Shown here: positions 1-56,081 of the stretch, in pieces
How the letters are laid out: every line of letters starts with the position of its first letter
How positions within the stretch are numbered: position 1 is the first letter of the stretch
Origin: a virus
Taxonomy: Duplodnaviria; Caudoviricetes
DNA: 56,081 nt
Virus record (IMG/VR): IMGVR_UViG_3300044630_001132
Coordinates: 1-56,081 of that record
Direction: 5' to 3' (one strand)
Position numbers and translations under genes: made by a program
Notes under the pieces: generated by a model
What the model was told of the DNA's origin: nothing
Seen by the model: only the letters and a program-made list of their open reading frames with translations
The model's database searches: none

Positions 1-1588
1 GTGGTGGGCAAGACTGTGTTTCTAACCTAAAAAAAGAATCTCTAGTATTTACTGATATATCAACTAAAGCACTTCCGCCTTTTGGAAAGTCCTCAATATA
101 CATACTTTTAATTGGTATAAACTTATCAAATTCATTTACATTCTTTATAACATCATAGAAGTCTACTCTTGTATTAGGATTTAATATATTGGCTATAATA
201 CTACCCTGGTTATTTTCAAATACATTCTGTTCGCTAAATGCAAAGTCGTGATTCATTAAAGTCATAGTTCCATTAGATGCTACAAGGCTTCCTACTGGAA
301 TACCAGAGGTATCGTTGGGAATTGCCTTCGTTACGTCAAAGCCAAGTACGTAATCTGATATGTTTGCTGTAAGTCTTGGACTTAGTTCAATCAAGTCAAA
401 TGTATTATCTGGTCCATACAAGGTTTCAACTTTGACTCTTAGTCCTTTTAATAATACAATTTCTCTAAATGTTGTTTTGCCACCACTGATAAAATAGTCT
501 GGATCTGTTAAAGAAGATACAACGCCAATTCTTTTTGTGTCATCATCCTCTAGTAATTGAAATTTATATTCTGCTGCGAAAGATTCCCATTCAATATTTG
601 ATGAGTTCCAAACATAAACAGTTCCAGCAGATGTTGCTGTTGATCCAACAAGGTACGCTTCTCCGTTTACTGCCTGTGCTGATGGAAGATCTCCTACGCT
701 ATTTAGTTTATCAACATAATAAAATGAGCCTTTATATTTATCTGGAATATTAATACCATAGAATAATTCTACATATCCATCCCATTTAACAATGCTTGAT
801 CCATCTCTTCTTAATGAGTCTTCATTAAATTCAATTGCTGTTGTCCAATTATTATTGTTATCTAGGTATTGAACAGACCATCTTTTAGGAATACTAGACT
901 TGGTTATATCATTAAGTGGGTCTGTAATAAGATTATTATTTACATCTTTTATTGTTACCCCCACACTTTCTGCAAGGTTAGTTTGTAACTTAACAACAAT
1001 TCTATTAGATGCTACCTGTTCTTTATATACAACAAATGGGCATGCGTCTGTGATTACATATCCAATTGCATTTGGATCTAGTCTTTCTGATCTTCCTCGT
1101 TCAATACTGTCTTCAATTCTAAATGAATTCCAATATTTAAAATAATCATTTCTAGAAGCCATGTAGTATCTTGGTCTTCTTGCTGACTTAATATCATCTA
1201 TGTATTTACCTGTTTCAAAAAACAATGGCTTGTTAATACCAGATCTAGGTCTGAAAGAATTAAAGCACTGTTTTAAATCATAATAAAGTTGTCTATCTAC
1301 TTCTGGTGTAGTAAAAATTAATGATGCATCATTTTCATCAACAAGTGTTTCTGATTGTATACTTGAAACAAGTGCATCTGTATAGTAATCTCCTAAATCA
1401 TCGGGGTCGTATGAATTAGGTAAATTAGCATAAATAGAAGATGCTGCATCATTAGCCCTATATCGGTAATTTCCAAAGTTTAATATGTTTTCAAAATCAT
1501 TAAGATTCCATTCTGCAATTACTAATGATTCTGATTTTAAAGTGTTATTAGTTTTAAGATGTGTATTTAAATCGAAATCTACAAACAT
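1..1588 (-). CDS. Large minor tail/baseplate-hub-like protein, runs off the left edge (partial)
   Basis: ATG at 1588 overlaps the upstream stop (TAATG). Reads MFVDFDLNTHLKTNNTLKSESLVIAEWNLNDFENILNFGNYRYR. Absent from the ORF track, consistent with no stop before the edge. Lies downstream of the tape measure and distal-tail gene. Confidence 0.75.
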   Translation of the reverse strand, partial: MFVDFDLNTHLKTNNTLKSESLVIAEWNLNDFENILNFGNYRYRANDAASSIYANLPNSYDPDDLGDYYTDALVSSIQSETLVDENDASLIFTTPEVDRQLYYDLKQCFNSFRPRSGINKPLFFETGKYIDDIKSARRPRYYMASRNDYFKYWNSFRIEDSIERGRSERLDPNAIGYVITDACPFVVYKEQVASNRIVVKLQTNLAESVGVTIKDVNNNLITDPLNDITKSSIPKRWSVQYLDNNNNWTTAIEFNEDSLRRDGSSIVKWDGYVELFYGINIPDKYKGSFYYVDKLNSVGDLPSAQAVNGEAYLVGSTATSAGTVYVWNSSNIEWESFAAEYKFQLLEDDDTKRIGVVSSLTDPDYFISGGKTTFREIVLLKGLRVKVETLYGPDNTFDLIELSPRLTANISDYVLGFDVTKAIPNDTSGIPVGSLVASNGTMTLMNHDFAFSEQNVFENNQGSIIANILNPNTRVDFYDVIKNVNEFDKFIPIKSMYIEDFPKGGSALVDISVNTRDSFFRLETQSCPP

Positions 1589-2178
1589 TATACTTCCTCA
1601 AGAGATAATGAAACATTCCAAAAGTCATGATTAGATCCACCACGTTTTACTACGTTAAAAGAAAATGAAGAAAAATAAACTTCTATGACATCATTGTATT
1701 GGTGTAGATGATCAAACCTATCTATTTGTCCAGCAAACTTATCGTGTCTATCATATGACATAAACATATAGAATGATCCAGGGTTTGACTCGTACCATGA
1801 AACTATATCTGCACCTCCTGCACCACCGTCAGCAGTATACTCGGTTAGTCCAGATGAAGCATTTCCAATTACATTAAAGTTTGGATTATCACTATAAGAT
1901 CTTGAAGGAAGCATTTCCCAATCTAATGATATATTTAATTTATCTGCAATATGGTATGAACGCATTGTTCCATTAATCATTCTTTTTCTATTTTCAATTC
2001 TATTTTGTCCTATTGCTATTTCTCCACGATTATGATCTGATAATATAATAAAATCTTCTAATTCATTACCCCCTGGAACTAAAAGTCCATTGTTAACACT
2101 GCCACTATTATTAGCCCAGGCAATGGCCTGTGGTCTAGCATATTTCCATCTATTTTGAATATAGGTGCTGGTAGCCAT
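1588..2178 (-). CDS. Putative distal tail / minor tail protein
   Basis: 196 aa directly after the tape measure, translationally coupled; ends WNVSLSLEEV, typical of Dit-like proteins. Confidence 0.6.
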   Translation of the reverse strand: MATSTYIQNRWKYARPQAIAWANNSGSVNNGLLVPGGNELEDFIILSDHNRGEIAIGQNRIENRKRMINGTMRSYHIADKLNISLDWEMLPSRSYSDNPNFNVIGNASSGLTEYTADGGAGGADIVSWYESNPGSFYMFMSYDRHDKFAGQIDRFDHLHQYNDVIEVYFSSFSFNVVKRGGSNHDFWNVSLSLEEV

Positions 2179-5100
2179 TAGTATCTATTCCCTCTGACAC
2201 TTCTATCTTTTGTCATTCTAATTTTATTCATTACTACGTCTGCAATTTCATTTGGAGATGCATTAGTATCTGCAACATTTACGTTTACATTATAATTATA
2301 CACTGGTGCAGACACATTTGAAACAGAAGTTGTGGCATCAACTGGTGAAATATTTGCAGATCCTAGTTGCATTCCAGCACCGAATACATTACTATTTAAA
2401 GATTTTAGCAATGGCATATTTGCTTCTGCTACAGACTTTCTCACTACAAACTCTCCAGGTGTTAACAGTGCTGGAACTTTATCTGTCATTCCTATTCCAG
2501 GAACTATGTTTCCATTGGCCATTTTAATTGGTGGTGGAGTTTCTGTAGACCCTTTAGGAAGTCCTCCAAACATAAGTTTTTGAATTGATCCACCATATGT
2601 TCTATTTTGAGCAGGACCTGCACCTTTAGGAAAACTATTCATAATGGTTAAAACTTCTTTGTAATAATCTCTAATACTCTTAGAATACTTTGCTTGATTA
2701 GCCATTGAGGCTTCTGCAACAACCTGTGCTGTTGCAACTTTTTGTTGAATTAAGTCATTTTCTCTTTCAAGTACTGCCATATTTTGTTTTATTTTGTAAA
2801 TAGTATCTTCATAAACAACGGTGCTTTGTGTTCTTTGATAAATTTTTTCATTATAAGAATCTATTTCTGCATCTATTTGTGCTCTAGTCATCATCTTACC
2901 ATTAATCTCTGTAGTTAATGCACTAATTTCTGCTTGACGCTGTGCTTCCAATGCTGTCTTGGCATCCTGTATTTGATTTGATGCAGCATCAGATGTCATT
3001 TGGGCAGCGGCTGTAGCAGCAGCACCAAAATCTCCACCAGTTAGTGCACTAGCAAGTGCAATAGAGTTTCTTTGTTGTTGATTGGCTCTTTCGTTTGATT
3101 GTGCCACTGCATCAAGAGCCTTTATTCTTCCGTTGTACAGATCATTGACAGTTTTTTCTTTCTTACCTAGCATATCCAATGCACGTTGTCTTATTGCTAC
3201 TTGTCTATTATCTAATTCATTTAATCTACTTACTTGATCAATTTGTTTTTGATTTTGTGCAATTTCTAAATTCATGCCTTGAATTTTAAGATTATTTAAA
3301 TTAATTGATTTTTGATCTTGAGTTAATCCTGCTGCTGCTAAGACTCTTTGTCTGATAGAGTCATCATTAATTTTTTTAATAATAGAAGATTGTTCTTTTT
3401 TAGATTTATTATAAAGTTCTGTAGCCTCTTCTGCACTTAGTGCAGCGGCTGCTTCTGGTCTTAATCCATTAACAATTAATGTAGATATAGCAGCAGTTTG
3501 TTTTTTAGTTAATTCAATACGCTCTAGTAGTTGTTGAAGTGCTGATTTTTCTGCAGCACCTCCATCTCCACCAAAGTCTGTAGTTATTTCTTCTCCAGGG
3601 GCACTGCCTTTTCCTTTTCCTGACAATAAATTATCAAAATAAAACTTTCCTTTTCCTAGCATACCTGCAAGTTTTACTTCCATTTCATCGGTCATTGCTC
3701 CACCAGCAAGCATTCCAAATTGCTCCATTTGTGTTGTAAAGTTTTCTGCGGAAAGACCCTTACTAATTTGCTCAACCATAGTATCGGTCAATCCCATATT
3801 TTTTAATGCTGACTGAGCAGCAGTTTTTGTTTTCTTTAATTCTGTTTCTAATAATTTTGCAGTACCAGTAGGAACTAATACTACCCCACCTTTTCCACCC
3901 ATAGCAGTCTTTTGATTTGCAAGATTGTTTAATTCACCTTTTGTAACTTTAAGTTTTTGTGAAATAGCGTCTAATCCACCTTGTGCTGTTTGCTGACTAG
4001 TTCTTCCTAATTCATTTGTTTTTCTATTATATTCATCAAGACTCATTGAACCATTTAATACTGCAAGTTTAAAATTAGACACTGACTCTTCTGATGTTTT
4101 AAATGCTTGAATTGTACTTTCTGCAATTAGATTGACTGCAATTTTATTTTTTTCTACGTCATCGTCTGTAAATATTTTTGCAAGACCACCCCAGAATCCA
4201 GCAGTATTTTGAGCAAACATTTGTTCTGTAATTAAGTTAACTTGTTCCATATCTACAGTAGGAGTTATTTTTCCAATAATCTCTATTTCATTACCTGTAA
4301 TCAATTGTCCATTTTGTCCTATTAATTGTGTTAATTGAGCAGATACATTTACTGCTAAATCTTGATCATTAAGAGTTTTTCCAATTTCAATTGCTACACC
4401 CCTGGCTTCTTCTGCTGTAATAGCACCAGAAACAACACTTCTTGCTAATTGATTTTTTAGTGCAGCAATTGTGTCTCCACCAGATTTTTTAACTAATTCA
4501 ATATCTGCAAGTAATTGCTTTCCTGCATCAGTTCCTACAAATTGACTAGCAGCCTCTTGTGCTGGCTGTCCAACTGCTCCACCTACTCTTTGTGCTAATG
4601 TTGATGTTACCTGTTGTGTTGAAGTTTGTCTTCCAAATGCTGCAGCCATTTGATCAACAGTTTTTGAAGATCCGTACATTGCTCTAGTTAATGCTGCACC
4701 AGAGTCTTCTAATTTTTTAATTTGTGCTACTACCTTATATGTTCCGTAGGCAAGTGCTGCTGTTGCACCGATTGCAAGGCCAATAGGGCTTGCTAGTTTA
4801 GGAAGAAGTGGTCCAAGTAATTGTAGTCCAAATAATGCTGGAGTGATTGAGTTTACAAAACTTCCTATTGATGAAGCAAATTGATTTGAACTTTGTGCCA
4901 TCATCTGTCCAGCAAACATTAATGGAATTGACGCTCCTGCGGCAACATTTCCTGCTGTTCCTAGTCCGCCTTTAAAAGATGAAATTGCTGCTTGTCTTTT
5001 TGTTTGTGGACCGTATGTAACATCTCCAGCAGTTGCAAAGTTTTTTACTTGTCCGCTATTAAGTGCTTCTAAAAATGGTTTATTTTTTGCTGCTGCATCT

Positions 5101-8100
5101 CTATTAACTACAAATTCTCCAGGTGTTAACAGTGATGGGACAGAACCACCTTTAGAGAAGCCAATACGCTCAACGTGTCCTTTATTATATCCTTCATATT
5201 GTGGCATTGATTGATATCCTGGACCTCCAGAAGATCTAGTTTGACCTGGACTAAATCTTATCCTTCCTAATGCCCCTGTGTAAACATAAGTACTTCTTTT
5301 CATTCCAGGAATTTTAGCAATTTTTGATGGTAAACTTTTTACCAGCCCAGCAACTCTACCACTAACTCTTGACTCTCCAGTTGGTTGTGCAAGTGCCGCT
5401 CTAGCAATTCCTAGTTTTTGTTTATCTGGAACGCTTGCACCTACTCTATCAACTGCTTCATTAAACACTCTAGAGTACATTTGATCATCTACAGTTTGTC
5501 CAGGACCTACTTTTTCCATTAAAATTTTAGTAGCCATTCTTCCCAATTGTTTTTCAACTTTTGGATCTGCTATTCCTGCTTCATCTAAAAGATATCTAAA
5601 TGGGCTAACAATAGAGCCAGATCCTCCGTGAACTCTTCTGTTTCCTAAAAAGAAACCAGTAACTTCTGCTCTTGTTGCAGTTCCTGCTCTCAATCTATTA
5701 TTAAAGTCATATTCTTCACTTTCACCAATCAAACTTTTTGCAAGGCTTCCTGCGGTTGGTTTAAATCTAGGCATTGGAGATATAAATCTAGTATATGTAT
5801 TATGTTGTAAATTTAAATCTGATAACATTTCATTTAATAGTGCTGCTGGGGCATTCCCAATTTCAAATGGTTGTTGGCTAACTAAAACATTTGGATCGCT
5901 ATATTGTCCACTTATAATCCTAGAATAATTATTACCACCAGACTGTTCTCTTGCCATTTTTGCTTGATCTTCAAAAAATCCACCACCGTTATATCCACCA
6001 ACTTTGCCACCATTTAACATTTTTAAAAAGTTTGTACCAATTGAACTAGTTGCTTTTTTATTTACAACAAATTCTCCAGGGGTAAGCATTGCTGGAACAG
6101 TGTCCTTATTTCCAGTTCCTGGAACAACTCCACCTTCTGCAAATTCTTTTCTAGGAAAACCACCTTTGATATTTCTTGTTTTTGCTATTTGCATTGCTGC
6201 ACCTGGAGTTCCTAAAGTAAATTTTGACATAGCAGCAGCCTCTGCCATTCTTGTAATTAATATTCCGTAAGTATCTGATAGTCCATTTATTGCTGCCCTT
6301 GCACCTTGTGCTGCACCAACTTGAGAAAGAAGAGCATCATTAACTGACATTGTTGCAGTACCTAATTGTTTTGCAGCAAGTGCTGAGTCTAATTCTTGAA
6401 GAGACATGTATTTCATTGATTGGGTTATTGCTTGAATTCCACCAAGGATTCCACCTTTCAAGGTTCCTTTTGTAAATATTCCTACACCCTGCATTAATTT
6501 AGCAAGTGTTCCACTTAAATTCATAAGCAAACCAAAGAACATAGTTCCTGCTGGAATAATAAGTCCTGTAATTATTGTGGCTAGTGCTGCAAATCTTTTA
6601 GTAAAGTCTGGTAAATTATTAAACCCTTCAACTATTTTTGTAAAAAAGTTAACAACTGGTATTGCTAGTTGGATGAATAGTTGACCAATTGGTGCTATAG
6701 ATAGTTTAAATCTTTCTACAGCAGCAGTTAATTGAACCCCAAAAGATTCTTCTATTGTTTTTAATTCTTTATCTGCTGATGCAGCCATTTGTTCTACAGA
6801 GAAACCTGCTGCATCCATTACTTGTTGTGCTTGAGATCCTTGACGTGTTAGGTTATCAAACAATGCACCAAGCCTTGCATATTGATATTTGCCAAATATT
6901 TTTTCTAATGCTTGCTGTCTTGTAAAGTTATCCAATGTTGATAATGCCTTGCTAAATGCCATTACGGTGCCCATTAGGTCGCCTCTATTTTGATTAACAA
7001 TGTAATCCATGTTAATACCTAGTTGACCCAATGTATCTTTTGCAGCCCTAGAAGGATTGATTAACGATGCAAGACCAGACTTTAATGCGTTAGCACCCTG
7101 TTCTGCTGAAACTCCACCTTCTTGCATAGCAGCAAGAAATACTGACAAGTCCTTTACGTCACCACCCAAACCTACAATTACTGGTGCGACTCTTGGAATT
7201 GCTGCAGCCAAATCTTGTAAACTTACTACTGTTTGGTTTTCTACAATGTTTAAAAAGTTAATTGCATTTGAAAGTTCTTCTCCAGACAATTTAAAAGCAC
7301 TTTGAAGTGCAATTGTTGTCTTTAATGCTTCGTTTTGATCCATTTGACCAAGTGTTGCTAATCTTGTTGCTTCTCTAACAGCATCTGTTAAGTCGGCATT
7401 TCTTCTACCTGAAGCGGCTGCTTGAGCGGCTAAGCCAATTGTATCTTTTACTGCAATTCCATATTTAGTATATTCTTTTCCTAAAGACATTACTGCATTT
7501 AAATTTCCTTGTAATTCTCCTGGAGTTGTAAAAATGTCTCCATAAACTTTTTTAAATGACACTACTTGTTTTTCTAAATCTGCAAATGTTTTTCCAGCAA
7601 CTATTCCAAATGAGGTAAGGGGTAGTGTAAAACCTACCATAAGTTGGCGACCAGCCCACTGAACATTTTTACCAAAATTAATAAGTTGGGTTGTGCCTTG
7701 ACGGAACATAGTGCTAAGAACTTGTGATCTTTGTGCTGCTACGGCTAATTCAGAGTTAAAGGCTGCCAGTGGTCTAATGGCAAGAGCCTCCTGCATACCC
7801 TTTGCTGACCCAGAGGTGGCAATAAACTGGGTTTGCATCGTTCTTGCACGTTCTGCAGCCAACCCCATAGTTTCTGCGAATAAAGCACTGTTACGGTTGA
7901 ATTTAGCATTAAAGAAATTACCTAAAGTTGCTTGACCCTTTTTAAGTGTTGAGTCAAGTGCTCCTGCAGCAGTTTGCATTCTTACTGTCTCAGCAGTAAA
8001 GAATTTACTTGAATTTATTGCATCTTTTAATTCGGATGAGTATTTTGCAGCAGCAGCAGTTTGAAAGGTATTACCTTTATTAATAGCAAGATTAAAAGCA

Positions 8101-8189
8101 TTTATTTGTTGTTGTAACGCTTTTAATTCTTTTGCAGCATTGCCAGTGTTGATTTCAATATCAACAATACCCTTGACAATTTCAGCCAC
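2178..8189 (-). CDS. Tape measure protein
   Basis: 2003 aa, Ala/Leu/Gln-rich and helical, TP901-like core (AIPRVAPVIVGLGG...GANALKS), follows the tail chaperones. Confidence 0.95.
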   Translation of the reverse strand: MAEIVKGIVDIEINTGNAAKELKALQQQINAFNLAINKGNTFQTAAAAKYSSELKDAINSSKFFTAETVRMQTAAGALDSTLKKGQATLGNFFNAKFNRNSALFAETMGLAAERARTMQTQFIATSGSAKGMQEALAIRPLAAFNSELAVAAQRSQVLSTMFRQGTTQLINFGKNVQWAGRQLMVGFTLPLTSFGIVAGKTFADLEKQVVSFKKVYGDIFTTPGELQGNLNAVMSLGKEYTKYGIAVKDTIGLAAQAAASGRRNADLTDAVREATRLATLGQMDQNEALKTTIALQSAFKLSGEELSNAINFLNIVENQTVVSLQDLAAAIPRVAPVIVGLGGDVKDLSVFLAAMQEGGVSAEQGANALKSGLASLINPSRAAKDTLGQLGINMDYIVNQNRGDLMGTVMAFSKALSTLDNFTRQQALEKIFGKYQYARLGALFDNLTRQGSQAQQVMDAAGFSVEQMAASADKELKTIEESFGVQLTAAVERFKLSIAPIGQLFIQLAIPVVNFFTKIVEGFNNLPDFTKRFAALATIITGLIIPAGTMFFGLLMNLSGTLAKLMQGVGIFTKGTLKGGILGGIQAITQSMKYMSLQELDSALAAKQLGTATMSVNDALLSQVGAAQGARAAINGLSDTYGILITRMAEAAAMSKFTLGTPGAAMQIAKTRNIKGGFPRKEFAEGGVVPGTGNKDTVPAMLTPGEFVVNKKATSSIGTNFLKMLNGGKVGGYNGGGFFEDQAKMAREQSGGNNYSRIISGQYSDPNVLVSQQPFEIGNAPAALLNEMLSDLNLQHNTYTRFISPMPRFKPTAGSLAKSLIGESEEYDFNNRLRAGTATRAEVTGFFLGNRRVHGGSGSIVSPFRYLLDEAGIADPKVEKQLGRMATKILMEKVGPGQTVDDQMYSRVFNEAVDRVGASVPDKQKLGIARAALAQPTGESRVSGRVAGLVKSLPSKIAKIPGMKRSTYVYTGALGRIRFSPGQTRSSGGPGYQSMPQYEGYNKGHVERIGFSKGGSVPSLLTPGEFVVNRDAAAKNKPFLEALNSGQVKNFATAGDVTYGPQTKRQAAISSFKGGLGTAGNVAAGASIPLMFAGQMMAQSSNQFASSIGSFVNSITPALFGLQLLGPLLPKLASPIGLAIGATAALAYGTYKVVAQIKKLEDSGAALTRAMYGSSKTVDQMAAAFGRQTSTQQVTSTLAQRVGGAVGQPAQEAASQFVGTDAGKQLLADIELVKKSGGDTIAALKNQLARSVVSGAITAEEARGVAIEIGKTLNDQDLAVNVSAQLTQLIGQNGQLITGNEIEIIGKITPTVDMEQVNLITEQMFAQNTAGFWGGLAKIFTDDDVEKNKIAVNLIAESTIQAFKTSEESVSNFKLAVLNGSMSLDEYNRKTNELGRTSQQTAQGGLDAISQKLKVTKGELNNLANQKTAMGGKGGVVLVPTGTAKLLETELKKTKTAAQSALKNMGLTDTMVEQISKGLSAENFTTQMEQFGMLAGGAMTDEMEVKLAGMLGKGKFYFDNLLSGKGKGSAPGEEITTDFGGDGGAAEKSALQQLLERIELTKKQTAAISTLIVNGLRPEAAAALSAEEATELYNKSKKEQSSIIKKINDDSIRQRVLAAAGLTQDQKSINLNNLKIQGMNLEIAQNQKQIDQVSRLNELDNRQVAIRQRALDMLGKKEKTVNDLYNGRIKALDAVAQSNERANQQQRNSIALASALTGGDFGAAATAAAQMTSDAASNQIQDAKTALEAQRQAEISALTTEINGKMMTRAQIDAEIDSYNEKIYQRTQSTVVYEDTIYKIKQNMAVLERENDLIQQKVATAQVVAEASMANQAKYSKSIRDYYKEVLTIMNSFPKGAGPAQNRTYGGSIQKLMFGGLPKGSTETPPPIKMANGNIVPGIGMTDKVPALLTPGEFVVRKSVAEANMPLLKSLNSNVFGAGMQLGSANISPVDATTSVSNVSAPVYNYNVNVNVADTNASPNEIADVVMNKIRMTKDRSVRGNRY

Positions 8190-8566
8190 TAATCAATCAC
8201 CTCGTAGTCTAATCCCTCACCAATACCGAACCCTGCTTTCCTTGCGGAAATACCTTGCAGAGAAACTATATCGTTAGGGTCAGTGGTCTTCCCACCACTA
8301 AAGGCTTTGGCTTTAATTCTTTCCCAAGCCTCTTGACCTTCAGACGAATTGTCTTTATCCATATCTACACCTTGTAAAGCAGCGAAGAATTTTCTATCTT
8401 CATGCTCTTGCTTGCTCTTTGCGTTTAGTATCGCTACTAACTCAGGCATTGATATAGAGTCTTCCATGTCTTTGTAATTCTTCCAAAATCCCAGAAGAAA
8501 TACTTTAGACTCTATCTCGGCTAGATCTAGTTCGTCCCAACTAGAGCCGCCGCTAGTGCGTTTGGG
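8189..8566 (-). CDS. Tail assembly chaperone, C-terminal (-1 frame) part, gpT-like
   Basis: The frame of ORF 8189..8467 stays open upstream of its ATG (SGGSSWDELDLAEIESKVFLLGFWKNYKD-MEDS) up to the slippery site. Confidence 0.8.
   Translation of the reverse strand, partial: PKRTSGGSSWDELDLAEIESKVFLLGFWKNYKDMEDSISMPELVAILNAKSKQEHEDRKFFAALQGVDMDKDNSSEGQEAWERIKAKAFSGGKTTDPNDIVSLQGISARKAGFGIGEGLDYEVID
8519..8566 (-). other. Programmed -1 ribosomal frameshift signal
   Basis: In-frame slippery heptamer C CCA AAC (8566-8560), followed by stem TCTAGTT-GGGACG-AACTAGA. The downstream ORF is in the -1 frame. Confidence 0.8.
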
Positions 8567-8862
8567 TCGTTCAACTTAATACCCGCTGCCACTTCGATGA
8601 TTTTATAAACTGTAGGAAGATCGATGATCTCTTCAAATTTTGCTGGATCAGATAACTCTACATTGTATTGCTTCATTGCAATTGCCGCACAATTTACTAA
8701 TAAATCCATTGATTTAATATTATCTTCTGCAATTTTTGGATCAGAAATCTTTTGAAACTCTTTCATAAATTCTCTTAATAGAGTAATTTTTAAAGGAGCC
8801 ATAGTAATTTTTGTTCCATCTTGTAGTTCAATTTCAACTGGCTCATAAACACTTGTTGCCAT
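8527..8862 (-). CDS. Tail assembly chaperone, gpG-like
   Basis: Between major tail protein and tape measure. Likely start is ATG 8862 after RBS AAGGAGG. Confidence 0.85.
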   Translation of the reverse strand: MATSVYEPVEIELQDGTKITMAPLKITLLREFMKEFQKISDPKIAEDNIKSMDLLVNCAAIAMKQYNVELSDPAKFEEIIDLPTVYKIIEVAAGIKLNDPNALAAALVGTN

Positions 8863-8896
8863 TAAAGCCTCCTTAAGACTCATTAAAATTATAGCA

Positions 8897-8927
8897 CAAA
8901 ACCCACTCCCTGTATAGGGAAGTGGGC
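8897..8927 (-). terminator. Intrinsic terminator after major tail gene
   Basis: CCCACTTCCCT-ATAC-AGGGAGTGGG followed by TTTT. Confidence 0.7.
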
Positions 8928-8949
8928 TAAGTGTTTATGAAATTATTGT

Positions 8950-9597
8950 TTAGACTGTGCGGTCAACAATTCTTCCGTAAGATCCGTTGGCTGCTGAAAG
9001 CAAGCGGAAAGTTACTTCAAACATTGAAGGTGTATCACGTTTTGCTGAAACTGTTACATTTTCGATTGAAAGTGCACGGTTTGCAACATATACGCGTTCC
9101 TTAGTAATGTTTGGGTCACCTGTTCCTGGACCTACTGCAACAAGAGCACGTTCAACTGGAACATCACCAATGTCACCAGATTTTAGTTCTAGTGTTTCGG
9201 TTGATCCTGATGTTGATTTATCTGCTTCTTTCGCTGCAATTGCTGTAATCAAGTTGTCCAAAGTTGCTTCAGCGAATGCTGTAACTAAACTTACGGACAT
9301 ACCTTGCTTGTACAGACGTGCAACGTCTAGCAATTGGTCTACTTGAACTTCACCAAAGTCTGGTTGGAATTGTAATTCCAAACCATTCATGGTGTAGCCT
9401 ACGTTTGTAAATGCAGAACAAGCACTCATTGTTGTTTTGAAGTCGATTCCGTTTGCGAATGCTGGGACTCCTGTAGTTGATGCAGATGAAAATCTGTATG
9501 AACTTACGGAATCAAAGTATTCAAGGGAATCGTCTGCAACGAATAATGCTGCTGCACCTACGATAATTTGCTTAGAATTACCACGATTATATGCCAT
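8950..9597 (-). CDS. Major tail (tube) protein
   Basis: 215 aa with IIVGAAALF, VGYTMNGLEL and VQVDQLLD motifs; upstream of the chaperones; strong RBS and terminator. Confidence 0.85.
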   Translation of the reverse strand: MAYNRGNSKQIIVGAAALFVADDSLEYFDSVSSYRFSSASTTGVPAFANGIDFKTTMSACSAFTNVGYTMNGLELQFQPDFGEVQVDQLLDVARLYKQGMSVSLVTAFAEATLDNLITAIAAKEADKSTSGSTETLELKSGDIGDVPVERALVAVGPGTGDPNITKERVYVANRALSIENVTVSAKRDTPSMFEVTFRLLSAANGSYGRIVDRTV

Positions 9598-9661
9598 ATT
9601 ATTTCCTCCTCTATAATTTTTTGATAGTGGGGGCGTTCCTCAATACAATTATAAGTCTTGT

Positions 9662-10249
9662 TTATCGGTAGTCTGATACGGTATGAAAGTCAGCCTTAAT
9701 TATAATATCTCCAGAAAACACATTTCTTTGATCATCTAGATTAGTAGCATCTGCCATATAGGTTGTTTCATAGGCGTTTACACAATGGAAGTAGATTTTT
9801 TGATCCCCGCCGTATGTTTGTTGCATCCAAGCGTTTATATCTTCTGCTGCAGCATCATCTCTATCTATAATTTCTAAAAATTTCCATTTTAAAGCCATTA
9901 AATCTGCTAGATTTCCGTGACTTAGTTTTACACGAGACTGAACACCTTTAATTGGATAAAAATATTTATGTTGTCCACTTCTTTGTTTAATGAATTCATC
10001 ATGAACAATAGATACCTGTTGTGGGTTTGTTAGAGTATTAAAAGGTAGTGCATCGGCACCAGAGTTGATAATCGTTAAAGGAACAATTGGGCTAAGTTTA
10101 TTTCCTTCTTGATCAATTATCTTATTCAAATAATCAAACTCTGGTAATTGAATAATTTCATCAAATGCATATTTTAATATGTTTGCTGTTGGTGTAAACA
10201 ACATTACACTTGCTGCACTATAAGCCAATTTCATCATCTCCTGGAGCAC
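9662..10249 (-). CDS. Putative tail terminator / head-tail joining protein (true start probably a few codons in)
   Basis: Synteny: immediately upstream of the major tail gene. Confidence 0.5.
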   Translation of the reverse strand: MLQEMMKLAYSAASVMLFTPTANILKYAFDEIIQLPEFDYLNKIIDQEGNKLSPIVPLTIINSGADALPFNTLTNPQQVSIVHDEFIKQRSGQHKYFYPIKGVQSRVKLSHGNLADLMALKWKFLEIIDRDDAAAEDINAWMQQTYGGDQKIYFHCVNAYETTYMADATNLDDQRNVFSGDIIIKADFHTVSDYR

Positions 10250-10919
10250 TGTTTATCCACTGCATAGCAGCAGCCTTACCAGCACCCTTTGCGTTACTTG
10301 TTCTAATTGCTGAGTTAAAGTTTCTAGCATATGGCTTTGGGTTTTGAAAATGCTCATAAAACTTTATAGATCTTAAGTATACTTGAGAAAAGTAAGAGCC
10401 GTAAAATTCATTAAAGGTTCTTACAAACGATCCTCTAACTTCCTCTCCGCCAGGATTTTCAATAACTATTGGACCTTTTCTAAAAAATTCTTGACCGTCT
10501 ATTTCAAAAAATAAAACCTCTGCATCTTTTTCTTGAACTGTAATTGGTTCTCCATCTTCCATAATCTGTGCTTTATTGTAGAATGGATCACTGCCACTTT
10601 TAGGACTTGTTGTTGATTCTATAAAATCTGCTCCGACTGTTATGCCACCTTGTCCAACTTTTACGTTCAGTTCTACTAGTCTTGCAAATGGATTGCCAAC
10701 CTGTCCCCATTCATATATATGATGAAGCATACCTGGATGCATTCTTGCAACTCCATCAAGATATTGGTAAAAAGCATTAACGCTAGTATTAGCCATTCTC
10801 ATTGCTATTTTATTTTTACTTTGTTTAGTTTCAGTTAAAAATCCATCGGAATATTTAATAACATTATTGATTGTTCTATTTAGTTTAGTAGTGTTAAATT
10901 TTACTGCTATTCCACTCAT
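10218..10919 (-). CDS. Putative neck/tail completion protein
   Basis: Synteny within the head-tail joining block; HHIYEWGQVG and KAQIMEDG motifs. Confidence 0.5.
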   Translation of the reverse strand: MSGIAVKFNTTKLNRTINNVIKYSDGFLTETKQSKNKIAMRMANTSVNAFYQYLDGVARMHPGMLHHIYEWGQVGNPFARLVELNVKVGQGGITVGADFIESTTSPKSGSDPFYNKAQIMEDGEPITVQEKDAEVLFFEIDGQEFFRKGPIVIENPGGEEVRGSFVRTFNEFYGSYFSQVYLRSIKFYEHFQNPKPYARNFNSAIRTSNAKGAGKAAAMQWINSAPGDDEIGL

Positions 10920-11371
10920 TAGTACAATACCTCGTTTTGTCTGACAGATCTTGAAAGATATCCGCGATAAAATTCTACCTCATGAAATCCATTATATGAA
11001 GGAACGAATGTCTTTAACTCATATTGAGTTGCCTTTTGATTCTTTTCTAACCATACTATTTTTCCAGAAGGATCCTTAACATTTGTTATTAATATTTCAG
11101 TTATAGAAAATATGCTTCCATTTTTTTTCTTTTGAATATCTTCATTTGTTCTTAATAATACATCCGAGTTATATTGAAACATAGGACCAGTATTTTTTAA
11201 TTCTCCAGTAAGTGTTTTATCTGACATAGATGATATGATTGAACATTTTATTATTCTATCTAATACCCAAGTTTTTTGTATTACCCCTAATTCGTCTTGC
11301 TTACTTTCAGAATAATACAATTCAGCAGACATTGGATAATATATATCTGTTAATCCAGATGCACTAAACAT
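10919..11371 (-). CDS. Putative head closure (stopper) protein
   Basis: 150 aa, QDELG..KTW motif, follows the adaptor. Confidence 0.55.
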   Translation of the reverse strand: MFSASGLTDIYYPMSAELYYSESKQDELGVIQKTWVLDRIIKCSIISSMSDKTLTGELKNTGPMFQYNSDVLLRTNEDIQKKKNGSIFSITEILITNVKDPSGKIVWLEKNQKATQYELKTFVPSYNGFHEVEFYRGYLSRSVRQNEVLY

Positions 11372-12256
11372 TTAGAACACCCCGACACGAATGGGTTTCT
11401 GGTATTTCTCCAAGATTCTATCTACTACACGATTTCCTGTACTTGCTGTCCAATTTTTAGCAAATTTAATTTTAAAATCATCGTTATCAAATGACTCAAT
11501 ATATCTATTTACATACTTAAGGTTGTCTGTTGCAATATCTTGAATAAGCATATCCATTGCATCCTGTATGTCTTGAGGAATTACTTTCCATCCAAAATCT
11601 GCATCCACAACATATTCATACCCATCATAAAACTCTAAATCAAGATATCTATCTCTCCACACTCTTGTATAGTTAACACGATTATTTCCATTTGGTAAAT
11701 TTTGAACTATTGCACTTAATTGTCTTTTATATACAAACTCTTGATCATTATTACTTAAGTTCTCATTACGCTGAAACATTACTTCATTATTTTCTAATAT
11801 GCTGTATATTTTTCCTGTAATTGGCTCATCTATCAATAATTGGTCTGAGTTATCTCCAACAAATTCTTTATTTTTACGCATGTATTCAAATCCACCTGTA
11901 TGAGAGTCTATAATGTATCTTGCCAATCTTTCGTACTCTATTGCTTGAGAATTTGTTATTTTTAATGCTGAAACTATACTAGATATATTTGTATATGGTC
12001 TTACAATATCTATATTTAATATTTTTGCTAATTCTCCATCTGATACTTTTTTTACTGACCCAGCAAGTTTTGCTGTATATTCTTTAAAATTTGAAGGCAT
12101 TATAAATACCGCTAATCCAGAGTTATTAGATGTGGCTGATGCTGAGTATTCTTCTCCAGTAATAAGATCGTTTAATTCTATTAAATAATTAGTACTTGAT
12201 GTTAATCCAGATATGGATGCACTAAGTGGACCACTATTATAATTTAAAATTTCCAT
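11372..12256 (-). CDS. Head-to-tail adaptor with N-terminal extension
   Basis: IIDSHTG, GWKVIPQDIQDA and TGNRVVDRILEKY motifs; first gene after the capsid. Confidence 0.7.
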   Translation of the reverse strand: MEILNYNSGPLSASISGLTSSTNYLIELNDLITGEEYSASATSNNSGLAVFIMPSNFKEYTAKLAGSVKKVSDGELAKILNIDIVRPYTNISSIVSALKITNSQAIEYERLARYIIDSHTGGFEYMRKNKEFVGDNSDQLLIDEPITGKIYSILENNEVMFQRNENLSNNDQEFVYKRQLSAIVQNLPNGNNRVNYTRVWRDRYLDLEFYDGYEYVVDADFGWKVIPQDIQDAMDMLIQDIATDNLKYVNRYIESFDNDDFKIKFAKNWTASTGNRVVDRILEKYQKPIRVGVF

Positions 12257-12283
12257 ATGTGCACCTCTACTTAATTATACTAT

Positions 12284-12319
12284 AAAAGAAAAGAGAGGGA
12301 CAAATTAATGCCCCTCTCT
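12284..12319 (-). terminator. Intrinsic terminator after major capsid gene
   Basis: AGAGAGGGGCA-TTAATT-TGTCCCTCTCT followed by TTTCTTTT. Confidence 0.8.
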
Positions 12320-12335
12320 AATTTTTGTAAGGATA

Positions 12336-13319
12336 CTATCCTTGCATTCTTGCTACTGCTGATGTTTCTTCGATTTGTACACCAAAGCGTAGGAATACAG
12401 TGTATTCTACTGTATCTTTCTTTGGTTGGAACTCACGATGAACTGTAATGTCTCTTTGGAAACCCCAAATACGATTTTCAGGGAATGTCAAAACGACACG
12501 GTTTGCAGGCATTAGAGGAACTTCCAATAAAGGAAGACCTAGAACGCGATAAGCAATTGGTGCACCAACAAGTTGTGGTTCGGCTCCACCGATAACTCTT
12601 TCAACGATTCTTTCGCTGTTCATGTTACCTGTTGATCCAAGACCATTAATGATGTCAGATACTGTTTCTGTATCTGCGTAAAACTTCATATTAGAACGTG
12701 ATGCACGATATTTACGTGGCATCGCTAATACTAAGTTTTGCAAGGCTGATACGGTTGTGCCGTATGTTGCACTTGCTCCATTATTTTCTTTTGTTGTGAA
12801 ACCTTCAAGAATGTTAAGGAATGTGTTTGAACCAGTTCCTGTACCATTGATTGCAAGATCTTCTAGATCGTTTGCGAATGCACGAGTCATTACGCGAACT
12901 AAGTGATCTTCTAATCCAGCACCTTCAATGTTATCTTCTAGGGCTTCTGTTGCTACTTCCCAATCAAGACGAATCTTTTTTGTTGAAAGTTCAACCTTTG
13001 TAAATGTTACGCCAGCGTTTGTGTATGCTGCGTCTGCTTGTGCAGCAGCACGGATTACACGTTCGCCTACGTTCAATTTTTCAAGTTCTGCAGCGTTTGT
13101 ACGCATTGTTACTCTGCGTCCGTCACGTGCTAGTACTTGTTGTTCGAAAATATATTCGATAAATTGGCGTGATTGCTCAGGGGACAAGATACCACCGTCA
13201 TTACCAGCGGCACCTGCGACTCCAAGGTCTCCAGCGGCTGGGGTTGTTACACCACCAATACCTCCAGAAACAATAGATCCTGTTGCAGCAGCCTTATTTA
13301 AAATGTCATTTTCTGCCAT
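12336..13319 (-). CDS. Major capsid protein (HK97 fold)
   Basis: GGILSPEQ, KKIRLDWEVATEALEDNIEG and DLEDLAINGTG motifs; follows the protease. Confidence 0.95.
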   Translation of the reverse strand: MAENDILNKAAATGSIVSGGIGGVTTPAAGDLGVAGAAGNDGGILSPEQSRQFIEYIFEQQVLARDGRRVTMRTNAAELEKLNVGERVIRAAAQADAAYTNAGVTFTKVELSTKKIRLDWEVATEALEDNIEGAGLEDHLVRVMTRAFANDLEDLAINGTGTGSNTFLNILEGFTTKENNGASATYGTTVSALQNLVLAMPRKYRASRSNMKFYADTETVSDIINGLGSTGNMNSERIVERVIGGAEPQLVGAPIAYRVLGLPLLEVPLMPANRVVLTFPENRIWGFQRDITVHREFQPKKDTVEYTVFLRFGVQIEETSAVARMQG

Positions 13320-13346
13320 AATATTTCACCTCCCAGTGAATTTGTT

Positions 13347-14750
13347 TTAGCGATATAGGTCAGCGGAATTGAGGAAACGCCCGCCCCACATCGACTTTCT
13401 TGTTATTTGTGTTTCCTGAACGACCCCGCCGAGATCGCCAGACTTACGGATAGCGGTATCGTCTTCTAGTGAGTCGACACGCTTTCCAAAATTATCTACA
13501 TTGCCTTTAATGCCTTTAATTTCCTCTTGTGCGGAAGCAATGCTCTTTTGCAGTTCTGCCATTTTTGCATTTAGTGATTTTACTGTTGTCACTAAATCTC
13601 CAAGTGCTGAAGCAACTGTATTTTGAACCTCATCTACTGATTCTTGTACTGTATCTACAGCCTTTGCTAAATTAGCGTTATCGCTTTCTTCAGCGGGAGT
13701 GACGGCATCTTCTGCTGATGCTTCTTCTGCTGCTGGTGCTTCTGCTGCTACTGCTTCTTCTGCAACTGGTGCATCTTCGACTGGTGCTGCTTCTGCTGGT
13801 GCTGCTTCTTCTGCATCTGCTGGTTTTTCAATGTTTTCATCTGTAACTACTTCTTCAGCGGCTGGTGCTTCTGCTGCAACTTCTTCAGTTGCTGCTGCTA
13901 CATCTGCGGCTGGTGTTTCAACAACTTCTTCAGTTGCTGGTGTTACTTCTACATTTTCATTTGCCATATTATTTCCCTCCTTATCAGGATTTTCAGCCTT
14001 GGTTAGTTTATCACCAAGTCTATTTTTCTGTGATTTTAGTAAATTTTTTACCACAGAATTCTTTTCTGAATCATTTGATTCTACAAAGCCAATATTTGTC
14101 ATACCTTTATCGCATGATGGGCATGAAGAATCTTCTTCTTGAGAAAGTCTAATTAATGAGTCTGATTCGCACCAATAAACATTTTCAAGATCTACCTTAC
14201 TAATAATACCATCAATTTTGTTTTGTCCATCTGACATTTTTTCAATAGACACAATGTTTGCAAATTGATTTGCTGGGTTGTCTACTAACGAAAGTTCATG
14301 AAGGTCATAGTCTTTAATAACCCTAACTGCTTTGTCCATCTCGGCATCATAGATACTTTCAGAATCCTTGATGCTACCACCAATAGAGAAGCCAGAAAGA
14401 GTACCATCAAGAACCTTTTCCCAAGTGTCTTGAGCACCTTTAGAAATATATGCATTTACGAATACCCCATTATAAAATTTGTTTTCTTCTTGATTATAAA
14501 ATTTGTCTGATTTGAATGATACTACCCTGCCGACTGCAATAGGCATATGCATTTCACGAAGGTTGCCACGAAATCTTTCAAAGGCTTTTACGCTAACATC
14601 TGTTGGAACAATATCTTGTTGCTTATCAACATTGTCAAGAGTTGCAAAACCTGATACCATACGCTTTTCTTTATCTACCTTGGCAATAGGCATTGAAAGT
14701 TTGATGCTGTTTTCTTCTGAGTGCCAAAAGGCTTTATGTAAATTAGTCAT
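13347..14750 (-). CDS. Prohead maturation protease fused to scaffold
   Basis: LREMH, GFSIGG and ELSLVDNPANQ motifs (HK97-type protease), then a Glu/Ala-rich spacer and coiled coil. Confidence 0.9.
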   Translation of the reverse strand: MTNLHKAFWHSEENSIKLSMPIAKVDKEKRMVSGFATLDNVDKQQDIVPTDVSVKAFERFRGNLREMHMPIAVGRVVSFKSDKFYNQEENKFYNGVFVNAYISKGAQDTWEKVLDGTLSGFSIGGSIKDSESIYDAEMDKAVRVIKDYDLHELSLVDNPANQFANIVSIEKMSDGQNKIDGIISKVDLENVYWCESDSLIRLSQEEDSSCPSCDKGMTNIGFVESNDSEKNSVVKNLLKSQKNRLGDKLTKAENPDKEGNNMANENVEVTPATEEVVETPAADVAAATEEVAAEAPAAEEVVTDENIEKPADAEEAAPAEAAPVEDAPVAEEAVAAEAPAAEEASAEDAVTPAEESDNANLAKAVDTVQESVDEVQNTVASALGDLVTTVKSLNAKMAELQKSIASAQEEIKGIKGNVDNFGKRVDSLEDDTAIRKSGDLGGVVQETQITRKSMWGGRFLNSADLYR

Positions 14751-14801
14751 GCTACCTCTATTATAATAAGTGTTTATAGGTACTTTAAAAATTTATAACA
14801 A

Positions 14802-16358
14802 TTATTGTTGAGATCTACCTTCACCCTGAGCATTTCGCCCAGTTGTGGTTGAGGATGAATCTGAAGCATTGTTAGTTCTTTCTTGATCCCTATTTCTATT
14901 ACCAGTTGCTTGGGTCACCTGTTCTGCCCTTGCCTGTGCTCCAAGAACTACTGGTTCAGACCCTCCAGGTCTTACTGGATATCCCAATCTTTCACGAACT
15001 TCATTTGGAACAACAACCTGCATACGTAGATATCTCTCATCAATCTGACTTTGAGTTTGCTCATCTGTTAGTGTTAGTTCATTGAATTTAAGGGAGAGCA
15101 TATCTGTCTTTTCTTTAACAATCTTGTTTATTGTCTTTTCTAGATTTCTTTGAGATGGTCTTGCAACCTGCTCCTTAAATGTTCTATCTGCTACCAGTGC
15201 TGATGCGATAGAAATTCCTGCACCACCGCCAACCTTTGAATACGGAACCTGATGAGCCATTAAAATATCGTCACGGTTTGCTTTGCGATATCTATCAAAA
15301 GATCCGTCTTGAATACCATTTTCAATTGGTTCTAATTTAAAATCTACCTTATTATCGGGACCATCGCCAGGAAGCGGAATATACAATGTTCTATGGTTTT
15401 GTCCTTTTAAACCTGACTGCATAAATCTAAAGAACTTGTCCTCTGCTTCTGAACTTAACTTTGCACCCTTGACTACTGCAATGTATCTAGGAACAGCCTT
15501 ATTTTCAAAATAATCAACATTATACTTTGCTGCCAACTCGTTTCCTACCATCGATGTTGCTGCTGCAATTGTATCTGGCACGCCATAATATGAATTTTTA
15601 GGAGAATACTTTTTAATGTGAATTAACTCATTTGGTCTATTGTCACTAGTTACTGGATTAATATCTCTTTTTTCTTGAAAATTTCTAAAATATACAATTC
15701 TTTGATTTACTATTTGTATATACCCATCACGCATACGGCGAACTCTAATTGTAGTTGCTGGAATATGACCAATATACCCAATATCTCCATTTACCTTTCT
15801 ACCAATTTCAATATATCCATTTCCTACAGTTTCAACGTCTGTGTATACCTTTTCTAATACATGTGTAAAAGTATCTTCATCGTTTAAACTTTCTACCCAC
15901 GAAGTTAGGTCTGCCTTTAATCTTTGAATTTTTCTTTGTGCTCTCATAAGAGATGTGTCATCTGGAGCCTCTTCTAATTTTGCAACCGTAGAATCTGTCA
16001 TTTCAAAAGAGTATCCGAGTCCAACAATGTTTGCAACCTTTGCTTGAATTGCTGCATGGTTTGCAAATGAGTTTTCGTAAAAATATGCTAGTTCATCTAA
16101 ATTGTATGGTGGAATAACTACATCAAAAAGTCCGTAGGCTGTAACCATGTCTTGCTCTGGAAACAATTGTTTTGATTTTGCATCTTCTACGCCCTGATAA
16201 ACTTTGTTTACTGTTCTTGCTATTTTTCTTTTAAAGTTTGGATTAATTCCTTCATATGATTTTACCAATTCACCATCAGTATTAAATGGATCTACCTTTG
16301 TAGGCTTTTCTGATTTATCTAAATTATCTATTCTTGCTATTACGCCTTCATCTTCCAT
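14802..16358 (-). CDS. Portal protein
   Basis: GNGYIEIGR, YYGVPD, YFENKAVP and PNEVRERLG motifs. Likely start ATG 16358. Confidence 0.93.
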   Translation of the reverse strand: MEDEGVIARIDNLDKSEKPTKVDPFNTDGELVKSYEGINPNFKRKIARTVNKVYQGVEDAKSKQLFPEQDMVTAYGLFDVVIPPYNLDELAYFYENSFANHAAIQAKVANIVGLGYSFEMTDSTVAKLEEAPDDTSLMRAQRKIQRLKADLTSWVESLNDEDTFTHVLEKVYTDVETVGNGYIEIGRKVNGDIGYIGHIPATTIRVRRMRDGYIQIVNQRIVYFRNFQEKRDINPVTSDNRPNELIHIKKYSPKNSYYGVPDTIAAATSMVGNELAAKYNVDYFENKAVPRYIAVVKGAKLSSEAEDKFFRFMQSGLKGQNHRTLYIPLPGDGPDNKVDFKLEPIENGIQDGSFDRYRKANRDDILMAHQVPYSKVGGGAGISIASALVADRTFKEQVARPSQRNLEKTINKIVKEKTDMLSLKFNELTLTDEQTQSQIDERYLRMQVVVPNEVRERLGYPVRPGGSEPVVLGAQARAEQVTQATGNRNRDQERTNNASDSSSTTTGRNAQGEGRSQQ

Positions 16359-16713
16359 GTTTTTTAAATCCCTTTTCTGCTGCCATCCAGGCACCAATAT
16401 CTGTTTCGCTTGGAATCAAGCCTGATTTCATTCTCTCTATTTGTTCTGCATGCTGTTCTTCTGTAACCCTGTTTACCCCAGCCATGAATTGAACTTTTCC
16501 TGCTGGTGCTCCGTAGTGCTCTGCTGCTTGTCTTATCTTTGACATTTTTTCTAAATCGTATGGTCTTCCAGGAATATTCATGATATTTCCATTACCGTCA
16601 CCAAAAGGTTTGCTATCTAAATCACACATCCAAACATAAATGCCCCAATCAGACTTTTTTTCTACTACACTGATCTTTGGCTTACCATTATTTTTTAATT
16701 TTCTTTGATTCAT
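16348..16713 (-). CDS. Hypothetical protein upstream of portal
   Basis: 121-aa ORF overlapping the portal start; TGG-TATACT sits 7 nt before the ATG (leaderless). Confidence 0.7.
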   Translation of the reverse strand: MNQRKLKNNGKPKISVVEKKSDWGIYVWMCDLDSKPFGDGNGNIMNIPGRPYDLEKMSKIRQAAEHYGAPAGKVQFMAGVNRVTEEQHAEQIERMKSGLIPSETDIGAWMAAEKGFKKHGR

Positions 16714-16731
16714 GTCAACAAGTATACCATA

Positions 16732-19700
16732 TTATACTGGTTTGACAAGTGTTGTGTTCCAAGTAACGTCAGAAATTATATCTACACCGTCAGAATTTAA
16801 CTCTATAACTGAACTATCATCAGAAACTATACTAGAAGTTCCTAAATATGAACCCATAATGCTTTGTCCATCTATTGTAAATGTAATAGATGTTGTTGGT
16901 GCGTAAACAATTGACCACTGAGTTGGGCTCCAGTCTTCCCATTGAAGATCGATAGACACTATTTCTTCTCCAATTATTGCTTCTGATGCTCTGACCTCTT
17001 GCCAAGTTCTTGCGTCTGTTCTTTGACCAAGTATTTCTGTTGACTTTTGATATACAGTAATATTGTTATATAAAAATCCTTGATACAGTTCTAACTGACC
17101 AGATACACCATCTAGTAAGATAGTTTCTCCAAATGAGAATACTATAGATGACCATATCATTGGATATATGACTGGATGATTTATTTTTACACCGTTTTGA
17201 TAGAAGGTAAGATCTTCATCTTCAAATCCTGTTTCAGCATCAAATACTTTTATTAATGCACGATTTCCATTATCAATTGGATCAAGATATATGTCAAAAG
17301 TTCTATCGGGTGTAGATACTCTTCCAATTTTTTTAACAGAATCTACTATTGCATCTTCGTTATACATACACCATATTTGAAATCCACCAAGTGAATATGA
17401 AGATATCCTTTTGCTATTTATTGGTATAGAAAATGCTCTAGTGCTTTGTGAAGTATATGGAAGTATTGATATTCCAGAATCTCCTGTTAGATATAAATAT
17501 GGAGTTGAGTCTTTATAGATAGTAAATGGGTTCTTATCTTTATATGAATAGGCTCTATCGTATCTTGATATAGGATATATCTTATTTCCAGTTCTTGTAT
17601 TAATAGAGAAGAAATCACTTTCATCATTTGCTAATGAAGATAGGCTCATTCTTTTAATTTGTAATGGCTTTGAATTTACCCCCTGAACTTTTAGTTCTAA
17701 GTGAATTGTTATATAGTAATTTGAAAAGTCAACTAACTCTTTAGGTGGAAAAATAATTGTTCCGTCCGCTATCTCAAACTTAGTATCAATTACATCCGTT
17801 GTATTATCAAAATCAAGAACCCTGTTATTTGTTAGTTCTACAGTATTAGTATATCTAGAATATGATGTTTTTCCTACCTCATCAAAACTTTGAAGAGTTA
17901 TGTATGATTTCAAATTATCGTGATTATGATAGTTGGCACTAGATGATGGGTTTGTTAAAACTTGTGATGGATACTCTACGTTAAACTGAATCATGTCAAG
18001 ATCATAAAACTCTAGTCCGCTCTTACTTTTAATTAACTTACCAAAATATGAGAGTGGGATTGAATCTTCCCAATATCCAGCAGAGCAAACATCTAGCGTC
18101 ATAGATGATGGGCCAAGCAAAGGTTTTAAGGTATAGTTTCCTGTGTATTCAAACGAGTTGTTGTTGACTGAAGTAGAAGCAATACCTTGTTCATTAAATA
18201 TTGAGGTCATGTCTTTTTGATTAAAGAAACTATTATTAAATGTTATATTAAAGAACTTACCTAAGAATGTTGAATTTGCATACCCCATCAAACTTAAAGA
18301 TATATTTTGAGGACTTGAAAAAAAGTTTCCTAGAACATTCCCATAATTGATTGAAAGTTTATCTATGTCTATACCAACTGCAAAGTTAGCACTTGCGGCA
18401 ACAGATGCTGATGACAAAACTATGTTGTTATACGCGTACTTTAATCCAGAATTATCTAGGGTTACTTCAAAAGTATTATTATTAATAGAATTTTTAAAAT
18501 TCATAATTACTTGTGAACTTGCTGAAAGTACAGGAGGTGCTTGAAACACTCCGTATATAGATGCAACTCTATCTGTTATTGGGTTTATTGAGTCAAACTC
18601 TATTGATCCGTCAACATTGCTGTACGCATCATTTGGTCTCATTTTAATGAATGGATATTCTCCATCTACCTGTTTTAAGAAATTATCAGTAAGTATATCC
18701 GATGCCTCTTCTGTTTGTATTCCTAGCCAAGAATAAGAAAGCCATTCTAACCAACTCTTTTGTTCAAACTCTGACCAATCGCGGATATCTACAGATGTTG
18801 TAAAAATACCTGTCTGTCCACTAAATCTAAATTCTGGAAGATCATAATTTTGGAAACCTATGTATTTTGAATTAGCGTTTAAGTTATTAAAATAACCAGA
18901 GTTCCATGCGTTCATATCTGGATAATTTATTGTTGATGTGTATTGTGCAAATGGAAAATCAATATATGAAGATTCTCCTCCAAAATTATTTGTCACAGCC
19001 TCGGCATTGGGAACTGCCTGCCCAAAAATAAATCTTTTCTTTGCTAATTGATCTGGAACAATATAAGGATATATTGCTATACAGTCTAATTGAAATGGAT
19101 ATACATTTTCATTTGCAAAAAATCCTAACCAATCTACGTTTTTTGGTGGGAAATCAATTAATGAACTATCCAAATCTATTTCAATTACAACATCTCCATT
19201 TATTAATACACTTACAAAGTCTTGTGAATATCTTATATGAACTAGCATAGGTCTATACCACTTACCTATAAAGTATGACTTTGTATACCTTCCAATTTTT
19301 AAAGTTAAATAGTCATCATCAACATATAAACCATCGTCTGTTGCAAGAGGTCCAAATATCTTTACTTCTTCAAATACGTTTGGATTTATTCTAAGCCAAA
19401 ACTCCATTGTCATTTCACTGTATTGTCCAGTTTTATTTAAAAATCCTTTTCCAGGAATTGCAATAGATGGCATACCTGGTGTTATAGGACTCAATAACTC
19501 TGTAAGATTTCCAGATCCAAATACCATAGGAAGGCTTGTGTTGTAAGAAAGAAGTTTTCCGTTATCTATAAACACGTAACCATTATCGCTATCATTAAAA
19601 CCATAAGAGTCTACATGGGCTACAGAATAATTAGTACTTGGTACCAGAGAATCTAGTGATACATCTGTTAATGCACTAGGTACTATTCCTGAACTGTCAT

Positions 19701-20277
19701 ATAAAAACAATTCTGACCACTGACCTACCGATATTGAATTTATCATTAAATCGTAATCAGAAGCAGAACCGCCTTCTATGTAGTTAACTTTTAGGTATGG
19801 CATAGCAGATGCACCTAATGGAATTAAAGATGTGTGTTGAATAGTTTGCCACTCTTCTGATCCTACGGAATTTAAAATAATACTACTTTTTGTTCCATTT
19901 GAATATACAAGCCCTAATTCATAACTATCAATCAAAGAACCATAAGCATATACAAATGCAGAAATACATATAGTATCTTTATATAAGTCTAATGATGAGT
20001 ATGATACTGAGGCAGATGTTATTTTACTATAAGTAACACTCGCACTTGAGTTTTTTCTTAATACCCCTTTTGATTCATTTTTTAAAGGTATGTTGGTAGG
20101 GGTTGTGTATGATGTTTGCCACTGGGCATTTGAATCTTCAATATTCCAGTTTGTTACATCTTTATAGTTTTCATCCAGGGTTGATACGTAATATATTTCA
20201 TCATCTAATGACCATAGGGCAAGTGGATGTTCTGCGAATACCCTTGCGGCATAAATATTTGAGAAATTATGAGACAT
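16732..20277 (-). CDS. Large virion structural protein with LamG/ConA-like segment
   Basis: 1181 aa, beta-rich; HPLALWSLD N-terminus and MTMEFWLRI...WYRPMLVHI LamG-like motifs. Confidence 0.65.
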   Translation of the reverse strand: MSHNFSNIYAARVFAEHPLALWSLDDEIYYVSTLDENYKDVTNWNIEDSNAQWQTSYTTPTNIPLKNESKGVLRKNSSASVTYSKITSASVSYSSLDLYKDTICISAFVYAYGSLIDSYELGLVYSNGTKSSIILNSVGSEEWQTIQHTSLIPLGASAMPYLKVNYIEGGSASDYDLMINSISVGQWSELFLYDSSGIVPSALTDVSLDSLVPSTNYSVAHVDSYGFNDSDNGYVFIDNGKLLSYNTSLPMVFGSGNLTELLSPITPGMPSIAIPGKGFLNKTGQYSEMTMEFWLRINPNVFEEVKIFGPLATDDGLYVDDDYLTLKIGRYTKSYFIGKWYRPMLVHIRYSQDFVSVLINGDVVIEIDLDSSLIDFPPKNVDWLGFFANENVYPFQLDCIAIYPYIVPDQLAKKRFIFGQAVPNAEAVTNNFGGESSYIDFPFAQYTSTINYPDMNAWNSGYFNNLNANSKYIGFQNYDLPEFRFSGQTGIFTTSVDIRDWSEFEQKSWLEWLSYSWLGIQTEEASDILTDNFLKQVDGEYPFIKMRPNDAYSNVDGSIEFDSINPITDRVASIYGVFQAPPVLSASSQVIMNFKNSINNNTFEVTLDNSGLKYAYNNIVLSSASVAASANFAVGIDIDKLSINYGNVLGNFFSSPQNISLSLMGYANSTFLGKFFNITFNNSFFNQKDMTSIFNEQGIASTSVNNNSFEYTGNYTLKPLLGPSSMTLDVCSAGYWEDSIPLSYFGKLIKSKSGLEFYDLDMIQFNVEYPSQVLTNPSSSANYHNHDNLKSYITLQSFDEVGKTSYSRYTNTVELTNNRVLDFDNTTDVIDTKFEIADGTIIFPPKELVDFSNYYITIHLELKVQGVNSKPLQIKRMSLSSLANDESDFFSINTRTGNKIYPISRYDRAYSYKDKNPFTIYKDSTPYLYLTGDSGISILPYTSQSTRAFSIPINSKRISSYSLGGFQIWCMYNEDAIVDSVKKIGRVSTPDRTFDIYLDPIDNGNRALIKVFDAETGFEDEDLTFYQNGVKINHPVIYPMIWSSIVFSFGETILLDGVSGQLELYQGFLYNNITVYQKSTEILGQRTDARTWQEVRASEAIIGEEIVSIDLQWEDWSPTQWSIVYAPTTSITFTIDGQSIMGSYLGTSSIVSDDSSVIELNSDGVDIISDVTWNTTLVKPV

Positions 20278-20306
20278 AGCAACCTCTAGTCTATTTTAGC
20301 ACGTTG

Positions 20307-22247
20307 CTATTTAGTAATATCAACTATTTCGCAAACCCCAGCAACGCAAGACAATTCTTGTGTTCCAGTAGTTCCGTCCTCTTTTTCGTAAATAGAAAGC
20401 ATTTCCCATTGAATATTTGAAGGTGATTTCTTTACCCATTCTTCATATTCATCTTTAGTAATTTCTTGATATGGGGCTTGCTTGTAAGTATGCTCACTTG
20501 CTGGTAAGAAAGATACGCCACCAATTGAATCAAAGTTATCATAAACCCATGCACCTACTCTTAACCACTCATCTTCATGAACGTTTATAGTTACGCTTGG
20601 ATTATGTTCTGTCCAATATGTCCTATATGTTTTCCACATTTCTAGATGATCTATGGCTGTTAAATCTTTTGTTACAGTTGCATTTTTTGGAGCCTTTTGA
20701 GGAAAGTAGAATACAGTTGTTTCTTCTGGCTTCATAAAATCAGGTTCTGATGCAACTCCTGAATCTTTTAAAAATTGTGTTAATGGATCTTTATTATCTC
20801 CACGAACACTTCTTAAGTAGTATTCTGAATACCACGGATGGATACCGCTTGACACCCCGACCAATTGACTTACAGTACCAGATGGTTTAACACAAGTAAT
20901 AGATACGGAAGGATTAATGTTTAGTTTCTTTGCTTCGTTTTCATTAATCTTTACAGACTCTAATCTCATATCAGTCAATAACTGTTCTAATGCTTTTCCT
21001 GGAGTAGAGGTTATCTTATTTCCATAAATACCTGTTAGTGAAACTCCAAGCAATCTTTCTTCTTCACAATTATCTTTCCATGTCTTACGAAGATATTTAA
21101 AATTAGTCAAGGTTGATTGCCATGTTCCAAGTATTGTTGCAAGTCTTACCTTTTCTAATAAATCATCTCTTGTATCTTCTGCAGAGATAACAATCTCTGT
21201 TAAATTACAAAATTCATTAGGTCTTAAAATAATTTCTCCACATGGATTTGTTCCAGCAATTAATTCTGAATCTCTACGACCAAAGGACTTAACGTGTTCA
21301 CGAACAGAGTTCATATTGTAAATTCCACGTTCTCCAGATTTTGATTCGTATAAGTTTCTCCACTCTCTTAAAAATTGAGCAGTATTTGGTTTGTTATGAT
21401 ATACGGCTGAGTTATTTGCAAGTGCACGTTGTGGTTGCGTTTCCCACCATTGACCACTTTTTGCTTTTGCCATTTCAAAATCATCTAAGTTAGAAAGTGA
21501 TATTAATGCAGATCGGCGTACTCCACCTACTACAACTACCTCTCCAACTTTACACATTAAGTCATGTGCTTCAACTGGCTTTAGTCTACGTCCAGAGGCA
21601 TTTTTAAATGTGTCTACTGTAAATGTAAATAATGCACTAAGAGGTCCTGGTCCAGATGCACGACCACCAAATGTTTTTAGTCTTGCTCCTGCTGGGCGAA
21701 CTTTTGACATATCCCATTGAGGAACCTGACCTTGTGATAGCAATGCAATTAATTCTTTAAAACCTTTAGCCCATCCAAGTTTAGAATCTTCTACAACAAT
21801 AGTTGTTGCAGTTTGATTAAATGATTCTGCAATTATTGGTAGTTCATCGGTATACTTTGATTCAACACTAAAGCCAACGCCTGTTCCATTCATTAATACA
21901 TACATTGCTTCATCAAATGCACGAAGACTATCTACTGCAATAAAAGAACAGTTATACGCTGCAATGTGATCACGTTCTAGTGCTGGTCCTGCTGTCATCA
22001 ATGCTCTCATAGAAGGCATAATTTTGTGATGCAAGATTGCATCTTTAACTTCATCAAATATTTTTGCATTTGGACTATATCCATAGTTTAATACTAAGAA
22101 GTCCTTCATAAAGTTTACATACCTATCTACAGTTTCTACCCAGGTTTCTCTACGACCTTTTTCTTCGGTCCACCTTGCGTATCTTGATATATGAATAAAG
22201 TTTTTGTATGGATCTGTTATTGATCCGTTTTCGTTAATAAATGACAT
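20307..22247 (-). CDS. nrdJ: Class II (adenosylcobalamin-dependent) ribonucleotide reductase
   Basis: MPSMRALMTAG, YNCSF, GGVRRSA, TNPCGE, TCVKPSGT motifs and C-terminal CVAGVC; no small-subunit gene adjacent. Confidence 0.93.
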   Translation of the reverse strand: MSFINENGSITDPYKNFIHISRYARWTEEKGRRETWVETVDRYVNFMKDFLVLNYGYSPNAKIFDEVKDAILHHKIMPSMRALMTAGPALERDHIAAYNCSFIAVDSLRAFDEAMYVLMNGTGVGFSVESKYTDELPIIAESFNQTATTIVVEDSKLGWAKGFKELIALLSQGQVPQWDMSKVRPAGARLKTFGGRASGPGPLSALFTFTVDTFKNASGRRLKPVEAHDLMCKVGEVVVVGGVRRSALISLSNLDDFEMAKAKSGQWWETQPQRALANNSAVYHNKPNTAQFLREWRNLYESKSGERGIYNMNSVREHVKSFGRRDSELIAGTNPCGEIILRPNEFCNLTEIVISAEDTRDDLLEKVRLATILGTWQSTLTNFKYLRKTWKDNCEEERLLGVSLTGIYGNKITSTPGKALEQLLTDMRLESVKINENEAKKLNINPSVSITCVKPSGTVSQLVGVSSGIHPWYSEYYLRSVRGDNKDPLTQFLKDSGVASEPDFMKPEETTVFYFPQKAPKNATVTKDLTAIDHLEMWKTYRTYWTEHNPSVTINVHEDEWLRVGAWVYDNFDSIGGVSFLPASEHTYKQAPYQEITKDEYEEWVKKSPSNIQWEMLSIYEKEDGTTGTQELSCVAGVCEIVDITK

Positions 22248-22290
22248 TAAAAATTACAACTCCTAGTTTTTGATTTTGTGGGATAATAGT

Positions 22291-22319
22291 ATTCTACACG
22301 AGTTTATGAGGAAGGTCAA
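22291..22319 (-). promoter_or_regulatory. sigma70/SigA-type promoter for nrdJ
   Basis: TTGACC-17 nt-TAGAAT. Confidence 0.65.
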
Positions 22320-22322
22320 TAG

Positions 22323-22544
22323 ATGTTATCAGTACAAGAGGTAACTTTTTATAATGATTTAGTTAATAAAGGAATTGTGGGCAAAATTAATTGTCCTTTT
22401 GATTTAGATGATATTGTTGTTACAAAAGTTAACTCTGAAGATAAGGTTTACTTTGAATGTATTAGTTGTAATACAATATTTTATCCAGGTATCAAAGTTA
22501 TCAACACTATTAAAACTACAATTAGTAAGTTTAAATCTAATTAA
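22323..22544 (+). CDS. Small putative Zn-binding protein
   Basis: 73 aa with CPFD...CISC; RBS-like GAAGG upstream. Confidence 0.6.
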   Translation: MLSVQEVTFYNDLVNKGIVGKINCPFDLDDIVVTKVNSEDKVYFECISCNTIFYPGIKVINTIKTTISKFKSN

Positions 22545-22576
22545 TTATCACCAAAATAACATATTGTTATAAATAG

Positions 22577-22605
22577 TTGATTTTCTGGAATAAAAGGGTT
22601 ATACT
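22577..22605 (+). promoter_or_regulatory. SigA-type promoter for transglycosylase
   Basis: TTGATT-17 nt-TATACT, then RBS AAGGAGG. Confidence 0.55.
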
Positions 22606-22643
22606 AGTATAGTCACTAAATTGTTTCTTCAAGGAGGTAACTT

Positions 22644-23153
22644 ATGAAGAAAGCATTATTAGCATTGTTAGCATTTATTGTTGTAGGAACATATACAAAT
22701 CGACTGGATAGTTTATTAATTCAATACCCTGCAGAGCCATTAGTGGTCGTCCCAGAAGGACAGACCACTTCAAGTGTTTTAGGGGCCGTACAGGCCGCTA
22801 GAGAGGCTTATAGCACCACTGCAGCAAGATCTAGGGCTAAGTTTGAAAACCCTAAATCAAAACCTGCAATTGCTGCTTATCAAGAGTATTTAAAAGACAT
22901 AGTACCTGAAAATGAAGAGTCCTGTTACTTTGAAATTATTGACAGAGAAAGCGACTGGAATCCACTTGCTCAAAACCCTAAATCAACAGCATTTGGGATT
23001 GGTCAATTTTTAAATAGCACTTGGAAATTGGTAGACTATAAAAAGACTAAAGATCCATACGATCAAATTGATGCAATGGTTTTATATGTTAAATTAATCT
23101 ATGGCGATGGATGCAATGCTTGGCATTTTAAAAGCCATCATGGTTGGTATTAA
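22644..23153 (+). CDS. Lytic transglycosylase (SLT/lysozyme-like) with N-terminal signal/anchor
   Basis: Hydrophobic N-terminus; IIDRESDWNPLAQNPKSTAFGIGQF (catalytic ES, GxxQ) and YG..CNAW.F....GWY. Confidence 0.85.
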   Translation: MKKALLALLAFIVVGTYTNRLDSLLIQYPAEPLVVVPEGQTTSSVLGAVQAAREAYSTTAARSRAKFENPKSKPAIAAYQEYLKDIVPENEESCYFEIIDRESDWNPLAQNPKSTAFGIGQFLNSTWKLVDYKKTKDPYDQIDAMVLYVKLIYGDGCNAWHFKSHHGWY

Positions 23154-24241
23154 AGTTCTCTAATCTCTCTATAAACTTCATCCCAGTCTTTTCCTCTTGA
23201 CTCCATGGTATGAAATTCTTTTACTAATTTATAGTTGTTTTGTCGCTCAATATTTCTTGTTTTAGGATTCTTCAAATCTTCTAAATGAGATAACCATTGA
23301 TCTTCGGTTTTTGCAACTCTTCCAATTCCGTATTCTTTATGAAGGTATGAATACTCTTCCATATCTTCAGCAATAAATGGAACCCCTGCTGCTGCATATT
23401 CAAGACCTTTAATAAATGATTTGGCACGATTAAACTCAACTTCATTTAATGGTACTAGCCCAATATCCATTCTTCTAAACAATTCACCGTAGGTTAAGAT
23501 TGGCTTCATTGGCTGAGATGAAAAGTTTTTAATAGGGATTCCCATTTGTTCTTGAACTGTTGGTGCATTTATAATTGATCCAGAGTGATGGAATCTAAGT
23601 TTGTTATCTTCTATGTATTTGCCAACAAAAGGATTCAGTGTTTCTAAATCGTTTGAACGCCAAGGTGTGGCACCAACCCAACCAACTGTTGGAAACAGCC
23701 CAGAGTTATCTTTTCTCATTTTAAAATATTGTGTGTCTACGCCATTTCTAACAAGGTAGATTGGCTTATTGGGATACTTTTCTTTATAGTAATTATGTAA
23801 AAATGGGGTTGAAGTTATTAAAGCGTCTGCTAAGTCCATCGATCTAAAATAGTGTTCTCTATTATTTTTTGCATTAGTCTTTGGATCTGTTGCTGTATAT
23901 GCCATATTGGTTGGTTCTAATCCTGCATGATGATCATCAATATCTATAACTATTTTTTGACCTATTGTTTGTGCTTTTTCTATATTATCAACTATGCTAT
24001 CTAACATCATTAGTTTTAATACAACAATTTCCCAACCATGTACCGCTTTTTGTTCAGGTATTAATAATCCAAATCCATGTTCTGGGTGAAAGCCAGGAAA
24101 TCCCATTCCAACTTCCCAGTCTTTTTTCTTTAACTCTTCCATTGGAAGAAAGCATCTGTACCATGCACATCCATTAGGTTGTAGCGGTTTAGTTCCCCAT
24201 GACCAATCATAGGTCAAATAACAAAGGGTAGGTTTTGACAT
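23150..24241 (-). CDS. Glycosyltransferase (GT-B, GT4-like)
   Basis: WYRC..P, DIDD, VGWVG and DIGLVPL...FNRAKSFIKGLEYAAAGVPFIA motifs. Confidence 0.88.
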   Translation of the reverse strand: MSKPTLCYLTYDWSWGTKPLQPNGCAWYRCFLPMEELKKKDWEVGMGFPGFHPEHGFGLLIPEQKAVHGWEIVVLKLMMLDSIVDNIEKAQTIGQKIVIDIDDHHAGLEPTNMAYTATDPKTNAKNNREHYFRSMDLADALITSTPFLHNYYKEKYPNKPIYLVRNGVDTQYFKMRKDNSGLFPTVGWVGATPWRSNDLETLNPFVGKYIEDNKLRFHHSGSIINAPTVQEQMGIPIKNFSSQPMKPILTYGELFRRMDIGLVPLNEVEFNRAKSFIKGLEYAAAGVPFIAEDMEEYSYLHKEYGIGRVAKTEDQWLSHLEDLKNPKTRNIERQNNYKLVKEFHTMESRGKDWDEVYREIREL

Positions 24242-24264
24242 TATTCTCTTTCTTTAATTCAATA

Positions 24265-24293
24265 AGTATATCAGTACAAATATTTAGTGTCAA
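24265..24293 (-). promoter_or_regulatory. SigA-type promoter for glycosyltransferase
   Basis: TTGACA-17 nt-TATACT with a TG extension. Confidence 0.75.
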
Positions 24294-25145
24294 CTATCTT
24301 GTTAAGTATCTAATAACAACTATTCCTGAACCACCATTTCCACCTAAACCGTTTCCTTCAACATCGTTTAGGCCTCCTCCACCACCTGATCCAGTATTTG
24401 CAGAAGCAGATTGTCCTTGACCACCAGCAGTTGCACCTCCACCACCGCCTCCAAGTCCACCACCAATAGGAGAATTATGTCCATTTCCGCCACCGCCACC
24501 ACCTGCATAAGCAATAGGGGATCCAGTTCTAAGAGAATTATTTATTGAAGAACCACCAGTAGATCCTGCACCATATTGGCTACCAACTGCATCAGGCTCA
24601 CTACCTGCACCTCCACCACCACGTCCACCTCTTCCACCACCTCTTGAACCAGGTGCACCATGTCCTTGTCCAACTATTCCTGTGCCACTTGGTCCACCAC
24701 CAGAACCACCATTAGCAGCAGTAAGATCGCCTCTATTGCCACCACCTCCACCTGTAGCGGTTAGTCCATTAAATATAGAATTTCCACCATTTCCTGCTTG
24801 TAAACTTCCAGCACTTCCTTGTGTTCCACCATTACCAACAGTGATTGTGTAAGATGCTGGTAAGAGTTTAGTAAAAGAACCAACTAAGTAACCTCCTGCT
24901 CCACCACCACCGCCACCAGTTTCATTGTTTGATCCACCACCACCACCGCCGCCAGCAAGAATAAAGTATTCACAATCACCACCAGATGTAACAATAAATT
25001 GTGAAGTTCCTGTAAATGTATGAACTGTATAATCTATATTATTTAATGTGTAATAAGTTATTTCGCCACCAGTGGCCATAAATCTCATTCTTTGTTGTTT
25101 TCTTTGTAGCCCTAGATTACCTCTAATGCTATTTATAAAAGGCAT
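24294..25145 (-). CDS. Glycine-rich adhesin-like protein 1
   Basis: ATGG...YTVHTFT...AGGGGGG...GGSGIVVIRY architecture shared with seven other ORFs here. Confidence 0.8.
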   Translation of the reverse strand: MPFINSIRGNLGLQRKQQRMRFMATGGEITYYTLNNIDYTVHTFTGTSQFIVTSGGDCEYFILAGGGGGGGSNNETGGGGGGAGGYLVGSFTKLLPASYTITVGNGGTQGSAGSLQAGNGGNSIFNGLTATGGGGGNRGDLTAANGGSGGGPSGTGIVGQGHGAPGSRGGGRGGRGGGGAGSEPDAVGSQYGAGSTGGSSINNSLRTGSPIAYAGGGGGGNGHNSPIGGGLGGGGGGATAGGQGQSASANTGSGGGGGLNDVEGNGLGGNGGSGIVVIRYLTR

Positions 25146-25154
25146 TTAAACTCC

Positions 25155-25712
25155 TTAAAAATTAAGATTTGAACTGCCTAAAACAATCCAAGCACTTGAT
25201 TTTCTTATAAAGGTAAAGTTATAAAAATCTATTTTTCCAGCACTACTTGTTGGTGATGGGTTTGTTCCAGTAGCCCACCTAATTGTTTGGTTTGCACCGT
25301 TAACACTTATTGAGTTTGGAAAATATCCAGTAGCACCTTGAACAACTGCTATAGATATTCCTGTTGATTTATCTTCTGTAGTTGGAAGATTAGTTAAAAT
25401 TACACCAAAGTTTGCTGATGGTGAAGAAACGTAATAGTTATTTGCTGTTGCAAAATCAACACTAACTGATCCAGACACTATTGACAATGTTGGAATTGAT
25501 TCAATTATTTCATTTACAGAAAAAAGACCATTAACTGTAACGTCCCCACTAAATGTTGAGTTTCCAGTAAAAGAAGAACTCCCAGAAACTGCTAAAGATG
25601 AAGCAGTTGTATGTTCATGAGGTGCAGGTTCACCAATTTAAGGAACCCAAGTATCTGTTGCAGAGTCATAAACTCTTGCTAATTTACCTACGCTATCATC
25701 TATAGTTGACAT
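25155..25712 (-). pseudogene. Fibre adapter (type 1) gene interrupted by one in-frame TAA
   Basis: AGGAG RBS and ATG 25712: MSTIDDSVGKLARVYDSATDTWVP*IGEPAPHEH..., continuing in frame into ORF 25155..25487. Stop at 25638-25640. C-terminal domain paralogous to 30785..31717 and 37314..37880. Confidence 0.7.
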
Positions 25713-25728
25713 TGTTTCTCCTTATTAA

Positions 25729-26049
25729 TTATACCACTGGGGTTATTTCAACCCATTCGGTATTCATCTCTTCCCAAACATAATATTTTCCTGGCTCATT
25801 TGGATATGCAATAGGTGCAACATATTCCCATTTATCTTCATCTAATATCCAAGAAGGGTATGGCTTAGGTGTTAAAAATTTTTCTAATTCTGTATTATAT
25901 GGATATCCTATAGCGGCAAAATTATTATGACTATATTCAACATATGAATATTCTGGATTTTGTGATTTAATAATTTCTATAAAATCATAATCACATACTA
26001 AAGTATCTTCAACAATATTTTCTGAATTAATTTTTGCCCAATTTGCCAT
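25729..26049 (-). CDS. Small acidic fibre-associated (chaperone-like) protein
   Basis: MANWAKIN...AAIGYPY...PKPYPSWILDE..W..PIAYP...Y.W; paralog of 32949..33317. Confidence 0.7.
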   Translation of the reverse strand: MANWAKINSENIVEDTLVCDYDFIEIIKSQNPEYSYVEYSHNNFAAIGYPYNTELEKFLTPKPYPSWILDEDKWEYVAPIAYPNEPGKYYVWEEMNTEWVEITPVV

Positions 26050-26780
26050 TATAGTACGTACCTTATAATTACTATTCCTGAAGAACCAGATCCACCTGGT
26101 GTATTTCTATTTTGATGATTTACTCTACCGCCGCCACCGCCACCTGATCCGTGACCAGATGCACTTCCTCCAGTACCATCACCGTTAATACCATTACCAC
26201 CGCCACCGACACCACCAGTTCCAGCACTGTGACCACAATCACCTTCATCTCTTCCTCCAGCACCGCCACCACCACCGTAATGAGTTCCTAAATAAAGTCT
26301 TCCAGGTCCACCATTTCTACTAGAAAAGGCTCCACCTGCTCCACCTCCACCAGGGCTGTTTGTAAAATTATCTGGAGACCCAGTTGTAGTTATTCCTCCA
26401 CCACCTGCAGAAATTGATAATCCAGTTCCTACAACACTAGATGTTCCACCTCCACTTTGAGTTCCACCTAAATTTCCTACTGCAACAGTGTATGAAGCAC
26501 CAGAAGAAACTGTAGCATTTGGAGTAAACTGAACACCTCCAGCACCTCCACCAGCACCACACTGACCATGTCCACCTCCAGCACCTCCACCGATAGCAAA
26601 TATTTCAACTACTCCACCAGTTATTACGTTAAAAGTAGATGTACTAGTAAAAGTATGAACTCTGTATCCACCAGAATCTGAAGTACTGCCACCAGTTGCA
26701 ACAACTTTAGCATACTTATTAACTCTGTTAGTTTTTGAATTATCACTAACTAATGTATTTCTAACTGATGTTACTGCCAT
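26049..26780 (-). CDS. Glycine-rich adhesin-like protein 2
   Basis: ATGG, YRVHTFT, poly-Gly runs, GIVIIRY end. Confidence 0.8.
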   Translation of the reverse strand: MAVTSVRNTLVSDNSKTNRVNKYAKVVATGGSTSDSGGYRVHTFTSTSTFNVITGGVVEIFAIGGGAGGGHGQCGAGGGAGGVQFTPNATVSSGASYTVAVGNLGGTQSGGGTSSVVGTGLSISAGGGGITTTGSPDNFTNSPGGGGAGGAFSSRNGGPGRLYLGTHYGGGGGAGGRDEGDCGHSAGTGGVGGGGNGINGDGTGGSASGHGSGGGGGGRVNHQNRNTPGGSGSSGIVIIRYVL

Positions 26781-27109
26781 TACGAAATCTCCGAACCAAA
26801 CAAACCAAATACTACAGAACCACTTGATGCTCTTACTGTTACAATATCACTTGAATCAAGTGTTAATCCAACTGTTATCATAGCAGTATCGTTTGCAGGT
26901 AAAGAAGCATCATAAGTAATATAATGTTGATTTGCTAATGTTACACCATTTGGTCTTACTGCAATTCTATATGTTGCAGCAGTTGCTGCAAGATTGCAAA
27001 TAGATATTGTTGAAACTACAGTTTCGGTTGAACCAGGTACTGTGTAAAGAGTTGTATCTGTTGTTGCTGTAGGATTTGATTGTCCTAATACTTTATAACT
27101 TCTAGCCAT
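26780..27109 (-). CDS. Small fibre adapter (type 2)
   Basis: YKVLGQSNP...TLYTVP...STISICN...FGSEIS; paralog of 34753..35088 and 45246..45815. Confidence 0.75.
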   Translation of the reverse strand: MARSYKVLGQSNPTATTDTTLYTVPGSTETVVSTISICNLAATAATYRIAVRPNGVTLANQHYITYDASLPANDTAMITVGLTLDSSDIVTVRASSGSVVFGLFGSEIS

Positions 27110-27754
27110 TTATGCCCCCATCATTAAAAATATGTCTTCCATGCCACTGCCGCCTTCAATTGCTATCCAGGCTGTACCGTTCCACACTAGTTGTTGATTT
27201 AACGCAGTGATATATACTATTGTACCAACAGTTGGAGATGGAATGTTGATATCTCTTGCTACTGTGCTTGCAAAAGCATTTATTCCTTTTTTAGCAATAA
27301 CGTTTCCAGAAATTGTTACATCTCCAGATACGCTTGCTGATAATGATCTAATTTCAGAATTTACAGTCAATGTGTCATAGGCTGTTGTTGGTGCAGAAAA
27401 AATGTGAGTTCCTGTCCAGGTGTAGTTTCTTCCTGTATCTACCTTTCCAGCAACTGCAAACCAAGTGTCAGTTCCCGCATCATACATGTATGCTGGCCTA
27501 CCTGTATCGTCTATGGTTGCATAAATTGCACTCCCAGATGGGGACACTGCTGTAGATGGAACGTTTGTTGCTGTTTTACTATATGTAAAAGTACTTGTTG
27601 TTGGAGTTCCTGTAACAGTATAGGATCCATTAAATGTTGAGTCTACACCACTAATTGTGATATATGTTCCATTGGTTAAACTATGGCTTGCTGACGTTGT
27701 AAGTGTTGCCACATTATCTGTAAGTTGTTTATTTGTAACTAATCTTAAAGGCAT
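27110..27754 (-). CDS. Fibre/anchor protein
   Basis: Thr-rich beta domain, RPAYMY..W motif, C-terminal DIFLMMGA. Confidence 0.7.
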   Translation of the reverse strand: MPLRLVTNKQLTDNVATLTTSASHSLTNGTYITISGVDSTFNGSYTVTGTPTTSTFTYSKTATNVPSTAVSPSGSAIYATIDDTGRPAYMYDAGTDTWFAVAGKVDTGRNYTWTGTHIFSAPTTAYDTLTVNSEIRSLSASVSGDVTISGNVIAKKGINAFASTVARDINIPSPTVGTIVYITALNQQLVWNGTAWIAIEGGSGMEDIFLMMGA

Positions 27755-27787
27755 TTTATAAGCCCCCCATGTTTTTAATTATAACAT

Positions 27788-27818
27788 AAAAAAGGAGGTT
27801 GCCGCTTGGACAACCCCC
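27788..27818 (-). terminator. Intrinsic terminator after holin-like gene
   Basis: GGGGGTTGTC-CAAGC-GGCAACCTCC followed by TTTTTT. Confidence 0.8.
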
Positions 27819-27834
27819 TAATTTAGTTAAATAT

Positions 27835-28080
27835 CTATTTCTTTTTCTTTACAGCAACCTTTTCTGCTACTGCACCAAATCCGAATTTGGTATCTTTTGG
27901 ATTAGCGGCACGGATTACAACCCATGCTGCTGCTGCAACTGCTGAGTTTAGGATTGTTCCTAATGCGTCACCAGTTAAAGCGGATACGTCTGCACCTGAA
28001 TCAACGAATTGAGTTACTAGTGCGATTACAAAGGCGTTCAATGCTGAACTAAGAACCTTCTTGTTTAGTACTGTTTCCAT
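27835..28080 (-). CDS. Holin-like small membrane protein
   Basis: 81 aa, two hydrophobic segments, RAANPKD.KFG motif, basic C-terminus KKKK, RBS AAGGAGG. Confidence 0.6.
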   Translation of the reverse strand: METVLNKKVLSSALNAFVIALVTQFVDSGADVSALTGDALGTILNSAVAAAAWVVIRAANPKDTKFGFGAVAEKVAVKKKK

Positions 28081-28108
28081 TATTGTCCTCCTTTAAGAAC
28101 ATAGGTAA

Positions 28109-28137
28109 ATTATACACGTATTAACTGTGGGTGTCAA
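28109..28137 (-). promoter_or_regulatory. Consensus SigA promoter for holin-like gene
   Basis: TTGACA-17 nt-TATAAT. Confidence 0.85.
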
Positions 28138-28149
28138 ATTAAGTATTTA

Positions 28150-28178
28150 TTGACTGGATAAGGATATGTTGATATACT
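28150..28178 (+). promoter_or_regulatory. SigA promoter giving a leaderless carbamoyltransferase mRNA
   Basis: TTGACT-17 nt-TATACT; ATG 6 nt downstream; no RBS. Confidence 0.75.
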
Positions 28179-28184
28179 TGTCAA

Positions 28185-29735
28185 ATGCTAATTCTTGGTG
28201 TAAGTTCTATGCACGATAGTTCTGTTGCTATAGTAGAAGATGGCAAAATAAAAGACTTTTATAAAGAGGAGCGATTTACTGGAATTAAAAGAGACATGTA
28301 TCCTTGGAAGTCTCTAGATATAGTAAGAAATAAATATGTTAATAGTATAGATCATATAGTAGTTGCTAACCCATTTTATAATAACTATGATAGTTATCTA
28401 TCTACATACCTTTCAAAAATGTATTCACAAGATGTATTAAGTCTTTCTCATCTACATCACCAGCAACATGCTGCTTTAGCATTTTATAATAGTGGGTTTG
28501 AAAAAAGCCTAGTAATAATAATTGATAGAAATGGATCTTACGTAAATAACAAAGGTCATGAATGTGAAAGTGTTTTAGTAGCAGAATATCCAAGTGTATT
28601 TAAAACCTTGCACAAAAGATACTGGGATAATAATGGTTTAGGAATTGTAAAGGTATATGAATCAGCAACTACTCTTATTGGCCAGCATCCTTTAGAAAAT
28701 GGAAAAACTATGGGACTATCCTCGTATGGAAATCCATCTAAATCAGATGATTTCTTTTATGAAGATGGCAAAGTTAAGAATCATCTTTTTGAAGGTTTAC
28801 TTATGGATAGGTTTGACACAAGTGTGTCTATATTAAAAAAGAATAAAAACATTAGAGTAGATGGTGTTACAAAAGAAAACTACCAGCCCTATGCTGATTA
28901 TGCACACCAGGTACAAAAACAAACACAAGAACAAGTCTTAAAACTTATAAAAAAATTTACCAAAGAGACTGGGATTAAAAATGTTTGTATTACTGGTGGA
29001 TATGCTTTAAATGTAATAGCAAATAATTACTACCTTGAAAATTGTGAAGATATAAACTTTTATTTTGAGCCAATTGCTGATGATAGTGGAAACAGCATTG
29101 GTGCTGCAATGAACGTTTATAGAGATATGACCCTAGACAAGTCTATACACCCTCTAGAAGACACTTTTTTTCAAGGATTTGAGTATAACCTACCTTTTGA
29201 TACAGTAGACGTTTCATATGCAGATATTGTTAAAAACTTACTAGATCAAAAAACTATTGGTGTCTTTAATGGAAAGTCTGAGGCTGGACCAAGAGCCCTT
29301 GGAAATAGATCAATACTTTTTGACCCAAGAAATAAAGATGGTAAAGATATTGTAAACAAAATAAAAAATAGAGAATGGTATAGACCATTTGGTGCTGTAA
29401 TGCTAGAAGAAGATTTTCAAGAATACTTTTACACTAATGGAGATGCTAAGAATGAATATATGACTGTTGCCTATAAATGTAAAGAAGGGGCATCTTCTAT
29501 GATTCCATCTGTTGTTCATGTTGATAATACATCTAGAATTCAAACGGTTAGTTCAGGTCATATCTATGAATTGTTAAAGGAATTTAAAAAGAATACTGGA
29601 ATAGGGGTACTATTAAATACTAGTTTTAATACGGCAGGAATGCCATTAGTTGAAACTCCAGAAGAGGCTATTAATGTATTAAGATCTACAGCGTTAGATG
29701 CTATTTGGTTTCCTCAAAAAGGATTATTGGTTTAA
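28185..29735 (+). CDS. Carbamoyltransferase (NodU/CmcH family)
   Basis: HDSS, EERF, HHxxHA, GKTMGLSSYG, GGYALN, GPRALGNRS, REWYRPF, HVDNTSRIQTV and LNTSFN motifs. Confidence 0.93.
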   Translation: MLILGVSSMHDSSVAIVEDGKIKDFYKEERFTGIKRDMYPWKSLDIVRNKYVNSIDHIVVANPFYNNYDSYLSTYLSKMYSQDVLSLSHLHHQQHAALAFYNSGFEKSLVIIIDRNGSYVNNKGHECESVLVAEYPSVFKTLHKRYWDNNGLGIVKVYESATTLIGQHPLENGKTMGLSSYGNPSKSDDFFYEDGKVKNHLFEGLLMDRFDTSVSILKKNKNIRVDGVTKENYQPYADYAHQVQKQTQEQVLKLIKKFTKETGIKNVCITGGYALNVIANNYYLENCEDINFYFEPIADDSGNSIGAAMNVYRDMTLDKSIHPLEDTFFQGFEYNLPFDTVDVSYADIVKNLLDQKTIGVFNGKSEAGPRALGNRSILFDPRNKDGKDIVNKIKNREWYRPFGAVMLEEDFQEYFYTNGDAKNEYMTVAYKCKEGASSMIPSVVHVDNTSRIQTVSSGHIYELLKEFKKNTGIGVLLNTSFNTAGMPLVETPEEAINVLRSTALDAIWFPQKGLLV

Positions 29736-29987
29736 TTATTCTTCAATAATTTCAATATCTTGAATAAATTCTGGGTCTAAAAATTGTCCATATCCAGATA
29801 AAAATAGTTCTTCAGCCTTTGATTCATCAATATCATATTCTTTTTCACATACATACATATCATTAGATTCATCTACTTCAAAATCAAATGGACTTATAAA
29901 GGTTGAATAATGAGTTTCACTATCTACTTTTTTTACAACCCCGATAGTTTCTTCAATAGGGTTTAGTGGTTTAAATTTATAGTTCAT
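29736..29987 (-). CDS. Small acidic hypothetical protein
   Basis: 83 aa, RBS AAGGA, directly after a Gly-rich gene. Confidence 0.65.
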   Translation of the reverse strand: MNYKFKPLNPIEETIGVVKKVDSETHYSTFISPFDFEVDESNDMYVCEKEYDIDESKAEELFLSGYGQFLDPEFIQDIEIIEE

Positions 29988-29996
29988 ATATTTTCC

Positions 29997-30776
29997 TTAT
30001 GGTTTAACATATCTTATCATGACAATACCAGATCTTCCAGCATTTCCACCGCCACCACCTGCACCAGTGTTATTTCCCAAATATGTTGTTCCTCCACCAT
30101 CTCTTGATCCACCTGCACCACCTCTAGCATATTCTGTTGAAGTTCCATTAAAGTTTATAGTAACACTTGCTCCACCTGGTTGAGAAGAAAGATCTCCACC
30201 GCCTTGAAGTCCAGCACCTCCAGCACCTCCACCAGATCCAGCACCCCAACTTAAATGTTGTTGAGCACCTCCGTTATTTCCTTGTCCAGCAGTACCACTT
30301 CCAAAACCAGTTCCTCTTCCTGCACCTCCACCAGATCCACCAGTAGTTCCAGCATATACGCTATCACCTCTACCACCATGACCTCCACCAATAGCACTTA
30401 CTAAAGAACCAATAGATGATACGCCGCCAGAACTTGGAACACTTGTTCCACCATTTCCAACTGTAATAGCATGAGTAATAGGAGTTACGTTAGAAATTGT
30501 TCCTTGTAGTAAACCTCCTGCACCACCACCTCCACCAGATCCACCAAAGTTAGTGTTTGGTCCACCACCTGATCCACCACCAGCGATAACTAAATAGTTA
30601 ATATCAGATTTACCACTTAAAACTTGAAATGTTCCACTGCTTGTAAATGTATGAACTATATAAGTTGTTCCACTAATAGTGGCTTCTGTCGTTACTCCGC
30701 CAGTTGCGGTAAATGGGCTTTGCTGCTGTCTTCCTGTTACGCCTCTAGCCCCACTGAATGATGATAATATTGGCAT
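29997..30776 (-). CDS. Glycine-rich adhesin-like protein 3
   Basis: ATGG, YIVHTFTSSGTF, poly-Gly, GIVMIRY. Confidence 0.8.
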   Translation of the reverse strand: MPILSSFSGARGVTGRQQQSPFTATGGVTTEATISGTTYIVHTFTSSGTFQVLSGKSDINYLVIAGGGSGGGPNTNFGGSGGGGGAGGLLQGTISNVTPITHAITVGNGGTSVPSSGGVSSIGSLVSAIGGGHGGRGDSVYAGTTGGSGGGAGRGTGFGSGTAGQGNNGGAQQHLSWGAGSGGGAGGAGLQGGGDLSSQPGGASVTINFNGTSTEYARGGAGGSRDGGGTTYLGNNTGAGGGGGNAGRSGIVMIRYVKP

Positions 30777-30784
30777 AAGATTCC

Positions 30785-31717
30785 TTAAATATTTAGATTT
30801 GTACTACCAAGTACTATCCAAGAATCGGATAATCTTAGAAGTGAGAATATGAAGATATCAATCTTATTTAGAGAATTTGTTGGGGTTGGAGCAGTTCCAC
30901 CAACCCATCTTATTGTTTGGTTTGTACCATTAACACTTATTGCATTAGGAATGTAACCACTTGATGCTTGCGTTACCATAAAAGACATTGTTGTTACTCT
31001 ATTGTTTGTTGTTGGAATATTTGTAAGTATTACACCAAAGTTTGCAATTGTTCCTGATGATGTATGAAAAATTGCACCTTCATTATAATTTCCAGTTACT
31101 GATCCAGATACAAACGATATACTATTTACAACTTCTGTAACTTCTGCAATATTTGTTATTCCAGTTACTGTTAAGTTTGTTAAGTTTGCTGTTGTTGCAG
31201 ATAATGTTGTTGAGTTTAATGTTGGAGCAACAACCGTTCCTGTAAAAGTAGGATTTGCAGTAGGTGCATATGCTGAAATATTTACTGGTGAAATATCATA
31301 ATTTTTATCAACCCAAACTTGACCATGTGTTGGTGTGGTAGGCTCATCATTTACATAAGAAACCACTCCAGCGGCTGTAACGCTTGGAACTGTTCCATCT
31401 TGATCTACCCAAATATACCCTTCAGGAAGAACTGTAGTGGTATTGTCTGCTCTAACCAGTAAATGAGGAATCGCTGTTTGAACAACACCTCCACCAGATG
31501 GTGTACTTTCTTGTAATTCTAATCTTAAATTAAAGTCTGATAAATGTGAATGAATACTGTCTGCTGCTGGCGATTCTGCACCTGTATAGTTATCTAATCC
31601 GTAATGATAAAGTTTAAAAGCCTCTACGATATTTGCTTGATCGTTTAATGAGGGGATCTTTGTATCAAATTCTGTAGCACCGTATCCAGATGCATCACTT
31701 AAAAATTGACCTGCCAT
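30785..31717 (-). CDS. Fibre protein with type-1 adapter C-terminal domain
   Basis: TKIPSL...ANIVEAFKLYHYG N-terminus, G.IWVD knots, C-terminal TNIPT...TIRW...KIDIF...WIVLG. Confidence 0.75.
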   Translation of the reverse strand: MAGQFLSDASGYGATEFDTKIPSLNDQANIVEAFKLYHYGLDNYTGAESPAADSIHSHLSDFNLRLELQESTPSGGGVVQTAIPHLLVRADNTTTVLPEGYIWVDQDGTVPSVTAAGVVSYVNDEPTTPTHGQVWVDKNYDISPVNISAYAPTANPTFTGTVVAPTLNSTTLSATTANLTNLTVTGITNIAEVTEVVNSISFVSGSVTGNYNEGAIFHTSSGTIANFGVILTNIPTTNNRVTTMSFMVTQASSGYIPNAISVNGTNQTIRWVGGTAPTPTNSLNKIDIFIFSLLRLSDSWIVLGSTNLNI

Positions 31718-31736
31718 TTTGCTTCACCTTCTTAAA

Positions 31737-32312
31737 TTATAACACGATAGTGATAGATATGTTGAAGTTCGCACTTCCAGATAAATCCGTTACACTGCCT
31801 GCTATTTCTTTTGCTTTTACTACAAAAAGTAATGACCTTGTTCCAACGGTACTTAAGGCTTTTGAGGAAATAGAATGTGCTATTGGTTGAGCATATTCTG
31901 GAGTAAGTTGAATTGATATATTTTGGGCTAATAAGGATGCTGGAGCATCTTGATAAATATTACTTAAAGGTATTGAAACACTTGCACTTCCACCTATAAA
32001 GTTTAATGCTTCTATTTTATTATATAAGATTGGTTGAAATTTTAATACTGATTGCCACTCATTACCCCCTGGAACTGTATTGTATTGATAAACAACTCCA
32101 TAGTCGGCACCGCTATCTGTTCTAACATATAAGTCACTAACTTTTGGACTTTCATTAACAAAAGCACCTGTGTTAATATTTGGATCTCCCGATCCAGAAT
32201 AAATTAAACTTCCTCTTTCTCCAGATGGTCCAATGTCTAATGCAACATCAATTGCTGCTGGTGGACCAAAAACTGTAATTGAATCTGTTTGAAGAACTGA
32301 ATTAATTGCCAT
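31737..32312 (-). CDS. Structural protein of fibre module
   Basis: DIGPSGERGSLIYSGSGDP motif; between an Ig-like gene and a fibre gene. Confidence 0.65.
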   Translation of the reverse strand: MAINSVLQTDSITVFGPPAAIDVALDIGPSGERGSLIYSGSGDPNINTGAFVNESPKVSDLYVRTDSGADYGVVYQYNTVPGGNEWQSVLKFQPILYNKIEALNFIGGSASVSIPLSNIYQDAPASLLAQNISIQLTPEYAQPIAHSISSKALSTVGTRSLLFVVKAKEIAGSVTDLSGSANFNISITIVL

Positions 32313-32663
32313 TTATACCCTACCAGATACGTCTTGAGTTACGCTAATGTTTCCTGTCAGTAGTGTGTACTTTGTTGAAGCACTTGTATCGTTAATTTGA
32401 ACGTCATAAACATATGTACCTAAAGACATTAAGTCACCTAATGTTGGCGTGATTTTACAAATCAAAGATGTTGATCCAGACTTTGTTATGGTTCCTGTTC
32501 CAACTAAAGTTGCACCAGTACCTCTGTCTGTTGCCACTGTAAATAGATTAGAATTATATGATGTTAAATCAAATGCAGTTCCATTAGCATTTTTTGGATA
32601 AATAACAAACTCATAACTATCACCACGGTAGTAATTGAAATTATATGTTGCTGGAAATGCCAT
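32313..32663 (-). CDS. Small Ig-like/beta-sandwich fibre-attachment protein
   Basis: YRGDS...FDLTSY...YVYDVQI...LLTGNISVTQDV; paralog of 51118..51462. Confidence 0.7.
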   Translation of the reverse strand: MAFPATYNFNYYRGDSYEFVIYPKNANGTAFDLTSYNSNLFTVATDRGTGATLVGTGTITKSGSTSLICKITPTLGDLMSLGTYVYDVQINDTSASTKYTLLTGNISVTQDVSGRV

Positions 32664-32691
32664 TTATATCACCCTTTTTATTATATCATTG

Positions 32692-32949
32692 TCAAGCAAG
32701 GTCGCCCCATGTTACAGTTTGTAGATTAAATACTGACTTAAATTCTATCCAAGTTCCATTTATTACTACATATAAACCTATAACTTCATTTAATTCCCCG
32801 CTTAATTTGAAATAAACTGTTCCTTCTTTTGCTGCATGTGTTGGATCTGCTGCACCAAATTCGTAGTTTGGTTGAACTCCAGCAATTGGAACCCATTCGG
32901 TTCCATTCCAAACTTGTGCTGGTCTTGAATTAGCAGATATGTTAGGCAT
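32692..32949 (-). CDS. Small anchor-motif protein
   Basis: Likely start 32949 (TAATG coupling): MPNISANSRPAQVWNGTEWVPI. Confidence 0.65.
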   Translation of the reverse strand: MPNISANSRPAQVWNGTEWVPIAGVQPNYEFGAADPTHAAKEGTVYFKLSGELNEVIGLYVVINGTWIEFKSVFNLQTVTWGDLA

Positions 32950-33317
32950 TATTCTGGGACTTCTTCTTCCCATTCTCCCTTATTATCATTCCAAGTATAA
33001 AATCCTTCTGATTCATATGGGTATGGAATTGGAGGTTCCCACTGGTATGTTGTTGTATTTAAAATAAATTTTTCAAAAGGTTTTGGTGGAATAAATACAT
33101 CTATAGAACTATCGTAAGTATATCCTATGCCAGCATAATTTTTTCTTATATTTGAATTGTAAGATGTTTGTTTCCATGTACCACCAAAAATATTGTGACA
33201 AAAGGTAGCACCAACTGATTCTGATTCTATACCATTACCATCTAAACAATCTTTGTTGTCTACAACGATAACTCTTGTAACTATGTTGTTTTGATCTATC
33301 TCTGCAAAATGTGCCAT
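32949..33317 (-). CDS. Small fibre-associated (chaperone-like) protein
   Basis: MAHFAEID...WKQTSYN..IRKNYAGIGYTYD...PPKPF; RBS AAGGAGG. Confidence 0.75.
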   Translation of the reverse strand: MAHFAEIDQNNIVTRVIVVDNKDCLDGNGIESESVGATFCHNIFGGTWKQTSYNSNIRKNYAGIGYTYDSSIDVFIPPKPFEKFILNTTTYQWEPPIPYPYESEGFYTWNDNKGEWEEEVPE

Positions 33318-33348
33318 TTTTATTTCCTCCTTGTTATATTATATCCTA

Positions 33349-33873
33349 TTAGACTGTTTCGTAGGCAATAGAAAAACCTATTGAATCTATATTTACTATA
33401 GCCCTATTTGGTTGATTTCCAAAGTATGATTCAAAATTTGAGGCATCTGATCTAAAAGCCATTTGGGTAGTTGTTAAAGCCCATGTAGTACCAGCAAAGT
33501 TTACGTTTCCACTTGATCCGTAGATTATAAAACTTCCTATTGGTTGCCCAGCAGATGCTGCTGCTAATGGAAGTGTAAGCGTTACATTTGCCCCAGCAGT
33601 ACCATTTGCAGTAACTGCAATATATCCATTTGCAATAACAGTTTTTCCTAACTTAATATATTTACAATAGTTAATAGTTTTATTTATATTTGATGTACCC
33701 TGATCTAATTGAGGATTAAAAGACGTCCAAGCACTTGCTGAAAAATTTAATACAGTAGCGTATGTTGCACTTGCAGAGGCACTAGTTAAATAACCAAGTG
33801 ATGCAACTTCTGCATCTGTTGCTAATACACTACTTGTTGTTAATAAACTAGCAATATCTCTTGCTCTACCCAT
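33349..33873 (-). CDS. Short fibre/receptor-binding-like protein
   Basis: MGRARDIASLL N-terminus, SAS-rich linker, beta-sandwich C-terminus (YIKLGKTV...LTLP...IAYE). Confidence 0.65.
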   Translation of the reverse strand: MGRARDIASLLTTSSVLATDAEVASLGYLTSASASATYATVLNFSASAWTSFNPQLDQGTSNINKTINYCKYIKLGKTVIANGYIAVTANGTAGANVTLTLPLAAASAGQPIGSFIIYGSSGNVNFAGTTWALTTTQMAFRSDASNFESYFGNQPNRAIVNIDSIGFSIAYETV

Positions 33874-33874
33874 T

Positions 33875-34753
33875 TTATTCTGTCCTATAGCGAATTATTA
33901 CAATTCCACTTCCACCAGCAGATCCAGCACCAGTTCCAGCACCATTACATCCACCAAGTCCACCACCGCCTCCACCAGTATGTTGTTGTCCTGGCGATCC
34001 TCCACCCCTACAAAACTCTCCACCATTTCCGCCACCACCTAATCCTCCTGCTGAGGTTCCGCCGCCGTTGTGAGCAGCACCACCACCGCCGCCACCAGAA
34101 TAATGAGTTGAAGTACCATTTATTGAACTTGATAATCCTGCTCCACCAGCACCACCTGGTTGTCCACTTGCACCATTTGCATTTGTACCAACTGCACCAG
34201 CACCGCCACCGCCACCGCCATTATGATGACCTCCACCACCATGCCCCCCTGCATGTCCTTGACCAGCGATTCCAGCACCACCAACACTTGTTTGGTTGTG
34301 TGCAGAGCCTCCTCCTGATCCTCCACTTCCACCTAATTGATTTGTAGTATGTGATCCACCAAATCCTCCACCTGTTGCAACAACTGTACTAAAAAATGAA
34401 TCTACTCCTTTAACTCCAGTACTTGCATTTGCTGAAGGGCCTCCACTACCAACTTGTACTGAGTATGTTCCTACTCCAACTGGTGTTTGTCCAGTTAAAA
34501 ATCCTCCCGCACCTCCACCACCTCCTGCAGGTGTACTACCACTAATACCTCCACCACTTCCTCCTCCAGCAACTACTAAATAGTCAACACTTCCTGCTCC
34601 GCTAATTACAGTAAATGTTCCACTGCTTGTATATGTGTGAACACGATACGTAATTCCACCACTAGTATGATTTATAGTAGTGTTTCCTCCATTTGCTACA
34701 AGGAATCCACCACTAGGGTTTTTTCCAACTGAGTTTAATGAACTTATTGGCAT
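33875..34753 (-). CDS. Glycine-rich adhesin-like protein 4
   Basis: YRVHTYTSSGTF, YLVVAGGG, poly-Gly, GIVIIRY. Confidence 0.8.
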   Translation of the reverse strand: MPISSLNSVGKNPSGGFLVANGGNTTINHTSGGITYRVHTYTSSGTFTVISGAGSVDYLVVAGGGSGGGISGSTPAGGGGGAGGFLTGQTPVGVGTYSVQVGSGGPSANASTGVKGVDSFFSTVVATGGGFGGSHTTNQLGGSGGSGGGSAHNQTSVGGAGIAGQGHAGGHGGGGHHNGGGGGGAGAVGTNANGASGQPGGAGGAGLSSSINGTSTHYSGGGGGGAAHNGGGTSAGGLGGGGNGGEFCRGGGSPGQQHTGGGGGGLGGCNGAGTGAGSAGGSGIVIIRYRTE

Positions 34754-35088
34754 TAGTCAGCAGTCACCTCCGCATATGACATATTAAAACTTACACTTCC
34801 GCTTGATGCCCATACTGATAATACATCTAAAGGACCCATGGTAATTCCATCTCCTAATTGAACTGTATCATTTGCTGTAACAGTTAATCCATTAAACAAA
34901 TAATGTTGTGGTAATATTTGTGCACCCGATGGTCTTACAGCAATTTGAATTGATGCAGAAAGTCCTCCGTAGTTACACACATGTATGTTAGAAACAACTA
35001 CTTGAGTATTAGCAGGAACAGAATAAAGGGTTGTAAGAGTGCTTGCTACAGGAACTATCTGAGCAGGTGATTTATAAATATTAGGCAT
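34753..35088 (-). CDS. Small fibre adapter (type 2)
   Basis: Likely start 35088: MPNIYKSPAQIVP...TLYSVP...SNIHVCN. Confidence 0.75.
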   Translation of the reverse strand: MPNIYKSPAQIVPVASTLTTLYSVPANTQVVVSNIHVCNYGGLSASIQIAVRPSGAQILPQHYLFNGLTVTANDTVQLGDGITMGPLDVLSVWASSGSVSFNMSYAEVTAD

Positions 35089-36572
35089 TAGTACACTCCA
35101 AAGAATGGGTGAAGACCAGAGTCTCCGCCACCACCAGATACAGCGATCCACTTAGTTCCATTATACACTTTCAATTTGGGTGCTGTGATGGTAGTTGAGT
35201 CAATCCATAAAGTTCCAGGAACTGGAGATGTAGGAGATGCTGACACATATGGTATATTTGGCTCAAAATCTAAATTTGCTATTTGAAATGGCTTTATACT
35301 TATAATTTCTAATATATCTCCAGATGTTAATGGGGTATCAAGAGTAATAACAGTATTTGCTAGTCTTGTATAGTCAGTAATAGGAGTTAATAATACACCA
35401 TTTAAAAATACCTGCTCAAATCCAGCAGTATAGTTTAAAGTAGTTCCACTTTCATCAATACCAGTAATTATATAAGCACTTGCCGAGTATTGTTTTTTCC
35501 ATCTAGTATATTCATTATATTTAGCATCTATTTGACCTTGGGTATATGTATTATTATTTGTTGAATTTTGATATGCATATATGTCAATAGTTTGACCAGA
35601 CACTATTGGTTGATTTAAAGTAATTAAGTTAGAATTTGTAGTAGTGTATTGATTATTGGCAATTAATACTCCATTTATGAATACTTGTTCATACCCTGGA
35701 TTATATTCTAAATTATATAGATTATCATCGTTACCAGTTATTGTAGTTGCTGATGCGGAATATGTTTTTCTCCATCTAGTAAAAGCCATACTTGCTGTTT
35801 TAGGAAGGTAGTCATCAATTGCGTCTGCAATTGTTAAGTAATCAGTGCTTGCAACAAACTGAGTTAAGTATGTTGAAGAAGCGGAAGATTGAGTTAAATA
35901 TATAGATGATGCTGAAGATTTTGACAAATAGTCTTGTGCTATTTGAGAAGGAGTAGTGTAAATATATGAAGCACTTGCTTGATTTAAATATATAGATGAT
36001 GCTGAAGACTGAGATAGATATGTTGATGATGCTGAAGATAGTGTTAAATAGTCAAGAAATTCTGGTTCAACAAAAGATGTTCCATTAAAGTACTTTAAAA
36101 CTCCATTATCAGAATCTACCCAAAATGTTCCTGTAATTAAAAATGGATCAGAAACTGATGGGTCTTCTGATTGATAAATAGCAGCACTCTCTGTAATATT
36201 AGCCCATTTTAATCCATTCCAAATATATGTTTTTTTAGTATCTGTTTCGTATATTGATAAACCAACGTTTGGAGATCCTGGCCTAGTTGCAGATGTAACA
36301 TATACAAATGGATTTAGTCTTACATAGTCCAAACCTAATTGAACATTGGTTGCACTTGACGAACTATAAATTGATGGACTGTATGCTATTTGTGTAGCAC
36401 TAGTTGCTGTATAGTCTGGAGTTGCTGAAGCACTACTGTTTACCCAAACAGTTCCTATTTCTACAATATCTGGCTCTGAGTCTTGATAAACAACCTTTGC
36501 TGTTGTTCCTAAAAGGTTGTCAACGGCTGGTTGCCAAGAAAGTCCATCCCATATATATAACGGCTTTGTCAT
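35088..36572 (-). CDS. Fibre/anchor protein with 10-aa repeats and a duplicated beta domain
   Basis: KPLYIWDG..W N-terminus, YLxxSSASSx repeats, two TRW.K.YSASA...EQVF.NGVL domains, C-terminal GLHPFFGVY. Confidence 0.75.
   Translation of the reverse strand: MTKPLYIWDGLSWQPAVDNLLGTTAKVVYQDSEPDIVEIGTVWVNSSASATPDYTATSATQIAYSPSIYSSSSATNVQLGLDYVRLNPFVYVTSATRPGSPNVGLSIYETDTKKTYIWNGLKWANITESAAIYQSEDPSVSDPFLITGTFWVDSDNGVLKYFNGTSFVEPEFLDYLTLSSASSTYLSQSSASSIYLNQASASYIYTTPSQIAQDYLSKSSASSIYLTQSSASSTYLTQFVASTDYLTIADAIDDYLPKTASMAFTRWRKTYSASATTITGNDDNLYNLEYNPGYEQVFINGVLIANNQYTTTNSNLITLNQPIVSGQTIDIYAYQNSTNNNTYTQGQIDAKYNEYTRWKKQYSASAYIITGIDESGTTLNYTAGFEQVFLNGVLLTPITDYTRLANTVITLDTPLTSGDILEIISIKPFQIANLDFEPNIPYVSASPTSPVPGTLWIDSTTITAPKLKVYNGTKWIAVSGGGGDSGLHPFFGVY
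35811..36050 (-). repeat. Eight degenerate 30-bp (10-aa) coding repeats
   Basis: YLTLSSASST / YLSQSSASSI / YLNQASASYI / YTTPSQIAQD / YLSKSSASSI / YLTQSSASST / YLTQFVASTD / YLTIADAIDD. Confidence 0.85.
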
Positions 36573-36597
36573 TTAATTCACCTTTTTCATTATAGCA

Positions 36598-37305
36598 TTA
36601 TAAGCCATAAAAAGATTTTGCTGCATTAAAATTTCCACTTATTTCTGAGTCAGACAAAGCACGATTATACACTCTAACTACAGATATTCTACATTGAGAA
36701 AATTCTCCAGGCCATCCATTATGTATATTACAAATCTGTGCTGTAAAGTTATTAGTAAATCCACTTTTTGATCCTCTTGATAATCCATCTTTAAATGCAT
36801 ATGCAATAGAAGATTCTCTTTTAAATACAATATGATTCCATGTGTTTAACATCAATGACCACCCAGGGGTTGAGTTATATGTCTCAAAGGTTGGGGTATA
36901 CAGATACACCTGCCCGCCCCCAATACTTCCTACGTCTGCTTTTAATGCCATGGTACTTTGTTGTGGAAAAGCAATCATATGGGTATACTTTGTAAAATCT
37001 TGTGGGTATATCCAGCACTCTAAAGTAAAATCTCCTGTGCCAAAAGCAAACTTGGGGTTAGATGCTATAGTTGCAGAGTCATCGGTTCCGTCAAATTGAA
37101 TATATGGCCTAGTAAAGGTTGGTCCATTTACTAATGTTGCGTTACTTGGGCTAGCACTAAGATCTGTCCAAATAGTTCCAGAAGATAGATAAGAGTTAGA
37201 GTTGCTTGCATCTAAATTTAAAATTAAACCATTTGTAGAAACACTGTTTCTATTTGTTTTTCCATATATACCACGATTTCCACCAAAAGTTGTTAGTCCT
37301 GGCAT
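36598..37305 (-). CDS. LamG/ConA-like lectin domain protein
   Basis: Start 37305 after AGGAG; GLILNLDA, FDGTDD, DFTLECWIYP, WNHIV and RVYNRALS motifs. Confidence 0.85.
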   Translation of the reverse strand: MPGLTTFGGNRGIYGKTNRNSVSTNGLILNLDASNSNSYLSSGTIWTDLSASPSNATLVNGPTFTRPYIQFDGTDDSATIASNPKFAFGTGDFTLECWIYPQDFTKYTHMIAFPQQSTMALKADVGSIGGGQVYLYTPTFETYNSTPGWSLMLNTWNHIVFKRESSIAYAFKDGLSRGSKSGFTNNFTAQICNIHNGWPGEFSQCRISVVRVYNRALSDSEISGNFNAAKSFYGL

Positions 37306-37313
37306 ATTTACTC

Positions 37314-37880
37314 CTATATGTTTGTACTGGCATTTCCGATAACTATCCAAGAGTTAGATCTTCTAATCATTGAAAAGTTATAAATATCAAGTTTTCCAGT
37401 TATGCTTGTTGGAGTTGGTGCTGCACCATTTAACCATTTAATAGGCTGAGTGATACCATTAATTTGAAGTAATGAAACTCCATATCCTATATTACCTTGA
37501 GGAATAATTAAAGACACAGTGTGTGATTTTAAATTTGTAATAGGAACATTGTCAACATTTAATGCAAAGTTAGCAGTAGCAGCATTTGATAAATAAAATA
37601 AAGCAGATGTAGTAAAATTAGCATAACATAAATTACTTGCAGTTACTATTACATCTTGAACTCTTTCTGATATTTCAGATATGTCTAATCTACCTGTAAT
37701 GTCTACGTCACCTATAAATGATGACGATGCTGTAGTTGCTGGGGGGCTAGAAATATTACTTCTACCAGATATATTATTAGTTCCAATAGTATTATTAACA
37801 ATTGATGAGTTATCTGCTGATGATAATACAGGAATGTTTAATTCATAATCATATTGATGATTGAGTTTATTTAATCCCAT
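37314..37880 (-). CDS. Fibre adapter (type 1)
   Basis: NVPIT...IKWLNGAAPTPT...KLDIYNF...WIVIG; paralog of the 25155 and 30785 C-terminal domains. Confidence 0.75.
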   Translation of the reverse strand: MGLNKLNHQYDYELNIPVLSSADNSSIVNNTIGTNNISGRSNISSPPATTASSSFIGDVDITGRLDISEISERVQDVIVTASNLCYANFTTSALFYLSNAATANFALNVDNVPITNLKSHTVSLIIPQGNIGYGVSLLQINGITQPIKWLNGAAPTPTSITGKLDIYNFSMIRRSNSWIVIGNASTNI

Positions 37881-37889
37881 ACCCGCCCC

Positions 37890-40800
37890 TTATGCCTGGG
37901 CTTCGGTCCAAGAAAGTCTTCCTTGTACATCCAGTGATGATGCAGAGGTATTTGTTACTACAATTGTAAGAACATCTGGTCCATCAGGATAGATATTTGT
38001 GTTAGCGTTAGGACCGCCACCGCCAAGAATTGAATTACCTAAATCACGAACCCTATCAAGTTCTAGTGTTGATGTTCCTTGGGTAAAGAAACCTCCAGTT
38101 ACCTCTCCACCAGAGACTGAAGTTGATCCTCCTGAATAGTTAGCAATTTGTGCAAGACTTGAGTTTGCAACACCAGTTGCGTTGTTAACTGCGTTTGTCC
38201 AAGCAGTTGCTGTACTTGGAGTTCCGTTAAGAACTGCTGTTACAAGCATGTTTGGAGTTAAAGTTCTTGTTGTAATACCTAGTGATACTAAAACTAACTG
38301 CATTCTGTTTACAAGTTCACGTGTTCCAAAGTTTGCAGCAATACCGTTATCCACAGAAGGTGCTACTCGAATTGAAAACAGTGCTCTTGATGCACCAGCA
38401 GCAATGGTTGTAAATGTTGTTTGTCCATATGTAAACACAAGTGACTTATCGTCATCGTACCTACCGTCCATAATTACAGAAGTGCCCCAATGTGATATTT
38501 GTGAAGAATATGATGGGAATGCTAACTCTACCATTACTGGAGAAGTTGCAGAAATTGTAAATGCTTGTGGACTTGCCATACCCATTGGTGCAAATAAGAC
38601 ACCAGTTGGATTTGTTGTTGTTGCTGCTTGAGTAAATGTTAAAGTTGTTCCATTAATTGCAGAAACATATGTTCCGTCTGGGAAGTTAGCACTAATAACT
38701 CTTTGTCCAATTTGAATTCCAGCAGCACTAGAAACTGTACCAACATTCGTTCCATTTGTTATTGATACCGTAACTCCACCTACTGAGCCACCTTGTGCTC
38801 TAGTTAAGCCAGTAAATGATGTTGCTGTTTTTCCTACGTAGTTAACATATTCATACTTAGAACCATCTCTAACACAAAGTGTTCCACTTGGTGGGAAGTT
38901 ACTTGTATCTACTACGTTTAATGCTGTGTCTGTGTTTGAAGCACTAGTTGTTAAAGAAGTGTAGATTGGATCTGTTGATGATTCATAACGTGCTGGTAAG
39001 TTACCTGAACGCATGTATGCTTCATTGTTAATATTATTGTTTGGCATCTTGTGTACATAAGTTACGTTTCCATCACGACCACGCATACCCCAACGTACAT
39101 ATCCTGCACCATACCAAGAATAATCAACATAAAACATTTGCATTTTTGCTAAATCTAGTAACATTCCTGATGGGCCAGTCCCATCCATCTTATCAATATT
39201 CCATTGTGATTGAGGAATCTTAAAGTCTACTGTTTTAGAAACAATTGCAAATTGTGTTGTAGAACCTCTATATGATGGAGTAATTGTCATGCTTGTATCA
39301 CTTTCAATACTTTGAATCTTATAGGAAACTCCACGAATTACTATAAAACTACCAACTTCTAGTTGTCTTGCAAAATATGTTGGGAATGAAGAGTCTGTTT
39401 GTGTAACTGTATTTGAATTATTTGTAACAGTTACTCTTCCAGAAATTTGAAATGTAGAGTTTCTACGAACTGCGTATAGTGTTTGACCATTGAACTCAAA
39501 AAATAGTCCATTTTGATCATCAAAAATACCTAATTTATTTGAACATCCATACCATGAAATTACTGCTGCATAATAAGGACCTTGTCCTACTGATACTGTA
39601 GGAACTGTTGGAACTGTGTATTGAAATCTGTTGTATCCAACTATGGAAGTAATAGTAAATTCTCCATTATAAACTGGGTCTAAACATCCAGCAATTCTTA
39701 CTACGGCACCTGGTTGTAAATTGTGTTGATCTTTAGTTTGAACAGTTACTGTTTGTCCTACTGAGTTAATAGAGTCTAGTTGTAAGTTTGGTTTTAAAAT
39801 TGTTCCTGAAGACATTTGCATGCCTTTTCCTGATTGATAACGGAAATAACGTCTTGTTTGACGAATTGCTTGTTCATTATTTGAGTTTGCATTTGTAGAA
39901 AATACAACTCCTCCGTCAAATGGTCTATGTAAAAATTGAGATTTTGGAACCATATAAACTTCTGCCGCTGCACCAGACAATGCTCCAGTTGGTGCTGCTA
40001 ATGTGTAATATGTAAACTGTGTTGGACTTGTAATTGTACAAACTGGAAATGTTCCGTTTGGTGCATTTGTTGTAGCAGTAGATCCAATTATATTAACTTC
40101 GTTTCCAATTGCTAATCCGTGTGGCACTGTAGTTGTTACCGATACTGCCTGTCCTGCGTAAGACATTGTAGGTGCTCCACCAATTCGTGCACCAGTATAA
40201 ATACTTCCTGAATAAATTACTGTTTTATTAGTATCCAAAATAGATGTTACGGTACCTGAGTTAAGTGCTCTACCTGTATAAGTAAATGTACTTGTTCCTC
40301 CACCGCTTTCAACTGTGAAATTACCATTGGCAATTGATAGATATGTATCATAAACTGAAATTGATGTTCCGTTTGCTGGTGCTGTACCACTAGAAAGTGT
40401 TACTGTAACAATTCTTGAGTTATTTAACATTGTAATTGCAGAAACGTTTGGAATTGGAGATGGTGATGCGTAGGCAAATGGTCTGTGATTAATTAATCCA
40501 AGATTTTCCCATTTAGAAACTTGTGGACCGTATTCAAAGTCAGTATCGATAAGTGCTTGTGGGGTTGTAACTCTAAGTTTATTTGTAGAATCTAAATATG
40601 TTTCTGCTGGTTCAAATTTTTCGTTATATTCATCAACAAGGATAGATATTTTATCTGTTGATGACATTGCTGCAGTATTATAATTTAAAACAACACTGGT
40701 TAATTCATCCATATTGGAATTAACTGATGCTGAAACTGTACCTCTTAAACTTGGGTCTGAGAAATTGTAGATTACGATATTTTTTGTTACGTTGGTTATT

Positions 40801-40898
40801 AAAATTAGTCTTTCTGCTGGTATGTAGTGGTTAAATACAATTGTTCTTGTTGCTGGATTAAATGTATATTGTGTTTCAAAGATTACTTTTCTTGCCAT
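37890..40898 (-). CDS. Large tail fibre/baseplate-associated protein
   Basis: 1002 aa, Thr/Ser/Gly beta-rich; YTFNP...LILITNV N-terminus, three VTV..H.L..G..V.I.G-type domains, RQTRRYFRYQSGKG and WYGAG motifs. Confidence 0.75.
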   Translation of the reverse strand: MARKVIFETQYTFNPATRTIVFNHYIPAERLILITNVTKNIVIYNFSDPSLRGTVSASVNSNMDELTSVVLNYNTAAMSSTDKISILVDEYNEKFEPAETYLDSTNKLRVTTPQALIDTDFEYGPQVSKWENLGLINHRPFAYASPSPIPNVSAITMLNNSRIVTVTLSSGTAPANGTSISVYDTYLSIANGNFTVESGGGTSTFTYTGRALNSGTVTSILDTNKTVIYSGSIYTGARIGGAPTMSYAGQAVSVTTTVPHGLAIGNEVNIIGSTATTNAPNGTFPVCTITSPTQFTYYTLAAPTGALSGAAAEVYMVPKSQFLHRPFDGGVVFSTNANSNNEQAIRQTRRYFRYQSGKGMQMSSGTILKPNLQLDSINSVGQTVTVQTKDQHNLQPGAVVRIAGCLDPVYNGEFTITSIVGYNRFQYTVPTVPTVSVGQGPYYAAVISWYGCSNKLGIFDDQNGLFFEFNGQTLYAVRRNSTFQISGRVTVTNNSNTVTQTDSSFPTYFARQLEVGSFIVIRGVSYKIQSIESDTSMTITPSYRGSTTQFAIVSKTVDFKIPQSQWNIDKMDGTGPSGMLLDLAKMQMFYVDYSWYGAGYVRWGMRGRDGNVTYVHKMPNNNINNEAYMRSGNLPARYESSTDPIYTSLTTSASNTDTALNVVDTSNFPPSGTLCVRDGSKYEYVNYVGKTATSFTGLTRAQGGSVGGVTVSITNGTNVGTVSSAAGIQIGQRVISANFPDGTYVSAINGTTLTFTQAATTTNPTGVLFAPMGMASPQAFTISATSPVMVELAFPSYSSQISHWGTSVIMDGRYDDDKSLVFTYGQTTFTTIAAGASRALFSIRVAPSVDNGIAANFGTRELVNRMQLVLVSLGITTRTLTPNMLVTAVLNGTPSTATAWTNAVNNATGVANSSLAQIANYSGGSTSVSGGEVTGGFFTQGTSTLELDRVRDLGNSILGGGGPNANTNIYPDGPDVLTIVVTNTSASSLDVQGRLSWTEAQA

Positions 40899-40902
40899 TG
40901 TG

Positions 40903-41802
40903 TTAGCCTCCCAGCATTATATCTGTTGCTCTGAACGGATATATCCTGTTTCTTGTAGTTGTTGCTGAACCCATCATTATCCTAGCATCGAACGTTGATC
41001 CAGCGGGTGGTCTTTCTGAAAATGCAATGTACCCTTCTGAGTCTATCATAAATCCATCTCTAGGAAGCATTGACTGCCAGACGTATTCAGGAAAGTCTAC
41101 TGTTTGTATTATACCATTAATCGTAAGTAATAGTCTATAGGGATTTGTAAGATTTACTATTTCTCCTCTATATGTTGGATAGAATCTATTCTCTATACCG
41201 TCAAATTTCCACTTTAAATCATCTAATGGAATTATGTCATCGTTTACAAATAAAGATATTTTATTATTAGTATCATCATAATTTACTGATACCCCCGCAG
41301 TTGAGGCACTTGAAAATAGTGAGGCAATTAAGTCTTGAATAAACTCTTGCCCAGAAGATCCGTAGTTAATGTATTGTGCAGAAGCACTTTCTTTACTTAG
41401 ATATTCTGCTGAAGCATTAGTCTTATTTAAATAGTTTGAAGACGCTGTTGTATTAGACAAATAGTTTGATGTAACATTATTTGATAATGTTACTAAGGAA
41501 GAATTTATAGCACTTACAGAAGCACTATTAGAGTTAGTAAAGTTAAATAAATCAGTTGTTGTTGCAAACCCTGCAGATGCTGACATTAACTCTTCTAAGT
41601 CAGTGTGAGTATGGGTACTGCCTGTTACAGTGTCATCTGAGTCTACCCATAGAAGTCCAATCTTAGGGTCACTTGGAGATGCTGATTGATAAGCAACATA
41701 CGTATAGTTTCCAATATTAGTTATATCATTTACAGGAATCCATTGTGATCCAGACCACACATATGCTGGTCTAGTTGTTAAGGAAAATGGGGCTGATGCC
41801 AT
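40903..41802 (-). CDS. Fibre/anchor protein
   Basis: RPAYVWSGSQW N-terminus, three YL..ASA. repeats, C-terminal PFRATDIMLGG. Confidence 0.7.
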   Translation of the reverse strand: MASAPFSLTTRPAYVWSGSQWIPVNDITNIGNYTYVAYQSASPSDPKIGLLWVDSDDTVTGSTHTHTDLEELMSASAGFATTTDLFNFTNSNSASVSAINSSLVTLSNNVTSNYLSNTTASSNYLNKTNASAEYLSKESASAQYINYGSSGQEFIQDLIASLFSSASTAGVSVNYDDTNNKISLFVNDDIIPLDDLKWKFDGIENRFYPTYRGEIVNLTNPYRLLLTINGIIQTVDFPEYVWQSMLPRDGFMIDSEGYIAFSERPPAGSTFDARIMMGSATTTRNRIYPFRATDIMLGG

Positions 41803-42188
41803 TATGCTTCATCTCCAACTATAAAGTCTTCGTCTTCTGGCCTTACTTCTCCAGGAAATCGAGGGTATTCAACATATGCTGGAAACTCTGTATTAGAAGG
41901 AAGATCTCTTAATGCTTGTCTATAAATAGCCCACTCAGATTTTAATTCCTCTGTAATAGGAGCATCTGATATTTGTGTCCAATCACAATTTAACAATCTT
42001 CTATTTCTAGACTCTCTTAGTTCAACCCATCTAACAATATTATTTTTTTCAAAATCTATCATTTCATTTACTTTAGTATCTAATTCCTCTTCAGTATATT
42101 CAATATACTCACCGAGTTCATTAGCACTCTTATGACTAATTAAACTAGTTCTAAACATTTCTCTTAATTCTATTTCTTTTTCACTCAT
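41802..42188 (-). CDS. Tail fibre assembly chaperone
   Basis: LRESRNRRLLNCDWTQISDAP...W..YRQALRDLP motif. Confidence 0.85.
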   Translation of the reverse strand: MSEKEIELREMFRTSLISHKSANELGEYIEYTEEELDTKVNEMIDFEKNNIVRWVELRESRNRRLLNCDWTQISDAPITEELKSEWAIYRQALRDLPSNTEFPAYVEYPRFPGEVRPEDEDFIVGDEA

Positions 42189-42190
42189 AA

Positions 42191-43192
42191 TTAAAATGAA
42201 GTAGGATTAGTAAAACCAAATCTTACTATAACTACCCCATTACCTCCCCTTCCTGCTGAACCACTTGGACTTGCATGCGATCCACCACCACCGCCACCTA
42301 AACCATCTGTACCGTTTCCTGGAATTACGTTAGGACTATGACTTGCACCATTTCCTCCACCACCAAGTCCACCTGTAGAACTTGCAGTATGTCCATGTCC
42401 ACCACCTCCACCTGAGTAATGTGTTGCTGTACCAGTAATGCTGTTTAATAATCCTGGTCCACCTGGTCCGCCATTGTTACCAGTAACACTAGTTCCAACT
42501 CCACCTGCACCACCACCGCCACCACCACCCCAACTGCTACCATGCCAACCATGACCACCAAAGTTTCCTTGACCTTGTTGAGCCGCACCACCATGGCCTC
42601 TTTGGTTTCCAATAACATCTCCGCCACCAGAACTATTTCCCATTGCTGCTCCACCACCTGAACCACCTGGTGTACCATTGCCATAAGCACATTGATAACT
42701 ACCTCCACCTCCACCACCTATAGCCTGCAAATGCATAAATAATGAATTACCACCTGTACCTCCTGGAGCAGCACTACTATAAGGACTAGAAGATCCACCT
42801 GCACCAACCGTTATTGGTGTACTAGTTGTATCTACTAAAATATTAGATTCGTAAATATAACCGCCTCCGCCACCACCTCCACCATGATGATTTCCTCCAC
42901 CACCACCGCCACCAATCACTAAGACATCTGCATATGCACCAATGAATGGAGATAAATCTACAACTTGTGAACCTGTATTATTAAATGACTTAAAAGCAAA
43001 CCAACTTGCACCTGATGCGTAAGTTGTCCAACCATAACTTTGAATCCATTGAACAAATGTTGGACTTGCACTAAATATTTGTGTTTTAGGCACACCTTGA
43101 TTAATTTTTGTTGTAACAAATCTATATAAGGCTGGATTTGCTCCAGCAGGCAAAACACTTGCTAATTCAGAAGTAGAAAAATTATCTTGCAT
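42191..43192 (-). CDS. Glycine-rich adhesin-like protein 5
   Basis: N-terminal domain shared with the two upstream genes; DVLVIGGGG...GNGVVIVRF. Confidence 0.8.
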   Translation of the reverse strand: MQDNFSTSELASVLPAGANPALYRFVTTKINQGVPKTQIFSASPTFVQWIQSYGWTTYASGASWFAFKSFNNTGSQVVDLSPFIGAYADVLVIGGGGGGGNHHGGGGGGGGYIYESNILVDTTSTPITVGAGGSSSPYSSAAPGGTGGNSLFMHLQAIGGGGGGSYQCAYGNGTPGGSGGGAAMGNSSGGGDVIGNQRGHGGAAQQGQGNFGGHGWHGSSWGGGGGGGAGGVGTSVTGNNGGPGGPGLLNSITGTATHYSGGGGGHGHTASSTGGLGGGGNGASHSPNVIPGNGTDGLGGGGGGSHASPSGSAGRGGNGVVIVRFGFTNPTSF

Positions 43193-44217
43193 TATCCAAT
43201 ACCCCCTGGAGAATAAACAATTTGAGTTCTAATAACAACTATACCAGTTGCACCGTTACCGCCTCTAATACCGTTACTATGACCTCCACCGCCACCGCCA
43301 CCACCACTATTTGGAGCAGCATTTGCGTGATTACTAACCCAAGATGACTGTTGTAGTCCTAATCCTCCACCACCAAGTCCACCAGAACCACTATAGTAAG
43401 AATGATTCCAACCACCCCCACCACCTGCAAACCAACGTGTATATCCTAAAATTGTATTTGATAAACCAGTGCCACCTGGTCCACCATTTTCATTACCAGT
43501 TCTTTGTACGCCTACAGATCCAGCACCACCTCCGCCACCACCAGGGTATGCTGGGCTAGAATGCCACCCACCACCACCGTGATTTCCTTGACCAGTTACT
43601 GCATAACCAGGAGTTCCTCTTTGACTATTTGATCTCCAAGTAAAATTATCACCGTTACCACCAGAATGTCCAATTGCTCCTCCGCCACCAGAACCTCCAG
43701 GAGCACCAGAACCAACGTTACTATGAGTTCCTCCACCTCCACCACCTATTGCCACTATGTCGTCAATAACTGAGTTAGCACCATTAGCACCCATTACGTT
43801 GGAATTACTTGATATAGCACCAATACCACCTTCACCAACTGTAATAGAAATTGATGATTTATTAAAAACTTTAGTTGTTAAACGATAACCACCTGCTCCA
43901 CCACCGCCACCATGTTGTCCACCACCACCGCCACCACCTGCAACACATAAAACATCAAAAGTGTTTTTTTCAAATGGTGTTATTGTTGTTGTAGTAGTTC
44001 CAGCAGTATTAAATTCTTTACATGCATAAAATGCATTTGATTGAAAATATATTTCCCATCCAAGTGATTCTAAATAATTTAAATAACTTATACCATTATA
44101 TGTTTTTGTTCTAGTAAAATCATTTTGCATTGCATAAGAGAAATATCTATATACCCCGCTAGTATTTCCATTTTTTAATAATGCAGTAACGTCATCAGAA
44201 GTATAAATCTCTGGCAA
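43192..44217 (-). CDS. Glycine-rich adhesin-like protein 6 (TTG start)
   Basis: DVLCVAGGG...GIVVIR; coupled to both neighbours. Confidence 0.8.
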   Translation of the reverse strand: MPEIYTSDDVTALLKNGNTSGVYRYFSYAMQNDFTRTKTYNGISYLNYLESLGWEIYFQSNAFYACKEFNTAGTTTTTITPFEKNTFDVLCVAGGGGGGGQHGGGGGAGGYRLTTKVFNKSSISITVGEGGIGAISSNSNVMGANGANSVIDDIVAIGGGGGGTHSNVGSGAPGGSGGGGAIGHSGGNGDNFTWRSNSQRGTPGYAVTGQGNHGGGGWHSSPAYPGGGGGGAGSVGVQRTGNENGGPGGTGLSNTILGYTRWFAGGGGGWNHSYYSGSGGLGGGGLGLQQSSWVSNHANAAPNSGGGGGGGGHSNGIRGGNGATGIVVIRTQIVYSPGGIG

Positions 44218-45246
44218 TTAAATCGACCCCGCTGGGAAAGATAGTGGGAATCTTACTATTACTACTCCAGATCCGCCATTTCCACCAATGAAGGATGTTG
44301 TCCAACTGCCACCGCCACCGCCGCCAGTATTTGCTATGCCATCAGTTGCTTTGTACATGTTTGTTCCACCAAAACCTCCACCACCATTTCCACCTACTCC
44401 ACCAGGGTTTGATTCACCACTTCCACCACCGCCACCACCAGCGTAAAATTTAGTTACTCCAGTTATTGTGTTTGATAATCCTGAACCACCAGCACCACCT
44501 CTATTACCAGTTCCAGTTCCGCCATCAGCACCAGCAGCACTGGCACCACCACCGCCACCACCTACGTGATTTGATCCATAGTATCCACGACCACCATTAT
44601 TGCCTTGCCCAGAAGTTCCTGTACCACCAATACTAAAATTACCATTACTTGGACCAAGGGATCCTCCACCACCAGATCCTCCAGCAGCACCATTTCTTGT
44701 TGGGTCTCCACTCCAAGCACCACCTGCACCTCCACCTATTGATGTTATTGAACTAAATACAGAGTTTTGACCATTGCTACCTCTAACATCTGTTGCTTGA
44801 ACACTTGTACCACCATTACCCACTGTAACCGTTACGTTACCATTTACTGCAAAATTTGTTTCTAATCTATATCCTCCTGCACCTCCACCACCACCGTGAT
44901 GTCCAGCACCTGAACCTCCACCTGCAACAACAAGTACGTCAGCATTTGTTCCGTTAAATGGACCAGCATTCCATGTTGTTGTACCACTTATAAATTCTTT
45001 GTAAGCATAATAATTTCCATTTGTATCTCTATATGTTGTATAACCATTTGAAGAAATATAATCTAAATAAGCAGTACCAGATAAAATATTTGCTTTTGAT
45101 TTACCCTGGCTAATTGCCCATGCAACATATGAAAATGTTGCGGGTGATGAATTAATTGGAATAATATTTGCTAATTCAGAATATGAAAATAAAGTTTGAC
45201 CTACCGAACTACTTCCTGTAGTTCCTCTTATACTATTAACAGCCAT
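44218..45246 (-). CDS. Glycine-rich adhesin-like protein 7
   Basis: MAVNSIRG N-terminus; DVLVVAGGG...GSGVVIVRF. Confidence 0.8.
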   Translation of the reverse strand: MAVNSIRGTTGSSSVGQTLFSYSELANIIPINSSPATFSYVAWAISQGKSKANILSGTAYLDYISSNGYTTYRDTNGNYYAYKEFISGTTTWNAGPFNGTNADVLVVAGGGSGAGHHGGGGGAGGYRLETNFAVNGNVTVTVGNGGTSVQATDVRGSNGQNSVFSSITSIGGGAGGAWSGDPTRNGAAGGSGGGGSLGPSNGNFSIGGTGTSGQGNNGGRGYYGSNHVGGGGGGASAAGADGGTGTGNRGGAGGSGLSNTITGVTKFYAGGGGGGSGESNPGGVGGNGGGGFGGTNMYKATDGIANTGGGGGGSWTTSFIGGNGGSGVVIVRFPLSFPAGSI

Positions 45247-45815
45247 TAGACTATTTCTCCCCCAAATAAAGATATAGCGATATTTGGAGAACCAAACGCT
45301 ACTATTTTATCTCCAGATGTAATTGTTAATCCTAAAGTTAATGAAATTTGATCTCTTGCAAGTATTCCTGGGCCCCATGCTATAAAATGTTTTTTACTTA
45401 AAGTTTCTCCAGTTTTTACTGCTGCTAAAAAGAAAGTTCCATCTATATCTGAGCAATTTGTTACTGTTATTGTAGATATTAAAGTTTGAGTACTTGGTGA
45501 TGCTGGGCATGTATAAACTATTGTCTCTGGAACATATGAAACACTTGCTCCTACTGTTGCTGCAGTTACAACATTGCTTGCTGATACAGGGTATGTAAAA
45601 CTTGTATTGTTTGGTACTGTGGAAACATTTTGAGTTCCATTAAATACTGCATCTATTCCAGTTACGGTTACGGAATTACCTTCTAAAATATTGTGGGCTG
45701 AGGCAGTTGTTAAGGTTACAAGGTTACTGGTAAGGTTTCTAAATGAAATGGATCTTACTTCTGGTGTTAAAAGTGTTTGACCTAAAATCTTTAAGGTTTT
45801 TACTTGTTGTGCCAT
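45246..45815 (-). CDS. Fibre adapter (type 2) with inserted beta domain
   Basis: KILGQ...[insert]...IVYTCP...STITVTN...LFGGEIV. Confidence 0.75.
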   Translation of the reverse strand: MAQQVKTLKILGQTLLTPEVRSISFRNLTSNLVTLTTASAHNILEGNSVTVTGIDAVFNGTQNVSTVPNNTSFTYPVSASNVVTAATVGASVSYVPETIVYTCPASPSTQTLISTITVTNCSDIDGTFFLAAVKTGETLSKKHFIAWGPGILARDQISLTLGLTITSGDKIVAFGSPNIAISLFGGEIV

Positions 45816-46511
45816 TTATACTCCCATAAGCAGTAGCGTATCAAATATATCTCCGCCGCCGCCAGCACCTGACATTTCAATCCAGGTACTTCCATTATAC
45901 ACTTTCAATATCGGTGCTTCTGCTTCTGTTGTGTCGATCCAAAGTTGTCCAGTTGCAATTTGATATGCAGGGGATGAAGAGTTGTAGGTAATATTTGGTT
46001 CATAGGTAGCAGATGCTGCTGTAACTGTTAGGTATGTTGCTGAAGCATTGGCGGTAGAAAGAACATTCATTATATTTTGATTAGTAAACTGAGTAGAAGA
46101 TGAGTTATATACCAATAATTCATTATTTAAAGGGGTAGCAATGGTAGTATCTGTAAGGCTGTTTAAATTTGTAATGGTAGAAGATATTGTGATAGTATTT
46201 GTAGCACTAGCAGCATTTACGGTTATGCTTGTTCCAGCCTGTATGTTAAAACTATCAAAGTCAGAGTCTGACAGTATTGTTTCGGTAGTAGGTGTTGTTG
46301 TTATAAACCCAAATCCATTAGGGTTTACTATTCCAGTACCTAAATAGTCATTACTATCTACCCAAACTGTTCCAACATCTAAATTATTTACATCTGGCTG
46401 AGTTGGTTGATATAAAACTGCATCGTTTCTTGTTTGAGTAATAGGAACCCAATTAGTTCCATTCCAAACATATGCTGGTCTAGTAGTATCTAGTATTTGT
46501 GCTGATGACAT
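45816..46511 (-). CDS. Fibre/anchor protein
   Basis: RPAYVWNGTNWVP N-terminus; C-terminal DIFDTLLLMGV. Confidence 0.7.
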   Translation of the reverse strand: MSSAQILDTTRPAYVWNGTNWVPITQTRNDAVLYQPTQPDVNNLDVGTVWVDSNDYLGTGIVNPNGFGFITTTPTTETILSDSDFDSFNIQAGTSITVNAASATNTITISSTITNLNSLTDTTIATPLNNELLVYNSSSTQFTNQNIMNVLSTANASATYLTVTAASATYEPNITYNSSSPAYQIATGQLWIDTTEAEAPILKVYNGSTWIEMSGAGGGGDIFDTLLLMGV

Positions 46512-46528
46512 AGTATAATCATAACCCC

Positions 46529-49279
46529 TTAGTATCTAACCCTAATAACACCTTGTGCTCCGCCACCACTTGAGTGACATCCACCACCACCGTAGAATTG
46601 AGATGCACACTGTCCACCAAATGTTGTTGGTGATCCAAATTCAGAATTTGAGTATTGAGTTCCTCCACCTGCTGAGCCAAATGAACATCCTCCAGAACCA
46701 CCATTGAAAATTACTGTTGCACCAACCATTGAAGATGTTCCAGCAAAACCACTATTACAGTTACCATTAAATTCAGATACTCCTCCACCACCATTTCCTG
46801 CTGTTCCACCAAATCCAGTTGTTACCCCACCAGAACATCCAGATAAGTTATTACATCCAGCACCTGAACCAGCACCACCAACGTTTAATGAATAAGTTTG
46901 TCCAGCAGTTACTGCAACGAGTGGATTGTAAACAATACCTCCACCTCCACCGTTACCACCAGGACCGTTTCCTCTAGAAGCACCAGCACCACCACCACCA
47001 CCTACTAGAAGGACTTTAACAAATGTTAACTGAGTAGGTGCTGTAAACGTATTGCTTCCTACTGAAGTATATGTTGTTATTACTGGTGCTTTTAATAAAA
47101 TACTAAATGATCTTGTTGTTGAATTTGTTCCATCGCTTGCTGTTAATCCAAATGTATATGTTGTATCATTTACAACTGGAGATGCTAGTCCAGATATGAC
47201 TCCAGTAGAAGCACTTAGTATCATACCTGGTGGCAAATCTCCACTAGAAATAGAATATTCTAAGTTTTGCAAGTCTGCGTCACTAGCACTAACATTAAAT
47301 GTCTTTATTCCTCTTTCAATATCATAAAGCATTCCAAGTGATCCTGATGGTGTAATCCATGAAGGTGTTGATCCTGCATCTAATGCTCCAGCAAGTATTC
47401 CAAAATTACCAGTTGGATTTGTTACTCTAATACTATATGGCTCAAATGCCTGTGCTAATGATGGTGTGCTTGCTTTTAACAATGTTGCAGAAACTCTTTG
47501 AACAACTGTTGCATTGTATGGAGTTCCATTTGTTCCTATAAATTGCACTGTAGCACCAGACACAAAGTTGGCTCCAGATATATCTATTACCGTTCCAGGT
47601 GCAGTTGAACTAACTGGAAGAATAGATGTTACTGTTGGTGTAGGAACGTATGATTCATACTTCCATTCATTTCCATCCCAAATATTTAAAATTGCAGCAG
47701 TTCCAGTATTATCTATCCACATTTCTCCTAACTGTGTTGGTGTAGGTGATGCTGATTGATATGGAATAAGTTTTTGATACATTGCACTAGCCTCAGCCTT
47801 ACTTAAATATGCTGATAAATCAACATTTACATTTGATAATTCTGCTTTTGTAGCATAATTTGTTGATGCTGATTGTATAGATAGTTTTGTATCTATTAAT
47901 GATGTAAGATTTGACGAAGCACTATTAATTTCTGATTGTGAGTAAGCACTTGCTGAATTTAAAGCATAAGCACTTGCTGAGTTAGTATAAAGTTTTGTTG
48001 CATATGATGAAAGATCCAATGTTGATTCGGCATTACTGGTAGTAATAATTTTAGAATTACCAATTTTTATATCTCCTTGTAAATCAGCAGTTAGTTTAAT
48101 ATTTTCATTAGGACTTGATGGATTTTGTATATAAAGAGATGAGGCACCAAGATATAGGTCTTTTACTCTAAAAGCACTTGATCCAACAGAATAAACATTA
48201 TCTGCATCTGGTAATAGATTTCCATTATCATCTTCTAACCAGTATGTAAGTTGATTTACAAAAGGAGCAGAACTTCCACTATACCCCACAGAAGCGTTAC
48301 TATCTACCCATATATCACCAATGGAAAGTTGACTTGTATCTGGTTGTTCTGTTGAATAAATAACAGAAGCACCATCACCACCTCCACCACCTCCAGCAGT
48401 TCCTGTTAATATAATTTGATTACTTGCTGAGTTGTATGTAGCAGTAATATTTGTATGATTACCATGTACTAAAGCAGTTGATGAGGTAGTTAAAGATCTT
48501 TCATTTGTAAAGTATAATCTACTACCCTCTTCAATATCAGATGTAGTTAAAGCATTTATTTGAGATAATGCATTTGCACTAGCAGCATTAAATGCTGAAA
48601 CTGATGCAGAATTTAAATATCCTTGTATTGGTTCATTTATCCATATTGATGAAGATGAATTCCAAGTAATAATATCTTTATTTTGTACTCCATTTATTCT
48701 TACATCGTGTAATTCTTTTAGTTCAAATCCGTTTTGTATTTTTACAAAAATTTCACCATTATTAGCATTACTTCTTGATAATATTCCAAGATATACTAAA
48801 TGATTTGGTGCTTGTGGTTTATTTGTTAATCCATATACCACTGTGCCAGAGGCACTTCCTAGCCATATTGGATCTCCATTTTGTCCAGCAATTGTATTTA
48901 ATCCATCTAATATACCTTCTAAAACTATATATCCATGTTGATTTGCATTAAGTGCAGTTTGCGTAAAACCTATAGTTTTGCTTGAAGTTGATTCAGAAAT
49001 ATTACTTGATGGTCCAATAATTATGTTTGTTCCATCTGATCCAGTTACATATACTGGAACTCCTTTAGCAAGTGCTACTGGTCCATTTTTAACATATGCG
49101 GTTATTCTAGATGCATCTGCAGGACCTTCGTTTATACCAGTTAATGTATGCCAACTTCCGTTATAATATATTTTTATAACATCATTGGTAGTATTAAAAT
49201 ATAACTCACCCTCTGAGCCACTTAGTGGATCAGTTGGTAAATTTACTAATCTTAACCCTGTTAAAAAATTTCTTGCCAT
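46529..49279 (-). CDS. Long fibre with IPT/Ig-like domains and a C-terminal Cys-containing Gly-rich domain (copy 8)
   Basis: MARNFLT..GELYFNT N-terminus, SAS-rich shaft, PTVTSILP..ISGANF (IPT), YSISSGDLPPGM.L...GVISG (Ig), VLLVGGGG...GVIRVRY. Confidence 0.75.
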   Translation of the reverse strand: MARNFLTGLRLVNLPTDPLSGSEGELYFNTTNDVIKIYYNGSWHTLTGINEGPADASRITAYVKNGPVALAKGVPVYVTGSDGTNIIIGPSSNISESTSSKTIGFTQTALNANQHGYIVLEGILDGLNTIAGQNGDPIWLGSASGTVVYGLTNKPQAPNHLVYLGILSRSNANNGEIFVKIQNGFELKELHDVRINGVQNKDIITWNSSSSIWINEPIQGYLNSASVSAFNAASANALSQINALTTSDIEEGSRLYFTNERSLTTSSTALVHGNHTNITATYNSASNQIILTGTAGGGGGGDGASVIYSTEQPDTSQLSIGDIWVDSNASVGYSGSSAPFVNQLTYWLEDDNGNLLPDADNVYSVGSSAFRVKDLYLGASSLYIQNPSSPNENIKLTADLQGDIKIGNSKIITTSNAESTLDLSSYATKLYTNSASAYALNSASAYSQSEINSASSNLTSLIDTKLSIQSASTNYATKAELSNVNVDLSAYLSKAEASAMYQKLIPYQSASPTPTQLGEMWIDNTGTAAILNIWDGNEWKYESYVPTPTVTSILPVSSTAPGTVIDISGANFVSGATVQFIGTNGTPYNATVVQRVSATLLKASTPSLAQAFEPYSIRVTNPTGNFGILAGALDAGSTPSWITPSGSLGMLYDIERGIKTFNVSASDADLQNLEYSISSGDLPPGMILSASTGVISGLASPVVNDTTYTFGLTASDGTNSTTRSFSILLKAPVITTYTSVGSNTFTAPTQLTFVKVLLVGGGGGAGASRGNGPGGNGGGGGIVYNPLVAVTAGQTYSLNVGGAGSGAGCNNLSGCSGGVTTGFGGTAGNGGGGVSEFNGNCNSGFAGTSSMVGATVIFNGGSGGCSFGSAGGGTQYSNSEFGSPTTFGGQCASQFYGGGGCHSSGGGAQGVIRVRY

Positions 49280-49294
49280 ATCAATCCTTAATTA

Positions 49295-49322
49295 GAGAGG
49301 GTAGGTATTTCACTACCCCCTC
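49295..49322 (-). terminator. Hairpin after fibre gene (terminator or RNA stabiliser)
   Basis: GAGGGGGTAG-TGAAATAC-CTACCCTCTC; weak U-tract. Confidence 0.5.
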
Positions 49323-49335
49323 AATATATTTTATA

Positions 49336-56081: not shown

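Follow-up and report, generated by a model that had tools for sequence, protein, structure and literature searches.

The long tail fibre of the T-even phages is assembled end to end from gp34, gp35, gp36 and gp37, with the adhesin gp38 capping gp37 in T2 and S16. [quoted passage not shown] Removal of either docking part is reported to abolish assembly of the second RBP (PMC13352976). According to these accounts, the combination of docking peptide and branching domain has been established for phages other than this one (PMC6872550, PMC13352976).

The window analyzed here is a viral contig of 56 kb (56,081 nucleotides, the whole stretch of DNA), ~46% complete. It carries a tail-fibre array on the minus strand, from 24.3 to 50.8 kb, in which shafts and heads are distinct polypeptides and the heads comprise one LamG and eight Gly_rich_2 proteins, the latter scoring 36.8-89.9 bits against a PF21722 cut-off of 24.3. 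The genes that an earlier note had listed, with their coordinates, are all present on that strand (Table 1). The best explanation, and in our judgement a probable one, is that this region is a receptor-binding super-cluster in which heads are mounted on shafts via two conserved junctions, the contacts of which we infer. The phage would be a large, long-tailed one from lake water, and the super-cluster would hold fibre shafts, small adapter domains, receptor-binding heads and assembly chaperones in translationally coupled cassettes.

Table 1. Features of the tail-fibre array (aa, amino acids).
Feature	Coordinates	Strand	Match or model score
916-aa fibre protein, C-terminal Gly_rich_2 head fused	46529..49279	-	PF21722 36.8 bits, residues 738-908
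A1 shaft, 231 aa; N-proximal RPAYVWNGTNW; ends in Gly linker + hydrophobic tail ..LLLMGV	45816..46511	-	
B1, type-2 jelly-roll adapter, 189 aa	45246..45815	-	type-2 profile 'A3' 1.1e-18
G1, Gly_rich_2 head, starts MAVNSIRG	44218..45246	-	PF21722 63.6 bits
G2, Gly_rich_2 head, G1 paralogue without ~18-aa N-terminal peptide	43192..44217	-	PF21722 89.9 bits
G3, Gly_rich_2 head paralogue without N-terminal peptide	42191..43192	-	PF21722 67.5 bits
Tail-fibre assembly chaperone, 128 aa, pI 4.44	41802..42188	-	PF16778 74.2 bits (cut-off 26.6); phrog_4912
A2 shaft, 299 aa; N-proximal RPAYVWSGSQW + HTH metal-site-like motif; ends ..DIMLGG	40903..41802	-	
1002-aa virion structural protein	37890..40898	-	phrog_5838, 1045 bits
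C1, short fibre, 188 aa, type-1 domain at end	37314..37880	-	type-1 profile 'A6' 3e-54
LamG head, starts MPGLTTFGGNRG	36598..37305	-	PF13385 63.1 bits
A3 shaft, 494 aa; ends GGGGDSGLHPFFGVY (Gly linker, then HPFFGVY)	35088..36572	-	
B2, type-2 adapter, 111 aa from MPNIYK	34753..35088	-	type-2 profile 'A3' 1.1e-45
G4, Gly_rich_2 head, starts MPISSLNS	33875..34753	-	PF21722 70.8 bits
Acidic protein, 122 aa, pI 4.41	32949..33317	-	phrog_7759
C2, fibre, 310 aa, type-1 domain at end	30785..31717	-	type-1 profile 'A6' 6e-55
G5, Gly_rich_2 head, starts MPILSSFSGARG; structure-modelled	29997..30776	-	AF2 pLDDT 85.5
Acidic protein, 83 aa, pI 4.05, without family match	29736..29987	-	
A4 shaft, 214 aa; ends GGSGMEDIFLMMGA (Gly linker, then IFLMMGA)	27110..27754	-	
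B3, type-2 adapter, 109 aa; structure-modelled	26780..27109	-	AF2 pLDDT 91.5
G6, Gly_rich_2 head, starts MAVTSVRN	26049..26780	-	PF21722 38.7 bits
Acidic protein, 106 aa, pI 4.12	25729..26049	-	phrog_7759
C3, type-1 short fibre, 185 codons, in-frame TAA at 25640-25638	25155..25712	-	
G7, Gly_rich_2 head, starts MPFINSIRGNLG	24294..25145	-	PF21722 78.4 bits

The array would be a variant of the known docking-peptide and branching-domain design, built from new parts. As in the branched RBP systems, a conserved N-terminal peptide on unrelated bodies is paired with a domain of a neighbouring gene product, which would give each phage several specificities that are easily swapped. In contrast to those systems, the putative sockets here are a free-standing 109-aa jelly roll (B) and a C-terminal, presumed beta domain of ~125 aa (type-1) that matched no known family; the second junction has a third element, the hydrophobic C-terminal tail of the shaft; the heads belong to polyglycine or lectin types rather than to depolymerase tailspikes; and the hosts are aquatic bacteria. 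No array protein has a Pfam or PHROG match to a T4gp10-like domain, which is also absent among the fold matches listed for B. Like the T-even fibre, the array would join several gene products non-covalently, with genes in assembly order accompanied by chaperones and a glycine-rich adhesin attached by its N-terminal part to a trimeric shaft tip. The junction elements differ, however; gp35-gp38 gave neither a sequence match nor a fold match, and S16 gp38 is absent among the fold matches listed for the G5 head. The published superposition of Pam3 gp24 on S16 gp38 covers only 52 residues (PMC9608196).

Most heads are predicted to adopt a TNF-like plus polyglycine fold comparable to that of the gp24 fibre of cyanophage Pam3, which is proposed to bind its receptor by the tips of its glycine-rich loops (PMC9608196). 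The G5 model is a beta-sandwich with stacked glycine-rich loops, as in solved gp24, and matches residues 76-277 of that protein (7ypx_A; Z 13.7, rmsd 3.0, 171 residues, 28% identity) and the Bxb1 tail tip (9d93_Qa; Z 12.6, 173 residues, 28% identity), the next unrelated tier being the ALK GRD at Z 6.8. The array shares head fold and a downstream chaperone gene with Pam3 gp24/gp25 (PDB 7YPX, 7YFW), and head fold with the polyglycine-rich ('brush') domain proteins of mycobacteriophage Bxb1 (PDB 9D93), which are separate small proteins of a siphophage tail tip. Whereas gp24 is a single protein complete in itself, whose N-terminal helical domain docks on the baseplate, the array heads have only a ~20-residue disordered N-terminal peptide and follow separate shaft and adapter genes, and a Tfa-family chaperone is found in only one cassette. 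In the G5 model residues 1-20 are disordered (pLDDT about 46-58), and the alpha-helical docking bundle of gp24 is absent, DSSP assigning no helix. The LamG head resembles the LamG regions of S-RSM4 gp037.

Shafts A1, A3 and A4 each end in a Gly linker and a hydrophobic tail, and a type-2 gene comes next at 0 or -1 nt; the earlier note had described this arrangement together with the cargo starts, which it had read correctly. The hydrophobic tail is 8-10 residues long and has the consensus ..[FL][LM][LM][MI]G[AG]. The C-terminus of A2 is also tail-like, but the next gene encodes the 1002-aa protein and there is no type-2 gene. The note had further assigned an N-proximal RPAY..W-like motif to six proteins. 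A W/Y-x-G-x-x-W motif is present in five of these (ending at 45816, 40903, 35088, 32692 and 27110); the sixth, at 25712, is no separate protein and corresponds to the first 24 codons of the C3 gene (25712-25155), cut by the in-frame TAA. The C3 orthologue at locus L093 has Leu at this position, and in contigs from two other runs the site reads as TTA. N-proximal copies of the motif do exist, yet it is not specifically N-proximal, since it also stands directly before the Gly linker at C-termini; it is a general fibre repeat with a weak match to Pfam DUF7360. A strict regular expression for the motif gives 7 matches, all of them to array proteins, whereas 500 shuffles average 0.14.

The AF2 model of B3 is a confident jelly roll, an eight-strand beta-sandwich whose PDB fold matches are generic jelly rolls; the matches listed include no solved tail part that is specifically related in structure. 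B3 is 43% identical to B2 (2e-26) and 35% to B1 (4e-14). B1 carries a small domain of ~75 aa inserted after strand 1, 37% identical to the N-terminus of A4, and the same insertion architecture is found in most of 99 longer type-2 homologues; 19 of the 99 have an N-terminal B on a Gly-rich, LamG, RCC1 or Ig protein. A single chain (P0004) unites shaft, tail and B. Relatives of B are encoded in 313 IMG/VR stretches, and the best 80 of these loci, with 82 B copies, were surveyed. Within them the upstream ORF ends in the tail pattern in 68 of 72 scorable copies, the gene 3' of B starts M/V-[ASTG]-[IVLT] in 78 of 82, and the gap from B to cargo is -4 to +3 nt in 79/80.

These regularities could instead serve assembly, with the tail and peptides acting as chaperone or trimerisation tags, B as a non-virion factor, and heads and shafts as separate fibres. 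Fibre clusters do carry virion-absent chaperones, as reported for Pam3 gp25, which binds gp24 3:3 and was not found in virions (PMC9608196), and tight translational coupling would fit an assembly factor too, as would the generic fold matches of B. A released factor would be odd, however, as the N-terminal domain of 19 longer heads, with most other long forms bearing inserted binding-type domains; moreover, small viral proteins sharing the B fold are annotated as virion structural in S-TIM5, MaMV-DC and S-SCSM1, and the cassettes already have chaperone-like genes of their own. We consider this alternative unlikely. To judge from annotations that others have given to relatives, the shafts, adapters and heads would presumably all be in the virion of this phage.

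As to those chaperone-like genes, the note's small acidic genes closing cassettes are borne out in part: four of them (pI 4.05-4.44) stand at the ends of four cassettes, but only one is a recognised tail-fibre assembly chaperone (PF16778). The two phrog_7759 proteins (122 and 106 aa) and the 83-aa protein have no Pfam match at E up to 1, and hhalign against the 128-aa chaperone gives a probability of 0.35%; by gene position only, they are putative chaperones. The same acidic-gene position recurs in phage Melnitz.

The type-1 domain, ~125 aa long with final residues ..W.V.G..NLN[FIY], is 50% identical between C3 and C2 (4e-39) and 32% between C3 and C1 (3e-29). Each of the three domains is followed, as previously noted, by cargo with an MP start (MPGLTTFGGNRG, MPILSSFSGARG and MPFINSIRGNLG), the bodies being LamG or Gly_rich_2. 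A survey found 51 type-1 loci and scored 43 strong matches. The domain is extreme C-terminal in all 43 and terminal in 120/120 longer proteins among the matches listed (of 319), and none of these 120 fuses it to cargo. The next gene has an MP start in 38 of the 43, in the form MP[FIL]..S.RG..G, and MP[FIL]x5GxxG occurs in 1/582 ORFs of type-2 loci.

Both adapter families are widespread in IMG/VR with constant neighbours. Among relatives, an MP start follows type-1 in 23/24 unique N-terminal decapeptides, and MP[FILVAR] follows type-2 in 0/33, counts made without ancestry correction, for which supported branches give only 1 independent pair; the head tree is poorly resolved, with 2 of 31 inner branches well supported. 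The cargo bodies in the surveyed loci are mutually unrelated (Gly_rich_2, LamG, He_PIG, Ig, fn3, DUF285 or no family). The "code" in the peptides is a statistical one. Within the window G4 starts MPISSL though it follows the type-2 adapter B2, and G1 follows B1 yet has the NSIRG..G core typical of type-1 cargo; G2, G3 and the 916-aa fibre have heads without either junction. There is also a relationship between the two peptide classes themselves. The plug-and-socket reading that had been put forward for the array stands in part: the recurrent pairing of adapter type and cargo start in relatives, which the note had proposed as a check, the unrelated bodies, protein-level selection and the fusions support it, and the exceptions in the window and the relatedness of the classes count against it.

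Alternatively, heads might attach alone to a common baseplate or tail-tip site by their N-terminal peptides, the upstream gene being a mere syntenic neighbour. Pam3 gp24 is described as docking on the baseplate by its own N-terminal domain (PMC9608196), the polyglycine domains of Bxb1 as associated with the central fibre (PMC13252515), and G2 and G3 lack both junctions. Yet across many loci each of the two peptide classes goes with an upstream module of its own, the array heads lack the helical docking domain of gp24, to judge from the helix-free G5 model, and B-head fusions place B right beside the head N-terminus, which makes separate attachment distinctly improbable.

Pairwise identity at codon positions 1, 2 and 3 is 0.66, 0.88 and 0.39 in the tail and 0.56, 0.62 and 0.36 in the MP peptide, and about 0.33 at each position over the 12 codons that follow. 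Positions 1 and 2 are conserved and position 3 is not; selection on the end-peptides acts at the protein rather than the RNA level. That the terminal motifs are side effects of nucleotide signals, or of chance, is largely refuted and very improbable. In many loci the final M-G-A or I-G-G codons do hold GGAG/GGAGG a few bases before the next start, and proteins often have a small second residue (27% of ORFs of the pooled loci fit the loose pattern M[ASTG][IVLT]). But identity at third codon positions is close to background, loci with the Shine-Dalgarno site in a separate spacer (L060, L063 and L067) still have the tail, and in the other locus set no more than about 1% of ORFs fit the stricter patterns (for the type-2 cargo pattern, 25/33 unique decapeptides against 3/269 ORFs of type-1 loci).

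We propose that the two conserved junctions link shaft and head polypeptides non-covalently. At junction 2, the shaft would present its flexible Gly linker and hydrophobic tail, the jelly roll B would be the socket, and the head would contribute a short N-terminal peptide, M-[AS]-[IVL]-[STR]..; tail, B and head peptide may be in mutual contact, with a stoichiometry that is likewise conjectural. At junction 1, the terminal beta domain of the shaft would receive the head peptide MP[FIL]..S.RG..G. Because the junction parts are constant and the head bodies exchanged, binding specificities could be collected or swapped without touching shaft or tail.

Named phages carry the same sets too. In phiPsal1 the set is gp020-gp021 plus an unannotated Gly-rich ORF, and in P-SSM2 it is gp301-gp302. 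In S-RSM4, the type-1 profile matches the C-terminal end of gp038 (probability 95.8%), and the gene after it encodes a LamG protein with the start MPVSF; annotations liken both proteins to structural proteins of S-PM2, and the S-PM2 relative of gp038 is annotated as MS-identified. Full-length identity of the 1002-aa array protein to its structural counterparts in S-RSM4, S-PM2 and Syn1 is 43-45%. HMO-2011 gp64 is a weak B-like gene whose upstream protein lacks such a tail and whose downstream gene is no head. More tentatively, two pairings might be general, portable connection standards for mounting unrelated heads: the type-2 jelly roll and the hydrophobic C-terminal plug, and the type-1 knob and the MPF plug. 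They would be used by sipho- and myoviruses, and perhaps also podoviruses, that infect freshwater and marine bacteria, T4-like cyanophages included, with about ten different heads on one virion here.

The host range of uncultured aquatic phages is very hard to infer from sequence. If the docking standards are real, the junctions flag shafts, adapters and exchangeable heads within fibre clusters, and the rule would cover hundreds of IMG/VR contigs and cultured phages of Prochlorococcus, Synechococcus, OM43 and marine actinobacteria. It would also provide annotation rules for ~110-aa proteins now labelled hypothetical or virion structural, account for the accumulation of many heads in such phages, and define head-swap points for phage-host pairs kept in the laboratory; in Klebsiella podophages such swaps have already been made, though with another pair of parts.

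The 916-aa fibre is a member of the same array, yet lies upstream of the range considered in the earlier note; its N-terminus resembles that of a 472-aa fibre at 49336-50754.

Three shaft genes in the window's minus-strand fibre array end in a glycine linker and a hydrophobic tail. As the earlier note had described, a type-2 adapter gene (B1-B3) and then a Gly-rich gene come after each of them; the adapter gene lies at 0 or -1 nt from the shaft gene, and its stop overlaps the start of the Gly-rich gene. The three adapters form one family (B3 versus B2, 43% identity, 2e-26; B3 versus B1, 35%, 4e-14), and an IMG/VR scan with their alignment found 313 relatives, the best 80 of which were retained with 82 adapter copies. 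Scoring was possible for 72 of these copies, in which an ORF of 60 aa or more ends beside the adapter on its upstream side. Within these best 80 of 313 loci, the tail pattern closes the upstream ORF in 68 of 72. One miss is a near miss ending in ..FMLGGM (L067), two reflect the choice of another frame, the junction DNA reading ..LLLIGA (L066) and ..FMLLGL (L073) by eye, and one is without a tail (L077). The ten copies without an upstream ORF comprise seven at a contig edge and three with ..LMTMGA in the junction DNA. Shafts preceding the adapter are otherwise diverse, being collagen-like, Ala/Ser-rich or built of W-x-G-x-x-W repeats.

On the other side of the adapter, the next gene follows at a spacing of -4 to +3 nt in 79/80 cases. 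It starts with M/V-[ASTG]-[IVLT] in 78/82, and 25 of 33 unique decapeptides fit a stricter pattern. Only 18 of 80 cargo copies are Gly-rich; LamG repeats, DUF285 and Ig domains occur among the others, as do bodies with no recognised domain. One cargo of this position, a 1276-aa protein in locus L060, contains five LamG_3 stretches and matches the Pfam family of the clostridial neurotoxin lectin-like N-terminal receptor-binding domain (30 bits), a match that probably reflects nothing more than a further concanavalin-like fold.

The type-1 domains that end fibres C1-C3 had likewise been taken as one kind of adapter, and sequence comparison bears this out (C3 versus C2, 50%, 4e-39; C3 versus C1, 32%, 3e-29). 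Among the 51 loci found by an IMG/VR scan, the domain ends no more than 7 residues from the stop codon in 43/43 strong matches, the ORFs measuring from 127 aa, in one truncated by the locus edge, up to 1255 aa. In the protein collection, too, it is C-terminal in all 120 listed among 319 longer homologues; a second, internal copy occurs in two of these. The gene after it begins MP- in 38 of the 43 cases, mostly across a gap of 3-14 nt; three of the other five lack a further gene downstream within the locus, and two differ. Glycine occupies positions 9 and 12 in 18 of 27 distinct cargo peptides, and the cargo is Gly-rich in 13 of 24 distinct cases, the others including Ig, fn3 and unknown bodies. 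Type-1 domain and type-2 adapter are not a single family (hhalign probability 0.7%), and the type-1 domain has no relatives by Pfam, PDB sequence or the type-2 profile, Pfam giving scattered sub-threshold matches on 25 domains. In the ESM Atlas, C1 falls among unnamed viral clusters, in one of which 21% of members bear PF26209, a lead only.

If short terminal peptides specify the docking partner, as had been proposed, adapter type and cargo N-terminus should co-occur in relatives, and on counts that ignore kinship they do. An MP[FILVAR] start is found in 23/24 unique decapeptides after type-1 and 0/33 after type-2 (Fisher 4.5e-15, kinship ignored). The background is low, with M[AS][IVL][STR] in 3 of 269 ORFs of type-1 loci and MP[FIL]x5GxxG in 1 of 582 ORFs of type-2 loci. 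A tree of 34 head bodies gives 7 changes of adapter type versus 11.5 in shuffles; good support extends to only 2 of 31 inner branches, with one independent pair only on supported branches, and because support is so sparse the tree is no test of independence from ancestry. Independence is better argued from the occurrence of the same peptide classes on non-homologous bodies. The two classes are nonetheless akin to one another, and the pairing is at its least clear-cut in the window itself: head G4 starts MPISSL although it follows B2, and G1 (MAVNSIRGTTG) and G7 (MPFINSIRGNLG) have an NSIRG..G core in common. The gene after the adapter in L077 likewise starts MPNKSL.

Since GGAG(G) lies in the shaft's last codons, a few bases before the adapter start, in many loci, the shaft's final G-A or G-G could be a by-product of the ribosome site. 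The tail nevertheless persists in loci whose ribosome site occupies a spacer of its own (L060, L063, L067), and codon positions 1 and 2 are highly identical pairwise while position 3 is near background. Pairwise identity at positions 1/2/3 is 0.66, 0.88 and 0.39 for the tail, 0.56, 0.62 and 0.36 for the MP peptide, and 0.52, 0.57 and 0.34 for the type-2 cargo start, compared with about 0.33 at all positions in the next 12 codons.

Fusion proteins show the same order of parts within single chains. A Gly-rich, LamG, RCC1 or Ig body with an N-terminal adapter makes up 19 of 99 longer homologues, some of which have the usual head start directly after the adapter; in one protein (P0004) shaft, tail and adapter form one chain. 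Where the parts are covalently joined, then, the tail sits directly before the adapter and the head start directly after it. In most other longer homologues the adapter is split, as in B1, by an insertion after strand 1; inserts at this loop reach about 600 aa in the protein collection, one with a CBM-type Pfam domain.

The predicted structure of B3 (pLDDT 91.5) is an eight-strand beta-sandwich that matches generic jelly rolls only among solved structures (KHP40 cement protein, Z 9.7; HDT/nucleoplasmin cores; an HFTV1 turret protein; Ena spore-appendage subunits; TNF/C1q, Z about 7). In BFVD the fold is common among viral proteins of about 105-120 aa, some annotated as virion structural (S-TIM5, MaMV-DC, S-SCSM1). 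Kinship of the adapter with the T7 fibre N-terminal domain was rejected, that domain being absent from its Pfam matches and from the fold matches listed. Head G5 (pLDDT 85.5) is of low confidence in residues 1-20; its remainder resembles Pam3 fibre gp24 (Z 13.7) and Bxb1 tail-tip chains (Z 12.6-12.9), with ALK/LTK glycine-rich domains far lower (Z about 7). For Pam3, gp24-type domains have been proposed to form the end by which a trimeric fibre, itself dependent on a Tfa-like chaperone, binds the receptor (PMC9608196). PDB sequence searches with B3, C2, the type-1 and head profiles and a Gly-rich protein returned nothing or antibody Gly-linker artefacts. Complex prediction from alignments, in which three B3 chains were combined with the 50 C-terminal residues of shaft A4 in three copies, scored 0.00 in two runs and is uninformative either way.

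The simplest interpretation is that the parts meet in non-covalent joints, whose contacts and stoichiometry we infer. A trimeric shaft would present either a terminal type-1 knob or flexible hydrophobic tails that engage the jelly-roll adapter as a socket. The head would dock on whichever of the two is present by its N-terminal 12-20 or so residues, disordered on their own; translational coupling would maintain the proportions of the partners, and the acidic downstream genes would aid head folding. Heads G1, G2 and G3 are tandem paralogues with an extra N-terminal domain of about 60 aa common to all and one Tfa chaperone after them; because only G1 has a docking-type peptide, they may form a heterotrimeric head. 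Heterotrimeric fibres from three tandem paralogues are described for mycobacteriophage Mysterious (PMC13252515).

The docking principle is already known; the parts described here differ. Engineering recently proved it for podophages of Klebsiella and E. coli, whose T4gp10-like branching domain is the binding partner of a conserved N-terminal docking peptide (PMC6872550; PMC13352976). Unlike that system, the one proposed here has parts without detectable relation to T4 gp10, an additional C-terminal tail element, another kind of heads and another ecological spread. The literature covered, which excluded supplements and the primary Bxb1 account (which may bear on polyglycine attachment), describes neither junction.

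Other elements of the proposed grammar fared less evenly. The aromatic motif said to unite six anchor proteins is array-specific as W/Y-x-G-x-x-W (seven matches, all in the array, versus a shuffle mean of 0.14), but it is a general fibre repeat that also occurs ahead of Gly linkers. Four small acidic genes (pI 4.05-4.44) do end four cassettes, although just one is a recognised chaperone (PF16778); a 122-aa acidic protein gave no usable match in the ESM Atlas. The supposed separate protein at 25712 is in fact the 5' part of C3, a type-1 gene that an in-frame TAA interrupts. This codon is Leu in the L093 orthologue, contigs of metagenome runs X2 and X3 have the base giving TTA, and run X1 contigs are broken precisely there; the site is therefore polymorphic, and the TAA is either a nonsense variant or an error of assembly.

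The record, which the window covers in full with 56,081 bases, is linear, with an estimated completeness of 46%, and contigs from several lake-water metagenome runs carry its sequence too. Its capsid protein has its nearest relatives in Streptomyces siphophages of about 126 kb (about 40% identity), and 20 kb of nucleotide sequence gave no matches against the phage collection. Fibre-type genes run nearly continuously on the minus strand from 50,754 down to 24,294, so the array starts about 4 kb upstream of the range first marked (24294..46511); the sole interruption is a plus-strand carbamoyltransferase. In P-SSM2, too, a Nol-like carbamoyltransferase directly follows a fibre cluster, and the fibre genes may be linked with glycan modification. 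Further cassette parts, beyond the proposed grammar, comprise an 85-93-aa mini-shaft, its start probably MPNISANS, at the upstream gene's stop, then a 116-aa phrog_1084 protein and a 191-aa protein beginning MAINSVLQ. A small domain of about 65 aa, which forms the insert of B1 (about 75 residues there), recurs in shaft A4 and in a 1002-aa structural protein. Shaft A2 has a tail-like C-terminus (..DIMLGG) followed by the 1002-aa protein rather than a type-2 adapter; a B-like domain at that protein's N-terminus, which the tail suggested, was rejected (hhalign probability 0.6%), and in S-RSM4 the gene preceding its homologue lacks such a tail.

Locations of features in the window and in two related loci
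Feature	Location	Strand	Remark
Tape measure (2003-aa), major capsid protein, protease, portal	1-16.4 kb	minus	
1181-aa ORF	16732-20277		between ribonucleotide reductase and head genes; 0 PHROG matches
Glycosyltransferase	23150-24241	minus	after the array's last gene
Type-1 gene C3	25712-25155	minus	
In-frame TAA	25638-25640	minus	codon 25 of C3
Shaft A4	27110-27754		B1 insert domain at N-terminus
Carbamoyltransferase (PF16861/PF02543)	28185-29735	plus	opposite strand, within fibre array
Further cassette parts	31737-32973		
1002-aa structural protein	37890-40898	minus	B1 insert domain within
Shaft A2	40903-41802		
Heads G1-G3	42191-45246		
Adapter B1	45246-45815		
472-aa and 916-aa fibres	upstream of 24294..46511		916-aa C-terminus already a Gly_rich_2 head
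phrog_1084 paralogue	51118-51462		
Tryptophan-halogenase-like gene	52230-53828		phrog_2928, 469 bits
1276-aa cargo, L060	4330-8157		
phiPsal1 (L083, MG835450)	~7340-7540 onward		annotated gp022 looks wrong-frame

Several named phages carry the same junctions. HMO-2011 is a non-fit: its gp64 is weakly B-like, the gene upstream lacks the tail, and the protein encoded downstream is small and basic. In phiPsal1, an 86-aa mini-shaft (Gly linker and ..LMLMGG) precedes a type-2 homologue, which a record note links to an HTVC010P virion protein, and an unannotated Gly-rich ORF. P-SSM2 fibre gp301 ends in ..EFFVGQI and is followed by the homologue gp302. Melnitz has a hydrophobic C-terminus on gp173, a B-like gp174 and a Gly-rich gp175, with phrog_7759-type acidic genes after both Gly-rich genes of the locus. 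For the type-1 junction, a domain resembling type-1 (hhalign probability 95.8%, E 6.7e-9) closes gp038 of S-RSM4, and gp037 starts MPVSF and has LamG regions resembling the window's LamG head. The S-RSM4 record describes both as similar to S-PM2 structural proteins, the S-PM2 relative of gp038 having been identified by MS.
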